Assembly: GCA_004431415.1 (NCBI GenBank)
Contig: QPMI01000475.1
Span: forward strand, 1 to 64,000
From: Cyanophora paradoxa CCMP329
Taxonomy: Eukaryota > Plantae > Glaucophyta
Length of the DNA stretch: 64,000 nucleotides
Reading direction: 5' to 3'
Shown here: positions 1 through 64,000 of the stretch, one piece after another
How positions within the stretch are numbered: the stretch's first letter is position 1
Layout of the letters: every line of letters begins with the position of its first letter
The notes under the pieces: generated by a model
The model's database searches: none
Told to the model about the DNA's origin: nothing
What the model saw: the letters and a program-made list of their open reading frames with translations, nothing else
Made by a program: the position numbers and the translations under genes

Positions 1-945
1 ATTCATAAACTGGGTCTCCTGCTGGCTCATCACCATAGCGAATTCAAAGGTCAGATGAACAGGTTGACCTCAAAATCAATTGGTTCATTTACAGCATTAA
101 CAATATCAACCGAGAAAGTGGATAATCCAACCTTTTTGTTATAGTATTTATAAAGTGGATGAGCCTCTGTTGAATTGTAAACAACATGCTCACCATAATC
201 TTTGTCAGGAACCACTATTTTATGAAAGTAACCAGTCAGAAGACCATCCCCACATTGAACCAGATCACCCAGCTCCTTTACTCTCACAAACAAACACTGT
301 CCCTGGTCTTCTCAGGCTCAAAAGAAGATATAATGCCATTCACTCGACCATCAGTAAAGATTCCATCAGTGAGAGCATCATAAACTTGGGATTTGATTGG
401 GGAATTCCCATATCTTCCAGGATCAAGACCAAGCAGTCTAGCTGAACTCAATAGCTTTTGGATTGTTTGTTGGCTTGGGTTTACAGCAAGTGAGAAAGCC
501 AGGTAAAAAGGCACTGCCGAGTGGAATATAATTCGTTTCAGTGACTCATCCCATTTGCAGCGAATGGATGGTTGGGGAGTTCTGCCAATGAATTTTGAGT
601 TGATTACATTCACCAGCTGTTGGTGGCTTTGGATGGGGGTCTCGCGATTTACCATGAATTGTTTCCATTGTTCAAAATCAGCAGCTGGGCGAGTTGTTGG
701 AATTCCTGAGCTTCCAGCTCCTGGAGTTTGTTCCGAATAATAAATACTAAATGTGTTATGAACTGTGACATCTCCTGCTTTGGTTTCACCACTCACCATA
801 GGGATGCTGTTATAAAATTCGGCTGAGACCAGTCTCACAGCCCTCACATTCTCATAACTACTGGGGAGTCGAGCCACAAAGCTTGATGTGGGACCATCAC
901 CAGAGATTGTATTAAATGAGCTAACCTCGATGTAATCACAGGCAT
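1..945 (-). pseudogene. Minor capsid (penton)-like protein 2 of the outer element, frameshifted and running off the window edge
   Basis: ORFs 284..877 and 51..293 align by eye with 12898..13902 (ENVRAVRLVSAEFYNSIP; VRVKELGDLVQC). ATG at 945; 1-nt deletions break the frame. Confidence 0.75.
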
Positions 946-973
946 TCTTCTTTTATCTATATTATATATTAAA

Positions 974-1903
974 ATGAACCGGCTCGTTAATATTGATAGC
1001 AGGGATAGAAGCCAAGGACAAAATGAAAACTCTTACAGGGTCACCCTCACAACTCCAGTAGAGAGACCAAGGGAATGCAGGGTTCTATATGCAGAGATTC
1101 CAAACAGCATCTATAACAGTGTGGGAACTGATCATCTAACAGTTCAGTTTAATTACCAAGATGGTTCATATAACCAAGTGATCACACAACAAGTGTATCC
1201 CTTCCCAGTGGCTACATCAATCAGGGTCATTTTGGGTAACACACCTTATAATTATGGGCTGAACTATTCAAGCTTCCAAACCATTGCAGGCAAAACAGTA
1301 GCTTTTGAGTTCAAGATATTCTATAACCCAACTACCTATAAAGTGGAGTTTTACAGTAACCATGAGTTTCGTTTTATTGCAAGCAACCAGAGAATAGGGA
1401 AGCTTTTGGGTGTGAGTTCTACTGAATACACCAATGGGTATTATAGCACTCCTCCTGTTGGTGGATCACCCTATCGACCTGAGAACCTGTTAAAGTATGA
1501 TGGCAAACCTATTACACCTGATCACCCAGCATGGGGAACCACCTTTTCAGGACCCAGACTCTCATCTAAGCCCTTGCAATATTATTTTGACAGCAGAAAG
1601 ATGTCTGATATGAATGCTGAGCAGTATCTATACATGCACATTAAAGAGCTTGCCCCTTTTGCCAGCAGACACAATATAATTCCGAAATCGCAACCACATA
1701 ACCAGGGGGCAATCCTTAGATTGCAATTGAGTAAGGATATAGGTGGCTATGTTTACCATAGTGGTGAACATGCAGAATTCATTCAGATAAATGACAGAAA
1801 CCTGGTGATAAGGGAACTCACAGTTGAGTTTAAAGATTACTTTGGTGAACTGATTGATATGAATGGAATCGATAATTCTTTTCAGTTGGAGTTTATCGAA
1901 TAA
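974..1903 (+). CDS. Minor capsid (penton)-like protein 1, outer element
   Basis: N-terminal IDSRDR...IPNSIYN and C-terminal LTVEFKDYFGELIDMNGIDNSFQLEF are typical of PLV/NCLDV single-jelly-roll minor capsid proteins. Homolog of 11967..12869. Confidence 0.75.
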   Translation: MNRLVNIDSRDRSQGQNENSYRVTLTTPVERPRECRVLYAEIPNSIYNSVGTDHLTVQFNYQDGSYNQVITQQVYPFPVATSIRVILGNTPYNYGLNYSSFQTIAGKTVAFEFKIFYNPTTYKVEFYSNHEFRFIASNQRIGKLLGVSSTEYTNGYYSTPPVGGSPYRPENLLKYDGKPITPDHPAWGTTFSGPRLSSKPLQYYFDSRKMSDMNAEQYLYMHIKELAPFASRHNIIPKSQPHNQGAILRLQLSKDIGGYVYHSGEHAEFIQINDRNLVIRELTVEFKDYFGELIDMNGIDNSFQLEFIE

Positions 1904-3441
1904 AGGCACCTGTAAAGTCAACTCTCATTGTGGGAGCATTCACATACACAAGGGATAAATGCGAATATATTTAATTCTGAGAGAAAAACCTATGTAAAAA
2001 GCATCCTTGATGCTGAGAGGAAATCCACTCAATAGAGCCACATCACCTGAGTTGTGAGCATTGTTAATGTTCTCACAGACATATATTTTGTTTTGCCCAT
2101 CTGATCGAATAAAAGACCAGTTGATCCCATCAGTGGATGTTGCCACATTGAAAGTCTTAATAAAAGCATTGGTGTCCCTGATCCATAGGCAATCACAGAA
2201 GAGAGTTCAAAAGTATATGGAAAAGCAACTTGAAGGTATTCAGTGGGGTTTCCCATATCTGCTCAGGAGCATAGGCTCCAGCTTCCAGCCAAATGCTGAA
2301 GGTCTAGCCATGAAAGGCTCTTTACCAGTCACAGAGGATGAGGCAGTGAAGGCATCATCTGCAAGCTGATACCAATTAGCATCCAAAGGTGGTGATGTAG
2401 TGAGAGTGGATGAGATGTAAGCCTTTGTAGGGTTCTTTAATTCATAGTTTGCTACTAGAATGCTGCAAAGCTTATTAATCATATCATTGTTTGCTGCTAT
2501 GTATGTTTCTGTGAAAGAAAGCATATCTGGGATTTTAGAAGTGTCATCCAGGGAGCTTACTATGTGATTCGGAAGAGGTACTGATAACCTATAGTATCTC
2601 CCATAATCCTGATCATAGTTGTAGGGTAACAACTCCTCCATCTTATCAAGGGCAGAAAGCTCACTTGCAGCCATGAGCATGTTAATCAATGGGCTTCCAT
2701 CTGTTGAGGCAATCCATGAGAGAATGCCCAGCTGTTGACAGTCTCATAAGCATAACCCACATAATCAGACTCTAAATGTGGGTCCACCTCTCCACAAGAG
2801 ATACTTATTACTATAATGTCATCATCATCACTGTAAATCTTCTTTGCATGGCTGTAACCACACACACTGGGATTATTGTTTCCCGAAATGGCACCATCAA
2901 TGAGACAGACATATACTCCCGATTGAAATCAACAATGCTTACAGGTGAAAAGTATGTAGGAGCAGCAGAAGTAGCCCTAGCAGCAATCTTACAGGGCATA
3001 AAGTTGTAATTGTTATCATTTGTGATAAATATTGGTTTCATATTCTGAGTATCAAAAGATGTAATCACAATGTCCTTTAGGGAATCCTGTATTAGTGATT
3101 CCCCAGTAACTGAATTGATTGCAGTCTCCAAGGGTCCCACATCATACTTTGTGTTAAATAGGGCATTTTCAATGATATTTCGAGGATTTGCGAAAATCAA
3201 AGGCAGTTGAGTTAGGTAAATATTGTGTAAATCGTTTGCTGTCAGTTTAGGTTCACCTGGTCTATCAGGATGCCTTATATTCAAACCTATTGCAATGATC
3301 CCACCAGTGGAAGTTCCACTCACAAGATCACAAGATCGATTATTCTCCTGCCAGTTCGATTTTCGATTTCTTTTAGCAGCCTGGTTATGATAATGCCCCT
3401 TGCACCCCGCCAGAAAGACTTAAAACGACCTTGAGAGGCAT
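1893..3441 (-). pseudogene. Patatin-like phospholipase plus discoidin (F5/8 C) domain, frameshifted, outer element
   Basis: Fragments (GTSTGG, ATSAAPTYF, IRIYPL, DFTGAFIR*) are collinear with intact 26097..27653; several 1-nt indels. Confidence 0.8.
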
Positions 3442-3484
3442 CTTTTACTTATCAGGAATTTTATAAATCCATATAGTAAAAGCC

Positions 3485-6400
3485 ATGAGCTTCAATTACC
3501 CACCAAATCTAGAAACCATTCAAGATGATAATGCAAGCAGCACCAAGCATGTGAACTTTGATAATATTAAAGTAAAGGGTTCAGTTTCAATTGACCACAG
3601 CTCTGATAATTCATCAAAGACTCAATCAAGGGAGCATGCTTTATCTGTGAATCAAACCGATCCAGATAAAGAGGATGTCAGTGTAGCCTTTAGTTTGGGT
3701 AATGTGAAAGCAAACCAAGTGGCAGAGATCAAAGCAACAAGAAGGAGACCTAGGAAACTAAAAACCAGTGGCACTCACCCAGATATACCTTCCAGGTTCG
3801 ATAGTGGTCGATTGATTTTCAATGTTCAAGATGAGCAGGGCAAACAGAACACAGCTTTGCGAATTTACAATGAGGGCAGCACTGCAAAAGCTGAGGTCCC
3901 CCAAGTATTGCAAGTGGGTCCCATTGCCAACACAAATCAGGTCTCCTACACAAATGATGTATACCCCAAGGATATTACATATGACTTTGCGAGGAATGAG
4001 CCTTTTGGGTTTTTTACTCCAAAAGATGTCCATCAAAAAAAGCCATCAATTACAATCAACAGTAGCCCCAGTCAACCAGTAGCAATCCATTTACATCCTG
4101 ATTTAGTCGAAATGGATAGGCACCTTTTGCCTTTGTATAGCAATGTGAAAGACCTTGGAATTAGAACCAGGCAATGGCGAAATATCCATGGCAGCAATGT
4201 GTATGCAAATGGGGAGAAACTTGTGAGTGAGAAAACTCTAAGGGAAATAATTGAGCATTATGGTCCCAATGGACCAACAGTTCCATTCCCTATTCCATTT
4301 CCAAATGGACCTCCCGATTTAACACCAAAGAAACAGCCTGGAAGAGAATACACAGCAACTGAAGATGTAGCCTTTGGGCAGCATATTGTTAGTTGGGAGC
4401 AAGTTCGCAATAAACCTATAATTGAACCCAGAAAGCAAATAGATGAGCAGTATTTACCTCCTGAAGTCGATATATTAGAGCTTGATGAATATCAATTCGT
4501 TCCAGATGAGGAAGAGTATTTACCAGATGGTTTCGACCCACAAGAATATGAGTATGATCAGTTTGACCCCAATGAGGAGGAGATACTCCAGATGGTTTTG
4601 ACCCACAAGAATATGAGTATGAACAGAACTATGAACCTGATGAGGAGTATTTACCAGATGGTCATGATCCACCAGCTGTTGACTATGAGCAACCTTATGA
4701 ACCCCATGAGGAATTGTTACCAGATGGATTTCGACCTGAGATCTGGGAGTTCTTCCCTGATTATGAACAAATTAATAATAAACCTGCAAAGTATCCCCCA
4801 GAGGATCACAATCATGATTGGGATGAGATCTTAGGCAAACCTCAAAAGTATCCACCAGAGGATCACAGGCATGATTGGGGTGAAATTGATGGGATTCCAA
4901 CTGAGTTCCCACCAAGCAAACATGAACATACTTGGGATGAGATTAATGACCAACCAGAATTCGCAAAGGTAGAGCCTCTTGATAACTTGGGGTTTCTCTT
5001 TATCAGACTTGTAATGTCCCAGAAAGAATCTTTTTGAATGAACACTATGTACATGTGAATGGGACACTTGCAAATTCAGCTATGAGAGGACCACTTCATA
5101 TTAGGACATTACCAGGCTCTTTTGAAACCCCACCACCACCAGGAGCAACCATACCAAATATCTTTGTGTCAAGCTACATGGAGGCTGACATTCCCACAGA
5201 TACATTCAGAGTCCCAACAGACCCAGCAACCTACCAAAATTACAACTCTGCTATACAGGTTCATGTAGCAGATGTAAGCAGCTTAGATGGCTCAAGACCA
5301 ATGATAGTTTTCAGTCGAGATAAGTATTCCTACATTCCCATAGTGGGAACTGCAAATGATAATTATGGGAGGGCAGAGCTTGCATGGATTAAAACAGATT
5401 ATGGTGGGGTTCTCGAAGCCAATCAAAGAATGGCAGCAAAAAACATTCACAATGAGACCATATCAAGGGTGGTAACAGAGGATTACCTGCAAGCCCAGAA
5501 CTACATAGATGAAACAGAACTAAATACAATCATTGCAGGTATAGGTATTGGTGTTACAGGCAATTACCTCCCTCTCACAGGTGGGACTATTGATGGAACA
5601 GTAACAGCATGCAACTTCTTTGTTCATACTGAATGTAATCAAACCTTCCCTGTTGTCCATCCAGGAAGTGAGTATGAGATTCCTAATGATCCAGCTATTA
5701 TGCCCATTAAGATTGATCTCCCTTCTGATTATGTAGGAAGGGGTGAACTAAAGACCATCTCTTTCACAGGAGATTATAATGATCTCATAAATAAACCCAC
5801 CCCATCCAATTTACACCCTGTTGCATACTCAGGTAGTTTCCTTGATCTTAATAATAGATCACACACCCACACAAAGGCAGAGATCACAGATTTCGCACAC
5901 ACTCACACAAAATCCCAGATAACAGATTTTGCACACACCCACACCAGAGCAGATATCACGAATTTTGCTCACACCCATTTTAAATCTGAGATCTCAGATT
6001 TTGCTCACACTCACACAAAGTCACAGATTACAGATTTTGCACACACTCATGTCAAGAGTGAGATAACAGATTTTGCACACACTCATGTCAAGAGTGAGAT
6101 TACAGATTTTGCTCACACTCACACCAAAGGTGAAATTACAGACTTTGCTCATACTCATACAAAATCCCAAATTACAGATTTCGCACACACCCACCTTTGG
6201 GGAGATATTACAGATCGACCTACTCTGGATCCATTCACAGCTACCACTATAAGAGCCAACAACACAATGTATGTAGGATCAGGTCAGATTGTAGAACCAG
6301 CAGGACCTATGTTTGAAGAAACATGGTTCTTCCACAATTCGCAGAATTACTTTGATAAAACCTTACTTGTTCGTGGAAATGCATATGCAAGGAATTTCTA

Positions 6401-6781
6401 TGCTATGAACCCTCAAATAATGCGACCATCAGTCGATGCATTACAGAAGCAGATCTTTCCAGTCAACTCAATGCATATTTTAATGGGAAAATTCAAGCAG
6501 GTAAGTATGTTTACACTACTCCTGTTTTAAATTACAATAATCTGTATGTGTTCAATCTTACTATCTATTTTACCAATGCCTTTGCTTCTCCTCCTGTTGT
6601 TACAGCAACTGTAAGGCATGAAGGACAAGAACCAAATTATCAAGTAACTCCCGTCATTTTTACTGTGAACCTGTTGAATGTTTACAGTAACTATTTCACC
6701 TGTGAACTTTTCACTGATCCATATGCAATGAATAATTCATCCAAAACTGTAACAATCCATTACATTGCTGTCGCAATTTAA
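3485..6781 (+). pseudogene. Fibre/spike protein with HxH repeats (~1,100 aa), split by frameshifts, outer element
   Basis: ORFs 3485..4834, 4714..5037, 5034..6530 and 6548..6781 are collinear with the N- and C-termini of the inner fibre; HTHTKxxITDFA repeats. Confidence 0.75.
5860..6200 (+). repeat. 36-bp coding tandem repeat (HTHTKxxITDFA x9)
   Basis: Nine 12-aa units are visible in the translation of 5034..6530. Confidence 0.9.
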
Positions 6782-6800
6782 CTATTTGATTAATATAAAG

Positions 6801-7560
6801 ATGACCTCTCTATTAGAAATCCCAAACTATGAACTTGCAGCCAAATCACTGCACAGCACCTCTCATGGAGTAGTTGATTCAACCCCTGGGTATATTTGTA
6901 CTGAAACTTCAAGTAATACCTCTTTCACAGAGAATAATATACTCAGAGTCAAAGAAATTCGATGTGATAGAAATGGAGGCAAGATAAGAACCACAGGAAT
7001 TATTATCTCGAATAAAAATCAGGTTCAAGCAGGTCAAGTAGTCCCAGATTCAGCAATATATGATAATGTAGGTGGATTTACCACAGCACAGATAGTTTCT
7101 TTTGGTAACACAAGTAATACTTCCGCTCTTGTAGTCAAGAGTGGAGGAGCATACTTTGGAGAGGCATTAAAGGTGAATGGAACAGTAACAGCATCCATAC
7201 TAAATGCTGGAAGTGGAATGTTTGAGAGTCCAATAAATTTTGAGGGTGGATATAATGCGAGTAGTTTTTCAGTTGGTGTTGGTGTCTTTTCCACAATGTT
7301 AAACACACCTGAAATTGAATCATCGAATGCACTCAATATCAAGAGAAATGCAGTGGTTACAGCAACCATAAACAATGTTTCCCCTTCAATAAATCTAATT
7401 AAATATCTGAAAGCTCCTCACCCTCGGTTTTGTATTGTAAATTATTCAACATCAGCAGTTACTGTGGGAACCACATCAACAGCAAGAAGATTCGCTTTTA
7501 ACAGAACTCTTGTGGATGCAAGCAATAATATCACATTATCCACAGGCACCTTTACACATT
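6801..7560 (+). CDS. Spike-family paralog with shared N-terminal anchor domain, C-terminus apparently truncated
   Basis: ICTET...RVKEIRCDRNGGKIRTT...KSGGA motif shared with the 7510, 8854, 35106, 35968 and 39409 ORFs. It ends at a TGTFT motif resembling the start of a C1q domain. Confidence 0.55.
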
Positions 7561-8532
7561 ATCCACAGGCACCACACAGTTACAGATGCTATTCCCGGGT
7601 TTATTTGCACAGAAACCACAGGAGCAGATTCATTTACTCAAAATTCAATTATCAGATGCAAGGAAATTCGATGTGATAGAAATGCTGGAAAAATACGAAC
7701 CACACAATTAATCGTAAGTAACAAGAATCAGGTTTTACCAGGTGGTGTAGTTGCTGATGCAGCTATTTATGATGATGCAGGTGGGGTGACCACACCACAA
7801 ATTGTTACTTTTGATGGGACAGAAAATAATGCAGCACTTGTAGTTAAATCAGGTGGAGCATGGATAGGTTCGGGAGCTTTTGTGAATGGAACACTCTCAG
7901 CTACAAATGTTTCAATTTCAGGAACAACAACATTTACAGGTGTTGTGAATGCAAATGGTGGTCTTTTTGTTCCTACTTATACAGTCCCTGTGATGACCGC
8001 AACCACAAAGATACAAACACCTGAAATAGATACAGGAGCAAATGTAGATCTGATTCTGAAACGAAATAGCACAGAAGTCGCACGAATTGATGCAGGGGGT
8101 CTTACAATCGCAGCAAACTTTTATTTGAAGCAAGAAACCCAACCTCGATTTTGTGTTGGGTTTGGTGTAGCAACAAGAAGTGGAGTATATGGGCGTCTTA
8201 CTAATTGGTTGCATGAATTCTTTGATAATACCAACTCATTTGATGTAGTAGAAGGGAAATTCACAGCGCCTATAAGTGGAGATTATAGATTCTCTCTTAA
8301 TTCTTATAGTATTGTTACCTCATCTGTGAGTGTAGATCTGAAAGTAAATGATCAGAATGTTTCAACAGAATTCAATTTCAGGGTAAACAACTCACAAACA
8401 GTAACCAACAAAACAATCATTTTGAGCGCAATACTCAGACTTGGAGCCGGGGATAATGTCTCTATTTATGCTGTTGATACTTCCATTTCAGAATTCACAA
8501 CGTTTAGTGGCGAATTGCTGAGCATAATTTAA
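7555..8532 (+). CDS. Spike-family paralog with C-terminal C1q-like domain (N-terminus missing or fused)
   Basis: Same anchor motif; C-terminal FDVVEGKFTAPISGDYRFS...LGAGDNVSI...TFSGELL is a gC1q-like signature. Confidence 0.65.
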   Translation, partial: HIIHRHHTVTDAIPGFICTETTGADSFTQNSIIRCKEIRCDRNAGKIRTTQLIVSNKNQVLPGGVVADAAIYDDAGGVTTPQIVTFDGTENNAALVVKSGGAWIGSGAFVNGTLSATNVSISGTTTFTGVVNANGGLFVPTYTVPVMTATTKIQTPEIDTGANVDLILKRNSTEVARIDAGGLTIAANFYLKQETQPRFCVGFGVATRSGVYGRLTNWLHEFFDNTNSFDVVEGKFTAPISGDYRFSLNSYSIVTSSVSVDLKVNDQNVSTEFNFRVNNSQTVTNKTIILSAILRLGAGDNVSIYAVDTSISEFTTFSGELLSII

Positions 8533-8551
8533 TTTCTACAAGTAGTTTAGA

Positions 8552-8815
8552 ATGTCGAATATATACCAAGTAGTTCTGACTGATACCGAAAAGTTGGGAA
8601 TGGAATATTGCGCTGCTTCTGTTCAGGACTGGATTGATAATGCTGCCCACAACAGGGCAAGAATCGCAATTGATGAGATTGTTCAGAAAGAGATCCAATC
8701 TTGCATCTCATCAGGAGTTCAGATACCAACCTCAAAGGAAGCGATTGTATTACAGGCATTCCAAAGGGGAACTGTAAAGAAAGGTATCGAGTATAATAAT
8801 GTCACAGAAGAGTAG
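8552..8815 (+). CDS. Small phage-type fibre-associated protein
   Basis: LTDTE..MEYCAASVQDWIDNAAHNRARIAIDEI resembles, from memory, small proteins that follow C1q tail-fibre genes in aquatic phages. Clean ATG and AT-rich upstream region. Confidence 0.55.
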   Translation: MSNIYQVVLTDTEKLGMEYCAASVQDWIDNAAHNRARIAIDEIVQKEIQSCISSGVQIPTSKEAIVLQAFQRGTVKKGIEYNNVTEE

Positions 8816-8853
8816 TGTACATTATTTTTCTTTCCTTCTTAGTAAAAGAAGCA

Positions 8854-9587
8854 ATGGGTGAATATAATCGAGTTCAACTTCCAATATATTCCCTTGGATC
8901 CCCTGCAATGCACTTTCGCCAGCATGAAGTTAATGATGAGGTTCGTGGTTTAGAATCCACAGAGAGACCCAATTCCAATGGTAACTCCTTTGATAAAAAT
9001 TCGATTATTCGAGTTAAAGAGCTGAGAGCTGATAAGAATTCAGGTGTGGTTAAAACAACTCGACTTCTTGTCACAAATGCTAACTTCTTTCAGCCTACTA
9101 ATGGAGGTCCTGATGCTTACAGTGTTGATCTGAAAGCCCTTGATTATGATAAAAACACTGCTGCTGTAACTGTGAGATCAGGAGGAGCATTTATTGGTGG
9201 TGGCTGCAGAGTTTCAGGTCAACTTTCATCCTCAATTTCGTATAATGATGTCCCAGATACTCTTGAACAAAATGTAGAGAACCCACAACGAATTCGATTA
9301 TATATACCAGTTGCACAACAGCCAGTTATTCAATTTTACCAAGGTTATACTGTCACACTTGAAAACTCTGAATTGATTGAAGGAACCAAAAGAGTAATGA
9401 GAGGGCTGGTCATTCCTTCTGCAATGCTTTCTTTATGTAGAGCCAACAATAACCAGCCAGGTCACAGATACAATTTCAGTGTTCAGGGATATGATCATTT
9501 TGGCACAGGGTTCTGTGTTTATAATAACAATTTCACCTATGATCTGTTTGTTACAGATATTGGAAAATATACAATTACAGTTATGGG
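8854..9587 (+). pseudogene. 5' part of a spike-family gene disrupted by the inner element
   Basis: MGEYNRVQLP... is homologous to 35106..35948; the frame continues at 39274. Confidence 0.9.
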
Positions 9588-9694
9588 ACACATAAATAAA
9601 AACAAATTTAAATCCCTCGCTCTATCGCTCAATTCGCGCTTCGCGCTCATTTCGCTCTGTCGCTCAGGATTTAAATTTGTTTTTATTTATGTGT
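9588..9694. other. Terminal hairpin: 28-bp perfect stem with 51-nt TCGC-rich loop
   Basis: ACACATAAATAAAAACAAATTTAAATCC at 9588-9615 and its reverse complement at 9667-9694; mirrored at 39161-39267. Confidence 0.92.
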
Positions 9695-10048
9695 AAATTA
9701 ATCGAAAATATTTAAAAAATAAATCAAAATTTTTAATAAAATCAATTAAATTTAAATAAATTCGATTAAATTAATTGGTATAATATCAATTAAATTATGA
9801 TTTTATGAAATTTATATAAATTTTTGATAAATTACGTATTTCTCGATTGATTTAATGATATAAACGCGATTAATTTGTATTTAAATGAAAAATACGTATT
9901 TTGCGATTGATATAAACGCGATTAATTTGTATTTTATGCAAAATCGATATAATCTCGATTGAGGGAACATAAATTTATGATATAATCAATCACGATTGAA
10001 GTAGTCCACCTCCCATTCTATCGTAAAACGCAAAAATTCACACAGAGT

Positions 10049-10700
10049 TGCATTACGTCCAATTAAACAATCGATGAGATTGCGGCGTATTTTGTTGGAA
10101 GAGATGGTTACTGCATTATGTCCAATTAAACAATCGATGAAATATCGGATGAAAATAATTCACTCGTTACGGCATTATGTCCAATTAAACAATCGTTGAG
10201 ATTGCGGGAAACAAAAATGACCCCAGAGTTGCATTATGTCCAATTAAACAATCGATGAAATATCGGATGAAAATAATTCACTCGTTACTGCATTATGTCC
10301 AATTAAACAATCGATGAGATTGCGGCGTATTTTGTTGGAAGGGATGGTTACTGCATTATGTCCAATTAAACAATCGATGAGATTGCGGCGTATTTTGTTG
10401 GAAGGGATGGTTACTGCATTATGTCCAATTAAACAATCGATGAAATATCGGATGAAAATAATTCACTCGTTACTGCATTATGTCCAATTAAACAATCGAT
10501 GAGATTGCGGCGTATTTTGTTGGAAGGGATGGTTACTGCATTATGTCCAATTAAACAATTGATGAGATTGCGGTGTATTTTGTTGGATTAGATGGTTACT
10601 GCATTATGTCCAATTAAACAATCGATGAGATTCGGGTAAGATTTTTACTGTATCAAAATTGACCCCAGAGTTGCATTATGTCCAATTAAACAATTGATAA
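10049..10700 (+). repeat. Array of 11 conserved 29-bp repeats with 30-43-bp variable spacers (in left TIR)
   Basis: TGCATTATGTCCAATTAAACAATCGATGA at 10049, 10112, 10171, 10230, 10289, 10352, 10415, 10474, 10537, 10600 and 10672. Confidence 0.92.
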
Positions 10701-10758
10701 GATTGGATTCTGTTGTTTACTGTAAAAACATTGTATCTTAGGTGTATCAATCTCAATT

Positions 10759-11114
10759 AATCGAGGGTAACAGAGGTAACGGATTTTTCCCAACCTCTCC
10801 CCTAAGATCGAGATTTTCAAAAAGTTGCGCAAAATCCGTTACCTCTGTTACCCTCGATTAAATCCGTTACCTCAATTAAAATCTGTTACCCTTACTGAAA
10901 ATAAGAATGAATCTGTTACCCTTACCATAATAAGTAATGAGTTCTTGAATAATTAATCTTTGTTTAATGATAAACAATTGAGGGTAACAGAGGTAACGGA
11001 TTTTTCCCAACCTTTCCCTAAGATCGAGATTTTCAAAAAGTTGCGCAAAATCCGTTACCTCTGTTACCCTTACTGAAAATAAGAATAAATCTGTTACCTT
11101 TGTTATCTGTTACC
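10759..11114. promoter_or_regulatory. GGTAAC(A/G)GA iteron hairpins (putative origin elements) in left TIR
   Basis: Two inverted-repeat cassettes (10759-10859, 10981-11071) plus extra TGTTACC copies; the same cassette occurs at 20314-20414. Confidence 0.55.
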
Positions 11115-11365
11115 ATTTATAGTAAGAAAACAATAAATTCTTTGTTTTATAAGTAAGATTAACTCGGAAATCGCGCTGCTATCTGCTTCTCCGCTTTCTC
11201 CAACCCTGAAAAGATCTCTGTTATTCTCTCATCTATCAATTTAGATATTACGGAGGTCTTACTTTCAAAAAAATGATGCTCGTGGGCAACCCAAAATGAT
11301 TTAAGGAAGAAGCGACAGTATAGAGTAAACCGGGTAAAAGATTTTCTCAGACGTAATTCAGTGTC

Positions 11366-11983
11366 ATGGCGTATCTCTTCGAAGGTGAGCCGATCTTCTC
11401 GGTTCCGATTGCTGAAATGCGATTTGGTGTGAAGGATATTCTTGATCTTGCTGAAACTATTGAGGTTTTGCATCGAAAGATTGGAACATACTCTTATCCT
11501 GGAATGGATCAAATGGTTTGTTTTGGTTATTTTCGGAGAAATTCGGATCGGATTTGTGCGAGAACTCGCGATGATCGGTTCTTCTTTAATCATGTGAATT
11601 ATAATGATCATGGTAAGTTTAGCCATCTTAATGAAGTGCGTAATGCTGAACTTGATTTCATCGTTGTTGTTAATTTTCATGATCTTCTTTTCAACACTAC
11701 AAAGACTCACGATGACGTAATTAATGCAATTGGGATATGCTATGGACAAGAAGAACATCGTGAACGTTACTATTTCCACATTCCAAGAGATCTTCGTGCT
11801 TATCATGCTAAGTTTGAAGAGCATGGATGGAAGATTGTGAACCGAGCGACTCTACGTAAATACCTTAAACAAAATGGCGCTCGTTGGGTTCGCGAAAACA
11901 ACAGATGGTATACAGAGGATCAGAATGGTGTTGTCGCTGATATCTTCAAACCATATATCCCAATAGTTAATCGTATCCAATAG
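11366..11983 (+). CDS. Hypothetical protein (205 aa)
   Basis: ATG-initiated ORF with virus-like codon use; no recognised motif. Confidence 0.65.
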   Translation: MAYLFEGEPIFSVPIAEMRFGVKDILDLAETIEVLHRKIGTYSYPGMDQMVCFGYFRRNSDRICARTRDDRFFFNHVNYNDHGKFSHLNEVRNAELDFIVVVNFHDLLFNTTKTHDDVINAIGICYGQEEHRERYYFHIPRDLRAYHAKFEEHGWKIVNRATLRKYLKQNGARWVRENNRWYTEDQNGVVADIFKPYIPIVNRIQ

Positions 11984-12869
11984 CTACAAACTCCAACTGA
12001 AACGAATTATCGATACCATTCATATCTACAAGATCACCAAAATAATCACGAAACTCAACTGTTAATTCACGAATAACAAGGTTTTTGTCTGTTATTTTTA
12101 TGTATTCACCATGCTCTCCGCTATGGTAAACATACTTCCCGATGTCCTGACTCAATTGTAATCGCAAGATCGCGCCTTGATTCTGCGGTTGCGATTTCGG
12201 GACTATATTGTGGTTCGATGCAAAAGAAGAGAGTTCCTTGATATGCATATACAAGTATTGCTCAGCGTTCATATCCGCCATCTTTGGACTTGTTGCTTTA
12301 TGTTGCAACGGCACCGGATCTGCACCATCAAACGTTATTCCCCATTGTGGGTGATTAGGTGTTATTGGTCTTCCTGCATAGGATAAGTAATTCTCAGGAG
12401 CAAATACAGACCTGTTATCTTCTAAATTATGTTGCTGGCTTACCAATAATGTAGAACTCAGACCAAGTAGTTTGGCGATTCTATTGTTTGACGCTGCTAT
12501 TTCAAATGGAACGCTGCTATAAAATTCTAACTTGTATGTCGTTGGATTGTAGTAGATCTTAAATAATATATTTTCAGTAACCGCAAAGTTTAAACCATAA
12601 TTATATGGTTGTGTCACTCCAAAATGCCCTTGGTTTACATAACCACTCGGTAATGGAAACAGTTGCTGATTAAGAGAAACACCGTCAATATTGTAACGAA
12701 TCATAATATAATCGGTTCCAATCGAATTATAGATGCTGTTGGGAATCTCTGCATACAAAATACGACACTGTCGCGGTCTGGTTATTGGTGTGGTAAGTGA
12801 GACCTTGTAAGCGTTTTCGTTTTGTCCATCTAATCGATCTCTACTATCGACATTGACAAGCCGAATCAT
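11967..12869 (-). CDS. Minor capsid (penton)-like protein 1
   Basis: VDSRDR...IPNSIYN and LTVEFRDYFGDLVDMNGIDNSFQLEF motifs. Confidence 0.78.
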   Translation of the reverse strand: MIRLVNVDSRDRLDGQNENAYKVSLTTPITRPRQCRILYAEIPNSIYNSIGTDYIMIRYNIDGVSLNQQLFPLPSGYVNQGHFGVTQPYNYGLNFAVTENILFKIYYNPTTYKLEFYSSVPFEIAASNNRIAKLLGLSSTLLVSQQHNLEDNRSVFAPENYLSYAGRPITPNHPQWGITFDGADPVPLQHKATSPKMADMNAEQYLYMHIKELSSFASNHNIVPKSQPQNQGAILRLQLSQDIGKYVYHSGEHGEYIKITDKNLVIRELTVEFRDYFGDLVDMNGIDNSFQLEFVAIGYD

Positions 12870-12897
12870 TTTATTATATGGTTATAGATAAAAGAAG

Positions 12898-13902
12898 ATG
12901 CCTGTGGAATACGTTGAAGTGTCTTCCTTCAAAACGCTACCTAATCTGGATGCTCCAACATCTCGGTTTGTTGCGGATCTCCCAAAGACGTATGAGAATG
13001 TAAGAGCGGTTCGCCTTGTCTCCGCTGAATTCTATAACTCCATCCCGCTCATTAGTGGTGAAACAGAACCTGGGGATGCAACAATAGAGGATGCCTTTAT
13101 TATCAATTTCAGCCAAAAGTCCACATCCACCGGTGCAAATGCTCCTGAGATTCTTTATGATAGTTGGCGTTCTATTAGACCTGGTGCAGGTCTAAAAACC
13201 CCAATCAATACTCATCAGCAACTCGTTGCCCGAATCAATAACCGTTTTGAGAATCTCTCGCCTCCTTCTGCAATTCGCTGTGGTTGGGATGTAACCCAAA
13301 AAAAAGTTATCTTTTATGCTCCTGTGGAGTTCTATATTTGCTTCTCATATGCAAAAGATCCTTCTGTTTCTGCAATCGAGAAAGCGCTACGACATGCTCG
13401 AATCTTGGGTTTGGATGCTGGACGCTGGGGAAACAAGTTTATTAAATCACAAGTCTATGGAACAGATACAAGCTCCGTTTTTACAGGTGCAAACGTAAAT
13501 GGTATTATCTCAACATTCCCCACAGAGACCTGCAAAGATAACGTCTTTTTCGTGAGAGTAAAAGAACTGGGTGACCTCGTCCAATGTGCCGATGGTCTCC
13601 TAACTGGATACTTCCATAAACTTATGGTTCAAGATAGAGAATTCGCGGAACACGTTGTTTACAATTCGACCGAAGCAAATCCGCTGTATAAATACTATAA
13701 TAAGAAACTATCACTATCGCAATTCTCGGTAGATATAGTGAATGCTCAAAATGAATTAATTGATTTCGAGGGGCAACCTGTGCATCTGACATTCGAAATC
13801 CGTTATGGTGATGAACCCGCCGGTGATCCCATTTATGAATATTTCAAAATGAGAATGAGAGAGACCCACCCCTTCTATCCAAATATTGCTGGATTCGCGT
13901 AA
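12898..13902 (+). CDS. Minor capsid (penton)-like protein 2
   Basis: F..DLP..YENVRAVRLVSAEF and FSVDIVNAQNELIDFEGQPVHLTFEI match the same fold family; lies immediately upstream of the MCP. Confidence 0.7.
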   Translation: MPVEYVEVSSFKTLPNLDAPTSRFVADLPKTYENVRAVRLVSAEFYNSIPLISGETEPGDATIEDAFIINFSQKSTSTGANAPEILYDSWRSIRPGAGLKTPINTHQQLVARINNRFENLSPPSAIRCGWDVTQKKVIFYAPVEFYICFSYAKDPSVSAIEKALRHARILGLDAGRWGNKFIKSQVYGTDTSSVFTGANVNGIISTFPTETCKDNVFFVRVKELGDLVQCADGLLTGYFHKLMVQDREFAEHVVYNSTEANPLYKYYNKKLSLSQFSVDIVNAQNELIDFEGQPVHLTFEIRYGDEPAGDPIYEYFKMRMRETHPFYPNIAGFA

Positions 13903-13956
13903 ATTAAGGATCATTCACAGAATTTTTATATTTTTGTATAGTAAAAGCAAAACAGA

Positions 13957-15354
13957 ATGGATGTTACCTCGACCCTTCAACGTCTTTCTCTGAAAGAGGC
14001 GCTAACAACGCCCGAGGAAGCCAAAGCGTTCTTCCTCGATAACTCGCTTATGCTTGGTCTTGAATCAAAGACGAAACCCGTTCTCGTTACTGTTAGTCCC
14101 TCGACAACCTATGAAAACAATGTAGGTCAACGCGTTTCTTTCAAACTTCCCCGCTACAACTTTGTTGGTAAAATCGAACTCGCTTTCGACCTTCCCGAAC
14201 TAACGGCTTTTGAAGGTGATACCGACCTGGTGCGAAATGGTTACACCCGTCCCATCGGTGCGCTTGTAGAGCGTCTTGAATTCTCGTATGGATCGTATAC
14301 CTACCACGTCCCAAGCGATTTTCTTGCGATTTTCCCACTGGTCTACTATTCTGAGGATCAGCTGGCGAAAAAGAAGCGTTCAATGGGAATGCTTCATGGA
14401 ATTCCCGCTCACGGAACCAACCGTAAAGGTGGCGCTTTCTTCGTTGAAATTCCGGTGCCGTGGTTGAACCACTACCTACCTCTTGGCGCTCTGAGCGGTG
14501 AAGCCGTAATCACTGTTTGGTTCAAAGAAGCTAACAAGGGATATCTTGAAACTTCTTATGGCGGTCGCGCTCTTCCGGTTGTGACAACCGCTGCGGATCA
14601 AACCGCAAATGACGGTCTCGGAAGCGCTACTGGTGTAACTCTTGCTAATGTCGGTCAAAACATCACCACTGGCGGTATTACTGGGTTCGAAGTTGCTGGA
14701 ACTGTTCCACCAATGACCCATTACATCTCCATTAAGTCTCCTCGTCTCTACATGCATGCTATTAACGTTTCTGATGAACTGTTCGCTACTGTTATTGAGA
14801 AGGTTAAGACCACGGGGATGGCTATTCCTGCTCTCGATATCGGTTTCGTTGATGCTATCGGTGTTGCTGCGAAAGGTAACACTCAACCCAACCGAATCAA
14901 TCTTAGCCAAATCTCTGGTCTGGTTTATGCTCTTCTTGTCTCTGTTCGCGATGCCGATGGTGTCGATACTTCCAATGGTTCTCACAGCGTTCTAAAAACG
15001 CTTGCGAACGCGAAGGATATCACGATGACCTGTGAGATTAACGGACAACGTCTTTACTCGACGGAGCCAATCCCGCTACTTAAAGGTGCGGAACTCATCG
15101 CCGATGCCTTCAAATGCTCGAATATGGACAAGGAAGCAAACCGTTACGTCCTTACTGGTCTTCCATTCTGTGTTGATGGTGAGAAGGCGATTCGCAACAT
15201 TGCCCAATCTGGATATGTTGATCTCACCAACTCGTCTTCATCATTCCTCACTCTATATCTTCCTGCTGATCGCACAATTACTGTTAACGTTCGCGCTCTC
15301 ATGCATTCGTTCATTATTGTCGATAAGGACGGAATTCGCCGCATTAATCTCTAA
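13957..15354 (+). CDS. Double-jelly-roll major capsid protein (465 aa)
   Basis: Size, position between minor capsid and ATPase genes, NCLDV/PLV-like motifs (GQRVSFKLPR, IELAFDLPEL, YLPLGAL..EAVITVWF, SGYVDL) and strongly biased codon use. Confidence 0.8.
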   Translation: MDVTSTLQRLSLKEALTTPEEAKAFFLDNSLMLGLESKTKPVLVTVSPSTTYENNVGQRVSFKLPRYNFVGKIELAFDLPELTAFEGDTDLVRNGYTRPIGALVERLEFSYGSYTYHVPSDFLAIFPLVYYSEDQLAKKKRSMGMLHGIPAHGTNRKGGAFFVEIPVPWLNHYLPLGALSGEAVITVWFKEANKGYLETSYGGRALPVVTTAADQTANDGLGSATGVTLANVGQNITTGGITGFEVAGTVPPMTHYISIKSPRLYMHAINVSDELFATVIEKVKTTGMAIPALDIGFVDAIGVAAKGNTQPNRINLSQISGLVYALLVSVRDADGVDTSNGSHSVLKTLANAKDITMTCEINGQRLYSTEPIPLLKGAELIADAFKCSNMDKEANRYVLTGLPFCVDGEKAIRNIAQSGYVDLTNSSSSFLTLYLPADRTITVNVRALMHSFIIVDKDGIRRINL

Positions 15355-15415
15355 ACCATTATCAGTAAGATTTCGTTATTTTTATCTATCTTTATTAAGA
15401 AAGATCTACTACGCC

Positions 15416-16198
15416 ATGTCTGACGTTCCCGAATTTAATGCTGCTGAGATGATTAAACCCCCTTTTCGCGTATTAGCAATCGGAAAAAGCGCGACGGGCA
15501 AGTCAGAAGCGGTGAAGTATTGGCTAAAACAACTTCACGATGCGAAAAAGTTAGATGTTGTTCTTGTTATAAGTGGGACGAGTTTCAATCATTTCTGGAA
15601 TGATGTTGCTACATTACAGCTCGGTAAATGGGATGCGCCTTACATTTCTAAACTTCTCGATGAAAGACAAGAGAAAATAGAGAAAGGAGAACCTGTAAAT
15701 CAACTGTTAGTTTTGCTCGATGATTTAATAGATAATGAGTTAGTCGACCTCACCCGTGATAAAATCATTGGTTCTTTGTATTCCCGTGGTCGCCACTCGA
15801 ACATATCGATTGTCTGTATCACACAGAAACTGCGTAAGGTTTCTTCAACCATTCGCGTCAATTCAGATTATGCAATGTTCCTAAGTGCCGCCAATCGCAA
15901 AGAACTGGAAGCCATTGAAGAAGAATACAATATCATGCGGGATAAAGACGCTTTCTATAAGATGTTTGAGGAATACGTTCACTCCTATCAGTTTCTCATT
16001 TGGAGTTCTGCGAATTATTCGGTGGAATACTATGTTGATAAAGCGGAACTCGTTAAAGACTTTAAGTTTCCTCGGTTCCATCGCAAACCAAAAAAGAAAG
16101 AAGATGAATTAAAACCGCCTGAGAAGGAGGAAGCGCCGAAAGAGATTAAAAGCGCTGTTCACACGAATAAGTTGATGCGATATAAGAGGGGATTGTAA
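15416..16198 (+). CDS. A32-like genome packaging ATPase
   Basis: Walker A GKSATGKS, Walker B LLVLLDD, and A32 motifs SRGRHSNIS and ITQ...IRVNSDY. True start is probably the ATG at 15416. Confidence 0.92.
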   Translation: MSDVPEFNAAEMIKPPFRVLAIGKSATGKSEAVKYWLKQLHDAKKLDVVLVISGTSFNHFWNDVATLQLGKWDAPYISKLLDERQEKIEKGEPVNQLLVLLDDLIDNELVDLTRDKIIGSLYSRGRHSNISIVCITQKLRKVSSTIRVNSDYAMFLSAANRKELEAIEEEYNIMRDKDAFYKMFEEYVHSYQFLIWSSANYSVEYYVDKAELVKDFKFPRFHRKPKKKEDELKPPEKEEAPKEIKSAVHTNKLMRYKRGL

Positions 16199-16226
16199 AA
16201 TTATCTCTGTATGTTATAAATATACA

Positions 16227-16958
16227 ATGCCGCCGAAACGTAGAGGTGTTCCCGCTGGTGCTATGTCATATTCCGGCGGTGAAAGTAATGGATCTCTCAA
16301 CACTACACCGATGAAATTCAACGGAATGAGCGAAGTGAAACCATCGCAACAGGAAGAAGACCCCTTAAATGCGGCGTATGAAGAAGCGCCCGGTGATAAA
16401 GCGCCGCAGACCTCCCAAAGTGAGCAACTGAACATTTCACCGGAAGTCTCGAAGATGAAGGCGGTCGGTGAAGGTGCGCGTCGAATTATCGGTGCTGCCG
16501 ATGATCGCGGACTGGGTCTGCAAGATCTTTCACTCGCTCGCAAAGGTGAAGGTGTTTCAAAAGAATCCGACAAGGTAATTCAATCGATGGCTGGTGAAGT
16601 AACTTACAAGGTTGCGCCAACTCAAAACATCCACCGGATCCCGAAAGCGCAATGGGATGAGATGACCGCTAAATTAAAGGATCTGGAAGCGAAATCAAGC
16701 GCTCTTGAACAGTATGTAACCGAGAAGAAGGAGAGATCGAAAATCAAGGAAATGCTGCGCAAAGAAGTATTCCGAATGGGTATTACTGGTGTTCCTGATA
16801 AGCAGTTTATTGGTAAGAAGGAGACCCAAATTGACGAACAAGCGGTAGATGAGTTGAAGACAAAGACCCAAAAGGGAACTGTTGAACCTGGTGCTACCAA
16901 AGCGGAAGTCGACAAAGGTGTAGCTCCCACAGCATACAAGCGGAGAGTTTGGCTTTAA
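16227..16958 (+). CDS. Hypothetical charged/coiled-coil protein (possible core protein)
   Basis: 243-aa ATG ORF following the morphogenesis module. Confidence 0.65.
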   Translation: MPPKRRGVPAGAMSYSGGESNGSLNTTPMKFNGMSEVKPSQQEEDPLNAAYEEAPGDKAPQTSQSEQLNISPEVSKMKAVGEGARRIIGAADDRGLGLQDLSLARKGEGVSKESDKVIQSMAGEVTYKVAPTQNIHRIPKAQWDEMTAKLKDLEAKSSALEQYVTEKKERSKIKEMLRKEVFRMGITGVPDKQFIGKKETQIDEQAVDELKTKTQKGTVEPGATKAEVDKGVAPTAYKRRVWL

Positions 16959-16984
16959 TTATATATTGTTTAAAGAGGGAATCA

Positions 16985-17203
16985 ATGGAGTTTCTGAAAA
17001 AGATCATTGAGATGTTTGAGATGCATTGCGTAACCGATTGTCACAATGACTGCTGCGATACGAAATTCGAAATGGATTTCTCAGATGGTGGAAGCGATGG
17101 AGGGCGAAGGCAATCACAAGATTCGATAACAACTGAGACAGTCACCGTTACAGAAACAGAGACTGTCCGTCGCCGATCGTTTGCGCAAAACGATCATAAA
17201 TAA
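16985..17203 (+). CDS. Small Cys-rich hypothetical protein
   Basis: MEFLKK...HCVTDCHNDCCD with an AT-rich TATA-like upstream region. Confidence 0.45.
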   Translation: MEFLKKIIEMFEMHCVTDCHNDCCDTKFEMDFSDGGSDGGRRQSQDSITTETVTVTETETVRRRSFAQNDHK

Positions 17204-17411
17204 TATCTTTGGTTATGGTATCAAATGTCATACGAAGAGATCTACTCCATCATACTATCGAAACGACAGATTTACGCCGTTAAATCTGCTATTGAAGAAC
17301 GTAGACACCAACTGGCTTTGGTCACCAAAAAATGACACTATAAACTACTTAAAGACGTAACGCATAATACAGAGTGGTAAAAGATTTTCTCAACTATATA
17401 TAAAGTGGAAC

Positions 17412-17648
17412 ATGGCGACTGTAATTCATATAACCGAAGACATGATTAGTGTTATCGAATTCGGCGAAGAAGAAGAGGAGACCCGCGCCAATTACAAGAT
17501 GAGAGATGCTCTCAGGAAGCGAACGCTCTACAACGAAGACCCGGTTTATCGGGAGTATAAGAAGGCGCAATCGCTCGCTTCATATTATCGTCGTAAGGAG
17601 CGGGAGGGAATTGAAAACAAGTCGCGGGGACGTCCACGAAAGTATTAA
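17412..17648 (+). CDS. Small basic protein with C-terminal AT-hook
   Basis: Ends in SRGRPRKY (AT-hook core RGRP). Confidence 0.6.
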   Translation: MATVIHITEDMISVIEFGEEEEETRANYKMRDALRKRTLYNEDPVYREYKKAQSLASYYRRKEREGIENKSRGRPRKY

Positions 17649-17854
17649 GGGAAACACCCATTTGACCGCTGAACCCAATTACTCATTTTTCGAGCGGTCT
17701 ATCGATATGCTTCGATAGATCCATTACCATCTCCCGATTGCCGTTTTTGGTAATTGAAGAGATATCAACCACTTAAAGGTTAGCCGCCAAAAAATGACAG
17801 GAAACCGGAGAAACTCTTTTCTCCATCATAGATAAGACACCCCCGATTATCGAG

Positions 17855-20206
17855 ATGAACGCTGCCGCCAAGAAATCCCTGAAACGCCTTGTTGATTGGC
17901 TTCGTGAAGACGATGTCCGGTCTGAGAATATCGTAATCCCCGTCGATCCCGATACCAAAAAACCCCTCTTCGCCCATAAAGACGGATCGTGGACTTGGGA
18001 TAAATTCGATGAAGCCCTGAAATCCGGTAAGTATACTGCTTGGGGCATTCTCGCTCGCAACATCGTGGTTATCGACTTCGACCAAGAGGAGGATTTCGCC
18101 AAATTCGAGGAGGAATATCCCGATGATTTCGGTGGTGTCAATCCTCTTGCTAAAACCAAAAAAGGATATCATGTTTACTTCTCTCGTCCTACTGACTTCG
18201 ATGCTGTTAAGCTCTGGGATAAAGCGGGTGCTTTCAAAGGTTATCCCAAGATTGACTGCAAAACAATTGCATCCACTGGAACGGCTGGGTTGATCAACGT
18301 TTCCCCAAGCCCTGGTAAAACTTGGATCAGAGAACCATGGGCGGAAGGCTGTGAGTTGATCGAACCGAGTGCTGAACTCCAAAAGTGGATGATTGAAAAC
18401 TACCTTTTTCCGAGAGGATCTTTCAGTTTCGTTGAAAAGGGTATTGAGGAGAACTTACAGAAAGCTATCTTTGAGAAACTGGAAGAATTTGGATTCATCA
18501 CACCCACGATCATCAATGAGACGGAGCATGGCTACAATTTCACTGCTGAAAACAAAGGGAATGATTGTCCTTGTTGCAATCGAGTTCACGATTCCAACAA
18601 TTGGTATGTGATTCGAGGAAAAGAGAAGGGCATATATATCGTTTCGAGTTACAGTGCGAATTGCAAGAAGCGTTCTATCATCGTGCGAGTCAAAGAGGAG
18701 ACTTTGGCTAATATCGATCACCTAATTGATAAGTCTACGGGTTCAGATGGCGGGCATTATGATGTTGCGGATGTTGCTTACCTCATTCTGCGGGAAAGCT
18801 ACAAGTTTTCGAACAAGACTTGGTTCAAGTTCAATGAGAAAAGTGGTATTTGGGAGATGGATGATACTGGAAAGCGAATCTATCTTTGTCTGAGTGCGAA
18901 AGTTTGTCCTGCTTATCTGAAACGTGCTATTGAATACTCAACAAAAGCGCTTCGTGATGAAGAGAACCGTAATATGTTCGAAGAGAAGGCAAAGACGTTG
19001 CTTGGAATTGCAAAGATGCTGAAACAAACTTCATATCGGAGGTCGGTTATCAATGATCTCGAAGTTTACCTGAGTGATAGATTGTTCTTTGGGAAACTTG
19101 ATACTGTTCCCAACGTGATCGGGTTCACAAATGGAGTATTCGACTTGAAGACTATGTCTTTTCGCAAAGGAGTTCCGGATGATATGATCAGTAAGACTGT
19201 TGGCTATGATTACACCACAGAAATCGATCAAGAGAAAGTTGAGAAACTCAAATCGATTTACGCTGATATTATCGAATGCCCAATTGATCGTAACTACGTT
19301 CTCGGTTCCATTGCTTTCTCATTGTCTGGTAAGATCGAAAACCAAAAATATCATTTCTGGACTGGAATTGGAGCAAATGGTAAATCACTCCTTCAAGAGT
19401 TGGTGAAAGATACCTATGGTGAATACTATGGATCTCTTGATATGTCGTATTGGACGAAACCAAAGAAAAGTTCATCGGAGGCGTCACCCGAACTTGCCGA
19501 TATTCTTGGAAAAAGGATTGTTTTCAGTAATGAAGCGGAAGATGGCGATAAACTTCAACTCAACAAGATTAAACAGATCAGTGGAGGCAATGAGTTGAAG
19601 GTTCGCGCTCTTTTCAAGGATCCCGTAGTCTTTGTTCCAATGTTTCAGCTGTTCTTGTCAACAAATGACAACCTTGGATTGAGCAAACCCGATAACGCAA
19701 TTGAGAGGCGGACATCTTACTACCGGTTCAAGTGTGTATTCAAACCAAACCCTGGTGAAGGCGAGAAGTTAGCCGATACATCACTTATGTATCTTCTGCG
19801 TGACGATGATGATTACAAGATGGCTAACATGTCAATCTTCTTGGAGATGTGGAAATCCCAAGATCTTCTGAAATTGATGAAGAACCCGCCACAGACCATC
19901 ATTGATGAAGGAGCGAGTTACTTTGCTGAAAATGATAAGATCGGCGAGTGGCTGCGCAACAACTACGAGAAAACAGGAAGCCGGACTGATTTCGTCCCAA
20001 GTGACACGATCATCAAGGGGTTCCGTTCTGTTGATGAGAAAGCGGATCCCATCAGCATTGGTAAGCCAGTTCGGGAGATCTACAATATCAAATCTGAGAC
20101 CAAGAAAGAAAGAGGTCAGGTATCCCGTGGATATTTCGGATTGAAGAAGAAACAGATCGGAGAATTCGTTGATGATGATGGAATCGACAGCGATATCGAG
20201 GCTTGA
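17855..20206 (+). CDS. AEP (Prim-Pol) primase, Zn-ribbon and D5-like SF3 helicase
   Basis: VVIDFD and TKKGYHVYF (AEP motifs), CPCC..H..C, IGFTNGVFDL (D5_N), Walker A GIGANGKS, and motif C LSTND. Confidence 0.92.
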   Translation: MNAAAKKSLKRLVDWLREDDVRSENIVIPVDPDTKKPLFAHKDGSWTWDKFDEALKSGKYTAWGILARNIVVIDFDQEEDFAKFEEEYPDDFGGVNPLAKTKKGYHVYFSRPTDFDAVKLWDKAGAFKGYPKIDCKTIASTGTAGLINVSPSPGKTWIREPWAEGCELIEPSAELQKWMIENYLFPRGSFSFVEKGIEENLQKAIFEKLEEFGFITPTIINETEHGYNFTAENKGNDCPCCNRVHDSNNWYVIRGKEKGIYIVSSYSANCKKRSIIVRVKEETLANIDHLIDKSTGSDGGHYDVADVAYLILRESYKFSNKTWFKFNEKSGIWEMDDTGKRIYLCLSAKVCPAYLKRAIEYSTKALRDEENRNMFEEKAKTLLGIAKMLKQTSYRRSVINDLEVYLSDRLFFGKLDTVPNVIGFTNGVFDLKTMSFRKGVPDDMISKTVGYDYTTEIDQEKVEKLKSIYADIIECPIDRNYVLGSIAFSLSGKIENQKYHFWTGIGANGKSLLQELVKDTYGEYYGSLDMSYWTKPKKSSSEASPELADILGKRIVFSNEAEDGDKLQLNKIKQISGGNELKVRALFKDPVVFVPMFQLFLSTNDNLGLSKPDNAIERRTSYYRFKCVFKPNPGEGEKLADTSLMYLLRDDDDYKMANMSIFLEMWKSQDLLKLMKNPPQTIIDEGASYFAENDKIGEWLRNNYEKTGSRTDFVPSDTIIKGFRSVDEKADPISIGKPVREIYNIKSETKKERGQVSRGYFGLKKKQIGEFVDDDGIDSDIEA

Positions 20207-20256
20207 AGAAGAAAATCAAAATAATATATTTAACTGATAATTCATTTTTTATAACT

Positions 20257-20414
20257 TTACTGAATATGGTAAGGGTAACAGAGGTAACGGATTTAATCGA
20301 GGGTAACGGATTTAATCGAGGGTAACAGAGGTAACGGATTTTGCGCAACTTTTTGAAAATCTCGATCTTAGGGGAGAGGTTGGGAAAAATCCGTTACCTC
20401 TGTTACCCTCGATT
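20257..20414. promoter_or_regulatory. Internal iteron/hairpin cassette (putative origin) downstream of the primase-helicase
   Basis: 29-bp stem at 20314-20342/20386-20414 built from GGTAAC(A/G)GA units; the iteron block is preceded by TTACTGAATATGGT. Confidence 0.55.
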
Positions 20415-20699
20415 GATCGATGAAAAAAATGACAGATTATTTAAAAAATCATTGTGTGTATCTCTTGACAGAAAATGGATTACTTTGGTGACATTCGGAA
20501 GCAGATTGTTGAGAACAATGATATTGCAGAGGTGGCGGATTACATCGCAAAGATAAGAGCAATCAATGGTCGACCCTATCAAAAGAAGCAAGTATATTCA
20601 AACAGTGTGACTGTGTATATCCCGAAAAACGCGAATGTGAGAATCATTAGAACTTAATGCGTTCAAACTCCAAAATAAAAATGTTCCTTTATAGCAAAG

Positions 20700-23600
20700 A
20701 TGCCCCGCCAAACGAACAGACTGATCAAAGAAAAGAAAAATGAAATACTTGGATTGTTAGGAACTCTCTTAGTTACCGGTGAGATAACCGAAGCGGAATA
20801 CGATAGAGAAGCCGCCATCTTAGATAGACGACCGCGATTAGGTCAACTCACTGAGATTGCAAATGACCTCTACAATCGCATGCAGAGAATGGAGGAGTTT
20901 ATGGATGAAGGACAGAGATTAGGAGCAATTGACCCGGACATTGAAGATGGTCAAGCAATGAATCAAGCGTATTCGTGGTTGACCTATCGCGCCCGAAACG
21001 AAGTTGTCGTGGATGCTATCGAATTCCTCGAAAGAATCGCACCAAGTCTACCGCAACGCATTAGAACCCGCTTAGATCAACTGAGAGCCGTTAAAGTCCG
21101 TCTGACTTTCGTTTGCAAGTTCACCAAAGTAGGTAATCCGCGCATCTATATCACCAAATTCATTTACAGCGATTATTTCGTAATTACCCGATCCCGCAAC
21201 ATAGACACAGAAGTTCGCAAAGCGTTACAGAAAATGCAAGAGGAAATGACGCAAGTGGATAGTTACCGTTTAGAGAAGATCGAAATTTTAAGAGGTGTAA
21301 TCATGTCATACGCACCTGTGGGTGGTTGTTTTTTCGCAACTCCCGAATGGATCGCATCCAAGAAGGCAACGGTGAACGTTAAGAATATCGACGGTCAAGA
21401 TTGCTTCAAGTATGCGATTTTGGCTTACCTACATCGAAAGGACATTAACAAACACAAGAGCAACGAACCAAGCCAATACCGCAGATGGTTAAATGAACTC
21501 AATTTCGAAGGTATTCAGTTTCCCGTTGCCTGTGATGCTGAGGTAATCGATCGATTCGAAGAACTGAACCCCGAACTTTCTATTAACATTTACGGAGCCG
21601 ATAACGCCAAAGAGTGTTTCTATCCTCTCCATCAATCAAGTAACCCAAGGAGAAAGACCAAGATTAATCTTTTACTTATCGAAAACACCGAAGATGATCG
21701 GGGACACTACATTACTATCATGTCTTTTAGTCGTCTTCTGAAAACTACATTTGATAAAGCATGTGATGGTCGCATTTACTACTGTGAAACCTGCTTGTCT
21801 CGTTTCAGAACTCAGGAGAAATTAGACCTGCATGTTGAAGCGAATCGCTGCATTGATTGGAGGGAGAGCAAAGGCAAATGCCCAAAAGCGGGAAGCGTAA
21901 TTGAATTCGGTCTGCAACATCTGCGTAAAACTGTTTGGCTACCCGTGATCTGTTATGTTAAAGTCGAAGATCATTCGGTTGCTATTGATGCACAGAGGAG
22001 TAAACGTGAGATCAAAGCGGTTTCATTGAGAGTGGTAATGGGAGATGAAGTGAGAGCATACCATTTCGAGGGAGCCGATCCGCTTGGTTCTCTCTTTGCT
22101 ACTCTACAAGATATTAGACCCGAAATCGTTGAGACGCTGTTTAGAAACATTCCGATGCATCCACTCACAGACGATCAGAAGGCGGAATACAAGGTAACAA
22201 AACACTGTTACATTTGCTCTCAGAGATTCACCCACGAAAACTTCCCGGTTCGCGATCATTGCCACCAATCCGGCGATTTCATCGGAAAGGCATGCCGAAA
22301 CTGTAACCTCCACCGGCGAATCTCAAAGCAAACCAAAGTAGCTATCGTGGTCGATCACATGGATGAATGCGGACACGGAATATTCCGCAAAATTGCCCAA
22401 CAAGATGATAAACTACGTGTTGAGATTCTGAGCAAGAATTTCGATCAATACCTATCGCTTCAATGGGGCATGTGGAAGTTCATAGATGCTTCCCATTTTA
22501 TGGATTTCCAATCTGTGGATGTAGGCGATTTAATGAGAAAGTTTGAAGCATTTCGCAAATTGGCGTTTTCTCAATACGGATTGGATCCCGCACATTATGT
22601 TAGCGCACCGGGTCTCTCTTGGGATGCTATGCTAAAACATACGAAAGTTAAGATTGAACTAATCGATGATGTAGAGAAATACGAATTTGTTGAGAGAGCC
22701 ATTCGCGGTGGATTTGCTACCATGCCCACACGATACGCAAAGGTAGAAAACCCCAACGATCATATAGTTCTGTTGGATGCAAATAATCTTTATGGTTATG
22801 CTCTCAGTCAACCACTACCAATCGGAGATTATCGATGGGAAGACATCACAGAGGCACTTAAAGAGGTAGAGGGACGAAGCGCATTTATTGAAGTAGATCT
22901 TGAATACCCCACAACTTTTGAAGATCATTACGATTTCCCACTGATTGTGAATAAAGAAGTGATTACCGCTGAAATGCTTGGTGATTATCAACGTAAACTA
23001 TTAGATCTGACGGGCGAAAAGATCAGCAAAGACCCCAAACTTACAGCGACATTTACGCCCAAGAATAAATACGTGATTGCTCGACCTCTTCTTAACTACA
23101 TCGTTAAAAAGGGTGTCATTCTAAAAAAGATACATAAAGTTCTCTCATTCGCTACCTCCCCATTCATGAGATCTTACATTGGTCTGAATACTCTACTCCG
23201 CCATGAATCTACTAACCATTTTGAAAGCGACTTCTTTAAACTCATGAACAATGCAATTTACGGTAAATGTTTGGAATCTTGCAGGGGTCGCTCAACTGTC
23301 AAGATTGCTAACAGTGAGAAACTCTGTAAGAAATACGCAGCAAGTCCGCTTATCAAGGCGACCAATGTATTAAACGAAAACGCAGTTGCCTTCGAGATGT
23401 ATTCGAAGCATGTTAATTTAGATAAACCCGTAGCAATTGGCGCTTTCGTTTTGGATTTCGCGAAACTCCATAATTATCGATTCTTCTATGATGTGGTAAG
23501 GAAGAAGTGGGAAACCGCCAAACTACTGTTCCACGATACCGATTCGTTCTGTTTGTTCTTGAAAACAAATAATCTCAATGAAGATATGAAAGAGATAGGT

Positions 23601-23981
23601 GAGTATCTCGATAGGAGCAATTACGATAAATCCCATCCTCTTGTGAGTATCAAAAACCGCATGGTTCCTGGTAAATATAAGAATGAGTTTCCAAATGCAA
23701 AGATCATGGAGTATGTGGGTCTGAGATCGAAACTCTATGCTTTCAGAACTGAGACCAACGAAAGAGTAAAGATGTCGGGGACTTCCTCGAAAGAGGTTCA
23801 CTTTGACGATTTTAAGAGATGTCTGTTTGAAGGCATCATAAAAACAGTATCAGTAACAAACAAGCGAAGGCAAGACCACAACTTATATGACTTGGAGAGC
23901 AGAAGGGTCGCTCTAAACCAACTCGATAGCAAACGGAAGATATCAGCCGACGGCATTCACAGCATTCCATTTGGTCTTTAA
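20700..23981 (+). CDS. Polinton-type (protein-primed family) DNA polymerase B with Zn-finger and Endo VII-like domain
   Basis: CFKYAIL, C2H2 (CETC...LHVEANRC), RDHCHQSG..GKACRNCN, motif A DANNLYGYAL, motif B KLMNNAIYGK, motif C DTDS, and LRSKLY. Confidence 0.93.
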   Translation: MPRQTNRLIKEKKNEILGLLGTLLVTGEITEAEYDREAAILDRRPRLGQLTEIANDLYNRMQRMEEFMDEGQRLGAIDPDIEDGQAMNQAYSWLTYRARNEVVVDAIEFLERIAPSLPQRIRTRLDQLRAVKVRLTFVCKFTKVGNPRIYITKFIYSDYFVITRSRNIDTEVRKALQKMQEEMTQVDSYRLEKIEILRGVIMSYAPVGGCFFATPEWIASKKATVNVKNIDGQDCFKYAILAYLHRKDINKHKSNEPSQYRRWLNELNFEGIQFPVACDAEVIDRFEELNPELSINIYGADNAKECFYPLHQSSNPRRKTKINLLLIENTEDDRGHYITIMSFSRLLKTTFDKACDGRIYYCETCLSRFRTQEKLDLHVEANRCIDWRESKGKCPKAGSVIEFGLQHLRKTVWLPVICYVKVEDHSVAIDAQRSKREIKAVSLRVVMGDEVRAYHFEGADPLGSLFATLQDIRPEIVETLFRNIPMHPLTDDQKAEYKVTKHCYICSQRFTHENFPVRDHCHQSGDFIGKACRNCNLHRRISKQTKVAIVVDHMDECGHGIFRKIAQQDDKLRVEILSKNFDQYLSLQWGMWKFIDASHFMDFQSVDVGDLMRKFEAFRKLAFSQYGLDPAHYVSAPGLSWDAMLKHTKVKIELIDDVEKYEFVERAIRGGFATMPTRYAKVENPNDHIVLLDANNLYGYALSQPLPIGDYRWEDITEALKEVEGRSAFIEVDLEYPTTFEDHYDFPLIVNKEVITAEMLGDYQRKLLDLTGEKISKDPKLTATFTPKNKYVIARPLLNYIVKKGVILKKIHKVLSFATSPFMRSYIGLNTLLRHESTNHFESDFFKLMNNAIYGKCLESCRGRSTVKIANSEKLCKKYAASPLIKATNVLNENAVAFEMYSKHVNLDKPVAIGAFVLDFAKLHNYRFFYDVVRKKWETAKLLFHDTDSFCLFLKTNNLNEDMKEIGEYLDRSNYDKSHPLVSIKNRMVPGKYKNEFPNAKIMEYVGLRSKLYAFRTETNERVKMSGTSSKEVHFDDFKRCLFEGIIKTVSVTNKRRQDHNLYDLESRRVALNQLDSKRKISADGIHSIPFGL

Positions 23982-24166
23982 TATACTTGCTCAATACTTC
24001 TCTTTTTATTTTTTCGATCTCCAAGTAGCAATAGACCTCGGATCAGATGCAGCAACCATATACACCTTAAACCGGGGTCGTTTGGATCGATTGCAAAGTA
24101 GTTTGGTTTCGGGTGTTCTGTCCAAACCGGCTCGTCCATTATTAATATATTGAAAATAAAGTAAAG

Positions 24167-25567
24167 ATGCCCTCAGCACAGATAGGATTACGACCCGTTC
24201 CTAAAATCGTAAAGAAGAGCATGAAAGAAGACCAAGGGAACATGCTACCGATCACTATTCCGGTCGAAGAGAAGAACACGCGAATCTTGAAGAAGTCTGA
24301 GATGGTTAAAGAACTGATCCCGGAGGCATTACCTACTGAGACTGCAACGAAAGAATCGAAGATCGCGAAGAAGTTTTACGATCCGCGCACGGGTTACAAG
24401 GGTTTCGGGGCAATGAGAAAGGAACTACCAGAGGAAGACTACAAGAAGATGAGAGAATGGTATGATAAACAGGAAGTCGTTCAGATAAACGCACCGACCC
24501 TTTCAAGAAAGAGAGATCCGATGATTCCGATTCGGCAACCTCTCGATACCTACGTAATCGATCTGCTCTTCTTCCCAGCATACAAGAACCAAAACGACGG
24601 ATACGATACGTTCATGTCCGCGATGGAATCTACCTTACGCACGGGTTACATCATTCCGATGAGAGATAAGAGCGCTCTTACGGCGCTTGCGGCGTTTGAA
24701 CAGCTACAACGAAGAGTTCCTCGACCTATCGCACGCGTTCAGAGTGACAGCGGAAGCGAGTTCACAAATAACATGTTCACGAATTACCTTGCTAAGAAGT
24801 TCATAGACCATCAGATAAGCGATGTCGCAGATCATCGAAGCCAAGGTAGAATCGAAGCGTTTAACAAGCAGATCAAACGATTGATCACGAACTATTGCAT
24901 AGCAAACAACACAGCGCGATTCTTCGATGTATTGGGAGACATTGAGTATAACTATAATAATACCATCCACTCAGCAACCAAGAGAAAACCAGCAGAAACG
25001 ACGGAAGATCATTACCGTGAGATTATCGGATTAGAAGATGAGAGGTTCAAGAAGTCGATTGCTTACTTGGATGGTATCAAACAGGGTATGTTTGTGAGAG
25101 TGAGAATAGAAAAGAACCCATTCGCTAAACAAGGTGTCAATTGGTCGCGAATCGTCTATACTGTCGAAGGGAGAGAGGGTTTCAAGTTCAGGTTGCGAAA
25201 TCCGAACGGCGAAATGGTCGAAGGGAGATTCGCTTTCCACGAACTGTTACCTATCAAAGGTGTTGAGTATCACGAAGCGCCCACAGTGGATGCACTTGAA
25301 CAAGCGAAAGAAGAAGCCCGGGTCGATTCGGCAATTCGCAAGGAAGGCATCGAAAAAGCGGATGACGTCCCAGAAGAACCGTTAACACAAGCCAGAACCA
25401 AGAAGAAAGGTAAGGCGGAACGTGAATTAAAGAAGTTAACCATAGCAGGAACCCAGAAACTATCAGAAGTCAACAGTCAGAGATGGTATACAGACTTTCA
25501 GACCTCAAAAGAGACATATTCAGCCCCACAAACCCGGGTAAATCTAAGATCCAGTTCGCGAAAGTAG
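24167..25567 (+). CDS. Retroviral-type (RVE) DDE integrase
   Basis: YVIDL, QSDSGSEF, QGRIEAFNKQIK and YNNTIHSATKRKP; Polinton-like C-terminal FAKQGVNWS..VYTV. Confidence 0.93.
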   Translation: MPSAQIGLRPVPKIVKKSMKEDQGNMLPITIPVEEKNTRILKKSEMVKELIPEALPTETATKESKIAKKFYDPRTGYKGFGAMRKELPEEDYKKMREWYDKQEVVQINAPTLSRKRDPMIPIRQPLDTYVIDLLFFPAYKNQNDGYDTFMSAMESTLRTGYIIPMRDKSALTALAAFEQLQRRVPRPIARVQSDSGSEFTNNMFTNYLAKKFIDHQISDVADHRSQGRIEAFNKQIKRLITNYCIANNTARFFDVLGDIEYNYNNTIHSATKRKPAETTEDHYREIIGLEDERFKKSIAYLDGIKQGMFVRVRIEKNPFAKQGVNWSRIVYTVEGREGFKFRLRNPNGEMVEGRFAFHELLPIKGVEYHEAPTVDALEQAKEEARVDSAIRKEGIEKADDVPEEPLTQARTKKKGKAERELKKLTIAGTQKLSEVNSQRWYTDFQTSKETYSAPQTRVNLRSSSRK

Positions 25568-25679
25568 CATAGATGTGTAGAGGATGCAAAGAGGATTCCG
25601 GCGATGGTCGCGGTTTCGAAAATGGATGAGTTGGTGAAGAGTTACAGCAGTGTGTATGAATTTCTTGGAATTTTGGGTT

Positions 25680-25915
25680 CAGTTATCATATCATACCTCT
25701 CCCCCGGTTATCATATCATATCATACTTTCCCCCCCAGTTATCATACTTCTCCCCCCCAGTTATCATACTTCTCCCCCCCAGTTATCATACTTCCCCCCA
25801 GTTATCATAATTAATCCCCCAGTTATCATAATTCATCCCCCAGTTATCATATCATACTTCTCCCCCCCAGTTATCATACTTCATCCCCCAGTTATCATAT
25901 CACACTTCTTCCCCC
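25680..25915 (+). repeat. ~21-bp minisatellite (C)nAGTTATCATACTT, ~10 copies
   Basis: GTTATCATA recurs with variable C-runs between the convergent integrase and patatin genes. Confidence 0.9.
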
Positions 25916-26096
25916 AATGACGTCACGACATATATACCGCATATATACACGTGACGTCACGACATATATACACTATATATACCAAAACCTCCGTAATGCC
26001 GGTTGACCAAGAAAAAAATGTTTGGAAAAAATGTATATATACGTATACATATACATATATATAATCAAAAAAATCGGAAAAAATTCCCTCTCTTTT

Positions 26097-27653
26097 CTAT
26101 CGTATAAATGCGCCCGTCACATCGACTCTCATGGTCGGGGCATTTATATATACCAGCGGATATATTCGTATATATCTTGTTCTCAGTGGGAAACCTATAT
26201 AGAAAACATCGTTTATTGCAAGCGGAAAGCCCCCGTTATATGATACATCCCCAGAATTATGTGCATTATTTATATTCTCACATACAAACATTCTATTCAC
26301 ACCTTCATACTTGATATATGACCATGAAACCCCATCTTGCGATGTTGCAACATTGAAAGTCTTAATAAACGCAGTTGTTATACCTGAACCATAAGCAATT
26401 ATAGAAGCGATTTCATATGTATATGGAAAAGCAATTTGCAAATATTCAGTTGGCGTTTCCCATACTCCGTTTATGGCGGATGCGTTCGCTTCCCATCCTG
26501 TTAATGATGGGCGGGCTTTAAATGCCTCTTTTCCGAATTTCGCAGACGAAGCAGAAAACGCATTATCTGACAGAAGATACCAATTAGCGTCAATGGGAGG
26601 TATGTTATTAAGAGTGGAAGATATATACGATCTGACAGGGTTATTAATCTCATAATTTGTTACAAGTAAATCACAGAGTCTATTTATCATAGCGTCATTT
26701 GCAGCAATATACGTTTCAGTGAATGCGAGCATTTCAGGTATCTTAGATGTATCATCAAGTGATCGAACTATATCATTTGGAAGCGGAACAGAAAGACGGA
26801 AATATCTATTATATCCTTGGTCAAGATTTGGAGGTAGTAATTCTTCCATTTTATCAAGAGCGGATAGTTCGCTTGCAGCCATTAGCATATTAATTAATGG
26901 GCTTCCTTCTGTTGAAGCAATCCATGAAAGAATACCCCAGCTATTCACAGTCTCATAAGCATATCCGAAATATTCAGATTCTAAATTTGCATCAACCTCA
27001 CCACAAGATATACTTATAACTATAATTTCATCATCTTCATTATAAATCTTTTTTGCATGACTATAACCGCATACACTTGGGTTATTGTTTCCTGAAATTG
27101 CGCCATCAATCAGAGAAGCAATTACGCCATTATTGAAATCTACAATGCTAACAGGTGAAAAGTATGTTGGAGCAGCAGATGTAGCACGCGCTACTATTTT
27201 ATTCGGCAAAAAATTGTATTTGTTATCGTTTGTTATAAATATTGGTTTCATATATTGAGTATCAAAAGATGTAATCACAATGTCTTTTAGAGAATCTCTT
27301 ATGAGTGATTCACCAGTTACTGAATAAATCGCACTTTCCAGTGGTGTAGCATCGTATTTTGTATTGAAAAGGGCATTTTCAATGATATTTCGCGGATTCG
27401 CAAAAATTAACGGTAACTGTGTAAGATAAATATTATGCAAATCGTTAGCTGTTAGTTTTGGTTCATTGGGCATCTCAGGATGTCTGATATTTAACCCAAT
27501 CGCAATTATACCACCTGTGGATGTTCCGCTTACAAGATCGACAAGATTTATTATACGTCTTCGAGTTCTATTTTCAATTTCTGTTAGTAACCTTGTTATG
27601 ATAATACCACGCGCACCTCCACCAGACAACGCTAAAACAATCTTCTGAGGCAT
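26097..27653 (-). CDS. Patatin-like phospholipase fused to a discoidin (F5/8 type C) domain
   Basis: GGGARG oxyanion motif, GTSTG nucleophile and DGA catalytic motif; C-terminal EYLQI...RYIRIYP...TMRVDV. Confidence 0.88.
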   Translation of the reverse strand: MPQKIVLALSGGGARGIIITRLLTEIENRTRRRIINLVDLVSGTSTGGIIAIGLNIRHPEMPNEPKLTANDLHNIYLTQLPLIFANPRNIIENALFNTKYDATPLESAIYSVTGESLIRDSLKDIVITSFDTQYMKPIFITNDNKYNFLPNKIVARATSAAPTYFSPVSIVDFNNGVIASLIDGAISGNNNPSVCGYSHAKKIYNEDDEIIVISISCGEVDANLESEYFGYAYETVNSWGILSWIASTEGSPLINMLMAASELSALDKMEELLPPNLDQGYNRYFRLSVPLPNDIVRSLDDTSKIPEMLAFTETYIAANDAMINRLCDLLVTNYEINNPVRSYISSTLNNIPPIDANWYLLSDNAFSASSAKFGKEAFKARPSLTGWEANASAINGVWETPTEYLQIAFPYTYEIASIIAYGSGITTAFIKTFNVATSQDGVSWSYIKYEGVNRMFVCENINNAHNSGDVSYNGGFPLAINDVFYIGFPLRTRYIRIYPLVYINAPTMRVDVTGAFIR

Positions 27654-27702
27654 CTTTACTTTATCGAAATTTAATAAATCTCTATATGTAGAGTAACCAG
27701 GG

Positions 27703-30700
27703 ATGAGTTTCAATTATCCAGCAAATTTACAAACAATATCAGGAAGTGGTGGTAAAACAAACCCTAAACATGTGAATTTCGATAATATCACCATCAAAGG
27801 ATCGGCTTCTATCGATCAGAGCGCCGATAAACCCAGTAAGACGCATTCCAGAATTCATGCTTTATCACTGAATCAAACGGATCCCGATAAAGAAGATGTT
27901 AGCATTGCTTTCAGTTTGGGTAATGTTAAAAAAAATGAAGTTGCCGAAATTAAAGCAACAAGAAGACAACGAAAACTTAAAACAAGTAAAACCCATCCCG
28001 ATATTCCGACACGTTTCGATAGCGGGCGATTAGTATTTAATGTTCAGGATGAGAAAGGTAAACAAAATACAGGTCTCAGAATTTATAATGAAGGCAGCAC
28101 ACCAATTGTCGAGTCATCAGAAATCTTACAAATAGGTTCTTTTCCTAATGCAAATCAAGTATGTATCACAAATGATGTTTACCCAAAAGACATAACTTAT
28201 GATTTTGCGAAAAATGAACCTTTTGGATTCTTTACTCCGAAAGACGTTCATGAAAAAAAACCATCAATAACCATAAATAGTAGTCCCAGTCAACCAGTTG
28301 CTATACATTTACATCCCGATCTTGTCGAAATGGATCGACATTTACTACCTTTGTTTTCAAACACAAAAGATCTTGGTATTAGAACCCGACAGTGGCGAAA
28401 TATTCACGGTAGCAACGTGTATGCAAATGGCGAGAAACTTGTTAGTGAGAAAACGATAAGAGAAATATTTGAACATTACGGACCTGTTCCAGTTCCATTT
28501 CCGTTACCATGGGATCCACCAGATCTTACACCAAAAAAACAACCCGGAAGAGAATACACAGCTGATGAAACGGTTGCGTTTGGTCAACATTTAGTTAGTT
28601 GGGAAAAAGTTTATAATAAACCAGTTTTTAAAGATTACAAACCGCCCGCTGAGGAACTCTTAGCACCAGACATTAATGTTATACCTCTTGAACATAAAGA
28701 ATGTGAAGACGTGGAAGAATTACCCGATGGATTTGATCCTAACCATATGTTATATGATCGTTACGAACCTTACGACGAACAACTTTTACCACATGGATTA
28801 GATCCACCAAACATAGATTACGAACAGCCACATATACCAGATGAAGAGTTATTACCAGATGGATTACAGCCGGGATTTTTCGATTTTACCGTAGATTGGA
28901 GGGATATTATTAACAAACCCGAAACATTTCCACCAGATCCACACGAACACGAATGGGAAGACATTTTAAACAAACCGGAAAGATTTCCGCCCACAGAGCA
29001 TCGCCACCATTGGGACGAAATTGATGGAATACCAGGAGAGTTTCCGCCGGAAGACCATTTACATATTTGGAGTGAAGTAAGACAACAGCCCACTTTTGCA
29101 TCAGCAGGTAATGTATTATTAGGAGATATTAACAATGGTGTGAGTCTCTACCAAAACATAGACACACCAGAAAGATTACAATTAAACGATTATTACGTAA
29201 ATCGCAGGGGAATAGATGCAGGCACCACAATGGAAGGCGAATTATATATTAGACCACCTACAAGGGATGTAATATTACCACTTGGTGGAGGTATTGAAAT
29301 AAAAGACACAAAACCGGGAATCTATCTTACCAATTACTACGCAGATGATGTCCCGATGACAGGAGGTTTATTATCTCTACCATCTGATCCAGCAAATTAT
29401 GATGATAAAAACGCAGCAATCCAAATTAATGTGACTAATGTAAGCGATTTAGACGGATCAAGACCAAAATTAATATTTAGCCGTGAGCAACTCGCAGCAG
29501 AAACACTTTTAGGAGATCGTGACGATTATAAACAATGTGAGGTTGCATGGATCAAAACAAAGTATAATGGTGGAGTTCCAGAGGGTCTTTTAGAAATCAA
29601 TCAAAGAGCAAGCGCCAAAAACATACACAATGAAGATATATCGAGAGTGGTAACGGAAGATTACCTAACGGCTGTAATTCTCGTTAATTTCGTAACTCTT
29701 GCGATGCTTGGAAATTATGTAACAAAACCTGAACTTGCGGTGGAATTATCAAAATATCTCCCGCTTGTTGGTGGGACAATCACAGGAGATCTTACGGTTA
29801 ATAGTAATATTTACAGTAGCAACATAGAGACCAGCAACCTAAAAGTGAATGGAATTCTTACGGTTGGTTCATGTAATTTTAATACCATAAATCAACTTTA
29901 CAGAGAATGGTATGATGTCCCAGCAAGCTTTGATCCAGCATTAAATATCTCAAATTGCATTTTTGCTTGGAAGGCATCAGGAGAACCAGGTCAATTAGCA
30001 ACGTATACAACTATAATAAGTAGAGTCCCAAATTCAGTTGTTCCAGACATGTTTATCTCCGGAGCCAGTTCCTATTACACCAATCCCCAAATCAACAACC
30101 AAATTAGTGTTTCAAGCCCAACAGGCACTTTTTATGCATATACCTCTGCTACAAGGACTATTGATTTTTCAAATGGGCTTACATTTTTCTTTGTGGGAAA
30201 ATATCATCCAACTACCTCTTCTATGCAAGTTCATTTGAGACTTTACAGAAGCGCCTTTCCATCACGATATTGTTATTATGGGGCAACATCTTCTACTGCT
30301 ATTGGAATGAACCAGTTTACTATTAATGGAGTATCCCAAACCCGCCCAGTTATTACGGTTCCTTCTTTAATAAATACATGGTATTACACTGACCAAACAA
30401 TTACTCCCAACAGCTACACAGTCGGGTTAAATGGAGTAGATATTCAAACACTTGTAGGAACGAATTATCTACCAGATAATACTGTCAATCATTTCGGATT
30501 TGGTAATATTGCGAATGGTGGTATTTCCGAGTTGATTGTTTTCAATAGGGCTTTGACAACTTCTGAAAAGAATGCTGTGAGGTATTACATTCAACAAAAA
30601 TATGGATTCACTCATACCCAGACTCTGAATATTTACAGAGGATTAAAAATAACCTCACCTGATACTGTAATAGATTACCTTACAGTTACAAGCAATGCAA

Positions 30701-33700
30701 ATTTACCACATCATCCAACCTCTAATGTGGTTCAAGGTTGGATTCAAAATCACACTCACACAAAAGCCCAGATTACAGATTTTGCCCATACTCACACAAA
30801 AGACCAAATAACAGATTTCGCCCATACTCACACAAAAGACCAAATAACAGATTTCGCCCATACTCACACAAAAGACCAAATAACAGATTTCGCCCATACT
30901 CACACAAAAGACCAAATAACAGATTTCGCCCATACTCACACAAAAGATCAGATCACAGATTTCGCCCATACTCACACCAAAGATCAGATCACAGATTTCG
31001 CCCATACTCATTTATGGGAGCATATCACAAATCCTCCATTAACCTTCCCACCTGATTCACACACTCATGATTACTCAACAATAACCAATAGCAACCACAG
31101 ACACCCTTGGAGCGAAATAGACGAAAAACCACGTTTTGCATCGACAGGTGATTTAGTAAATGGTGACGGATTTTATGGGGTCAGTTTCTACCAAAGTGAT
31201 ACCATCGCTGAAAGATTACAATTAAGTGAATACTATTTACACCGAAAAGGAATTGAAGCAGGCACCACAATGGAAGGAGAATTATACATTAAACAACCAA
31301 CAAGAACAACATTAGTAGCAGCAGGTGGCGATGCATTAATAGACACCAAACCGGGTATTTATCTTACAAGTTACTATAATGCGGATATCCCGTTAACAAC
31401 AGGATTACCACCGCTACCATCTGATCCAGTGGGTTATAGTCATAAAGACGCCATTTTACAAGTAAACGTTACAGATGTAAGCGCAACTGATGGTTCACGT
31501 CCAAAAATTATATTTAGTCGCTCGAAATTCAATTACGTCCCACTTGTGGGACAACCATATGATGATCATGGTAAATGTGAGATGGCGTGGATTAAAACGA
31601 CAACAGGTGGCGCCTTAGAAGTTAATCAGAGAATGGCGGCGAAAAACTTACACAATGAGACCCTTTCAGGTGTTGTAACAGATGATTACATGCAAAGCAA
31701 AAAATATGTAGATGATACACATACTCACACCAAAGATCAAATCACAGATTTTGCCCATACTCACACCAAAGATCAGATCACAGATTTCGCCCATTCTCAT
31801 TTATGGAGCATATCACAAATCCTCCATTAACCTTTCCTCCGGATTCACACACTCACGATTACTTGCCTCTCACAGGAGGAACAATTTCATCAAATCTTAC
31901 GATTTCATCCAATTTGAATGTTTTAGGAAAAATTCAAATTGGAGACAAAAATACAAACATTGATGTATACTATGATGCACCCTATTATCCTGTTACTTCT
32001 AATACAGACCCTGCTTCTACCATACCAAATTGCCTCTTAACAATAAGATTAGATGGTGTCCCTGTTGGAATAAACATCAGTCATGCCTTCATTGCAAATA
32101 GAGCAACTTTGGCGAGTCCCTTTATTTCCGGAGTTACCTTTCCATGGTGTGGATACAACACAATAACTCAATTGAGATCTGATTACAATAACCGAAACAT
32201 TGCACAACAACCTACTTATTCATATACAAGCCGGGAATTTGGGATGCCGTATCCCGTAACTGTGGATTGGTCAAAAGGTATCACCATCTTCTTTGCAGGT
32301 TCTTATAGATTTTGGGGACCGTGGGTAGATCTCTTAAATTTTAGTTCACCAGATGGAACTAATAAAGTATCCTTTGGGACAACAGGTAGCAGTATGGGTA
32401 TACATTCTTATACAAGCAATGGTGTGACTTACCCAGCAGCACACTTAAATTATCCCACATCGTATTCTGAGTTGTCGCCGAATCATTGGGACTTTACAGT
32501 TTCTTCAAATGTCTGCACTTTCGGATTTAACGGACAAGATTTAGGCACAGTCATTACAGAAGTGGATTATCTTCCACCTTCCACTTTTAGTAGGATGGGT
32601 GTTGCCTATTTCATTACGGCAGTAGGGGAATATATTATATTCAACAGAGCATTGACATTTGATGAAAGGCAAAAAGTGAGATATTATATGCAAGATTATT
32701 TTGGCTTTCCAAAAAAGCAAACAATCGTTATTCCTGATAATCTACGCATTTCTGCTGAAAATGTTCATATTAGAAATTTAATCGTTTCTTCAAATGCAAG
32801 CATTCCAAACTATACCACATCAAATGTGGTTCAAGGTTGGATACAGAACCACACACCTGCGTGGTCAAATATCACAGACAAACCATTAACATTTGCTCCT
32901 GATACTCACACTCACACAAAGTCTCAAATCACAGATTTTGACCATACTCACACAAAAGCGCAAATAACAGATTTTGACCATAAACATGTTAAAGCAGATA
33001 TTACAGATTTTGACCATACTCACACAAAAGCGCAAATAACAGATTTCGCACACAAACATGTCAAAGCAGATATTACAGATTTTGACCATGAACATACAAA
33101 AGATCAAATAACAGATTTCGCACATAGGCACGATTGGGACGAAATAGATGAAAAACCACGTTTTGCATCGACAGGTGATATTGTTAATGGTGACGGATTT
33201 TATGGGTGAGTTTCTATCAGAGTGACACCATCGCTGAAAGATTACAATTAAGTGATTTCTATTTACACCGAAAGGGAATTGAAGCAGGCACCACAATGGA
33301 AGGAGAATTATACATTAAACAACCAACAAGAACAACATTAGTAGCAGCAGGTGGTGATACATTGATTGATACCAAACCGGGTATTTATCTTACAAGTTAC
33401 TATAATGCGGATATCCCAGTTACAGGAGGATTACCACCGCTACCATCTGATCCAGCAACTTATGATGACAAAGACGCCATTTTGCAAGTGAATGTAACAG
33501 ATGTAAGCGCTACTGATGGTTCACGTCCAAAAATTATATTTAGTCGCTCGAAATTCAATTATGTCCCACTTGCGGGACAACCAAGAGACGATCACGGGAA
33601 ATGTGAGATGTCGTGGATTAAAACGACAACAGGTGGCGCCTTAGAAGTTAATCAGAGAATGGCGGCTAAAAACCTGCACAACGAGACCCTTTCAGGTGTG

Positions 33701-35056
33701 GTCACAGACGATTACCTGCAAAGCAAAAATTATATAGATGAAACCGAATTGGGTGTTGCACTTCAAACTCACAGTCATGCATGGAACAATATCACAGATA
33801 AACCTTTAACATTTCCACCATCCCTACATACACATTTATGGAGCCATATTACGGATAGACCCACCTTAGCAACAGTTGCAACGACAGGAAATTACGATGA
33901 TCTGATAAATAAACCAACATACACATCTCCAATTAACTTTGATGCCACAAATGGTCTTTCCACAGATCGCACAGGTGATTGGAGATTTTTCACATTTATA
34001 TCTCCTTATTCAGGAGCAAACACATGGGCTTCTGGTGATGAAGATTGTAGTGGCTACAAGATGTTATGGACTGTCCCCGCGGGAATGAAGACATGCTATA
34101 TCTTCTATGTGTGTCAATACAATAGTAGATACTTTGATGTTGTAGGAGTTTATCCATCAACCAATTCCTATACTCTTTCGAGAGTAAATGCTTATTCTCC
34201 TGGTGCTGATCCGAGTGTAGAGTTTAGGCAATATGTCGGGGTGAATTGTGAAGGGCTGAGTAAAGTGGGTGTTCAAGGAAGAATAGGAAGAATTTACCTT
34301 GTGGGTCTTGTTGGTTGGAGTAAAAACCCTGCTGTATCATCACAAAGTGGCTTCTTGCATTGGGACAACATTTACGGGAAACCAACAGCTTCCACAACTG
34401 TCGGACCTCACTCTCACACTAAATCAGATATCACCGACTTTGCCCATACTCACACAAAGGCAAATATTACAGATTTTGCCCACACTCACACTAAATCAGA
34501 AATCACAGATTTGCCTTCTTTTGATCCATTCACAGCCAATACGATCACAGCAAATAATACTATGTATGTAGGATCGGGTTCAATAGTAGCCCCTGCATCA
34601 CCAACAAATGAAGAAACTTGGTTCTTCCACAATTCAGCAAACTTTTATGATAAAACCCTACTCTGTCGCGGAAATGCTTATGCAAGAGCATTTTATGCAA
34701 TGAATTCGGGAACCACCAATACAATTAGCCAACTTCCAACTTGGTCTGATATAGAAAGACGTTTCAAATCAGGAAAATACGAAGCTACAAGTGGTGTGAT
34801 AAGCGCGGGTCAGAGAACACAGCATGCATATGTTTTAAATTGGAATCCTGCTTTTTACACACAAACACCTGTTGTAAATGCCACTCTTCAAGGAACTCCT
34901 GCAACAAACCCCGGGGATGTAGATTTTAGAATTGGAATCTCAAACTCCACATCTACATATACAACAATTTATGTGACATTCATAGCATCCCCTACTCTAT
35001 CTGAAAGTCGTAGTATCACTTGCACAATCCATTGGACAGCATATGGAATACCATAA
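27703..35056 (+). CDS. Giant modular fibre/spike protein (~2,450 aa) split into three ORFs by two 1-nt deletions
   Basis: ORFs 27703..31830, 31803..33209 and 33206..35056 join when one G is restored near 31806 and near 33206, judged from intact repeat copies at 31011 and 31171. Contains HxH repeats and two LamG-like modules (ELIVFNRALT). Confidence 0.8.
30751..31010 (+). repeat. 36-bp coding tandem repeat (HTHTKDQITDFA x7)
   Basis: Near-perfect nucleotide repeats; further blocks near 31718, 32908 and 34408. Confidence 0.9.
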
Positions 35057-35105
35057 TTAACTCAAAAAGCGCTTTATTTTTCTTTCCTTCTTAGTAAAAG
35101 AAGCA

Positions 35106-35948
35106 ATGGGCGAATATAATCGAGTCCAATTACCAGTTTACGCATTGGGTGCGCCCGCGGTTCACTTTCGACAACACGAGGTTGCCGACGAAATTCGCGG
35201 TGTGGAATCGACGGAACGCGCTAACTCCGCGAATGCATTTGATAAAAACAGCATGATACGTGTTAAAGAACTACGCGCCGACAAGAATTCGGGAGTGGTT
35301 AAAACGACTCAACTTCTTGTAACAAATGCGAATTTTAACGCGGGAATCGGGCAACCTGATGCATGGGGTGTGGATATTAGAACGTTAGATTTTGACGGAG
35401 AACGTGCCGCCGCTGTTGTCCGATCAGGAGGCGCTGTTATTGGTGGCGGTTGTCGTGTGTCGGGTATGCTTGCATCCTCCGTTGCTGTTACCGATATTCC
35501 CGATACTCTACCTGAGCATGCGGAGAATCCGCAACGTATCCGTATGTATACCCCATGTGGAGATTATCCGTATGTGTTTGGAATGGTCAGAGTTGGGGTA
35601 GATAACGTAAATGCAACACAACCCGATGGAATTTTGGGAAATTGGTTATTACCAAATATTGCTATTCCTAAATCTATTGAGTCTATATGTCGTTCACAAA
35701 ATGGTATTATCGGTCCAGCTTATACTTTCTTTGTTCAGGGAATCGGACGCGGTAGAGGTTGGGTGGAGTTTGATAATCAAAACCCCGCTACGTTTAATGT
35801 TTGGACAACAGAAGTAGGAGGTTATGATATTCTCATTTTCGGAATGCGAACAGATCCAGCCGCTGTGGCGGCTACACGTGGTCTCAATCCCGATAACAAC
35901 CTAAATAACTTCTACGATGATCCGTTCCCAGGTGATCCCACACCATAA
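35106..35948 (+). CDS. Spike-family structural protein (intact homolog of the disrupted target gene)
   Basis: VKELRADKNSGVVKTT...RSGGA anchor motif; aligns with 8854-9587 plus 39274-39385. Confidence 0.75.
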   Translation: MGEYNRVQLPVYALGAPAVHFRQHEVADEIRGVESTERANSANAFDKNSMIRVKELRADKNSGVVKTTQLLVTNANFNAGIGQPDAWGVDIRTLDFDGERAAAVVRSGGAVIGGGCRVSGMLASSVAVTDIPDTLPEHAENPQRIRMYTPCGDYPYVFGMVRVGVDNVNATQPDGILGNWLLPNIAIPKSIESICRSQNGIIGPAYTFFVQGIGRGRGWVEFDNQNPATFNVWTTEVGGYDILIFGMRTDPAAVAATRGLNPDNNLNNFYDDPFPGDPTP

Positions 35949-35967
35949 TTATGTTTTAATATATTAA

Positions 35968-36813
35968 ATGGCGGCACCCGCTCCACCTGAACGTATCTTA
36001 ACAGCGCAACTATCATTAGCCGCGCCCGCAAATCACGTATTACAACATGCCGTTATCGATAATGTCGATGGTTTGGAGTCTACGGAACTCGCACCTACTC
36101 TTAATACTTTCGGTGATACACATAAATTGCGACTCAAAGAGTTAAGATGTGACAAAAATAACGGAATTGTGAAAACTACGAAACTTCTTGTTACAAATGC
36201 AAACTTTAACGCTTTTTATGGAGATCCTGACAGTTATAATGATGATAACAAGGTAACAAACTTTGCTTATGAATCGAGAAACGGAGCGATTAAATGTAGA
36301 TCCGGAGGCGCTTACATTGGGGACGGACTAAGAGTTGGTGGTATCATCGGAGCGCCTCTTCTTGTAAATGACCAACCGAATCCGGATGATGAGAACACAA
36401 GAATTAGAACGTATTGCCCAGGTATGAATGAACCTTACCTAATTAAGATTTATACAATCGTTATTAGTTTACAGACAGCGGTAGCCGATGTTTTAGAACC
36501 GTTGGGAAATCATTATAGATATAGAGACACGATACCAGAGGACATTTACGCATTATGTAGAAGAACCGACGGAGCAAGACCACGCCTTACGATACATATT
36601 ATCCCCATAGATAATTTCGGTCAAGCGTTTCACTCAATACCTCTTTTAGATACACAAGATAACCAATTTATAATAAGAGCTACACAACTTGGAAATTATC
36701 GAGTCATTATGTATGCCGAAAGAAACGACGCAATCGCAACAGCTAACCGATTCGGTCAATATCTAAATACCAATCTATACAATCCCGTCGGCGGTAGCGA
36801 TCCGCTACCATAA
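35968..36813 (+). CDS. Spike-family structural protein paralog
   Basis: LKELRCDKNNGIVKTT...RSGGAYIG motif; homolog at 39409-40239. Confidence 0.75.
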   Translation: MAAPAPPERILTAQLSLAAPANHVLQHAVIDNVDGLESTELAPTLNTFGDTHKLRLKELRCDKNNGIVKTTKLLVTNANFNAFYGDPDSYNDDNKVTNFAYESRNGAIKCRSGGAYIGDGLRVGGIIGAPLLVNDQPNPDDENTRIRTYCPGMNEPYLIKIYTIVISLQTAVADVLEPLGNHYRYRDTIPEDIYALCRRTDGARPRLTIHIIPIDNFGQAFHSIPLLDTQDNQFIIRATQLGNYRVIMYAERNDAIATANRFGQYLNTNLYNPVGGSDPLP

Positions 36814-36834
36814 ATCTACGGTATATATAGAGGA

Positions 36835-37107
36835 ATGGATGAAAAAACAAAACGATTTATTGAGTCTGCGATTATGGTTCATGGACTTGATAAATTCGAT
36901 TATACCGAGACTGTCTATAAGAAGGCACAAGAGAAGGTATCCGTGAGATGCCTACAATGTAATAAAGTCTTTCAGACTTACGGATTTAATCACATTAAGG
37001 GATCGGGTTGCCGACAGTGTTCTAAGAAACACTCTCATGCATACAGAAAAAAGACTACATGGGGAATAGTTATAGAAGAGAGACCGATTATGTTGTATTT
37101 TGATTAA
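36835..37107 (+). CDS. Small Zn-ribbon protein (DUF723-like repeat unit)
   Basis: FI..A..VHG.DKFDY....Y.....KV...CLQC...H..GSGC..C resembles the DNA-binding repeats of NCLDV/phage homing-type endonucleases; no nuclease domain. Confidence 0.65.
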   Translation: MDEKTKRFIESAIMVHGLDKFDYTETVYKKAQEKVSVRCLQCNKVFQTYGFNHIKGSGCRQCSKKHSHAYRKKTTWGIVIEERPIMLYFD

Positions 37108-37293
37108 AGTTTCAAAAGAGAAATTACCATCTTCCCACATTTACCTTTGGTGATTATACAGGTATCAAAGCAACTTGGACATGTTTTATGATAATATACC
37201 ATTATGATATCGACCAACTCATACGGAAACACTTTCGCTAAGATGGTTCGCATCCTACTAATTTTGTTTTTAATTTTTCTATATAATTCATAA

Positions 37294-37695
37294 ATGAACT
37301 ATCATCGGGGATTTCACGTGATGTTGGATTACAAGTTCAATCATCCATTGATGGTGGGATTGGACAACATAGACACCACAACGAAGTGGTTAATGCAATT
37401 TTTTCAATCTATTATTCAAGAGCAAGGTATCCGAGTTGTTCACAAGCATTGCGAGATTTTCGATGGTGGTGTTTCGCCACCCGGTTTTGCGATGGTATTA
37501 CTCCTCGATGAGAGCCATTTAACCGCTCATTGTTATTCAGACCAGGGAATGTTGGCGATTGATATATTCACTTGCGGATTGGAAGCGCAAAGTAAGACCT
37601 CCGTAATATCTAAATTGATAGATGAGAGAATAACAGAGATCTTTTCAGGGTTGGAGAAAGCGGAGAAGCAGATAGCAGCGCGATTTCCGAGTTAA
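37294..37695 (+). CDS. speD: S-adenosylmethionine decarboxylase proenzyme (short prokaryotic/viral type)
   Basis: G.H...D, F..GVSPPG.A.VLLLDESHLTAHCY (pyruvoyl E|SH cleavage site) and AIDIFTCG. Confidence 0.88.
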   Translation: MNYHRGFHVMLDYKFNHPLMVGLDNIDTTTKWLMQFFQSIIQEQGIRVVHKHCEIFDGGVSPPGFAMVLLLDESHLTAHCYSDQGMLAIDIFTCGLEAQSKTSVISKLIDERITEIFSGLEKAEKQIAARFPS

Positions 37696-39267
37696 TCTTA
37701 CTTATAAAACAAAGAATTTATTGTTTTCTTACTATAAATGGTAACAGATAACAAAGGTAACAGATTTATTCTTATTTTCAGTAAGGGTAACAGAGGTAAC
37801 GGATTTTGCGCAACTTTTTGAAAATCTCGATCTTAGGGGAAAGGTTGGGAAAAATCCGTTACCTCTGTTACCCTCAATTGTTTATCATTAAACAAAGATT
37901 AATTATTCAAGAACTCATTACTTATTATGGTAAGGGTAACAGATTCATTCTTATTTTCAGTAAGGGTAACAGATTTTAATTGAGGTAACGGATTTAATCG
38001 AGGGTAACAGAGGTAACGGATTTTGCGCAACTTTTTGAAAATCTCGATCTTAGGGGAGAGGTTGGGAAAAATCCGTTACCTCTGTTACCCTCGATTAATT
38101 GAGATTGATACACCTAAGATACAATGTTTTTACAGTAAAAAACAGAATCCAATCTTATCAATTGTTTAATTGGACATAATGCAACTCTGGGGTCAATTTT
38201 GATACAGTAAAAATCTTACCCGAATCTCATCGATTGTTTAATTGGACATAATGCAGTAACCATCTAATCCAACAAAATACACCGCAATCTCATCAATTGT
38301 TTAATTGGACATAATGCAGTAACCATCCCTTCCAACAAAATACGCCGCAATCTCATCGATTGTTTAATTGGACATAATGCAGTAACGAGTGAATTATTTT
38401 CATCCGATATTTCATCGATTGTTTAATTGGACATAATGCAGTAACCATCCCTTCCAACAAAATACGCCGCAATCTCATCGATTGTTTAATTGGACATAAT
38501 GCAGTAACCATCCCTTCCAACAAAATACGCCGCAATCTCATCGATTGTTTAATTGGACATAATGCAGTAACGAGTGAATTATTTTCATCCGATATTTCAT
38601 CGATTGTTTAATTGGACATAATGCAACTCTGGGGTCATTTTTGTTTCCCGCAATCTCAACGATTGTTTAATTGGACATAATGCCGTAACGAGTGAATTAT
38701 TTTCATCCGATATTTCATCGATTGTTTAATTGGACATAATGCAGTAACCATCTCTTCCAACAAAATACGCCGCAATCTCATCGATTGTTTAATTGGACGT
38801 AATGCAACTCTGTGTGAATTTTTGCGTTTTACGATAGAATGGGAGGTGGACTACTTCAATCGTGATTGATTATATCATAAATTTATGTTCCCTCAATCGA
38901 GATTATATCGATTTTGCATAAAATACAAATTAATCGCGTTTATATCAATCGCAAAATACGTATTTTTCATTTAAATACAAATTAATCGCGTTTATATCAT
39001 TAAATCAATCGAGAAATACGTAATTTATCAAAAATTTATATAAATTTCATAAAATCATAATTTAATTGATATTATACCAATTAATTTAATCGAATTTATT
39101 TAAATTTAATTGATTTTATTAAAAATTTTGATTTATTTTTTAAATATTTTCGATTAATTTACACATAAATAAAAACAAATTTAAATCCTGAGCGACAGAG
39201 CGAAATGAGCGCGAAGCGCGAATTGAGCGATAGAGCGAGGGATTTAAATTTGTTTTTATTTATGTGT
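37589..39267 (-). repeat. Right terminal inverted repeat of the inner element
   Basis: Mirror of 9588-11265, including the array (38155-38806) and terminal hairpin (39161-39267). Confidence 0.95.
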
Positions 39268-39273
39268 TATGGG

Positions 39274-39385
39274 TATCAGAACAGATATAGCTGCTGTCTC
39301 AGCTCTTAGAGGTGTTACTCCTGATACTCTTTCTCAAACAGGGTTTTACCAAGAGCCAGATGTAATTGATGACCCAACCCAATAA
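39274..39385 (+). pseudogene. 3' part of the disrupted spike-family gene of the outer element
   Basis: Removing the inner element and one TSD gives ...TVMG-IRTDIAAVSALRGVTPD...DPTQ*, matching FGMRTDPAAVAATRGLNPD...DPTP* of 35106..35948. Confidence 0.92.
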
Positions 39386-39408
39386 AAGATATATCCCTTT
39401 AATGTAAA

Positions 39409-40239
39409 ATGGCTGAGCAACCCCCACTTGAACGAATTATTACACCACAGCTATCATTAGCTGCCCCAGCAAACCATGTTCTACAGCATGCTACCTTTGA
39501 TGATGTAGAGGGTCTCCAATCGACAGAGGTCCAACCTACAATGAACACCTTTGGTTCCACCCATAAACTGAGATTACAGGAACTCAGATGTGATAAAAAT
39601 AATGGAATAGTTAAGACAACTAAGCTACTTGTTACCAATGCAAACTTTTCTGCTCATTATGGAGACCCAGATAGCTATGGAGATCCTCTTTCTACTTATT
39701 CTTTTGAATCTAGGTCGGGAGCTATTAACTGCAAATCGGGGGAGCTTATATTGGTGATGGTCTTAGGGTTGGTGGGGCTGTTGGAGCGCCTCTATTTGTG
39801 AATGATCAACCCAATCCCATTGATCCCAACACAAGAATTCGAACCTATGTCCCAGCATGAATGCCCCTATATAATCAAGATATTCCCCATTGTTGTGAAT
39901 GAACAAACAGCAGTAGTAGATTCTCTTGTTGAGATTGGTGACCACTACAAGGTAGTTGTGGATATTCCACCAGATGTTTATGCTCTTTGTCAAGTAGAGG
40001 GTGGAACTCCTAATTTTGCAGTTGTGATCACCCCATATGATAATTTTGGTATTGCTTATCATGGAGTCAATTTCGGTTTGGAAGACTATCAGTTTCTGGT
40101 TAGAGCCACCAAGTTTGGTATCTACAAGTGTGTATTATATGCTGAGAGAACCGATTTTATTGCAAAGCAGAATACCTATGCTGAATACTATGGGACAAAT
40201 CGATATTTCCCCATTTTCGGGCAGGATACTGCTCCATAA
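39409..40239 (+). pseudogene. Spike-family paralog, frameshifted, outer element
   Basis: ORFs 39409..39801 and 39802..40239 are collinear with 35968..36813. Confidence 0.78.
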
Positions 40240-40261
40240 GAATATTGGTTATATATAGAGT

Positions 40262-40534
40262 ATGGATAGTAAAACAAAAAAGTTTATTGATGCTGCTATG
40301 ACAGTCCATGGTAAAGATAAATTCGATTACAGTGAGACACATTACATCAAAGCTCAAGAGAAAGTATCTGTTAGATGTTTGCAATGTAACAAGGTGATCC
40401 TAACATATCCCTTTAATCATGTGAAGGGATCAGGGTGTAGGGACTGTAACAAAAGAAAGAGTCAAGCACACAGGAAAAGGGCTACTTCATCAATCAGAGT
40501 AGAGTATAGGGATATTTGCATTAGGTTTGACTAG
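40262..40534 (+). CDS. Small Zn-ribbon protein (DUF723-like), outer element
   Basis: Homolog of 36835..37107. Confidence 0.7.
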   Translation: MDSKTKKFIDAAMTVHGKDKFDYSETHYIKAQEKVSVRCLQCNKVILTYPFNHVKGSGCRDCNKRKSQAHRKRATSSIRVEYRDICIRFD

Positions 40535-40557
40535 TTAATTTTTCTAAGGTATTCTTA

Positions 40558-40956
40558 ATGGAGACTAAATACAGAGGCTTTCATGTTATGCTTGATTACA
40601 AGGCTAAATCAGCTATTGCAACAGGACATGAGCATGTAAGCTTCCTAGGTAATTGGATTATGGGAACCCTTGAACAAGCAGTATTAAGACAAGGCATTAG
40701 GATTGTTCATAAACACTGTGAGATATTTGATGGCAAAATATCACCTCCTGGTTTTGCATTGGTTCTGCTATTAGATGAAAGCCATTGCACAGCTCATTGT
40801 TATTCCAATGAAGGCATGTTAGCAATTGATATATTCAGTTGTGGTAAAGAAGCTCAGCATAAAACACAAGCAGTTGCAGATGAGATCGATAAAACAATGA
40901 ATTTCTTAACATTTGAGAAGACTGAGAGACATAAACATGATAGATTCCCGTTTTGA
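40558..40956 (+). CDS. speD: S-adenosylmethionine decarboxylase, outer element
   Basis: LLLDESHCTAHCY...AIDIFSCG; homolog of 37294..37695. Confidence 0.88.
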   Translation: METKYRGFHVMLDYKAKSAIATGHEHVSFLGNWIMGTLEQAVLRQGIRIVHKHCEIFDGKISPPGFALVLLLDESHCTAHCYSNEGMLAIDIFSCGKEAQHKTQAVADEIDKTMNFLTFEKTERHKHDRFPF

Positions 40957-41369
40957 TGGGTTTCTATTATGGTGATCAGGGTGATTTACCTTTTTTATTA
41001 CAATGGCAATCGTTAAAAAAGGATATAATATATCCTTTCCTACAATAGCTTTCTACAATGATTTTCTTTCTACAGTAGCTTTTGTTACAATAGAATTCTA
41101 CTGTATGATGTAGCCGAAATATGAATGCACCCTACATTAAGCAATGTCAAGTATTTCGAATACTATTCGATTTCCTTACAATAACACTCAGCATCTGCCC
41201 TAGATTCCCCCTATTATATTATATTTATATTTAAGTGGACTCAAGGTTGACTCATATTAATCGTAAAAGTAGTAAAAGTATATGGATTTTGTTACGAATT
41301 CAATGCAAGGGTTGACTAAGTGGGTTGAGTTGACTCAAATTTCACAGGAAATAACAATGAATCAGAGTA

Positions 41370-41845
41370 TAAATGCATTTTTTGAATCAACTACACCAAC
41401 TAACACTGAGATTTTACCAATATATGAGGTCCTTACTGAATATGGTTTGTGTGACAGGTGTGACAGGTCTATCCCAAACTTTTCTATAGCATAAAAATGA
41501 ACTCTCAAAAGTTTGGGATGGACCTGTCACACCTGTCACACTCGATTATTTCATTTGTTTATTCAAGTAGAATTACATAGATAAACTTCTTACTTATTGT
41601 TACTGAGTTTTTCATTATAAAAGAGATCCTTACTGAATATGGTTTGTGTGACAGGTGTGACAGGATGCATTTTGTGAATCAACTACACCAACTAACACTG
41701 AAATTTTAACATTAAAAGAGATCCTTACTGAATATGGTTTGTGTGACAGGTGTGACAGGTCTATCCCAAACTTTTCTATAACATAAAAATGAACTATCAA
41801 AAGTTTGGGATAGACCTGTCACACCTGTCACACCCAATTATTTCA
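41370..41845. repeat. Duplicated ~170-bp unit with GTGTGACAG iteron hairpins (outer element subterminal region)
   Basis: 35-bp stems at 41449-41541 and 41741-41833, each preceded by TTACTGAATATGGT. Confidence 0.85.
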
Positions 41846-42084
41846 AAAATCCTAAGGGTCCCCCTTAGAATCATTAAAACATGATAAAAACATATAAGTT
41901 TCATGTATAATTACGATTGAATTCAATAAGAGATCGATTTGTTTTATTTAACAAATGAATCTTTTATGGATCTTAATCGAGTTTAGCGATATATTTCCGA
42001 TTAAATGAATTAAATTTAATTAAATTTAATCGAGAAAGTACATGAATATAATATCGATTAAATCAATTAACTTTTAGACCAATC

Positions 42085-42367
42085 ACACATAGTAAAATGC
42101 GGAGTTTTAACCAGAGGCAAGATCTAATTGAGATTCAGTTATATTATTCGGAAATATATACAGATTATCGATAGACTCAGTAAGACTAATCGGAAAATAA
42201 GAGAAATTTACGATAAAATATCGAAAAGAATACAAAATAATCGAAATAAATGAATATTCGATAAGATATACACAGATTATCGATTGATTGAAATAGAATA
42301 TACGAGATATATCAACAAAATCAATTAAGATAAGCCGAGGGTTAAAACTCCGCATTTTACTATGTGT
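42085..42367. other. Right terminal hairpin of the outer element (28-bp stem)
   Basis: ACACATAGTAAAATGCGGAGTTTTAACC at 42085-42112 and its reverse complement at 42340-42367. Confidence 0.9.
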
Positions 42368-43300
42368 CGTGTATACAGCCAACAGGCCGTCTCCCGCGGG
42401 ATTGGCATTTCCTGAAAAGCAAATGACTCGTGAACCCGCCCGCAGACGACTGGAAAACAGCTGGTTTGTCTTGAATGCGAAGCTCGCGTTCGCAAGAAGA
42501 TACTCCGTTATTCCACAATCGGAAATCACATATATCCAGCCATCGCCCTTTGAGTCTGTACAAAACCCAGATCCGAGAAATTCGCCTGACGTCGACGTTC
42601 CAGATGGACATTGCGGACCGAAAGAATTTCGATAACCATTGCCTGGACGCCATAAGGTCACGCCGTAGTCTTCAGGAATAATCATCGCCGAGGCATCTGG
42701 AACCCAGAAGAGGCTGCCCACGTTTTTCGAACTCCCTGCGCCTCTGGCAATGGAATATAGAAGGCGCTTGCCGGAATCCCAGATATTTAAACGACTGGCG
42801 ACAATATTGATGTTAGGATCGTTCTCAACGCATAGAGCGGCCAGTAGTCCATTTGAAGAAATTGCAATGTTTTCAACCTGCACACCGATTGATCGTATGC
42901 ATGCGCCCGTTCAAATTGCAAAAACGCACCTTGCTTATTTGGTAAACGGAACCCTCAGAGATTGTAGCGACAAGCTCAAGGTGAAGCTGAAGCTTGTCCT
43001 TGACATTTGTGAAGCGCCAGGTAACGTTGTAGAAGAATATTCCTGCATCCTGAACACTCCACGGCAGTCCTCCCACGGCGAGATATGAGCTGTCTGGGCT
43101 GAATGACAAGGCCAACACAGGGAATGGGCGCCATTGTATGGCTGCGATCTGAGAGCCATCGCTTGAGTTCCACAGACGAACCCAAGAATCTTGACTCCCT
43201 GAAGCTATCAAGTTCCCATCGGGAGAGATTGCAATTGCGTTGACTCGCTGAGTGTGTCCAAGAAGTATCGCCAGCTGTGTCCAGCGAGCTGTTGTGTATC
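42368..43300 (-). pseudogene. WD40-repeat gene fragment truncated by the outer element
   Basis: IASGSQDSWVRLWN...VLALSFSPDSSYLAVG; the reading frame runs into the element terminus at 42367. Confidence 0.6.
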
Positions 43301-44445
43301 GATATCGATATCATAAATATATATAAGATTACTTGCATGATATGAGCGGTCTTATAGATTATGCATGCGCATATATAAGCTCAAGCAGGATCCTGACCTG
43401 CGGCCGTCGGACTCCCTTGAAGAGGTGCCGGCGTCGGTGACGGTGGATCAGGATATCGATCCGTACGCGTGTTTTCAGATTGCAATTGCGTGCGCCCTGG
43501 GCCGATGCCGAAGCTTAAGCCCGGTCTTGCACGGGCAGCGCTAGCGGTAGCTTCCATATAAATAGTCTTCGAATTCGAGGCCGGCGTTGCCGCATGCGCA
43601 AGTGCGCTCAACGTTAACGCAACCGAAATTTGAATGCATATGGCTAGCGCTGCAACTGTATACGTACGTATACATATACATGCATGCGCATATTCATCTT
43701 TGCATGCGCGCGTACGATCTGGATCTCGAGCTCTAGATCTAGCTACGAATACGGGAGCATACACAGATCTAGATCTCGCGATCGCGATCGACGCTAACTT
43801 AAGCTTTCGATTGCGAAGCCGTCGACGTCGGCCGCGGGCTGTATACGTAGCTAACTTTAACGCAGACATCAATCGGCTCGCGATCGGAAGAACGTTGAAT
43901 TGGGAACTGCAGCTGCGGATCGCTAGACTCTGAGATTATATATATAAAGCTAAGCGCGCGCGCGGCATGACTCTCATGCCATGATCATATGCATGATGAT
44001 CATCCCGCATGCGCAGTGCGCATAATATGATCATGATAGCTGATCATGACTCATGATCAGTGACTCTAGATGTGAGCTGCGCTGCATCTGTCTAGATCTG
44101 GAGTCTCTAGACTCGAGACTCTATCGATATCTGCAGCGACTATCATATCTGCAAATGTGCAGCTACTATAGTACATGATGTGTACATCATAGTATATATA
44201 TCGCCGAGCACGTGATTGATCAGCTCAGATCATCGGATTCACTGACTCAAGTGATCGTGAGTCATGCCTGATCGATATCAGCTGCAGCTGCAGGCTGCAG
44301 CCTTGCATGGCGCCGGCCGCCCGGCCGCGCGGCCCCGGCGCGGCGGCCTATAGCTAGTTCCACTACCGTACGCGTAGTACCGGGCCACTACTACCGGCCG
44401 CGCGCCGGGCCGCGGACTGTACAAGTACAGTAGTAGTACTGAGCA

Positions 44446-44705
44446 CTGTAAAACGAGAAATGCATATGTCCGGCGTCACTTTATTTCGGCAAAACCCGAA
44501 TTGCGCCGAAATTGTGGTTCATCCGCATCATATTTTCGGCGGCACAGCCAGTCCGCCTGGGCGACGGGTACATTGACCCCTCTCCTGCCATACATCTGCA
44601 CAATTCTGGCAGAAGCAAATATTCGGCGCCGCGGCCGGGGCTACGCCGAAAATTAAAAGCGCCGAATATTAAGTTCTGCCGGACATTTCTCGTTAAATTT
44701 AACAG
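44446..44705. mobile_element. Degenerate MITE-like element
   Basis: Imperfect TIRs CTGT..AACGAGAAATG..TCCGGC / GCCGGACATTTCTCGTT..ACAG; internal TTCGGC/GCCGAA repeats. Confidence 0.5.
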
Positions 44706-45169
44706 TACATGTGCTGAGAATTCGAATCGGCCGATCATCGGATCGCGATTCGCGATTCACGTCGATTTCACGATCAGATTCGCGTTAAATGATCGGCCCG
44801 GCGGCGAAGATCGCATTCGCCGATGATTCGCGATACTATATATGAAGTTTGATTCAAATTCATAGCGATCGCGACGGAGATTTGATGAGTCCATTTTGAG
44901 ATCGCGAATCGCGATTCGCGCAATCGCGAAGTTTATTTAATTTGCATGCAATATTAATTGCAATTGCAACTTGCAAGACTCCGAGACTCGGAGTCGGCGA
45001 TCGAATTCGAAGCGCCGCGGCGCAGCTGCCACTGCCTGCCAGTGCGCGCGTATATACGTACGATTCATGGCCATGGATGCGCCGCATCATGCATATGGCA
45101 TGCCGCATGAGGCCCGCATCGATACCGTAACAGTATTATCGTTATAATTAATTATATCCGATGATCGTA

Positions 45170-45427
45170 CCGTAAAACACAATATTAATGCGCTCAATAT
45201 TAATGCGTTTTTGGACCCGGACCCCTCGTATGGCTAATAATGCGCCCCCAAATTAATGCGTTTTTACGCTTTCTCGCCTGCATAAGGGGGGTACTGAGTC
45301 CTACTGTCTGCAGTTTCTTAGCGTTCTGTTATTAATGCGCCCCCAAATTAATGCGTTTTGACGGCAAAAAACGCATTAATTTGGGGGCGCATTAATATTA
45401 TGCGCGCATTAATATTCTGCTTTACGG
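45170..45427. mobile_element. Tc2/pogo-type MITE (258 bp)
   Basis: TA|CCGTAAA.CA.AATATTAATGCGC ... GCGCATTAATATT.TG.TTTACGG|TA: TA duplication, CCGTA termini and internal ATTAATGCG repeats. Confidence 0.75.
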
Positions 45428-46975
45428 TAGGTTACGGAACTTACGGACCAAGTTACTGTACGCGCCGTGTACGGTACGCATGCGCACTACGGAGTCTCGA
45501 GTCTACGGTACATACGCGCACGATCGCGACGATCATCGTCGATTCATCGCATCGGCCGATCGACTTGTTGAGATTCTTGAGAATCGAATCGGCTAGCGCT
45601 GAGAGTCATATCCGGATTCCGGAGTCCGGCGGCTCCGGCCCGGCGGACCGGACTCGGGATGCGCGGAGTTGAGAATTCGAATCGGCCGATCGACGATCGC
45701 GAACTTGAATTCGAATCAGATTCGATTCGCGATCGGCGAAAATCGCGATACCGTGGAAGACTTAATTATAATTAGCGTTGGTAATTTGGACTTAATTATA
45801 ATTAGCGCAAATTACCGCGCGGCGCCCGCGTTCTAAAACTTAAAATTGCAAATTAATATTACCGCGGTAATTTGGTACTACTAAATTGGTAGCGCATGCG
45901 CAGCGGTTGTACGTACGTATACGTCTTTTGCGGTAATTTCGTACCGCGCCAAATCAAGGCGCAGAATTTAAGTTTTACATGCACCAGTACACCGTACTAG
46001 ATATCCGATTCATTGCGATCGCGAGATTCGCGACGCGACGTCGTCGTCACGTCGACCGCGATCATTGGATCGAATCCGATCGATCCGGCCGCCGGCCCCG
46101 GCGCCGGCGGGCCGCGCGCAGAATCGCCGCAGATGCAAATTAACACTACAGCTACGTAAACGATTGGAGATAATTGTGAAATAAATACGATCCCGCAAAT
46201 CAATGAAATCATGCCGCAGTGCGGGGGGCCGCGCCGCCGCGCCGCCGCGGCCTGCGGTCCTGGGCCCCTGGCTGCGGATCACGCGGATCATGATCATGAC
46301 TCAGTGATCATGGTCGACGTGCCGCAAAACTTGCGGCAAAAGGGCAGTCAAAAGGAGTACAAAAGCTGGCAGAGCTCGAGGTGGGTACAAAAGGAGAACG
46401 TACAAAAGCTGGATCACAGAGTCAAGGGCAGGCAACGTTAACAGGACAGTCAAAGGGATCACAAAAGCTGGCTAAGGTGGGCTGTCGAACTGCAAACGAC
46501 GGCGAACTATAGGTCGAGCGCGAGGACTGATTATCATAGTACATATACAGCCGGCAAAGCAGATCTAGAGGACAAAAAGAGAAGTCGGAATTCGAAGATA
46601 GTCACGGTCGGAAGAAGAAGCCTCTAGAGGACCAATTGCAAGGTCACGGGCCGGAAGTCGATCCGGGTGATTCCGGGATCCGGTCTCCTGGGGAGCGGGG
46701 AAGGGAGGTCACATATCATGCCCCGGCGCACGCTGTCATGGCTCTCGAGCTCTCCGAGTAGCACAGGTCATCCTCAGGGCCTGCATGAGAAGCCTCCATC
46801 CGGTCTCTCGGAGTGGCTTAACGTGATCTGCCGAGAGCGCCTGCTCGCCCCGTAATGATCACCGCGGGCGGCGGATCTAGCCACGCAGGCGGCGCCCACC
46901 TCGGGGAGCCGCCACGGAACCGGAAGCAGGAGATTGCACGGCAGAGCAGAAAGGACCGCTGGGCCCCGCCGCCCC

Positions 46976-47899
46976 TCACCGGACGCGGGTCATGCTGAGG
47001 ACGAGGACGTCGTCGGGGCTGACCGCCGGCTCCCCCTCCCCCTCCCCCTCGGCGGCGAGGCGGGGCGCCGGCCCGGCGCCAGGCCCGGCGCTGGGCCCGG
47101 CGGCCCCCGCGACGGCGCGCCACTTGAAGCTCTCGGCGAGGAGCTCGAAGAAGGGGCCGCAGTCGACGTCCCGCGCGTGGTACGCCAGCAGCACCTCCGT
47201 CTGAGCTCGAGGGGCGTCGGATTGTGAGCCACGGGCAAGACAGCGGAGCGGGGCGGGGCGGGGCGGGGGCACCTTGCCCGGGGTGGAGAGGGCGCGCATG
47301 GTGCGGGCGAGGGGCGCGAAGAGGGACTCGTGGTACACGCAGTCGGCCGCGAGGACGAGGTCGAAGGGGGGCCGGGCGCGCGCGAAGGCGGCGGCGGAGC
47401 GCGTCCAGTCGAGCTCGGCGACCTCGACGTTGAAGGCGGCGGGGTTCGCCTCCACGTTGGCCCGCAGGTTCTCCAGCGCCAGGTCCTTGTCCGTCAGGAC
47501 CGCCCGCGCGCCCAGGCACGCCGCCGCGATCCCGCACAGGCCCGTCCCCGCCCCGAGCTCTGCAGCGCCGTCGATTATATATGATCAGTGATGCCCCACG
47601 CCGAAAGCGCGGCCCGCGGCAGCTGCAGCGGCGCATCGACGCGGCCGGCGCGGCGAGGCGAAGCGCACCAAGGACGTGCTTGCCGATCAGGCAGCCGGGG
47701 CGCGCCCGTGCGAGCTCCTCGACATAGCGCGCCAGCCGCACGGCTCCCTCCCACAGCCGTCCGCCGGGCCCCGCGTTCACGGGATTCTCGAGCACCTGCC
47801 GCGCCGTTAGACGTTGAGCGGGAAGAGCCGCGCAATCGCGTCAGCCACGCAGGAGTGCACCTGCAGCGGAGCGCCGAAGAGCTCGAAAGTGGTCGGCAT
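46976..47899 (-). CDS. METTL21/family-16 protein-lysine methyltransferase (spliced)
   Basis: GGRLWEGAVRLARY, VL|ELGAGTGLCGI, AVLTD and DLVLAADCVY across short introns. Confidence 0.85.
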
Positions 47900-48152
47900 C
47901 GCCCTGCGCAACGCCTCCCGCGCGCCCAGGCGACGGTTTCACCGCCTCCGCAAGCTGCAGATGCTTCCTGTGACGCAGCGAGATGCGGCGACGGCTTCAG
48001 ACTCAAGTTCAGAGTTCGAGCGGGGGTACGTGCAACTCGGGCGCATGAGCGCGAGGAGCGCCGAGCCGCCGGCGCCGCCGCCGGACAGTGCGGGCGCCGT
48101 GGAGCTTAGCAAGTCTAGGAGGGCCCGCAGGGCGCCGCGGCCGGCGCCGGAG

Positions 48153-50136
48153 ATGGAGAGCGAGTCCGGGCACGATGCGGCCAGTGACGCGCAGGAGGAC
48201 ATCGACGAGAACGAGGAGGACAGCGATTCCGAGTGCGATGTGCCCGAGCTGGCGGCGCCGTCCTCGGCGGGCACGCCATCGCGATCAGCGCCGCGACCGC
48301 ACGTCTGCCCCATAGACGGCTGCCGCGCCACGTTCAAAAAGGTCGGCAAGCTCAACAGGCACATACAGAGCCACTCCGGAGCCGTGCGCCCCCCGCCGCC
48401 GCCGCCGCGGCCTTAGCTAAGGTTTTCGAATTCTCCCGCAGCGGCCCTTCGTCTGCGAGTACGCGGGGTGCGGTAAGTCGTTCACGCGGCGCGAGCACCT
48501 CGCGCGGCACGCGCCGGCGCACACGGGCGAGCGGCCGTTCAAGTGCACGCACCCGGGCTGCCCCGCCGACTTTGCGCTCAAGACGCACCTCAACCGGCAC
48601 GCCAAGCGCCACGCGAACGCGCAGCCCTACGCCTGCGCCGAGCCCGGATGCGGCGCGACGTTCTCCAAGCACTCGCAGCTGAAGAAGCACGGCGAGCAGC
48701 AGCACGCGCGCCTCGCCCTGGAGGCCCCGGCGGACGGGCAGCCGCTCGCGCTGGCGGCGGCCCCCTCCTCCGCCTCCTCCTCGGCTCTGGTCCCGAAGGC
48801 GGATTCCAAGGGGAAGAATAAGAAGAAGCAGCACGAGTGCCACATCGAGGGCTGCGGGCAGTCCTTCCCCGCCTTCTCCGAGCTCCGGGCGCACCTCAGG
48901 GTGCGCTCCGCGGGCCCTGAAGCGGGCCCCGCCCCCCCAGTGGCCGGGCCGACCCCCCCGCAGGAGGTGCACCACGCCAACGCGGCCGTCTGCGACGCGT
49001 GCGGGAAGAAGTGCGCCCGAGGGGCCCCCACGGGCCGCCCGGCCGGCAGCGCCCGAGCCGCGCGGCTCACGGGGCGGGGCGGGGCCGGGGCAGGTTCAAC
49101 TCAGCGAGCGACATGCGGCGGCACAAGGAGGCGGTGCACTCGGACAACCCCGCCCGGGTCGTCTGCCCCCACGAGGGCTGCGGCAAAACCTTCTCCAAGG
49201 CCCGCCCTCCCGCCCGCCCGCCCGCCCGCCGGCCGCGGGGTGCGACGCGACGCGGGCGGCAGAGGGCGAACCTGAACACGCACATCAAGAACGCGCACGG
49301 CGAGGGCGCCGGGCACGTCTGCGACGCCGACGGCTGCGCCCGCGAGTTCTCCGACAAGTACACCCTCGCCCGCCACAAGAAGCAGGCAGGCCTTCGTCCC
49401 GGCCCGGCCCGGCTCGCGTCCCCGCGGGCCCTTGCTCAGGAGGCGCTCCGGGGCAGGTGCACGGGCCGGGGGAGGCGCGGCCGTTCAAGTGCGAAGTGGA
49501 CGGCTGCGGGGAGTCGTTCAAGACAAAGGGCAACCTGAACAAGCACGTGAAGGGCGTCCACGAGCGCACCGACAAGGTCAAGGTGGGCGAGGGCGGGGCG
49601 GGGCGGGGCGGGGCGGGGCGGGGCGTCCCTCCTCCCCGCTCCCCGCTCCGATTCCTGACCGAGCGCCGCGCGCGAAGCCCCGGAGGGTCCTGAGGACGGA
49701 GCTGCTGGGGCCCCGCGGGGCCGGGGGCGCCTGCGCCCTCCTCGGGTGCGCAGCGGGCCTGCCCTTCGCCCCGCACGGCCCCGACGCGGGCGGGCCGGGC
49801 AGGGACGAAGAGGAAGACGAGGACGACGCCGGGGGCGGCGGGGGCGGGGGCGGCGGGGGAGGCCGCGGGGGGGAGGAGCCGGCGTGGGACTTCGAGGAAG
49901 AGGACACGGAGTCTGAGGGCGAGGAGGAGGAGGAGGAAGAGGAGGAGGAGCCCGTGCGCCCCGCAAAGCGGAGGCGGCGCGCGGGGGAGGCCGCCCCGCC
50001 CGTCGGCCCCTCCGCTCCTGCCGCCGGCCCTCCGCCCCGCCCCGGTCCTCCTCACCCGCGGCCCCTCCCGCCCCCTCCGCCTCCTTCTCCTCGTACCCCG
50101 CCCCTGCCGCCGGCTCGTCCCCGGCGCCCTCTCTGA
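48153..50136 (+). CDS. GTF3A: Nine-finger C2H2 protein, TFIIIA-like (spliced)
   Basis: Nine C2H2 fingers (mostly CxxxGC) reconstructed across introns, HTGERPF linker and acidic tail; start uncertain. Confidence 0.72.
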
Positions 50137-50954
50137 CCGGGCCCGCCCCGGCTCCGCCCCCGGCCTCCTCGAAGCTTCTCCCCAAAGGCCCCCCGCCCCC
50201 GCCCGCTCCGAGCCGCCCCCTCCCGCCCCGCCCCCGAAGCCCCGGCACCAACGCCCCGCCCGCCCCGCACCGCTCCCATCGTCCCGCCCGCCCCGCCCGC
50301 CCCGTTCCCCCGCGGGCGCCACCGCACCCGCCGAGTCGCCCGCTCCGGCGCCGGCGCCCGCTCCCATCGCTCCCCCTTCGCAACAGGCGCCGGCGGCGGG
50401 GGCGGCGGCCGTGCAGCGAATCGGGGCGCCCGGCGCGCCGGGGCCGGAGGCCCCGCAGGCGCAGGCGCCCCCCTCCTCGAGGACCGCCGATTATATGTAC
50501 GGGGACGAGGAAGAGCAGGCCTAGCTAGCCGTGGGCCCACGCGAATCGATAGGAAATCCAAGCTGGAATATTGATTGAATGCATCGTATATGGACGGACA
50601 TTCGGGCAGGCGCATGCACAGAGTGGCGGCAATATCTATATGCCACTGACAAGCATGTGGCGCTGCGGATTGGCGCGACCTCGAGCTACTTATACAGCTA
50701 AACACTTACTGAGCCTCGACGAGCTGGCATTGAAAAGGACACGTACACCGGGATTGCCGGAAGCCTAAAAGGAACCTACAAACTCTCAAATAACACAAGT
50801 GCGGCCTTCTAAAATGGTGAAATGGGCCAGAAGCTGGCCGACCGATTGAAATCGAAGGCCGATGAGACGGCAAAATTGCGCCCCTTTTGGGGGGGTGAGC
50901 GGGGCAGCCGATAAGGGGGAGCTCGATCGGCGCCCCGGGCTGTGTCAGCTGCCC

Positions 50955-52175
50955 CTAGGCCTCGTGCTGCTCTTGTTCTTGTACCTGAAGATGGGGACGC
51001 GACGGCGGCGCGGCGCGGCCGTCGATCAGCAGCGCGCGGGGCCCGGGGGCGGGGCGGGGCGGGGCGGGGCGCACAGGATGCATATGATGGTGACGGTGGC
51101 GATGAGGATGGCGATGACGAGCAGCGCCGTCCAGTTGCGGAGGCGCGCGGTCCGCCTCTCCCGCACCGCCACCCGCTGCAGCGTCGCAAGCTGCGCGCGC
51201 GTCGGGCCGGGCCGGGCGGGGCGAGGGGCGGGGGCGGGGGCGGGGGCGGGGGCGGACCTCCTCGGGGCTGAGGGCGTGCACCTCGGAGGCGGGGGGGATC
51301 TCGATGTCGACGGGTACGGCGGGCGTGATCCAGGACTTGCCGAGCTCGGAGGCCTGGAGGAAGCGCTCGGCCCGGCGCCGCTTCTTCGCGGCGCACGGGT
51401 TGTTCCGCTCGTTGAACGAGTCCACGAGCTGCTGCACGAGCGCGTCCCGCGCCACCCCCGTGATCTTCGTCCGGCACCGCGGGCACTCCTCGTAGTTCTT
51501 GCGCCACTCCAGCAGGCACGGCCCGTCGAACGTGTGGCTGCACGGCGACACTACCCTCCCCGGAATCAGAGCGCTGCCGGCGCGCCGCGGAACCGCGGCC
51601 CGCACCCGTCACGCAGTAGCTGAGCAGGTCGTTGCAGAGGCTGCAGATGAGCGCCTCCTGCAGCACGGGGTCCGTCTGCGGAGCGCGCGCGCGCCGCCGC
51701 GTCAGGAGCGCGCCGCGAAGGGCGCGGCGCGGCGGCCGGGCCTCGGGATCGAGCGTCGAGTGGCCGTCCCTCGCTGCTTCGTGGATGTACTTGAGGACGT
51801 TGTGCTGCGCGCGGGCGGGCCGCATGAGATGCGCCGCCCGCCGGGGGAGCCAGCCGCCCGCACCCGTATCAGGCCCAGCGTCTCCTCCTCCTCCACGCGC
51901 TTCACGTAGAACACCTTCTTCCTCCGCTCGTTCTCGCGGGGGACCACCACGACTTGCCTGCCGCCCGCGCGCGAATCAGCACTGCGGTAAGCGCGGGCCT
52001 CGCGCCCAGCCGCGGTCAGCGCCGGCGGTCGTGTGCTCGCCTGATCTTGAGTCCGAGGCTCTTCAGCGCGCGCGCCACAGTGAGGAAGAGCCCGGGCGTG
52101 CCCCCGCCCCCGTCCGTAAAAAGCAACCGGCTGCAACCCGCTGAGGCAGTCTGACGCAGACTGTGAGCTTTGCAT
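50955..52175 (-). CDS. RING-finger protein (spliced)
   Basis: LICSLCNDLL...PCSHTFDGPCLLEW....ECPRCR; start uncertain. Confidence 0.7.
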
Positions 52176-52274
52176 CGGCTTCGCCACTTTCCCAGCGCTG
52201 GCAGCATCGATGGAGGGCTAGCCCCGAACCCCGAGACGCACAGTCAGCGAGCAACGTCGACGCGGCTCGTCGGT

Positions 52275-53057
52275 ATGGCCCAGAACGAAGCACTGGAGCG
52301 GCTCGAGCGCGAGGTGGCGCGCGAGCTTGCGGCGTTGCGGGCGATACCCACTTCGGACGGGCCCGCGACGGAGACAGCGCTGAGGACTGCCGCGGCTGCT
52401 CTGGACCGCTTGCGGTCTCTCGCCGCAGAGGCGGCCGCAGGCGGCCGGCAAAGTCCGCTGCAGCGGGTCCGCATGTACGCATCTGACACGCTGACCGGCG
52501 CCTGGTCTGCAGCTGCGACTGACATCGCACGCCAGGGCTGAGGAGGAGCTCCAGGGGCGGCGAATGCAGCTGCAGCAGGCGCGAGCAGTCGCAGAGGCGG
52601 CAGCGAGGGCGCGCCTGCTCGGGCCGGCGTCAGGCAGGTCGAGCGCCGGGGCGCGGGAGGAGGAGCAGTACGCCGCCGACGTGGAGGACGCGGACGAGTC
52701 GGCCGGCCTGCTTCGCGAGCAGCGCGTCTCGTCCAAGGTCGGCCGTGCGCGGGCGGCGCTGGCGCTGGCCGAGGGCATCGCCGGCGCGACGGTTGCCGAG
52801 CTGGATCGGCACGGCGAGCGCCTGGGGCGCACGCGCCAGAAGCTGGAGACGGCGGGGGAGCGCCTGGGGTGCGCCGGACACCCCTCGCGGCTCCCTCCTC
52901 CTCTTGAGGCTCAGCCGGCGCGGGCAGGGCGCACCAGAGGCGGACGCGGGAGGCCGTGGCGGGCTCCCGCGTGGAGCGGAGGAAGCTCCTGGCCGGGGCC
53001 GCCGTGCTCGTGCTCGTCTGCCTCATCGCCGCCTGGTGGCGCTGGCGCGACCGGTAG
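52275..53057 (+). CDS. Vti1-like Qb-SNARE (spliced)
   Basis: Helical N-terminus, SNARE-like AEGIAGATVAELDRHGERLGRTRQKL and C-terminal TM segment AVLVLVCLIAAWW. Confidence 0.65.
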
Positions 53058-53442
53058 CTATAGCTCCGCTCCGGGCCAGGCCGGGCGAGGACGCCGCCTC
53101 CGCCGGGCGCCGCCTCAGTAGTAGTAGGAGCGTTAGACAGCCGCAGTTCAACGGTTTGAAATCGATGCACAGGAATTCATTTAACAGCAAATCACAGAAT
53201 CTCATGAAACGCAAGGCGCTGCGAGCTGTCTGTGTACATCAGAGCAAACTTGAAGCTACGAGGGCCCGCGGGGTACCCGCCAGCTCAAGTATGCGACCCG
53301 AACTTGAAATCTAAAGGACTAGACTGCTAGCGAACTGACCCGGCAGCTGCATCCGCAGCCGCGCACTGCCGCTGACCCATACCATGGATCGAAATACGAA
53401 AACGCGGAGTCTCTACCGTCTCCGAGGCGCAAGCCGGCGCGC

Positions 53443-55305
53443 TCACAGCGCGAGCAGGCGGGGCGCCGGCGCCGCCGCGAATCTCCGGGGCGTGGCCGAC
53501 GGAGCGGGGCCGGCGGGGCGCGGGGCCACGAAGGCGGCGGCGCGGGGCCCACGCGAGCTCCAGGGGGCGGAGGCGGAGGCGGAGGGCCCGGCGGAGGCGG
53601 CGCGGCGGGCCTCGGCCTCGCGGATGCGGCGGCGGCGGGCCTTCATGACGGGCCGGACGGCCTCGTAGACGGAGAAGAGGACGGCGGCCATGGGTCCCAG
53701 GTACCCGATGCGCGGCAGGATCCCCTTCGAGAGCGCGATCGGGCCCTCCTCCTTCACGATCCGCGCGAAGCAGTCCCCGATCCCCTGCGCCCGCCCCGCC
53801 CCGCCGCCGGCGTCAGCTTGGGACTTTAGCCCCGGCGCGCGCCGCGCTGCGCCCGCCCGCTCGCCTTGTACTTGTTCGGGTCGTCGGCGCGCTGCGTCAT
53901 CAGCCGGGTCTTCACGACGTCCACGGGGGTCTGCGGGGCGCGCGTAGTGTCGGCATTGGGAGGAAGCCCTGCCGCGCGAGGGCGAGAGGGCCTCGCGCGT
54001 ACCATCATCGCCGCGGCGAGGGCCCCAGAGACGCCTGGGCGGGCGGTCACGGGCCGGGGCGGGAGGGGGGGGGGGGGGGGGGGGGGGGGTACGCGGACCG
54101 CCGAGGGCGAGGTTTTCGGGCTTGGCGAGGGTGCGCCCCCCCACAAAGGCCTCGTACATCCCCTTGAACTGCTCGAAGAAGACGAACGCCAGCGTGTTGT
54201 ACGGCACTGGAAAAGAGGGGGGATGAGTCCGGGAGGGGTACGCGGGTCGGAGCCTGAGCCTACCGTCGCGCATGAACTGGGAGGCTGCGCCGACGTAGAG
54301 GCCCCGCGGGAAGCCGTCCGTCTTGATCAGGTCCGTCGCCACCGCCAACGCGTTGGGGTACAGGTCCGCCTGCCCCCAGTCGACGCGGGAACGGGGGGGG
54401 GGGGGGCGGAATGCATGTGTACCTGGACGCGCTGCTTGAGGATTTCTTGGGGTACGCGGAAGGTGAGGGCGCAGGTGGCGCCCACTGCGCCGGCCACGAG
54501 CTGAACGACTCCTCGGTTCGAAATGACGTCACCCAGCTGCGCCCCGGCTCGGGAGGAGGTACAGGGTACCGGGCGGGCCGGGGGTACCTTGTCCTTGACG
54601 GTCTCGTAGGAAAGGAACTGCGCGGCGCCGGAGGGGACGGAGAGGACAACGCAAGGAATGATGCCTGGCGGCCGCGCTCAGGCGTGGGGCGGCGGCGAGG
54701 CGGGAGGGGCGGCGCCGCACCCTTCGCGAACGTGCCGAGCGACAGCGCGGTCTTGATCGTCTTCGCTTGCCGCCGGGTGCGGAGGACGTCCATCGGGTGC
54801 AGCAGCGTCTGGGCAAGGCCGCGCCTGCGCCCGCCGCGAAGGGTCAGCCGCCGCCGCGGCGCAGCGCGCTAATCTGGCCCCGATAGACTCGTTTCTTTCC
54901 GCTCTAGCGCGCGGCCGCAAGTCCCCGCCGCGAGCACTGATCGGGCTTGGGGGGCGCTCACGCAATTGAGCCGCAAATTACGTTGTCCGTGTGCGTTAGC
55001 TGCCGGAAAATCGTGCGCACTGTCAGATAAGCTGGAGCGCGCGCAGCGCGTGCTGGAGGAGCCTGGCGGATAGCTAGGCACGCCCCGCAGCCCGCGCCGA
55101 TCGCGCGCGCAGCCCCGCGCCGGCTCATTGCATATGGGGCGCGCATGAAGTGAGCTAACTGTACCTGCACATCGTCGTCCGCGGCGGCGGGTGCGGGTGT
55201 CGGTGCTGGCGCCGCGGCGGGCTTGGCCCCCGCGGCCACGAACATCACTTGAACTCGGCCAGTATCGCCGAACTGCCGCTGCCGCCGCCTGGGAGCCATT
55301 TCCAT
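53443..55305 (-). CDS. Mitochondrial carrier family protein (SAM-carrier-like, spliced)
   Basis: Px[DE]xx[KR] motifs HPMDVLRTRRQ, VPQEILKQR and TPVDVVKTRLM; KGILPRIGYLGP. Confidence 0.85.
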
Positions 55306-55543
55306 CGCCGACAAATCGATCGGAGGGGTACGCACAATCTCAAAGCCCAAAAGCAGACTAGCTGCTCTCGCCGCCCACCGCACTCTCTGGTGGGCCAGCA
55401 ACAGGCGCGGTGACCTGCAGCAGCCTGCAATTCCTGGGACCTGCCCGCAGCTCCCAGCCCCCGGCACCCCGCGAGCCGTTCTCCTGGGCATCCAGGCAGC
55501 GGCCGCGTCCTCTCATTGAAGCTCGTCACGTAGCTTGCTAGAA

Positions 55544-58021
55544 ATGAACAGGTCCGCTGCCTCCTGCGGTCTTTGCGTGCCCCAGTGTCCCGTTTAGAGG
55601 CTCAGCTTCCACCGCAGGTACAAGCAGATCAAGCAGCTCGGCGATGGAACATACGGCAGTGTCATCAAGGCCGTGAATAGGCAAACGGGGGAGGTGGTGC
55701 GCTGCTCTCTCCTGCCTCGCCGAGGGCGAGGCCCGCGGGCTTTCCTCGAGCCCCACACGCCCCACCTAATCCGCAGCTAACCATAGCTATCATTCCCCGA
55801 TTGTCCGGGCGCCGCCTCACCCGCCGCTCGCTCTCCCGGCAGGTTGCCATCAAGAAGATGAAGAAGAAGTTCTACTCGTGGGAAGAGTGCATGGCGCTGC
55901 GCGAAGTGAAGGTCGGCTGCGCGAGCCACGCTGCGCATCTCCCGCCCACGCCCCGCCGCAGTCCCTGCGCAAGATGAACCACCCCAACGTCGTCAAGCTC
56001 AAGGAGGTCATTCGGGAGAACGACGAGCTGTACTTCGTGTTCGAGTTCATGGAGCTCAACGTGTACCAGATGATGAAGGACCGGGAAAAGCTCCTCCCGG
56101 AGGCTCGCATCCGCAACTGGCTGTGCGTCTCATTCCCGCACACCCGAAGGTGTTGCGGCTCACGCCCGGTCGGCGCGCAGGTATCAGATCCTGCAGGGCC
56201 TTGCATACATGCACAAGCACGGATTCTTCCACAGAGATATGAAAGTGCGCTCCCTTTCTCTTCTTTTCTCCGCGCTCCTTTCGTTCCCTTCCTTTTCCCT
56301 CCCTACGGCGCCTCGCGCCGCAGCCTAGCAGATGAACCCTGTTTCCCTCCCTCTCCTCGCCTTCCTTCTCCGTTCCCGCCCGCCCCCTCCGCCGGCCGCC
56401 CCCGCAGCTGTCCTGACGCTGCGCCGCCACGCAGCCGGAGAACCTGCTGGTGACGAAGGACACGGTGAAGATTGCCGACTTCGGTCTGGCTCGGGAGATC
56501 CGCTCGCGCCCGCCGTACACGGACTACGTCTCGACCCGCTGGTACCGCGCCCCGGAGGTCCTCCTGCGGTCCACGAACTACAACTCGCCCATCGACCTCT
56601 GGGCCGTCGGGACCATCATGGCCGAGCTCTACACGCTCCGGTGCGCCCCGCCAGACCCCCCGGCCCCAGCCCGCGGGCCAGCGGCTGAGGCGGCCGGGCG
56701 CGGCAGGCCGCTCTTTCCGGGAAGCTCGGAGGCGGACGAGATCTACAAGGTCTGCAGCGTGCTGGGCCCGCCGACGCAGCAGACGTGGCCCGACGGCCTC
56801 AAGCTCGCCAACGCCATGAACTTCCGCTTCCCCCAGGTGCCCCCCGCCCCCGCTCACCCCCACCGCGGTCGAGGCCCGACGCGCTTTTTCGCAGTTCGTT
56901 GCGACGCCGCTGTCGGCGCTGATTCCGCACGCGAGCCCCGAGGCGATCCAGCTGATGACGGACCTGATCCACTGGGACCCGGCGCGGCGCCCGACGGCCA
57001 CGCAGGCGCTGCAGTACCCCTACTTCCAGGTCGGGGTGCAGCTCCCAGTCGTGCCGCGCATGCCGGCGGTCGGCCAGCAGCAGCAGCAGCCGAGCTCGCA
57101 GCCGGGCAGCCAGCGGCCGTCCTCGATCGACCACGTGCCGCAGGGCCCGCTGACGAACATCCAGGACCTCAACGGGATGCCGCTGCAGGCGATCAAGGGC
57201 GAGTCGGCGCCGGCGCTGCCCTCGATCCAGCGGAGCGAGAACAACTCGTTCTACGGGAACAGCGGCCTCGGGAGCCAGTCCACGTCGCCCTTCGGCCTCC
57301 CCGCCGTCGCCCGCAACCGCGGCGCCGGCTCCCCGACCGGCAACAAGCCGGCCAACACCGGCGCCCCCGAGGACTGGAGCGTCCGCAACTCCCGCTACAA
57401 GCCCGGCGTCAACCCGCAGGGTGCGCTCACTCCCTGCCCCTCGCTCCTCCCGCGCCGCCCGCCGACCGCCGGCCGGCCGCAGCTGTGGGCGGGACGAGCT
57501 ACGGGGCGGGCCCCTCGAACGCGGGCGGGGGCGGCGACGTGCTGGGCGCCGCCTCCTCGTCGGCCTTCGGCGGCGGCGGCAGCCCGGGCATGTACGGCAA
57601 GCCCGGCATGGGCGGCGGCGGCGGCGGCGGCTACGGCGTCGGGGGCGGCGGCGGCTACGGGGCGGGGGCCGGCGGCAACCTCTACTCGGCGCCGAAGCCG
57701 GCGGGCGGGATCCAGATGCCCGGCATGGGCGTCGGCGGCGGGATGGCCGGAGGCTACGGGGGCGGCTCGTCGTACGTGCCCCCGATGGGCCGCGGGGCCG
57801 GCGGCGGCGGCGGGTACGGCATGGGCGGCGGCGCGGGCAACTTCGGCAACTTCGGCGGCGGCGGCGGCTACGGCATGGGCGGCGGCAACGCCGGGGGCAT
57901 GGGGAGCGTCCCGCGAAACAACTTCGGGGGCAACGCGGGCCTGCCGCCCCTCGGCGGCAACTCCCCGGGCTCCAACTCGGGGCTGCCCTCCATCGGCCAG
58001 CAGGGCGGCCGCCGGCGATAG
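55544..58021 (+). CDS. MAK/ICK (RCK-family) Ser/Thr kinase with Gly-rich tail (spliced)
   Basis: MNRY...[29 protein letters not shown]|[30 protein letters not shown]. Confidence 0.92.
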
Positions 58022-58859
58022 GTCGCGCGCCTCGCGTCGCCCCTCGGCGTGCCTTTAGGCTGCGCCCTCCCCGCCTCCATGCTTTCGAACCCCGCCCCTC
58101 CTCCCACACCAATCCTGCAGCCCCTCATTCGCACCCCCCCTCTCCCCTCAAACCAGTGTACCACTTCACTCTTGCGTTTTGCCTGGGCTTTGGAGAGAGA
58201 GGAGGGGGGAGAGGAGGGGCCAAAGGGGGAAAAGGGGCGCAGATTTCGAGGGGAGAGAGGAATTTCAGAGATCGGAGTGAACAGAACAATCGTGAAGCTC
58301 AGTCAACGCATACGTGGGCCGCAGACATGAGCGTCGAGGGAAGAGACCTCATCCAACAAGCCGAGCGCGGCTGTTCGTCTATCTGTTGAAACCCGCGCGC
58401 GTTTTGCGATTGATCATGAGGTGCCGCGCGCAGCGGAGGTGTTTAGAACGTCTCAGGGCTTCGAGATCATGTGCGCGCGCTTCAAGATGGGCTCGCGATC
58501 TCGATTGCAGGCCAGGCGCCGGCTGAGCGGGCCGTATGCCCAGAATCCCGCCGGGCGTGTCGCACCAGGAGGCGGCGAGAATCTGCGAGGCTCGTCTCTT
58601 GAAAATGTGCGTGACGCGCCGCCCATCGGTGGTGCTCCCGTGTTTTCGCGCGCCGCCCATTTTCGCGGCGCATGCGCAGGTTTAGCTCGCAAGAGCGATT
58701 CATCGGAGACCGGCTACCGCCAGAGTGCGTTGCAATATTAATTGGCGCAACTTAGATCGCCCCCGGCTGGCCGCAGTCGCCCTCCTTGCAGTTTCGCGAT
58801 ATCGATTGAATTTTCGCGCGCGAAGGTACCAGACGTACGAGCAGAGGAAGACGCACGCG

Positions 58860-59530
58860 ATGCAGGAGTTCTTGAAGCAGGAGCAGAATCATCAGCACTG
58901 GGAGCCGGTCGCACGCACGAACCCGCGCGGCGCACTCGGCTGGTTTCCGGGTCCGCGCGCGCGCTGCTTAGCGGCCCATGGGCCAACTTGCGTCTCTGAT
59001 TTGCGAGCTCCGTTGCTGACACAAATCCGCGCAGGCAAGAACGTCATCGTCTGCCCGCAGCCGGATGACCCGCTGGCGCCCCTCGCGCGCCCAGGGATCG
59101 CTGGCGGCGGCCTCGGTCGCAGCCAGGCGCACAATCTGCCCAGCCCGCCCCACTGCTGTGCGCCCCGTTTTCACAGCCCTCTGCAGGTGGACCTCGACGC
59201 GGGGGGCAACGCCCCGCGGGCCATTCCCCCGGGCGCCTTCAACCGGCCCGTTCCCTTTGCCGAGGGACCGCCGCCGGCGCCCTACCCGCAGCGGTGCGCC
59301 GGCCGCTGCGACAAGCCGAACGTGTACCCGCGTTGATTGCGTTGAGCAGGTTTGAGGGCCGGGGGCAGGGCCGGAACCTGCCGGAGCGGGGCGGGCCCAG
59401 CGGCTGGGGGCCCGTCGCGGGCGGGGCGGGGGAGCAGGAGCTCGGGCGGGGCGCCGGGGGAGCCTGGGGCGACATGCCCCTGCCGCCCTCCGAGTTCTGC
59501 TACCCGCTGCCCGAGTACATGCCCTTCTGA
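58860..59530 (+). CDS. Small Pro/Gly-rich hypothetical protein (spliced)
   Basis: Coding-like segments separated by putative introns with ...CAG acceptors; start uncertain. Confidence 0.4.
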
Positions 59531-59734
59531 TCGCCCCTCGGGCTCGGCCGGCGACCCCGCCGGTCCTCGCTCTCGGCGGTCGCTCTTGTAGGTATGGAAT
59601 AAAGGCGAGGCCATGAAGGGCAAAGGAGGGAAGGGGTAGAGGGATGCGGGAGGGGTATCAGTCAAGGATGCGGAGGGGCGCGAAAGAAGTTGGAGGGGAC
59701 GGGAAGGGCTGTCGAGGAGGGCCGCCTGGAGAAG

Positions 59735-60197
59735 TCATCGGGCCCTGCGGCAAGCCTCAGAGTTCAGCTGCAGCTGCGCGGGCGTTGCGGCGGGAGGGGC
59801 GCGCATTCCGACCATCTCCTCCAGCTTCTTGAGCGACTTCTTCGCGTCCTGCGGGCGCCGGCGGCCGTGAGACGGCGCGGCCCGGCCCGGCGGGACTGGA
59901 GGAACGGCGGCGCCGGCGGACCTCGAGCAGGTGCCTCATTAGCTCCTCGTCCCGCACGCCGCGGTTCGCCTCGTAGCTCGCGCGGATCTGCCGCGCGGCG
60001 CTCGAGCTGCTCAAAGGCGGCGCCGGCCGAGGGCGCGGACGCGCGCGCACCTGTTCGCGGATGGCGTCGCGCGTGCCCGGATCGGGCGCGCCGCGAGCGG
60101 CGCGCAGCAGTCGCCTGTACAGGCCTATGCTCTGCGACCGAAGGAGGAAGAACTTGAGCGACGGCCGCCACGACCCCGCCGCCGCCGGCGCTGCCAT
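59735..60197 (-). CDS. LYR-motif protein (LYRM2-like, spliced)
   Basis: SLKFFLLRSQSIGLYRRLLRAAR...IR..YE.NR. Confidence 0.8.
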
Positions 60198-60608
60198 CGC
60201 TCAGCGCGCAAGCTGTTGGCTTGATTGACGCGGCCGCTGAGCCGCTCGACGTTCCGCGCGCTGTGCGCCTGCCTGCTGGATCGCGGGCTGGTGCCGCGTG
60301 CGGCTTAGCTATGGCGGAGGGGCGTCCGCGCGACTTCACCGCGTGCGGCACGCGCTCCTCTCCCCTCTTGTGCCGCTCGCACGCGGCTGCGCTGGCGCCC
60401 GTTCGTCGTCGAGGTCTGAGCCGTCGGCGCTGGAAGTCGTTGAAGGGCGCTACAACCCGCGCTAGCGTTCACACCGGCTAGTGTGGTCCGGAGTCCGGAC
60501 AGGACCTCCACGCACGAGTCGCCGGCAGCGCGAGCCAAGCCAGACAGTGTTTCAGTCGCGTACCCCACTCCGCTCGTTAGCTGGCAACGCCAGCAGCGGG
60601 CAGGCGCC

Positions 60609-63600
60609 ATGGACTTCCTGCGCGCCTTATCCTTAGCGAGCAACACATCTGCGCCGGAGCTCGGCGGTCCGGTGACAGAGGCGATCTCGAGCGCGCTGCG
60701 GGTACGCAGCAGCGCCGCTGCGCGTGCGGGCGCCGCTTCTCTAGCTAACACGCCGAGTCGCAGCTTGGGCACACGCCAGCGCTGCTCGAGCAGCTGTTCG
60801 AGGAGCTCGCCTCGAGCCAGGATGACCTCAACTTCTCCTGCGCGTGCCTCCGGGCGCTGCACGTCCTGGCGCGGGACATGGAGTGCCCCAGGTCGACAGC
60901 CGTAAGCTCCGTCCGCGAGGGGGAGCCTGCGCGGCGCCAGAAGACGCGCCCCGCAGGTCCTGGCTCGCTTCTGGATCGGGCCGTGCACGAAGCTCTTCTC
61001 GGCCGGCAGGGACCCCGACCGGCGGCCGCTTCGGAGGCTGGGTGAGCCTCCGGCGCCGTCCCCGAGCCGCGTGCGGGCGCGCGCCGACGGCGAGCGCAGC
61101 GGGGCAGGTGCTGGCGGACGCGATCCAGCGCGCGGGGCCGGACGCGGGGGAAGCGCTGGCGGCGATCACAGGGGCGTGCGTGGGCGCGGTGCGGGACATG
61201 GAGGAGGGCCCCGGGGCGGACGGCCTGGGCGACGAGGGCGCGGCGCTGCCCGAGGGGCGCGTCTCGGCCTGGGGCGCCTGCGAGCTCGCCGCCGACCTGA
61301 TCGAGTGCCTCCCGGTGCGAGCCGCGCGCGCGCGCGGCGAGCCTCGTCTGACAAGCGGGCCCGGGCAGGCGGAGGACGGGGCGCGGCTGGCGGGCGCGCT
61401 CTTCGGGCCGCTGCTGGTGCTGCTCGCCGCCTGCGAGACCCCGGCGCTGCTGCTCCACGCCGCCAACACCGCCCTCACCGCCGCCGTCGCCGCCTCCGCC
61501 GCCGCCCCGGACGCCCCCGCCCACTCCGCCCGCATGAAGGCGCGCGCACCCGTACCCCTCCGCCCCACGCGCTCTCGTCCGCGCGGCGCTCACTCGCGTA
61601 CCCTCCACATGCACAGGACCTGTTCGAGACTTGCGCGGCGATGCTCTCCCGCGGGCGCGCCGATGCGCAGACCGACGCCCTCGGCATCCTCTGCCGGCCC
61701 GCACCCCTCTACCCCTGCATCTTCCCCCCCCTTCTTACCCGTACCCCCCGCAGGTTTTACGGCGACCTCGAGTCCTCGGGCGGTGTGCTCGGCGAAACGC
61801 GCTTCTGGGACGCGCTCACGGTACCCGCCCCACTTGTGGAGCTCGGCGGTACTCTCGGTGCCCGCTGAACCGGCGGGGCGCAGGGCGGCCTGGTCGCCTC
61901 GGATCCCCTCGCCCGCAAGCGCGCCCTGTACCTGGCCAAGGTCCGCCCCTTCCCGTCCCCCCACTCGCCTCCTCTCCGCTCAGCCCGCGGCGCAGCGGGC
62001 GATCGAGAGCCTGACAGGGCCGGCGGGGTCGGCGCGCCCCTGGCCCGCCTTCGTGCCTTGGCCCTCCCGCCAGCTCTGGGACGCGTACTTTCTCGTCTTT
62101 GGTGCGCGCCCCGTACCCCGTCCAACATCCCCCCCCCCTCCGACGCGCCGGCGCTGCAGACACGCTCGACACGCACGCGCTGCACCTCATCGAGGCGCCC
62201 GCTCGTACCCCCGCCCGCTCGCCGTACCCCCGGCGCGCTCACTTGTCTCCCCCCTCGCCCTGCAGCCGGTCTGGCCCCAGATCGACGTCCTCATGGGCTG
62301 GGAGGCCCCTCGCGAGGTGCGGCTTCCTCGTGGACGTCGTTTCCGCTACCCGAATTAACATTGCCGTACCCCCAGGCGGAGAAGTACTCGGGGATGCACT
62401 TCGCGTGGGTCGCCGCCCTCTTCCGCAAGGCGCGCCCCCCGCCCCCCAGCCCCTCCGCCATGTACCCCTCTCGAATCGCTAACATACCCCCCGCTTCCCC
62501 ACTTGACAGATCCTGGAGCACGGCAACTACACCGTCTCGAAGGTGCGCGTACCCCTCCCGCCCACCCCCCCCCCCCCCCCCTCTCGAATCCGAGCGGCGG
62601 CCTCCTCGCGCAGCTGGCGCTGGACTGGCTGGTGGCGCGGGGGGCGGGGCGGGGCGGGCTCGTCGTACCCCCCGACTTCCTCGTGGGGCACGTGATGCGG
62701 GCCCTCACCAGCGCCTCCTTCTACCGCGACGGCGACGGCTGCCGCCGGTGAGGCCCCGGATCGAATCAGATCTGATCTGACCTGATCAGGTCTGATCTGA
62801 TCTGATCGTGGCGCCTTGCGGGGGCAGGGAGGCCGAGTTCGCGGCGCGCTTCCGCGCCTACTTCGACGCCTGCGCCGCCGCGTACCCCCCGGGCGTGCGC
62901 GCCTGTACCCCTGCCGGCCAGGCGCGGCGTCGAGCGGGCACGGGGCGCAGGCGGTGTCGCGCCTGCTGAGCCTCCTGCTGACCGTCGTCACTGACGCCTG
63001 CGCCATCCGCCCCACCCTCGTCTGCCCCTTCCATCCGGCCCTTTGCTCCGCCTCCCTTCCTTGAGCTCACCTCGCCCCCAGCTGCTGTACCTGGCGTGTC
63101 TGGAGTCGGCGACGAAGCTGGCGCCCGCCAGCATGGGCCCCGAGGCCCTCGACGCCGTCCGCCGCATGGCCACCGACCGGGTACAACAGCCTTTTGAGTG
63201 CTTGAATTTTCGAAGCTTTGAACGTCCCGGGCGCCCCGCAGATCCCGGGGTACCAGCCGGCGTGCTGCCGGGCGCGGATGAACGCGGGGGCGCTGCGCTG
63301 CGCGACGACGCTGGCGGACCCGCGGCGCTGCTCGCTGCCCGCCGCGGCGCGCTTCCTCTCCTCGTTCCCCCCGGCCGTGCTGGCCTCGGAGGCGGCGGCG
63401 GTGGAGGCGTGGCTGGGCGCCATGGGCCCCGCCTTCTCGGCCGGCCTGCCCGACACCGTCGACACGTACGTCCGCCCCACGGCGGCCGAGCAGCAGCACG
63501 GCGGGCACGAGCGGCGCTCCCCGCGGCCGGAGGCGCCGGCGCCGGTCTCGGGCGGGGACGTGCGGCGCTGGCGCGAGGCGGCCCAGCAGATCGCGTGCCT

Positions 63601-64000
63601 CGCGCGCTTCGTGCCCGCCGGCGAGTCCTTCCCCCGCCTCCTCGCCCCCTCTTCGGCAAGCTCGGCGGCATCTTCCGCCAGGCCCGCCCCCGTACCCCCC
63701 TCGGCGTTTCTCCCCCCCTCACCCCCATCCCCAGACGTACATGGCGCGGGGGACGCCGGAGCGGCTGCTCGTCCTCCTGGACACGCTCCTCGCCCACTTC
63801 GGCGCGCCCTCCCCCCACCGCCTCTCGGCTTTACCACCGTCTTCTAAGCTATTGTTTCGCAGGGTGGTACACGCCGGCGCAGCGCCGCGTCCTCGCCGAG
63901 GGCTCCGCCATGGTCGCCGAGGAGGCCCGCCCCGCTCCCCTTTCCGCCCCCGGCCCCTTCCCGCCGGATGACACTGCGGCAGGTCGTCGCGTACTGCTGC
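60609..64000 (+). CDS. Large multi-exon helical protein, N-terminal part of a Trm3/TARBP1-like tRNA 2'-O-methyltransferase (continues beyond window)
   Basis: RKRALYL, LWDAYFLVF|DTLDTHALHLIE|PVW and WVAALF resemble the Trm3/TARBP1 N-terminal region; the SpoU domain is not in the window. Confidence 0.55.

What the first reader, a model, noticed from the sequence alone, without database searches (positions are those of the whole stretch)
8854..39385. Virus-in-virus: a complete PLV inserted into a structural gene of its own relative
Seen: TATGGG flanks both ends of 9588-39267. Excising the element restores an ORF (…TVMGIRTDIAAVSALRG…) homologous to a gene the inner element itself carries (35106-35948). 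Known: RVE integrases of Polintons/virophages make ~6-bp TSDs. Inference: relatives may preferentially target each other as a safe harbour or in competition, and the invader carries a complementing copy of the gene it destroys.
Basis: partly seen in the sequence, partly recalled or inferred. Interest (0 to 1): 0.85.

Follow-up and report, generated by a model that had tools for sequence, protein, structure and literature searches.

The report
Polinton-like virus nested in its relative
A 29.7-kb virus-like DNA element sits inside a gene of a related element, the uninterrupted gene is seen in public sequencing data, and the nesting is likely a chance landing in an abundant target, an arrangement already reported from another protist.

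Summary
Element 9588-39267 has 1.68-kb terminal inverted repeats (1677 of 1678 aligned bases identical), is flanked by a 6-bp duplication TATGGG, and splits one reading frame of a related element in register. Contigs of both DNA runs laid on the right junction carry the uninterrupted site at about 15-28 times the depth of the host flank. So the target family is abundant and has intact alleles. No contig bridging the nested junctions was listed (tables were cut). The split gene is probably a short fibre or spike (weak fold evidence). Targeting and complementation are not supported. 73% of the visible outer element has a homologue in the inner one, so a 'replacement copy' is the default outcome. 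The head domains are only about 32% identical. The outer element itself interrupts a non-viral WD40 frame. Chance predicts a few nested copies in a genome with about 150 such elements. PLVs nested in other viral elements, with terminal palindromes, are already reported from Halocafeteria. Verdict: a clean new example of a known arrangement; targeting remains untested.

The parts
1..9587 (.). Outer (target) element, left arm as far as the window reaches: two minor-capsid-like genes, patatin-discoidin, PTR-repeat fibre, three short fibre-like paralogues
   Evidence: tblastn hits to inner proteins, best stretch per protein 40-90% identity; Pfam PTR and C1q; minor-capsid label is recalled from the N-terminal motif and position, not from a call
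8854..9587 (+). Split gene, 5' part (244 codons + 2 nt); as assembled it reads on into the TIR to a stop at 9696
9582..9587 (.). Target-site duplication, left copy (TATGGG)
9588..11265 (.). Inner element left TIR (1,678 bp) with 63-bp repeat array
9588..9694 (.). Terminal palindrome: 28-bp end arm, 51-bp loop, perfect inverted 28-bp arm
11967..13902 (.). Two divergently placed minor-capsid-like genes (11967-12869 minus, 12898-13902 plus)
   Evidence: ORFs; no Pfam/PHROG hit; label recalled
13957..15354 (+). Major capsid protein, probable double jelly-roll
   Evidence: one homologue P0001, 58%; low-confidence model (pLDDT 37) ranks PBCV-1, PR772, mavirus and PRD1 capsids near the top, all E>0.001
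15419..16198 (+). A32-type packaging ATPase (ORF listed from 15104)
   Evidence: Pfam Pox_A32 E 1.8e-11
17855..20206 (+). Prim-Pol / D5-like primase-helicase
   Evidence: Pfam D5_N, DUF5906, Prim-Pol
20700..23981 (+). Family B DNA polymerase with endonuclease VII-like insert
   Evidence: motifs DANNLY, KLxxNxxYGK, DTDS found; PHROG endonuclease VII; no Pfam or PDB sequence hit
24167..25567 (+). rve integrase, D-D(35)-E intact
   Evidence: Pfam rve E 2e-4, below cut-off; PHROG transposase E 5.5e-12; motifs
26097..27653 (-). Patatin-like phospholipase fused to discoidin (F5/8 C)
27703..35056 (+). Long PTR-repeat fibre region, three ORFs, probably one gene with two 1-nt frameshifts in G runs
   Evidence: PHROG tail-fibre hits; repeat-to-repeat comparison; not checked against reads
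35106..35948 (+). Inner orthologue of the split gene; predicted C-terminal beta-sandwich head (residues about 151-250)
35968..37695 (+). Paralogue of the split gene, zinc-finger ORF, SAM decarboxylase (3' end inside the TIR); same order as in the outer element
37589..39267 (.). Inner element right TIR
39268..39273 (.). Target-site duplication, right copy (TATGGG)
39274..39385 (+). Split gene, 3' part (1 nt + 36 codons + stop)
39409..42367 (.). Outer element right arm: paralogue, zinc finger, SAM decarboxylase, repeat-rich end region
42085..42367 (.). Outer terminal palindrome: 28-bp arms, 283 bp overall; ends in TATGTGT like the inner element
42368..43310 (-). WD40-repeat frame cut by the outer element's right end; depth equal to the host flank

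Best explanation
A low-copy Polinton-like virus sits, bounded by a 6-bp duplication, inside a gene of a related and far more abundant element, and it likely got there by ordinary, largely sequence-blind integration through its own rve integrase. Shown: TIRs, duplication, in-frame split and the uninterrupted allele. Inferred: (1) The insertion is recent (TIRs 99.9% alike; the target copy differs from the deep empty-site contig at 2 of 212 bases). (2) The target was hit because its family offers a large, AT-rich target, and it was kept because an insertion there breaks no host gene. (3) The hit copy is likely dead as a virus: the last predicted strand and the tail of a probable fibre head are cut off, and more importantly the element grows by 29.7 kb, likely beyond what its capsid could package. 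The inner element keeps both ends and could likely still be mobilised. (4) The invader's homologue of the broken gene is a by-product of shared ancestry and gene order, not a rescue.
For: TSD, TIR and frame. Empty site at depth 3357.8 vs host flank 120.7 (X1) and 1462.1 vs 100.1 (X4); single outer contigs reach 44-80 times the flank; inner TIR contigs about 4-5 times. 10 of 17 inner ORFs hit the visible outer element and cover 73% of it, against a coding share of 87%. The outer element's flank is a WD40 frame. Chance model: 156 elements covering an assumed 3.5% of a genome give about 2.7 nested cases; 50-80 elements at 1.2-2% give 0.3-0.8 (the 156 is the glaucophyte count in PMC12220804 Table S6, not shown to be this genome). 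No sequence-specific integration was found for EMALEs (PMC8547959, passages). Nesting of 5 PLVs and 9 virophages in other viral elements is reported (10.64898/2026.07.28.741278, section 8).
Against: One event cannot separate chance from preference. If the inner family has only about 2-5 copies, the chance that one lands in a relative is 3-10% (post hoc, since the window was chosen for the nesting). No contig bridging either nested junction was among the listed rows. At 9853 and 9888 all listed depth in X1 and X2 carries another letter than the window; only X4 leaves room for the window's letters. The tool warns that contig depth is not a copy number. The 14 nested cases in Halocafeteria could themselves reflect a preference; the sections read give no test.
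Confidence: 0.75

Rival explanations
1. Directed targeting: the integrase or a partner protein is steered to resident relatives (for example by shared promoter motifs or element-specific chromatin), as a safe harbour or to knock out a competitor.
For: A probably low-copy family has one of its few copies inside a relative. The two elements share end motifs and an identical stretch upstream of the orthologous gene. Ngaro retrotransposons show that preference for endogenous virophages can evolve (91% of type 1; PMC8547959). Nesting is called frequent in Halocafeteria.
Against: The relative visible here sits in a WD40 frame at host-flank depth. Two further flanks behind the outer end in X15 differ from each other, and the one searched has no match in the window. 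Chance already predicts some nesting. EMALEs showed no sequence specificity and often hit host exons.
Confidence: 0.13
2. Selected complementation: the composite persists because the invader supplies the gene it broke, so the double element works as a unit.
For: The inner orthologue is intact and 72% identical over the N-terminal 150 residues.
Against: The head is only 20 of 62 identical. Uninterrupted alleles are deep in the same runs. 73% of the visible target has a homologue in the invader anyway. A composite of over 42 kb exceeds the 14-40 kb range given for these viruses (PMC10120064).
Confidence: 0.04
3. Assembly artefact: two repeat families were joined by the assembler, or the interior between the TIRs is a mosaic of copies.
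For: The region has uncorrected 1-bp deletions (14 of 17 tested lie in runs of 2 or more of the same base). No bridging contig was listed. Window-specific TIR letters lack listed support in X1 and X2. EVE assembly is known to be error-prone.
Against: A misjoin would have to hit both element termini to the base, duplicate exactly 6 bases and resume the same codon of a sequence that exists uninterrupted in other data. A mosaic interior would leave the junctions real.
Confidence: 0.05
4. Homologous recombination or module exchange between relatives made the arrangement, not integration.
For: The elements are 66-77% identical in nucleotides over shared genes; mosaicism is common in this virus group (10.64898/2026.10.13.758929, passages).
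Against: The junctions lie at the TIR termini, not in homologous sequence; both TIRs are complete and a duplication is present.
Confidence: 0.03

Closest known systems
   Same: Viral element inside a viral element (5 PLVs, 9 virophages); TIRs, TSDs, rve integrases; palindromes at the termini next to the TSD.
   Different: The sections read do not describe an insertion into the orthologue of a gene the invader carries, or empty-site alleles. There the palindromes go mostly with non-pPolB replicases; here a family B polymerase and a primase-helicase are both present.
Endogenous PLVs of glaucophytes as tabulated in PMC12220804 (Table S6 and section 13 part 1 read)
   Same: 156 elements; none with a protease, 139 with A32, 85 with rve, 89 with lipase, 66 with SAM decarboxylase; only 2 capsids recognised by the study's models; discoidin, PTR repeats and one H-lectin tip noted. 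This matches the gene set here.
   Different: Nested elements discussed in the passages read are retrotransposons, not PLVs. Whether this very element is among the 156 was not examined.
Polintons / Mavericks (PMC8097293, passages)
   Same: Family B polymerase, rve integrase, ATPase, capsid genes, TIRs, 6-bp TSD.
   Different: No protease found; ends ACACATA instead of the (AG)3 or (AGT)2 motifs reported for vertebrate Mavericks; extra primase-helicase; larger (29.7 kb vs 12.7-24.6 kb) with large fibre genes.
EMALEs with nested Ngaro retrotransposons, Cafeteria burkhardae (PMC8547959, passages)
   Same: AT-rich endogenous viruses in a GC-rich host, rve integration with TSDs, nested parasitism.
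   Different: There the nested invader is a retrotransposon with a shown preference; the EMALEs themselves showed no site specificity, and they are virophages.

Membership tests
Polinton-like virus (inner element) | 14-40 kb element with TIRs | tested here: met
   29,680 bp, 1,678-bp TIRs
Polinton-like virus (inner element) | Double jelly-roll major capsid protein | tested here: inconclusive
   No Pfam, PHROG or PDB sequence hit; model pLDDT 37; top Foldseek rows are mostly DJR capsids but E>=0.014
Polinton-like virus (inner element) | A32-type packaging ATPase | tested here: met
   Pox_A32 E 1.8e-11
Polinton-like virus (inner element) | Minor capsid (penton) protein | tested here: inconclusive
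   Two candidate ORFs beside the MCP without library hits; label recalled
Polinton-like virus (inner element) | Integrase (rve or tyrosine recombinase) with matching target signature | tested here: met
   rve-type with D-D(35)-E and a 6-bp TSD
Polinton-like virus (inner element) | Replicase (pPolB and/or primase-helicase) | tested here: met
   D5/Prim-Pol hits; PolB motifs A, B, C present; protein priming itself not tested
Polinton-like virus (inner element) | Forms particles or is mobile today | not testable with these tools
   Only contigs were available
Polinton-like virus (outer element) | Own MCP, ATPase, replicase, integrase, second TIR and TSD | not testable with these tools
   Left part lies outside the window and no genome is held; 10 of 17 inner ORFs have homologues in the visible part
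Polinton/Maverick sensu stricto | Adenovirus-type maturation protease | tested here: not met
   No protease hit among the 19 inner ORFs scanned against Pfam; a very divergent protease is not excluded
Polinton/Maverick sensu stricto | pPolB plus rve integrase plus 6-bp TSD | tested here: met
   (polymerase assigned by motifs only)
Virophage (mavirus/Sputnik type) | Virophage-type MCP and cysteine protease | tested here: inconclusive
   No sequence hit to the mavirus MCP in PDB; only a weak fold row (E 0.056); no protease
Viral fibre/spike protein (split gene) | Conserved N-terminal anchor with exchangeable C-terminal receptor-binding head | tested here: inconclusive
   N-domain shared with 3 library proteins and 1 window paralogue that carry C1q heads; predicted head best matches tailspike RBD, H-type lectins and pyocin fibre tips at Z 5.1-6.0, below the tool's caution line of 8
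Viral fibre/spike protein (split gene) | Trimer located on the virion | not tested
   No complex prediction was obtained; needs proteomics or a structure

The most novel reading that the evidence does not exclude
These PLVs home in on resident relatives: a rare element uses its integrase to land in, and disable, copies of a dominant related family, making virus-versus-virus integration a form of competition inside the host genome.
Probability: 0.12. Interest if true: 0.75.

Novelty: new member of a known kind. Interest (0 to 1): 0.33.

Why it matters
As it stands it is a well-resolved example: it orders two related endogenous viruses in time and shows a young copy of an abundant family being knocked out by a relative. 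It also shows that the frameshifts that make such elements look decayed are at least partly assembly noise. If preference for relatives were shown, it would be a target-selection rule for rve-type viral integrases and a route by which related PLVs meet and swap modules. A genome with on the order of a hundred such elements makes that directly testable.

Tried and rejected
Whole-genome catalogue of insertion sites: no genome is held. Homologue searches: MCP gave one hit; the 5' part of the split gene none; viral contigs gave nothing for MCP or ATPase; the 28-bp end motif had no exact match in metagenome contigs. PDB sequence searches for MCP and polymerase were empty or chance-level. The Atlas gave no answer. 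The single-sequence MCP model was poor. Foldseek of the split-gene model on PDB gave nothing at E<=0.001; its BFVD hits (tail proteins, E to 1.5e-8) have high rmsd over a low-confidence N-half and were not relied on. No trimer prediction was obtained. No Rfam or tRNA hits. No RNA holder is listed; X15 may be DNA, so nothing is concluded on expression. My first idea, that the outer element was a decayed fossil, was dropped: the 12 shown single-base gaps in 1-10030 (9 rows not shown) and those at 39737, 39850 and 39863 are filled in run contigs. These contigs may come from sister copies. Eight literature searches found nesting reported, but no statistical test of PLV-into-PLV preference in the passages read; bioRxiv supplements could not be seen. 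Earlier scan notes held nothing on this genome or sequence.
Full report
Observation. The window holds about 42 kb of AT-rich DNA (GC 0.32-0.48) followed by host-like DNA that rises to about 0.7 GC. A repeat search found a long inverted repeat with arms starting at 9588 and ending at 39267. A gapped alignment gives TIRs of 1,678 bp with one mismatch and one 1-bp gap. TATGGG flanks both ends, and no other flank length from 3 to 11 is a direct repeat. The frame starting at 8854 has 244 codons and 2 bases before the element. The first base behind the right duplication completes that codon, and 36 further codons follow to a stop at 39385. The two parts, each compared alone, match inner gene 35106-35948: 53% over 249 aligned residues for the left part, and 17 of 33 for the right piece with 0 of 2000 shuffles reaching its score.

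The inner element. It encodes a probable major capsid protein (one homologue, P0001, 58%; weak fold rows to PBCV-1, mavirus and PRD1 capsids from a poor model). It also encodes two minor-capsid-like ORFs (label recalled), an A32 ATPase, a Prim-Pol/D5 helicase, an rve integrase, a patatin-discoidin fusion and a SAM decarboxylase. A family B polymerase is recognised by motifs, and a long tail-fibre-like region is present. The integrase has D-D(35)-E. No protease was found. This gene set matches the glaucophyte row of Table S6 in PMC12220804 (156 elements, no protease, 85 rve, 89 lipases, 66 SAM decarboxylases; section 13 part 1). With the GC-rich flank and the EukProt source of P0001, this makes an algal, probably glaucophyte, host likely. 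That is an inference; the source of the window was not determined.

The outer element. 10 of 17 inner ORFs have homologues in the 12.7 kb of outer sequence visible here, in largely the same order. The seven without are the core genes and two small ORFs, which would lie left of the window. Its right end at 42367 carries the same terminal letters as the inner element, and both ends are palindromes with perfect 28-bp arms. Behind it lies a WD40 frame, covered by one contig at depth 120.7 in X1 and 100.1 in X4. The outer genes show many 1-bp deletions. Run contigs fill these, and 14 of 17 tested lie in same-base runs of two or more. They are probably assembly errors, though sister copies could supply the filled form. 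PMC10120064 describes such artefacts (passages).

Independent data. Of 24 listed runs, 14 DNA runs hold 0.71-0.77 of the words of 39100-44000; one of them may be the window's own source. Three DNA runs and one possible RNA run were laid on the left side, and two DNA runs plus the same possible RNA run on the right. In X1 and X4 a contig lies on 9376-9587, stops at the duplication, and on the other side brings loose letters equal to 9550-9579 up to 39266. The uninterrupted site therefore exists, at about 28 and 15 times the flank depth. Single outer contigs reach 44-80 times, and inner TIR contigs about 4-5 times. The tool warns that depth is no copy number, but the contrast suggests an abundant target family and a rare invader. 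Against my reading: no contig bridging a nested junction was among the rows shown, and in X1 and X2 all listed depth at 9853 and 9888 carries another letter than the window.

The split gene. A profile search of 1.84 billion proteins returned 7 hits. One is a full-length relative, five share the N-terminal 120 residues, and one is an unrelated repeat protein. Three of the five, and the window paralogue at 7516, end in a C1q domain (one below Pfam's cut-off). The model of the inner orthologue is confident only for about residues 160-250, a beta-sandwich. Its best matches are a cyanophage tailspike receptor-binding domain, H-type lectins and pyocin or phage fibre tips at Z 5.1-6.0, which the tool counts as inconclusive. 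A short fibre or spike is the likeliest role. The insertion falls in the last predicted strand of that head.

Mechanism. Shown: the boundaries, duplication, in-frame split and empty allele. From established knowledge: rve integrases of PLVs and Polintons leave 5-6 bp duplications (PMC12220804, PMC8547959). Inferred: a recent integrase-mediated insertion into a young member of an abundant family, kept because no host gene is hit. The carried homologue needs no special explanation. 73% of the visible target, against 87% coding, has a homologue in the invader; the heads are only 20 of 62 identical; and intact alleles abound. A simple model gives 0.3-0.8 nested cases for 50-80 elements at 1.2-2% of a genome, and about 2.7 for 156 elements at an assumed 3.5%. 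For a family of 3-5 copies it gives only a 3-10% chance. One event thus neither needs nor excludes targeting. The one other site seen in full, the outer element's own, is non-viral.

Comparison and novelty. PLVs and virophages nested in other viral elements (5 and 9 cases) and terminal palindromes are described for Halocafeteria seosinensis (10.64898/2026.07.28.741278; passages and sections 7-8). Retrotransposons nested in PLVs or virophages are described in PMC8547959, PMC12220804 and PMC12747079 (passages). PMC11131425, PMC8097293 and 10.64898/2026.10.13.758929 (passages) added nothing on virus-in-virus nesting. In eight searches I found no test of preference, and bioRxiv supplements were not seen. 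The finding is a new, cleanly resolved member of a known kind. Interest is 0.33; the targeting reading has probability about 0.12 and would deserve 0.75.

Noticed in passing
window 9588-9694, 39161-39267 and 42085-42367: Both elements end in a palindrome with perfect 28-bp arms (loops of 51 and 227 bp) and share the first 7 terminal bases; arm length is the same although the sequences differ. Here they accompany a family B polymerase, whereas the Halocafeteria preprint links palindromes mostly to non-pPolB replicases.
   Followed up: partly
outer element: Outer-family contig depth relative to the host flank is about twice as high in X1 as in X4 (28 vs 15; 11 vs 5), while the inner TIR changes less (5.3 vs 3.9). 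Could be copy-number change or free replicating DNA, or library bias.
   Followed up: no
window 42368-43310 (minus): The outer element's end cuts a WD40 frame of 47-50% GC, unlike the roughly 70% GC host genes nearby; it has one frame change near 42900. It may be a host gene or another foreign element.
   Followed up: partly
window 27703-35056: Three fibre ORFs look like one gene of about 2,450 residues broken by two 1-nt losses in G runs, with an internally repeated block about 2 kb long; not checked against reads.
   Followed up: partly
window 8822-8856 and 35074-35108; also 3474, 13939, 41270: The roughly 35 bases upstream of the split gene and of its inner orthologue are identical although the genes are about 70% alike; TAGTAAAAG also precedes the MCP and the outer fibre gene and is absent from the host part, a candidate late promoter motif.
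   Followed up: partly
window 20700-23981: The polymerase keeps motifs A-C and an endonuclease VII-like insert, but the proofreading motifs look degenerate by eye (recalled consensus); no Pfam hit.
   Followed up: no
window 8854-9696: As assembled, the broken gene reads on through the terminal palindrome to give a 280-residue frame, almost the length of the intact one; probably coincidence.
   Followed up: no
window 1-1903 vs 11967-13902: The two minor-capsid-like genes are inverted relative to the patatin-fibre block in the outer element compared with the inner one, so the core modules of the two elements are arranged differently.
   Followed up: no
window 11159-11265 / 37589-37695: The inner TIR has taken in the 3' end of the SAM decarboxylase gene, so an inverted copy lies in the left TIR.
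   Followed up: no
run X15, behind 42368 and 42371: Two further flanks follow the outer family's end, pointing to other insertion sites; one was searched in the window without a match.
   Followed up: partly

What the first reader, a model, noticed from the sequence alone, without database searches (positions are those of the whole stretch)
9588..9694. Each terminus folds into its own 28-bp hairpin, conserved in length between two divergent elements
Seen: the terminal 28 bp are repeated in inverted orientation just inside each end. In the inner element this is 9588-9694 and 39161-39267 (51-nt TCGC-rich loop); in the outer element it is 42085-42367 (227-nt ATCGA-rich loop). The stems share the terminal ACACATA and the 28-bp length but diverge internally. 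These ends differ from the canonical Polinton AG...CT. Inference: a dedicated end-processing or replication structure (self-priming hairpin, flip-flop ends, or paired integrase sites at each end).
Basis: partly seen in the sequence, partly recalled or inferred. Interest (0 to 1): 0.8.

Follow-up and report, generated by a model that had tools for sequence, protein, structure and literature searches.

The report
One-strand G·A hairpin virus telomeres
Two nested viruses inserted in a likely algal genome end in fold-back sequences whose apparent "loops" are predicted to zip up, largely through G·A and A·A mispairs, on the 3' strand only, so they likely cap the single-stranded tails left by replication until a protein-primed polymerase fills them in, much as at Streptomyces telomeres.

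Summary
In detail: perfect 28-bp stems sit at the three element ends inside the window. The elements are two nested Polinton-like viruses, probably in Cyanophora paradoxa; the inner one is complete (1.68-kb TIRs, 6-bp TSD). The "loops" are not loops. On the 3'-ended strand the 51-nt spacer pairs in exact register: 12 Watson-Crick pairs, five tandem G·A pairs and a GCGAAGC cap (3 of 50,000 shuffles). The other strand would carry T·C mismatches. The 227-nt spacer is a looser, purine-mismatched hairpin (0 of 1,000), with a tandem G·A at the same offset. No flip/flop form showed in one informative run. The inner virus has an intact primase-helicase with an adjacent iteron-like origin, and a polymerase keeping terminal-protein fold, linking Ser and protease but lacking proofreading. 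Best reading (0.45): 3' overhang caps patched by protein priming, Streptomyces-like; rival (0.33): self-priming. Terminal palindromes of PLVs are in a 2026 preprint. This scan already noted a G·A hairpin on another virus of this genome (e1-10595593). I found no paper describing the G·A design in these viruses.

The parts
9582..9587 (+). left target-site duplication TATGGG of the inner element
   Evidence: empty site holds one copy
9588..11265 (+). left terminal inverted repeat, inner element
9588..9694 (-). 107-nt 3'-terminal hairpin, left end (identical to the right one); GCGAAGC cap at 9638-9644 on the minus strand
10049..10632 (+). 63-bp tandem array (9.5 copies) inside the TIR; mirror copy at about 38223-38806
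10757..11114 (.). iteron-like GGTAAC(A/G)G repeats in two head-to-head pairs (43-nt spacer); candidate internal origin; mirror copy at 37740-38098
   Evidence: origin role inferred
13957..15354 (+). [quoted passage not shown]
   Evidence: low-confidence model (pLDDT 49.5) matches PBCV-1 and iridovirus capsids at E about 4e-10
15104..16198 (+). A32-type packaging ATPase
   Evidence: Pfam PF04665, E 1.8e-11
17855..20206 (+). Prim-Pol/D5-type primase-helicase; DxD, His and Walker A motifs present
20257..20414 (.). third iteron-like head-to-head array, directly after the primase-helicase stop; candidate cognate origin
   Evidence: role inferred
20700..23981 (+). protein-primed PolB: terminal-protein fold with Ser188 in the linking loop, vOTU Cys235/His336, three exonuclease motifs lost, endonuclease VII finger, polymerase motifs A-C intact
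24167..25567 (+). retroviral-type integrase; D132, D194, E230 invariant in the 4-row alignment
37589..39267 (-). right terminal inverted repeat, inner element
39161..39267 (+). 107-nt 3'-terminal hairpin: 28-bp stem, then tandem G·A pairs at 39190/1, 39194/5, 39198/9, 39202/3, 39207/8 (partners 39237/8, 39233/4, 39229/30, 39225/6, 39220/1), GCGAAGC cap at 39211-39217
39268..39273 (+). right target-site duplication TATGGG
41433..41833 (.). outer element's iteron-like GTGACAGG head-to-head pairs (23-nt spacer), preceded by the same TTACTGAATATGG motif as at 20257
42085..42367 (+). 283-nt 3'-terminal hairpin of the outer element: 28-bp stem, A·G, tandem G·A, three G-C pairs, then an imperfect purine-mismatched stem

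Best explanation
Each end carries a fold-back sequence that pairs in register only on its 3'-ended strand, and it likely acts as a telomere cap: the primase-helicase would copy the genome from internal repeat origins, leaving 3' single-stranded tails that would snap into G·A-stabilised hairpins until the terminal-protein-primed polymerase fills them in. Shown: the stems, the G·A register and its strand bias, the enzymes and their motifs, the repeat arrays, and no inverted spacer in one informative run. Inferred: (1) the arrays are origins; (2) lagging-strand synthesis leaves only the 3' tail single-stranded, which is why only that strand is built to fold; (3) the hairpin resists nucleases and lets a trimmed tip be re-copied from the inner arm, which keeps the 28 bp perfect; (4) the terminal protein primes at the terminal ACAC repeat, so orientation never inverts; (5) the integrase inserts the finished duplex with a 6-bp duplication.
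For: Register: 23 of 25 spacer positions are Watson-Crick or G·A on the 3' strand (0 of 200,000 mononucleotide and 3 of 50,000 dinucleotide shuffles); the complement has 11 T·C/C·T. The two hairpin centres are the top two hits of a window-wide scan (score 22; next 18). Outer spacer: arm-to-arm score 68 vs 39.8 +/- 6.1, 0 of 1,000 shuffles; 68 of 79 unpaired letters are purines. Both families place a tandem G·A at pairs 30-31. Only GNA triloops form the stable mini-hairpin, and it resists 3' exonuclease (PMC13037366 passages), so the complementary TTC loop should not. Streptomyces telomeres use internal origins, about 300-nt 3' overhangs, G:A-sheared hairpins, a terminal fold-back, terminal-protein patching and fold-back repair (PMC4513846, PMC5449611 passages). 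PolB model (pLDDT 88.4) is phi29-like and has Ser188 in the loop between helix 168-184 and strand 189-203, the linking position of Krupovic et al. (section 6). vOTU Cys in 121 of 121 rows and His in 120 of 121, window included. The closest homologue P0006 keeps the same Asp-Ser-Tyr. Primase-helicase motifs are intact and an array follows its stop. In run X1 one contig runs unbroken from stem into spacer in reference orientation. No HUH Rep or protelomerase hit among the ORFs scanned (23 in Pfam, 8 in PHROGs).
Against: The 3' base pairs flush with a template, the natural substrate for self-priming; a Streptomyces fold-back was so extended in vitro. The linking loop lacks the Gly kept by 114 of 120 homologues, and all three exonuclease motifs are lost, so the polymerase may be decaying from its priming role. 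In Halocafeteria, palindromes go mostly with non-pPolB replicases. The origin role of the arrays is untested. ViennaRNA separates the inner strands by only 2.7 kcal/mol; the stability of tandem sheared G·A pairs is recalled, not seen in a call (one search found no paper). The WC-plus-G·A score was chosen after seeing the sequence; Watson-Crick pairs alone give 68 of 3,000. The outer spacer has 17 A·A and only 8 G·A among 32 mismatched columns. The outer element's replicase genes are outside the window. No Tap-like protein was identified.
Confidence: 0.45

Rival explanations
1. Self-priming rolling hairpin with fixed orientation. The 3' hairpin primes synthesis itself. A nick after each of the two S' copies (by the integrase or the endonuclease VII finger) would release a duplex with G·A hairpin ends from the provirus and reopen them in each round; host gap repair after integration would unfold them into the form seen.
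For: Flush 3' pairing and 3'-strand bias. The parvovirus 3' hairpin primes and carries a GA/GAA mismatch with asymmetric resolution (PMC1185569 passages). The same model was proposed for Halocafeteria elements. D5-type helicase present; PolB has lost its proofreading motifs and the linking-loop Gly. Four identical cut sites would give the G·A strand to the virus at both ends (geometry, inference).
Against: Ordinary hairpin resolution yields flip and flop; none was seen, so an extra asymmetric step is needed. No dedicated nickase was found. The terminal-protein fold, Ser188 and vOTU catalytic residues are kept.
Confidence: 0.33
2. Recognition signal only: the hairpin or the doubled 28-bp site is read by the packaging ATPase or the integrase and plays no part in finishing replication.
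For: Fixed 28-bp length and the conserved terminal 7 letters suit a protein footprint. Vaccinia hairpin mismatches serve packaging rather than DNA synthesis (PMC8956199 abstract). A32 ATPase and integrase are present.
Against: It does not explain why only the 3' strand is built to fold, unless that strand is single-stranded at some stage.
Confidence: 0.1
3. Poxvirus-like covalently closed flip/flop telomeres resolved from concatemer junctions.
For: D5 helicase, A32 ATPase and an endonuclease VII finger are present.
Against: Both inner ends and the outer end have the purine strand at the 3' side; no flop path in X1; a flop end would lose 11 G·A pairs.
Confidence: 0.07
4. Accidental fold-back duplication of the end, without function.
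For: The Halocafeteria preprint names accidental annealing as an alternative; only two families are compared here.
Against: An accident gives a perfect or randomly decayed palindrome, not five tandem G·A pairs and a GCGAAGC cap; 12 of 28 stem positions differ between families with full pairing kept.
Confidence: 0.05

Closest known systems
Terminal palindromes of Halocafeteria seosinensis virophages (subtypes 1, 2, 5, 6) and PLV subtype 4 (bioRxiv 10.64898/2026.07.28.741278; passages and section 7 read)
   Same: Palindrome at the TIR tip next to the TSD of an rve-integrating endogenous virus; hairpin priming proposed.
   Different: Those were found with gap up to 10 and up to 4 mismatches, settings that would miss 51- and 227-nt spacers, and go mostly with non-pPolB replicases. 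Here the hairpin is strand-specific, G·A-built, and coexists with a terminal-protein PolB. Their supplement (sequences) could not be seen.
Streptomyces typical telomeres (Tpg/Tap end patching; PMC4513846, PMC5449611; passages read)
   Same: 3'-strand fold-back, GNA loop with sheared G:A, terminal bases pairing with an inner copy, terminal protein, 100-300-nt scale.
   Different: A eukaryotic integrating virus; one long hairpin rather than several short ones; PRD1-type terminal protein fused to PolB; no Tap found. An analogy, not homology.
Autonomous parvovirus 3' hairpin (MVM, LuIII; PMC1185569 passages)
   Same: 3'-terminal hairpin with a purine mismatch, flush primer, one orientation reported at the left end.
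   Different: ssDNA genome and HUH nickase NS1 there; here a capsid of double jelly-roll type, an integrase and no HUH hit.
Polintons and Polinton-like viruses with pPolB and rve integrase (10.1101/2024.03.18.585575 passages and section 6; PMC12220804, PMC8502044 passages)
   Same: TIRs, 6-bp TSD, DJR capsid, A32 ATPase, rve integrase, TP-vOTU-PolB. Both later papers mention such elements in C. paradoxa.
   Different: Extra D5 primase-helicase, dead exonuclease, no maturation protease hit, hairpin tips (the word hairpin is absent from PMC12220804 and the Krupovic preprint).
d(GCGAAGC) mini-hairpin in G4, ssiA and N4 signals (PMC13037366 passages)
   Same: The same heptamer caps the inner hairpin.
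   Different: Here it tops a 53-pair stem with five tandem G·A pairs at a genome end.

Membership tests
Polinton-like virus / Polinton | [quoted passage not shown] | tested here: met
   fold match to PBCV-1 Vp54, E 3.9e-10, from a low-confidence model
Polinton-like virus / Polinton | A32-type packaging ATPase | tested here: met
Polinton-like virus / Polinton | TIRs, rve integrase and 6-bp TSD | tested here: met
Polinton (strict) | pPolB with terminal protein and vOTU | tested here: met
   exonuclease motifs lost
Polinton (strict) | Ulp1/adenain maturation protease | tested here: not met
   no Pfam hit among 23 ORFs scanned; small ORFs were not scanned
Virophage | virophage-type capsid and protease | tested here: not met
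   Sputnik and mavirus capsids rank below PBCV-1; no protease hit
Streptomyces-type telomere (works-like) | 3'-strand fold with GNA loop and sheared G:A | tested here: met
   sequence register only; structure not measured
Streptomyces-type telomere (works-like) | internal origin leaving 3' overhangs | tested here: inconclusive
   primase-helicase and iteron-like arrays present; function untested
Streptomyces-type telomere (works-like) | protein covalently bound to 5' ends | not testable with these tools
   terminal-protein fold and Ser188 predicted; Gly missing
Streptomyces-type telomere (membership) | Tpg/Tap homologues | tested here: inconclusive
   no such hit in Pfam or PHROGs scans; not searched with Tpg/Tap profiles; Atlas unavailable
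Parvovirus rolling hairpin | HUH Rep nickase | tested here: not met
   no hit; several ORFs remain unassigned
Poxvirus-type hairpin telomere | flip and flop forms | tested here: inconclusive
   none in X1 contigs for the inner family; X16 did not cover the spacer; proviruses only

The most novel reading that the evidence does not exclude
A eukaryotic virus has independently arrived at the Streptomyces telomere: replication from internal iteron origins by its primase-helicase, 3' tails folded by ladders of sheared G·A pairs, and a proofreading-less polymerase reduced to patching ends. The G·A design gives a stable single-strand hairpin without a full cruciform in the provirus, and would be a hidden, widespread class of virus ends that palindrome screens miss.
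Probability: 0.4. Interest if true: 0.8.

Novelty: new variant of a known kind. Interest (0 to 1): 0.6.

Why it matters
How Polinton-like viruses finish and protect their ends is open; the 2026 preprint calls for tests. Here the sequence itself says which strand is single-stranded at the end, and a 107-mer plus two small protein domains make the question testable on the bench. A natural DNA stem with five tandem G·A pairs at regular spacing is also a clear case of selection on non-Watson-Crick DNA structure, and standard palindrome and folding tools report it as a loop.

Tried and rejected
No whole genome was held, so other copies could not be aligned. Locus searches with the capsid and primase-helicase found no relative. 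The integrase search gave 2 distant loci (23-26% identity) without comparable hairpins. A 15-letter cap pattern gave 121 viral loci (scan stopped at its limit; flanks fetched for 80): none extends like the window (best run 18 vs 44 of 46). Two end patterns gave 0 hits. Rfam gave only sub-threshold microRNA-like matches to the subterminal repeats and none to the tips. PolB had no PDB sequence hit. Sequence look-ups in earlier findings returned unrelated notes. The Atlas was unavailable. Contig laying could not show letters of stem variants: X1 has a variant leaving the reference at 39170-39172, X16 has outer-arm variants with 2 and 4 other letters and one contig with 2 unmatched letters after the stem; compensation is therefore untested within families. 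X16 had no cover of the spacer. Depths of 470 (stem into spacer) and 1,063 (spacer) in X1 are unexplained. A regex count of the linking motif anchored only 65 of 121 rows and was replaced by an alignment. Paper searches returned nothing. No complex prediction was run.

Full report
Observation. A scan for perfect stems of 14 bp or more finds 28-bp stems at 9588-9694, 39161-39267 (51-nt spacer) and 42085-42367 (227-nt spacer). They fold far better than shuffles (z about -10 to -11). The first two are the tips of TIRs of about 1.68 kb that differ at two places. TATGGG flanks both sides, and contigs of all four runs laid show the empty site with one copy. The outer element ends at 42367: contig depth falls to flank level just beyond it. 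Its left end is outside the window, and no genome was held. The stems share 16 of 28 letters, the first seven being ACACATA.

The element. The inner unit (9588-39267) encodes a double jelly-roll capsid protein (low-confidence model), an A32 ATPase, a Prim-Pol/D5 primase-helicase, an rve integrase, a patatin and fibre-like proteins, and a PolB. The closest capsid relative (60%) is a Cyanophora paradoxa protein, so the host is probably that alga; earlier scan notes say the same. The outer unit is a diverged relative (61% in one shared protein; 66-77% DNA identity over shared genes) into one of whose genes the inner unit inserted. PLV-type elements of C. paradoxa are mentioned in PMC12220804 and PMC8502044 (passages), without hairpins.

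The loops are stems. On the strand that carries the element's 3' end, the 51-nt spacer pairs position i with 52-i: 12 Watson-Crick pairs, 11 G·A/A·G (five tandem pairs plus the pair closing a GAA loop in GCGAAGC), one T·G and one C·A. No mononucleotide shuffle of 200,000 and 3 of 50,000 dinucleotide shuffles reach 23 such pairs; 9 of 50,000 reach five tandems. The score was chosen after seeing the sequence, but in a window-wide scan of both strands the two hairpin centres rank first (22; next 18). The other strand has 11 T·C/C·T oppositions and a TTC loop. Only GNA triloops form the mini-hairpin, which melts at 76 C, resists exonuclease and is not captured by nearest-neighbour models (PMC13037366 passages). 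That tandem sheared G·A pairs are nearly as stable as normal pairs is recalled; my search for it found no paper. ViennaRNA puts the strands only 2.7 kcal/mol apart.

The 227-nt outer spacer is also a fold-back: arm-to-arm Watson-Crick score 68 against 39.8 +/- 6.1 (0 of 1,000 shuffles), with 68 of 79 unpaired letters purines on the 3' strand. It is irregular: of 32 mismatched columns 17 are A·A and 8 G·A. The spacer is 63% purine, so the bias is partly compositional, but that composition is itself the asymmetry. Both families continue the 28-bp stem with one mismatch, a tandem G·A at pairs 30-31 and G-C pairs.

Flip/flop. Twenty of 22 listed runs hold the stretch, all as contigs. No strand-changing joint was listed at either hairpin. 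In X1 a 56-letter contig runs unbroken from the TIR through the stem into the spacer in reference orientation, and the spacer contig has no differences at depth 1,063 against 121 for the flank. If these are 31-letter unitigs (inferred), an inverted spacer at another copy would have broken that contig, unless its flank ended in TT. This is one run; X16 did not cover the spacer; filters drop records; 20 of 31 pieces were not shown; only proviruses are sampled. Stem variants exist in both arms, but their letters were not shown.

Replication genes. PolB's relatives are Polinton/adintovirus pPolBs (best 120 of 1,134 hits listed). Its model (pLDDT 88.4) matches phi29 polymerase. The N-terminal domain has the terminal-protein layout, with Ser188 in the loop between the second helix and last strand, where Krupovic et al. 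place the linking residue (section 6). That loop lacks the Gly kept by 114 of 120 homologues (5 differ, 1 short). vOTU Cys and His and polymerase motifs A-C are intact; the three exonuclease motifs (111, 115 and 119 of 120 homologues) are missing here and in the closest relative P0006, which also keeps Asp-Ser-Tyr. The primase-helicase keeps its motifs. Head-to-head GGTAAC(A/G)G arrays lie directly after its stop and twice in each TIR; the outer element has matching GTGACAGG arrays behind the same 13-letter motif. They resemble iteron origins of phage satellites (recalled).

Mechanism. Any model must explain why only the 3' strand is built to fold. Replication from an internal origin leaves exactly that strand single-stranded. 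Streptomyces telomeres work so: about 300-nt 3' overhangs, G:A-closed hairpins, a terminal fold-back, terminal-protein patching and fold-back repair of trimmed tips (passages). This fits the retained terminal protein, the terminal ACAC repeat (typical of protein priming, recalled), the perfect 28 bp and the single orientation without extra steps; I give it 0.45. Self-priming (0.33) fits the flush 3' end, the parvovirus precedent, the Halocafeteria model and the worn polymerase, but needs a nickase and asymmetric resolution; no HUH protein was found. Recognition only (0.10), flip/flop telomeres (0.07) and accident (0.05) fit less well.

Novelty. Terminal palindromes in PLVs and virophages, with a priming model, are in a 2026 preprint; its search settings would miss these ends, and its supplement was closed. 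I found no paper on G·A-built virus ends of this group; the library lacks most subscription journals. The scan noted a 95-nt G·A hairpin on another virus of this genome (e1-10595593), which I had seen listed when I ran the register test and could not check. No relative with comparable ends was found outside this genome. Verdict: real, a new variant of a known kind of end, interest 0.6.

Noticed in passing
window 20257-20414, 10757-11114, 37740-38098, 41433-41833: Head-to-head iteron-like repeat pairs in both elements, diverged in sequence but behind a shared TTACTGAATATGG-type motif; one array follows the primase-helicase stop. Candidate replication origins.
   Followed up: partly
window 20700-23981: pPolB with all three exonuclease motifs lost and about 90 residues deleted there, shared with P0006, while vOTU and polymerase motifs are intact.
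   Followed up: partly
window 1-1903 vs 11967-13902: The outer element carries this gene pair inverted relative to the inner element and directly next to the patatin gene, so the capsid-replication block is rearranged between the two.
   Followed up: no
window 8854-9587 and 39274 onward: The inner virus interrupts an outer gene homologous to its own gene at 35106-35948; uninterrupted copies exist in public contigs.
   Followed up: partly
window 37294-37695, 40558-40956, 11159-11265: Both elements end with an S-adenosylmethionine decarboxylase gene; in the inner element its 3' end lies inside the TIR and is mirrored at the left end.
   Followed up: no
window 10049-10632 and 38223-38806: 63-bp tandem array of 9.5 copies inside each inner TIR.
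   Followed up: no
window 45185-45400: Host-side cluster of repeats with a perfect 30-bp stem and 8-nt loop (45330-45397); origin unknown.
   Followed up: no
L027 385-430: Intergenic hairpin in a 180-kb viral contig with the same GA-GCGC-GAA-GCGC-GA cap on a longer Watson-Crick stem; several other loci show shorter versions.
   Followed up: partly
L014 31-45 and L015 401-415: A 2,254-base viral contig carries the cap motif near both ends, probably a circular overlap.
   Followed up: no
window 39237-39267 (run X16, record 10): A 31-letter contig with 4 differences at depth 2,800 (flank 49) suggests a high-copy sister family with a similar tip.
   Followed up: no

Follow-up and report, generated by a model that had tools for sequence, protein, structure and literature searches.

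Here we report that two elements in a 64,000-nucleotide stretch of Cyanophora paradoxa DNA (the window), which we treat as Polinton-like viruses (PLVs) nested one inside the other, carry inverted cassettes of short repeats that are likely to be replication origins in the style of SaPI and pRN1. By analogy with those systems, the cassettes would be bound by the C-terminal winged helix of the viral primase-helicase, whose hexamers would load and melt the DNA before its Prim-Pol domain primes. The start of replication in PLVs with primase-helicases is described as mostly unknown in the part of a recent preprint drawn on here (bioRxiv 10.64898/2026.07.28.741278), and the inner and outer cassettes are a testable candidate for how such viruses begin it. 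The locus supplies a 160-bp site, a 9-bp unit, an 80-residue candidate reading domain and a natural two-letter allele as a specificity control. If true, this reading connects the origins of PLVs with phage satellites and with DNA recognition of the RFX type. The locus adds a pair of cassette alleles in sibling viruses nested one in the other, their common leader, further copies in the terminal inverted repeats (TIRs) and the match to an RFX half-site.

The window has 32-48% GC over its first 42 kb and about 70% GC from 47 kb on. The inner element (9588-39267; about 29.7 kb, 40% GC) is flanked by the target duplication TATGGG at 9582-9587 and 39268-39273, and its insertion interrupts a gene of the outer element. 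It displays the features of a PLV, namely TIRs, the 6-bp target duplication, an rve integrase (24167-25567, plus strand; Pfam E 2e-4, PHROG transposase), an A32 ATPase and a viral replicase; besides the integrase and the ATPase, Pfam recognises a Prim-Pol/D5 primase-helicase, a patatin and an AdoMetDC-like protein among its gene products. Genes of the outer element are 45-73% identical to their inner paralogues (7 pairs). The outer element is seen only in its right part, its left part and left end lying beyond the 64-kb window, and we infer its probable right end from a palindrome at 42085-42367 that finishes in ATGTGT like the inner element. The inner TIRs (9588-11265 and 37589-39267, ~1.68 kb each) terminate in palindromes with 28-bp arms at 9588-9694 and, as a mirror, 39161-39267. 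Both elements are terminated by ACACAT...ATGTGT palindromes with 28 perfect base pairs each, those of the outer one at its outer ends; the inner palindrome spans 107 nt with a GCTC/CGCT-rich loop, the outer one 283 nt. By analogy with the fold-back priming ends proposed for Halocafeteria elements (bioRxiv 10.64898/2026.07.28.741278), these termini are possible fold-back priming ends. Nested PLVs, terminal palindromes and the occurrence of pPolB plus D5 in one element have all been described (bioRxiv 10.64898/2026.07.28.741278, 10.64898/2026.10.13.758929).

Alongside the primase-helicase, the inner element has a family B polymerase-like gene (20700-23981, plus strand) with the motifs DANNLY, KLMNNAIYGK and HDTDS and an endonuclease VII insert, which may on the strength of these motifs encode a second, PolB-like replicase. 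It has no match in Pfam or the PDB; its catalytic motifs are present, and clear exonuclease motifs were not found by eye. The capsid candidate, a 465-aa ORF at 13957-15354, was assigned from size and position only, has no match in Pfam, PHROG or the PDB, and has as its sole relative found a EukProt record labelled Cyanophora paradoxa (58% identity). AdoMetDC-like genes (37294-37695 in the inner element, 40558-40956 in the outer) are the last genes before the terminal cassettes in each element. The final 107 nt of the inner one fall inside the TIR (11159-11265, 37589-37695), so that the left TIR holds an orphan gene end.

The initial annotation described inverted arrays of GGTAAC(A/G)GA after the primase-helicase gene and twice in each inner TIR, and our counts bear this out. 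None of 100 shuffles reaches the 36 copies of GGTAACRGA found in the window, where 0.58 are expected, and 33 of the 36 lie in these five cassettes. The cassette behind the helicase begins 51 nt past the stop codon (20206), after a 50-nt AT-rich tract (20207-20256, plus strand, 14% GC) whose AT content is reached in 0.08% of 50-nt windows in the non-TIR part of the inner element. It opens with the leader TTACTGAATATGGT (20257-20270, plus strand) and continues with the iteron array (20273-20414, plus strand), in which forward repeats stand at 20274 (68 nt past the stop), 20283, 20302, 20321 and 20330, and inverted repeats at 20390 and 20399. The last forward pair and the inverted pair make up the perfect 29-bp arms (20314-20342/20386-20414) of a hairpin with a 43-nt loop. 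Two further cassettes lie on the plus strand of the right TIR, at 37729-37879 (leader TTACTATAAATGGT, 34 nt past the AdoMetDC-like gene) and 37918-38096 (leader TTACTTATTATGGT), and are mirrored on the minus strand of the left TIR at 10976-11125 and 10759-10937, respectively.

The same architecture, built on GTGTGACAG, was also confirmed for the outer element: this unit occurs 11 times in the window (0.26 expected), 10 of them at 41449-41833. They form two full cassettes (41433-41541 and 41725-41833) and one half cassette (41630-41664), all on the plus strand and each opening with the leader and two copies of GTGTGACAG. The full cassettes have 35-bp arms, 97% matched in the first and perfect in the second (41741-41775/41799-41833), around 23-nt loops, while the half cassette has no inverted arm. 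Folding z-scores of the cassette hairpins are -12 to -13.

The leader 14-mer, a candidate priming or accessory site, is identical in the outer element and had been called invariant. It is exact at 20257, 41433, 41630 and 41725, but in only these four of the eight cassettes, the four inner TIR cassettes having TTACTTATTATGGT or TTACTATAAATGGT in its place. The consensus TTACT-N5-TGGT starts all eight. Its single other copy in the 64 kb (15355-15368, minus strand; 12 of 14 positions matching the leader) lies directly after the stop of the capsid candidate with no repeats behind it and may be a chance occurrence. Some 14-mer was shared between the inner and outer regions in 27 of 2000 Markov shuffles, and the shared leader occupies the same register before the first repeat in both elements. 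Two other roles for the leader were rejected: it does not fold as a small hairpin (z -0.5 and +1.2), and it is no general promoter, since none of 22 start codons has it in the preceding 40 nt.

Two bases past the leader, the inner element reads GGGTAACAG and the outer element GTGTGACAG, in the same register and with 7 of 9 positions identical, and every repeat within one element has that element's type. With two differences in nine positions and a common register, the two look like alleles; probably, to judge from these alignments, they descend from a single ancestral cassette and underwent a joint re-coding of the repeats in every copy. In contig ends from the same organism's runs, an outer-type cassette leads on into an AT spacer resembling the inner TTTAATCGA one and into more GTGTGAC repeats. 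There, an outer-type cassette is also entered from at least 255 nt of other sequence, the last 30 letters of which resemble the inner post-helicase flank. The outer helicase gene lies beyond the 64-kb window, and a helicase link of the outer cassettes was not observed; nor, among the matches listed, was a 1025-nt helicase-variant contig found on an outer cassette.

The inner primase-helicase (17855-20206, plus strand; 783 aa) comprises Prim-Pol, D5_N and SF3 ATPase (DUF5906) domains and ends in a predicted winged helix at about residues 693-768 (nucleotides 19931-20158, plus strand), assigned from an AlphaFold model, structure matches and RFX hits. In the model, built from 125 sequences (pLDDT 89), this end folds at about residues 695-765 as helix-strand-helix-helix-strand-strand with pLDDT about 95; a single-sequence fold of the domain alone failed (pLDDT 52), and Pfam gave no match for it. 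Structure matches of the model are ASFV C962R, poxvirus D5, SaPI5 PriRep (7om0; VIA Z 28.6, rmsd 5.2, 399 residues aligned) and the pRN1 Prim-Pol domain (1rni; Z 13.6). Full-length profiles match the DNA-binding domains of RFX1 or RFX5 at the C-terminus only, weakly (E 0.93 and 0.22), and by itself the window's domain gives an end-to-end alignment with RFX1 that is likewise weak (E 0.36). A profile of 20 such domains, the window's included, finds RFX5 and RFX1 with E 0.0014 and 0.0053; all RFX matches of the domain are full-length alignments and range in E from 0.0014 to 1.5. The apparent kinship with the RFX winged helix is weak but consistent, and the same kinship has been reported for pRN1 ORF904 and P4 alpha (PMC2777425). 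The RFX consensus is GTNRCC(0-3N)RGYAAC (PMC5752003), and the inner repeat GGTAAC equals its half-site RGYAAC, whereas the outer GTGAC type departs from it and the window's sites are tandem, not X-box spaced.

SaPI origins consist of 6-12 short repeats that follow immediately on the gene, two or more per side and in opposite directions, with an AT-rich centre (PMC9371898, PMC7581432). The likeness extends from the protein, a fused primase-SF3 helicase with a C-terminal winged helix as in SaPI Rep and SaPI5 PriRep (PDB 7om0, 7ola), to the site, where seven repeats (five forward, two inverted) stand directly 3' of the gene with at least two per side. The inner centre, however, is not AT-rich (loop 47% GC; spacer 39%, against 40% for the whole inner element) and has its AT tract upstream instead; the outer loops are AT-rich, with about 21% GC. 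The window's sites belong to an integrating eukaryotic virus, their repeats make a long perfect palindrome, and the inner element adds four TIR cassettes and a PolB-like gene. Like the inner protein, pRN1 ORF904 and its phage BIP-1 relative join a Prim-Pol, a D5_N/SF3 helicase and an RFX/P4-like winged helix (PMC4234260, PMC2777425), and they have a stem-loop of roughly 100 nt 3' of the gene, with a stem that varies between relatives and a conserved stop-to-stem flank (PMC4234260). The pRN1 stem is described without iterons in the sections of PMC4234260 used here, whereas the window's stems consist of tandem 9-bp repeats, and pRN1 is a circular plasmid with one such site. According to the same sections and those of PMC2777425, specific binding of the pRN1 stem-loop could not be demonstrated and the conserved flank was deletable. 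We file the inner and outer cassettes as members of neither the SaPI type nor the pRN1/BIP-1 type.

The alpha primase-helicase of phage P4 binds oriented TGTTCACC iterons at its ori. It resembles the inner protein in combining a primase, an SF3 helicase and an origin-binding winged helix within a single polypeptide and differs in its Toprim-type primase; a palindromic stem is not described for it in the portions of PMC4234260 and PMC2777425 cited here. Inverted repeats of PLVs have previously been hypothesised to be primase-helicase origins, and a repeat common to the TIR and the helicase flank has been described (PMC11296320). In the portions of this and two other PLV papers considered (PMC11296320, bioRxiv 10.64898/2026.10.13.758929, 10.64898/2026.07.28.741278), no repeat unit, reading domain or allelic cassette pair is defined. 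In a search of the polinton literature that was not exhaustive, no polinton paper among those listed mentioned iterons, and the supplements of the three papers may show such repeats.

As an outside test of the layout, IMG/VR was searched with patterns reduced to three features, namely the hexamer, its 9-bp period and the inversion. With the degenerate inner pattern there were 22 loci, of which 17 lie at the 3' end of a primase/helicase gene, meaning that the adjacent ORF points at the cassette (14 by Pfam, with VapE, DUF927/Cch, Pox_D5 or AAA_25, and 3 by PHROG; this domain count leaves out locus L016); with visibly related loci merged, about 11 of 15 groups do so. The outer pattern found 51 loci, 21 of them at the 3' end of such a gene (19 by Pfam, 2 by PHROG) and two more upstream of D5-type genes; 13 of the 51 have no nearby-ending ORF of 120 aa, and the remaining 38 were domain-scanned. 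One of these GTGACA cassettes (L105:6001-6090) lies 350 nt upstream of a C962R/D5-type gene in a 421-kb viral contig. We roughly estimate that in a 40-kb phage chance alone would put a site this close to the end of one particular gene in a few percent of cases, and a shuffled hexamer of the same composition, the single control, gave no locus in IMG/VR. With the orientation reversed there were 17 loci, 13 of them at primase/helicase genes (8 of these being one phage group), which indicates that polarity is not fixed. About 28 of the 51 GTGACA loci are not beside a recognised helicase, and the two checked (L104, L137) adjoin terminase small-subunit genes. A phage group with the GTGACA inverted cassette away from helicase genes comprises L104, L107, L115, L123, L125, L129, L133-L135, L137, L140-L142 and L151.

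None of the 22 and 51 phage cassettes has the leader within 200 nt. A leader-plus-repeat pattern found 23 IMG/VR loci, none with an inverted array, and these were taken as chance matches; together the two results make the leader so far a feature of this virus family. A helicase search of viral contigs returned no related PLV locus, and alignment of the capsid candidate none among 318 candidates. The helicase alignments reached distant D5 loci, mostly of giant-virus type (79 viral and at least 80 metagenomic). None of the 146 D5-relative loci with at least 300 nt downstream (of at least 159, among the matches listed) has an inverted GT(A/G)AC array by a detector that may miss AT-rich or widely spaced repeats. 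The layout thus appears to mark a class of helicase-linked sites, not D5 genes generally. Sigma-70 and intrinsic-terminator scans gave nothing above chance.

Based on these comparisons, we propose that the RFX-like winged helix of the 783-aa protein would bind the GT(A/G)AC-core repeats on both palindrome arms. A pair of SF3 hexamers, loaded in opposite orientations, would next melt the DNA, either in the loop or in the upstream AT-rich tract. Priming would fall to the Prim-Pol domain and might take place at the TTACT-N5-TGGT leader; through the TIR copies, the excised linear genome would have origins close to each of its ends. That the leader serves as the priming site of the better-conserved primase domain is a guess, and a tentative one that we rate below even chances. 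Against the origin reading, the PolB-like gene or the terminal palindromes could start replication without the cassettes.

The repeats might instead be operators or assembly sites for another protein, such as an integrase, a small viral DNA-binding protein or a factor of the host or a helper virus, or they might be autoregulatory sites at which the helicase does not fire. Four of the five inner cassettes do lie in TIRs, where integration and packaging proteins act, a 78-aa ORF ending in RGRPRKY sits just upstream of the helicase gene, and some phage cassettes adjoin terminase small-subunit genes. Yet it is the helicase gene, not that of the integrase, that the sole internal copy follows; more than 1 kb separates the cassettes from the inner termini; and in the phage loci the pattern goes with primase/helicase genes belonging to several families. 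A host RFX factor is also an improbable binder, because RFX factors are reported to be absent from most ciliated eukaryotes other than animals (10.1101/2022.11.11.515474). We regard such alternative binding sites as unlikely.

Two further explanations concern the palindromes and their history. The inner cassettes that follow genes in the sense direction, 51 nt past the helicase stop and 34 nt past that of the AdoMetDC-like gene, would suit hairpins for transcript 3' ends or termination, comparable to the hairpin polyadenylation signal of Mimivirus reported at the ends of 16 Sputnik genes (PMC6723459). A perfect stem of at least 24 bp, however, lies downstream of only 2 of 22 genes tested, the other 20 having 12 bp or less; the outer cassettes begin 477 nt past the last gene, the loops measure 23-43 nt, and hairpins of this kind have no need of direct repeats, a conserved leader or concerted re-coding, so that we consider them quite unlikely here. 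Very unlikely, in our estimation, is a cassette without present function, a relic or boundary repeat left by the invasion of a PolB element by a mobile helicase module, with its copies produced by recombination. This reading draws on the repeats that Gezel-14T has in common between its TIR and the region downstream of its helicase module, with the accompanying helicase-invasion model (PMC11296320), on mosaic helicase variants in the same organism, and on the description of elements with pPolB plus D5 as transient states (bioRxiv 10.64898/2026.07.28.741278). But the arms stay perfect while loops and leaders drift, and the layout is kept in both sibling elements despite different repeats. The invasion model itself needs the helicase to recognise the TIR, and is in this respect compatible with helicase-loaded origins.

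The origin reading had been put forward in the initial annotation together with a plasmid-like specificity of each element's repeats, and the two parts fared differently. Helicase-loaded origins gain indirect support from the position after the gene, the RFX-like winged helix and the phage gene-end association; a strong element-specificity is disfavoured by the interleaving of the types on phage trees. On the VapE tree (16 rows) GTAAC and GTGAC types interleave with 4 changes, and no bootstrap tree has one; the D5 tree (12 rows) has 3 type changes, no well-supported branch and no difference from shuffles. These trees leave out 8 near-copies, as do the C-terminal alignments of the phage proteins, in which no residue separating the two types was evident by eye. 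Both types recur across unrelated phage helicases, and can be understood as two states of a common core and not as private signatures. Such interleaving still allows discrimination by one winged helix.

Indirect hints nonetheless speak for co-divergence of repeat and helicase. The window's protein and its closest relative, P0021, are 48% identical in the primase domain, 42% in the ATPase and 18% in the C-terminal domain. Diverged helicase-variant contigs of the same organism match at ~82% over 19357-19693 (the ATPase core) and then break off at 19693 in 4 of 4 runs, while a single near-identical contig spans the C-terminal domain and leader in all 4, its depth not being a measure of copy number. 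Re-coding of the repeats would follow a change in the winged helix and could keep the origins of two viruses partly separate, which we consider possible at slightly under even chances. More speculative, and on balance doubtful, is a wider model in which PLVs sharing a nucleus would each keep their replication separate, as plasmids of different incompatibility groups do. Under that model, a module of winged-helix tail and adjacent origin would be swapped, toggling the RFX-type half-site between GTAAC and GTGAC, and copied into the terminal repeats; the shared TTACT-N5-TGGT leader would be read by the conserved primase domain; and helicase-loaded origins, in phages and eukaryotic viruses alike, would share GT(A/G)AC as a recognition code. 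Specificity, if confirmed, would explain the coexistence and recombination of many related viruses in one genome.

Other repeats occur along the window. A tandem array at 9990-10733 in the inner TIR, mirrored in the right TIR, consists of ~59-63-nt units with the core TGCATTATGTCCAATTAAACAATCGATGA; the outer end lacks a counterpart. The interval separating the convergent genes for integrase and patatin (25600-25950) has tandem CCCCCAGTTATCATA repeats, then TGACGTCA and TATA-rich motifs. A stretch of ~3 kb with roughly 50% GC (43300-46400), rich in short palindromes (GATC, CGCG, ATGCAT), lies between the outer element and the 70% GC host sequence.

What the first reader, a model, noticed from the sequence alone, without database searches (positions are those of the whole stretch)
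37294..37695. AdoMet decarboxylase as a conserved terminal gene of small eukaryotic viruses
Seen: an intact pyruvoyl-type SpeD (ESH, CG motifs) is the last gene in both elements (also 40558-40956), diverged but conserved. Known: polyamine genes occur in giant viruses and phages, and SpeD homologs can be neofunctionalised to arginine/ornithine decarboxylases. Inference: unusual for a ~30-kb PLV. It may supply polyamines for DNA packaging, or drain SAM to counter host methylation silencing (cf. the T3 SAM lyase strategy).
Basis: partly seen in the sequence, partly recalled or inferred. Interest (0 to 1): 0.75.

Follow-up and report, generated by a model that had tools for sequence, protein, structure and literature searches.

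The report
Arginine decarboxylase in polinton-like viruses
Two nested polinton-like viruses in an algal genome each end in an intact, conserved SpeD-like gene that likely makes agmatine from arginine instead of breaking down SAM, which would make it a polyamine-boosting gene that these small viruses likely swap with giant viruses.

Summary
Observation confirmed. A 29.7-kb element (9588-39267; 1,679-bp terminal inverted repeats, 6-bp target duplication) sits inside a second, related element. Each ends in an intact class 1b SpeD-like gene. The two proteins are 55% identical, keep the self-cleavage Ser, His and Cys, and are under purifying selection. The proteins group with archaeal, planctomycete and algal homologs of the clade shown in print to decarboxylate arginine (SpeDA), away from canonical AdoMetDCs. 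They lack the Pro typical of those enzymes, and relatives are fused or adjacent to agmatine-using enzymes. A SAM drain is therefore unlikely. The gene is not rare: a 2025 supplement lists this Pfam in 66 of 156 glaucophyte PLVs and 72 cryptophyte PLVs, with no comment in the text. New here: the likely arginine specificity, and two separate PLV lineages whose genes each sit beside giant-virus genes. No activity was measured, and the assayed SpeDA proteins themselves were not retrieved.

The parts
37294..37695 (+). SpeD-like proenzyme gene of the inner element, likely an arginine decarboxylase (SpeDA); predicted cleavage E73-S74, with H79 and C94
40558..40956 (+). SpeD-like proenzyme gene of the outer element; predicted cleavage E74-S75, with H80 and C95
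9588..39267 (.). Inner polinton-like element, 29,680 bp, flanked by a TATGGG target-site duplication
9588..11265 (.). Left terminal inverted repeat; holds a reverse copy of the last 35 codons of the SpeD-like gene, and a terminal palindrome
37589..39267 (.). Right terminal inverted repeat; overlaps the 3' end of the SpeD-like gene
36835..37107 (+). 90-aa Cys-rich ORF (weak treble-clef zinc finger match) directly upstream of the inner gene
40262..40534 (+). Paralogous 90-aa ORF directly upstream of the outer gene (66% identical)
15104..16198 (+). A32-type packaging ATPase (true start likely further downstream)
   Evidence: PF04665 E 1.8e-11
13957..15354 (+). Candidate major capsid protein (not confirmed)
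   Evidence: position beside the ATPase; weak profile match only; fold failed
17855..20206 (+). Primase-helicase (Prim-Pol, D5_N, DUF5906)
20700..23981 (+). Likely protein-primed family B DNA polymerase
   Evidence: motifs read from the translation (recalled PolB motifs); Pfam gave only Endonuclease_7
24167..25567 (+). rve-type integrase
   Evidence: E 2e-4, below cut-off; fits the 6-bp duplication
26097..27653 (-). Patatin phospholipase fused to a discoidin (F5/8) domain
1..9587 (.). Left part of the outer element (continues beyond the window start); its last gene is interrupted by the inner element
39268..42367 (.). Right part of the outer element, ending in a terminal palindrome (42085-42367)

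Best explanation
The last gene of each of the two nested polinton-like elements encodes an intact, selected class 1b SpeD-like proenzyme that is predicted to cleave itself at Glu-Ser and likely decarboxylates arginine to agmatine (SpeDA), not SAM. The elements carry no downstream polyamine enzyme. Agmatine would therefore be handed to enzymes of the host or of a co-infecting giant virus, raising putrescine and then spermidine or homospermidine for viral translation and DNA packaging. The enzyme is about 130 aa and needs no PLP, which would suit a 30-kb genome. The gene was likely exchanged with giant viruses, separately in at least two PLV lineages. Shown: gene, position, selection, fold match, catalytic residues, tree placement. 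Inferred: cleavage, substrate, metabolic use, direction of transfer.
For: (1) Residues equal to T. maritima S63, H68 and C83, which PMC10407285 names as essential, are present. (2) The best named homologs are from Poseidoniales archaea, planctomycetes and diatoms. PMC10407285 assayed members of such a clade (Poseidoniales, MG II/III, Gimesia, Solirubrobacter, Nannochloropsis, Tribonema): all were active on arginine, none on ornithine or lysine, and those tested did not complement speD. (3) In both careful trees the canonical-type references are split from the window proteins and these homologs (99/95; 100/97). (4) The position of T. maritima P71 is Pro in 9 of 9 references, but Ser, Ala or Thr in 376 of 390 homologs and Ser in both window proteins. 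The four ODC-diagnostic residues are absent. (5) The next gene in archaeal loci L005 and L006 is DHS/SpeY-like. Of 33 long homologs scanned, 5 are fused to DHS/SpeY, 2 to an arginase/agmatinase-family domain, 3 to a PQ-loop domain, and 0 to spermidine synthase. Bacterial SpeY uses agmatine (PMC13625781). (6) The nearest relatives with known context lie in chlorovirus-like contigs (L001-L003, 44-51% identical; the L001 capsid matches PBCV-1 Vp54 at E 4e-191). A second PLV group (L016, L018, L021) pairs with giant-virus-like L031-L033 (100/99). PLV copies form one clade in 0 of 200 bootstrap trees; AU p 0.0015.
Against: No activity was measured, and none of the assayed SpeDA accessions turned up in my searches; placement rests on same-taxon orthologs. 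The ingroup was gathered with the window protein as query, so its unity is partly built in. SpeDC proteins, Marinimicrobia-type SpeDA and the two validated algal-virus AdoMetDCs are not in my trees. The validated AdoMetDC of phage phiYS40 also lacks that Pro and fell inside the ingroup on a very long branch; I then left it out. I could not see Fig. 8 of PMC10407285, so which Pro is diagnostic is my inference. Four of 33 long homologs are fused to a SAM-dependent NNMT-like domain. The join of the window group with the giant-virus group was 98/92 but only 91/76, on about 130 columns. The AU group was chosen after seeing a tree. Whether the host can convert agmatine was not testable (no genome held).
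Confidence: 0.7

Rival explanations
1. It is a bona fide AdoMetDC that supplies decarboxylated SAM for spermidine synthesis by the host.
For: Pfam label and fold. Two algal giant viruses encode validated class 1b AdoMetDCs (PMC9992855). phiYS40 shows that the Pro is dispensable.
Against: Below the TIGR03330 cut-off; tree placement; no spermidine synthase among the 33 window ORFs scanned or the 33 long homologs. The position of T. maritima E72 is Asp in the inner and Asn in the outer protein, against Glu in 9 of 9 references (its ribose-binding role is recalled, paper not held).
Confidence: 0.1
2. It drains SAM, or makes decarboxylated SAM, to blunt host DNA-methylation silencing, like the T3 SAM lyase strategy.
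For: The terminal position could allow early expression (inference). The inner element is not CpG-depleted (observed/expected 1.06-1.16).
Against: It needs SAM as substrate, which is unlikely. The outer element carries the gene yet is CpG-depleted with TpG/CpA excess (0.21-0.29; the gene itself 0.15). Reported SpeD-type enzymes are slow and prone to self-inactivation (PMC10407285).
Confidence: 0.04
3. It is an arginine decarboxylase used as a weapon: the PLV drains arginine or builds up agmatine to hinder a co-infecting giant virus and so protect the host.
For: The elements encode no agmatine-consuming enzyme. PLVs are described as lowering giant-virus yield (abstract of PMC12220804).
Against: Giant-virus contigs carry close relatives of the gene (L001-L003, L015, L031-L033), which suggests it helps viral growth. 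Chloroviruses also encode their own arginine decarboxylase (PMC9992855).
Confidence: 0.1
4. It has shifted again, to ornithine or another amino acid, which would give putrescine directly without host agmatine enzymes.
For: Substrate shifts are frequent in this family, and one phage enzyme acts on both Arg and Orn. An ornithine decarboxylase would need no partner gene.
Against: None of the four SpeDC-diagnostic residues is present. All assayed members of the related clade were arginine-specific.
Confidence: 0.06

Closest known systems
SpeDA, pyruvoyl-dependent L-arginine decarboxylase; Poseidoniales/Gimesia/Nannochloropsis/Tribonema clade (PMC10407285)
   Same: Class 1b fold, S/H/C catalytic set, shared PPGF and DESH..HCY motifs, no Pro at T. 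maritima 71, same tree group as Poseidoniales and planctomycete orthologs (40-45% identity to the archaeal ones).
   Different: Encoded by integrating eukaryotic viruses, alone, without speY/speB; activity not assayed; no viral member of this clade is named in the parts of the two papers that I read.
Class 1b AdoMetDC (T. maritima 1TLU, A. aeolicus 2III; S-PM2; Heterosigma akashiwo virus 01; Yellowstone Lake phycodnavirus 2)
   Same: Fold (TM 0.63-0.68) and self-cleavage residues.
   Different: 17-23% structural-alignment identity, below the equivalog cut-off, H-C-Y-S in place of H-T-W/Y-P-E, separate branch.
AdoMet_dc (PF02675) column of PLV gene content, Table S6 of PMC12220804
   Same: Same Pfam in glaucophyte PLVs (66 of 156) and cryptophyte PLVs (10 of 177, 17 of 57, 45 of 706). 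That paper also reports discoidin domains, some fused to patatin, in glaucophyte PLVs.
   Different: Only a count: the main text has no hit for decarboxylase, AdoMet, polyamine or spermidine, so it gives no substrate or origin.
Chlorovirus PBCV-1 arginine decarboxylase and pelagiphage HTVC201P pyruvoyl ADC (PMC9992855)
   Same: Viral arginine-to-agmatine step feeding polyamine synthesis.
   Different: The PBCV-1 enzyme is PLP-dependent and comes with AIH, NCPAH and HSS; the phage enzyme belongs to another SpeD branch and infects bacteria.
Phage T3 SAM lyase (recalled)
   Same: Small viral gene near a genome end.
   Different: Unrelated fold and chemistry; no evidence here that SAM is the substrate.

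Membership tests
Class 1b pyruvoyl SpeD superfamily (PF02675) | Profile score above the curated cut-off | tested here: met
   46.6 and 44.2 bits against 25
Class 1b pyruvoyl SpeD superfamily (PF02675) | Ser63, His68 and Cys83 equivalents | tested here: met
   S74/H79/C94 and S75/H80/C95
Class 1b pyruvoyl SpeD superfamily (PF02675) | Class 1b fold | tested here: met
   pLDDT 94.7; top five PDB hits are class 1b AdoMetDCs
Class 1b pyruvoyl SpeD superfamily (PF02675) | Autocleavage to a pyruvoyl enzyme | not testable with these tools
   needs protein expression
Bona fide AdoMetDC (TIGR03330) | Equivalog cut-off of 75.65 bits | tested here: not met
   48.9 and 44.7
Bona fide AdoMetDC (TIGR03330) | Conserved Pro of PMC10407285 Fig. 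8 (taken here as T. maritima P71) | tested here: inconclusive
   Ser in both proteins, Pro in 9 of 9 references. Figure not seen; phiYS40 AdoMetDC also lacks it; the P51 equivalent is kept.
Bona fide AdoMetDC (TIGR03330) | Groups with canonical AdoMetDCs | tested here: not met
SpeDA (arginine decarboxylase) | Groups with the Poseidoniales/planctomycete/stramenopile clade | tested here: met
   using same-taxon orthologs; assayed accessions not retrieved
SpeDA (arginine decarboxylase) | No spermidine synthase partner; link to agmatine-using enzymes | tested here: met
   none in the elements; relatives beside or fused to SpeY/DHS or arginase-family domains
SpeDA (arginine decarboxylase) | Activity on L-arginine, none on SAM | not testable with these tools
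   needs assay
SpeDC (ornithine decarboxylase) | Diagnostic Gln, Thr, Phe, Tyr | tested here: not met
   Leu, Glu, Cys, Ala at the positions read from the Fig. S5 alignment
Polinton-like virus | Terminal inverted repeats, target duplication and integrase | tested here: met
   1,679-bp repeats, TATGGG duplication, rve match below cut-off
Polinton-like virus | A32-type packaging ATPase | tested here: met
   E 1.8e-11
Polinton-like virus | Own replicase (pPolB and/or primase-helicase) | tested here: met
   primase-helicase by Pfam; PolB by recalled motifs only
Polinton-like virus | Double jelly-roll major capsid protein | tested here: inconclusive
   weak profile match; single-sequence model pLDDT 37; no relative in viral contigs

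The most novel reading that the evidence does not exclude
This is a pyruvoyl arginine decarboxylase of eukaryotic viruses and a true auxiliary metabolic gene of polinton-like viruses. It has moved between PLVs and giant viruses at least twice, so the sister genes in GC-rich chlorovirus-like contigs mark the still unknown giant-virus partner of glaucophyte PLVs, and the PLV steers the arginine and polyamine pool of the co-infected cell.
Probability: 0.3. Interest if true: 0.7.

Novelty: new member of a known kind. Interest (0 to 1): 0.46.

Why it matters
PLVs are thought of as minimal capsid-and-replication elements. A selected metabolic enzyme shared with giant viruses suggests that they manipulate host metabolism too. 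In the parts of the 2023 virosphere survey that I read, the SpeD homologs of eukaryotic viruses that were tested were true AdoMetDCs, so arginine activity here would extend SpeDA to eukaryotic viruses. It would also prompt a re-check of the annotation of more than 130 tabulated PLV genes. The 133-aa protein can be tested in days with a published E. coli assay, and its tree gives a lead to the giant virus that these endogenous elements may depend on.

Tried and rejected
No whole genome is held for the window, so host polyamine genes and element copy number were not examined. Expression: no listed run is on record as RNA. Contigs of four runs guessed to be RNA (X15, X16, X17, X19) cover the outer-type gene but bridge into neighbouring DNA, and X22 does not cover it; none of this is evidence either way. 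The first viral-contig scan found no relative, and a scan with the candidate capsid found none. The capsid model was unusable, and no Atlas result was obtained for it. The genome-contig scan gave 1 locus, a Thermoplasmatota MAG. Phage and plasmid searches gave only weak canonical SpeD hits. BFVD gave 5 hits at E below 0.001, none named as a eukaryotic virus. The 221-aa minus-strand ORF 11159-11824, which ends in the SpeD C-terminus, is treated as a by-product of the repeat overlapping the antisense of a + strand ORF. Ala at the T. maritima S55 position was considered as a defect and rejected: it is the majority state in homologs (264 of 390). Literature searches with no hit: PLV + adenosylmethionine decarboxylase; Cyanophora + arginine decarboxylase + agmatine; PLV + AdoMet + endogenous + virus + protist. 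Pyruvoyl + arginine decarboxylase + giant virus gave only PMC9992855. The T. maritima ligand-complex paper was not available, so residue roles in SAM binding are recalled. L009 (T4-like genes, SpeD at the contig end, 91% like L008) may be chimeric and was not counted.

Full report
Observation. Both ORFs are real at the given coordinates. They pass the Pfam AdoMet_dc cut-off, are 55% identical, and align to T. maritima AdoMetDC with Ser63, His68 and Cys83 kept. A model from a 50-sequence alignment has pLDDT 94.7, and its top five PDB matches are class 1b AdoMetDCs. Synonymous sites between the copies are saturated (pS 0.86) while pN is 0.29. Of the 19 variants listed for other copies of the outer gene, 13 are synonymous, P about 1e-5 (11 rows of the table were not shown). 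The gene is under purifying selection.

Anatomy. The window holds a 29,680-bp element at 9588-39267 with 1,679-bp inverted repeats (99.9% identical) and a TATGGG target duplication. It is inserted into a gene of a second, related element, which runs from beyond the window start to a palindrome ending at 42367. The inner element encodes an A32 ATPase, a primase-helicase, an rve integrase (below cut-off), a patatin-discoidin fusion and fibre proteins, plus a likely PolB read from recalled motifs. The capsid was not confirmed. In both elements a 90-aa Cys-rich gene is followed by the SpeD-like gene and then the terminus. The last 35 codons of the inner gene lie inside the repeat. GC is about 40% against 71% in the intron-rich host DNA beyond 46000. 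Earlier scan notes name the host as the glaucophyte Cyanophora paradoxa (unchecked). This fits a paper that reports discoidin and patatin-discoidin genes in glaucophyte PLVs, but I did not test it directly.

What the enzyme likely is. Both proteins fall well below the AdoMetDC equivalog cut-off. Named homologs come from Poseidoniales archaea, planctomycetes and diatoms. PMC10407285 (parts 1-5 of 7 and the supplement text read; figures not seen) reports that a well-supported clade with Poseidoniales, MG II/III, Gimesia, Solirubrobacter, Nannochloropsis and Tribonema proteins decarboxylates arginine, not ornithine or lysine, and that those tested do not complement speD. In my trees (85 rows; 55 rows, after dropping 33 long-branch or redundant rows and adding 3) the window proteins lie with such homologs, away from 9 or 6 canonical-type references (99/95 and 100/97). 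Only two of those references (S-PM2, P2559S) come from phages validated in PMC9992855. The P71 position is Pro in 9 of 9 references and Ser, Ala or Thr in 376 of the 390 homologs that carry the motif, out of 407 proteins held. The ODC-diagnostic residues are missing. Context agrees: DHS/SpeY follows the gene in L005 and L006. Among 33 long homologs, 5 carry DHS/SpeY, 2 an arginase-family domain, 3 a PQ-loop, 4 an NNMT-like domain, 1 SET, and none spermidine synthase. SpeY couples agmatine (PMC13625781, passages).

Against. The assayed SpeDA accessions were not retrieved. The ingroup was collected with the window protein as query. SpeDC, the other SpeDA clades and the validated algal-virus AdoMetDCs are missing from the trees. 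The validated phiYS40 AdoMetDC lacks the Pro and fell inside the ingroup on a 2.46-long branch in the quick tree; it was dropped afterwards.

Distribution. Of 9 metagenome loci, 3 are chlorovirus-like: L001 has a capsid matching PBCV-1 Vp54, and L002 and L003 share its RNase III and D5 neighbours. Three are archaeal-type, 1 is likely eukaryotic, 1 is PLV-like (L008) and 1 is doubtful. Of 8 viral loci, 4 are PLV-like by ATPase and gene order (L016, L018, L019, L021; capsid identity is my reading), 1 is a giant virus (L015) and 3 are phage-like. A further scan added giant-virus-like L031-L033, 60-66% identical to the L018 protein. The window pair groups with the chlorovirus-like set (98/92, 91/76), and L016/L018/L021 group with L031-L033 (100/99). 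PLV copies are never one clade in 200 bootstrap trees, and an AU test rejects holding them together (p 0.0015; group chosen after seeing a tree). At least two separate acquisitions or exchanges are likely. The direction is not resolved, and both groups could also have drawn on eukaryotic hosts, since the window group nests among algal sequences (98/98).

Prior knowledge. PMC12220804 (passages, part of section 13, and supplement Table S6 read) counts PF02675 in 66 of 156 glaucophyte PLVs, and in 10 of 177, 17 of 57 and 45 of 706 PLVs of three cryptophytes. It finds none in the other 15 host groups, 17 reference PLVs or 40 virophages. Its main text never mentions the gene. PMC9992855 (outline, passages, section 6 part 1, one supplement search) validated AdoMetDC in two algal giant viruses and ADC/ODC-type SpeD only in phages; 'polinton' does not occur in it. 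Term searches of PMC10120064 and bioRxiv 10.64898/2026.10.13.758929 found no 'decarboxylase'; their supplements were not seen and could list the gene. So the presence of the gene in PLVs is on record; its likely substrate and its tie to giant viruses were not found in print.

Mechanism. Inferred steps: self-cleavage at Glu-Ser gives a pyruvoyl enzyme; arginine is turned into agmatine; host or helper-virus enzymes turn agmatine into putrescine and higher polyamines that support translation and DNA packaging. I give this 0.70. Rivals: true AdoMetDC 0.10, agmatine or arginine drain against a giant virus 0.10, other substrate 0.06, SAM drain against methylation 0.04. The last is also weakened by the strong CpG depletion of the outer element, which carries the gene (0.21-0.29 against 1.06-1.16 in the inner one).

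Verdict. A real and selected gene, likely mislabelled, already tabulated but not interpreted. New member of a known kind; interest 0.46.

Noticed in passing
window 1-9587 and 39274-40956 versus 9588-39267: The outer element is strongly CpG-depleted (observed/expected 0.21-0.29, with TpG/CpA excess) while the nested inner element (1.06-1.16) and host DNA (1.1) are not; fibre-gene parts of the inner element around 30-35 kb are intermediate.
   Followed up: partly
window 9582-9587 / 39268-39273: One PLV is inserted into a gene of a related PLV with a clean 6-bp duplication; a DNA run shows the uninterrupted form in other copies (loose end at 39267).
   Followed up: partly
   Followed up: no
window 38122-38824 and 10031-10733: Array of about 60-bp repeats with a constant core inside the terminal repeats, preceded by short GTAAC-rich palindromic repeats that also occur at 20257-20453, between the helicase and polymerase genes.
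   Followed up: no
window 27703-35056 and 3485-6530: Fibre genes with 12-residue HTHTK..ITDFA repeats; several are split by frameshifts in this assembly, more so in the outer element (indels relative to other copies).
   Followed up: no
proteins P0154, P0162, P0177, P0222: SpeDA-like domain fused to an NNMT/PNMT-like methyltransferase and, in two cases, a DHS/SpeY domain: a possible single-chain route to methylated polyamines.
   Followed up: no
proteins P0320, P0334, P0341 and others: Diatom SpeDA-like domains fused to a PQ-loop transporter domain; PQ-loop proteins are recalled as cationic amino acid transporters.
   Followed up: no
L001 1907-13887: GC-rich (62%) chlorovirus-like contig with a SpeDA-like gene, whereas described chloroviruses use a PLP-dependent arginine decarboxylase: a possible convergent replacement.
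   Followed up: partly
L021 645-1010: A PLV-like contig encodes a SET-domain protein near its SpeDA-like gene.
   Followed up: no
L014 9501-11003: Phage-like contig with a SpeDA-like gene between two DUF2589 genes.
   Followed up: no
window 43300-46300: About 3 kb of palindrome-rich, low-coding DNA of about 50% GC between the outer element and the GC-rich host genes.
   Followed up: no
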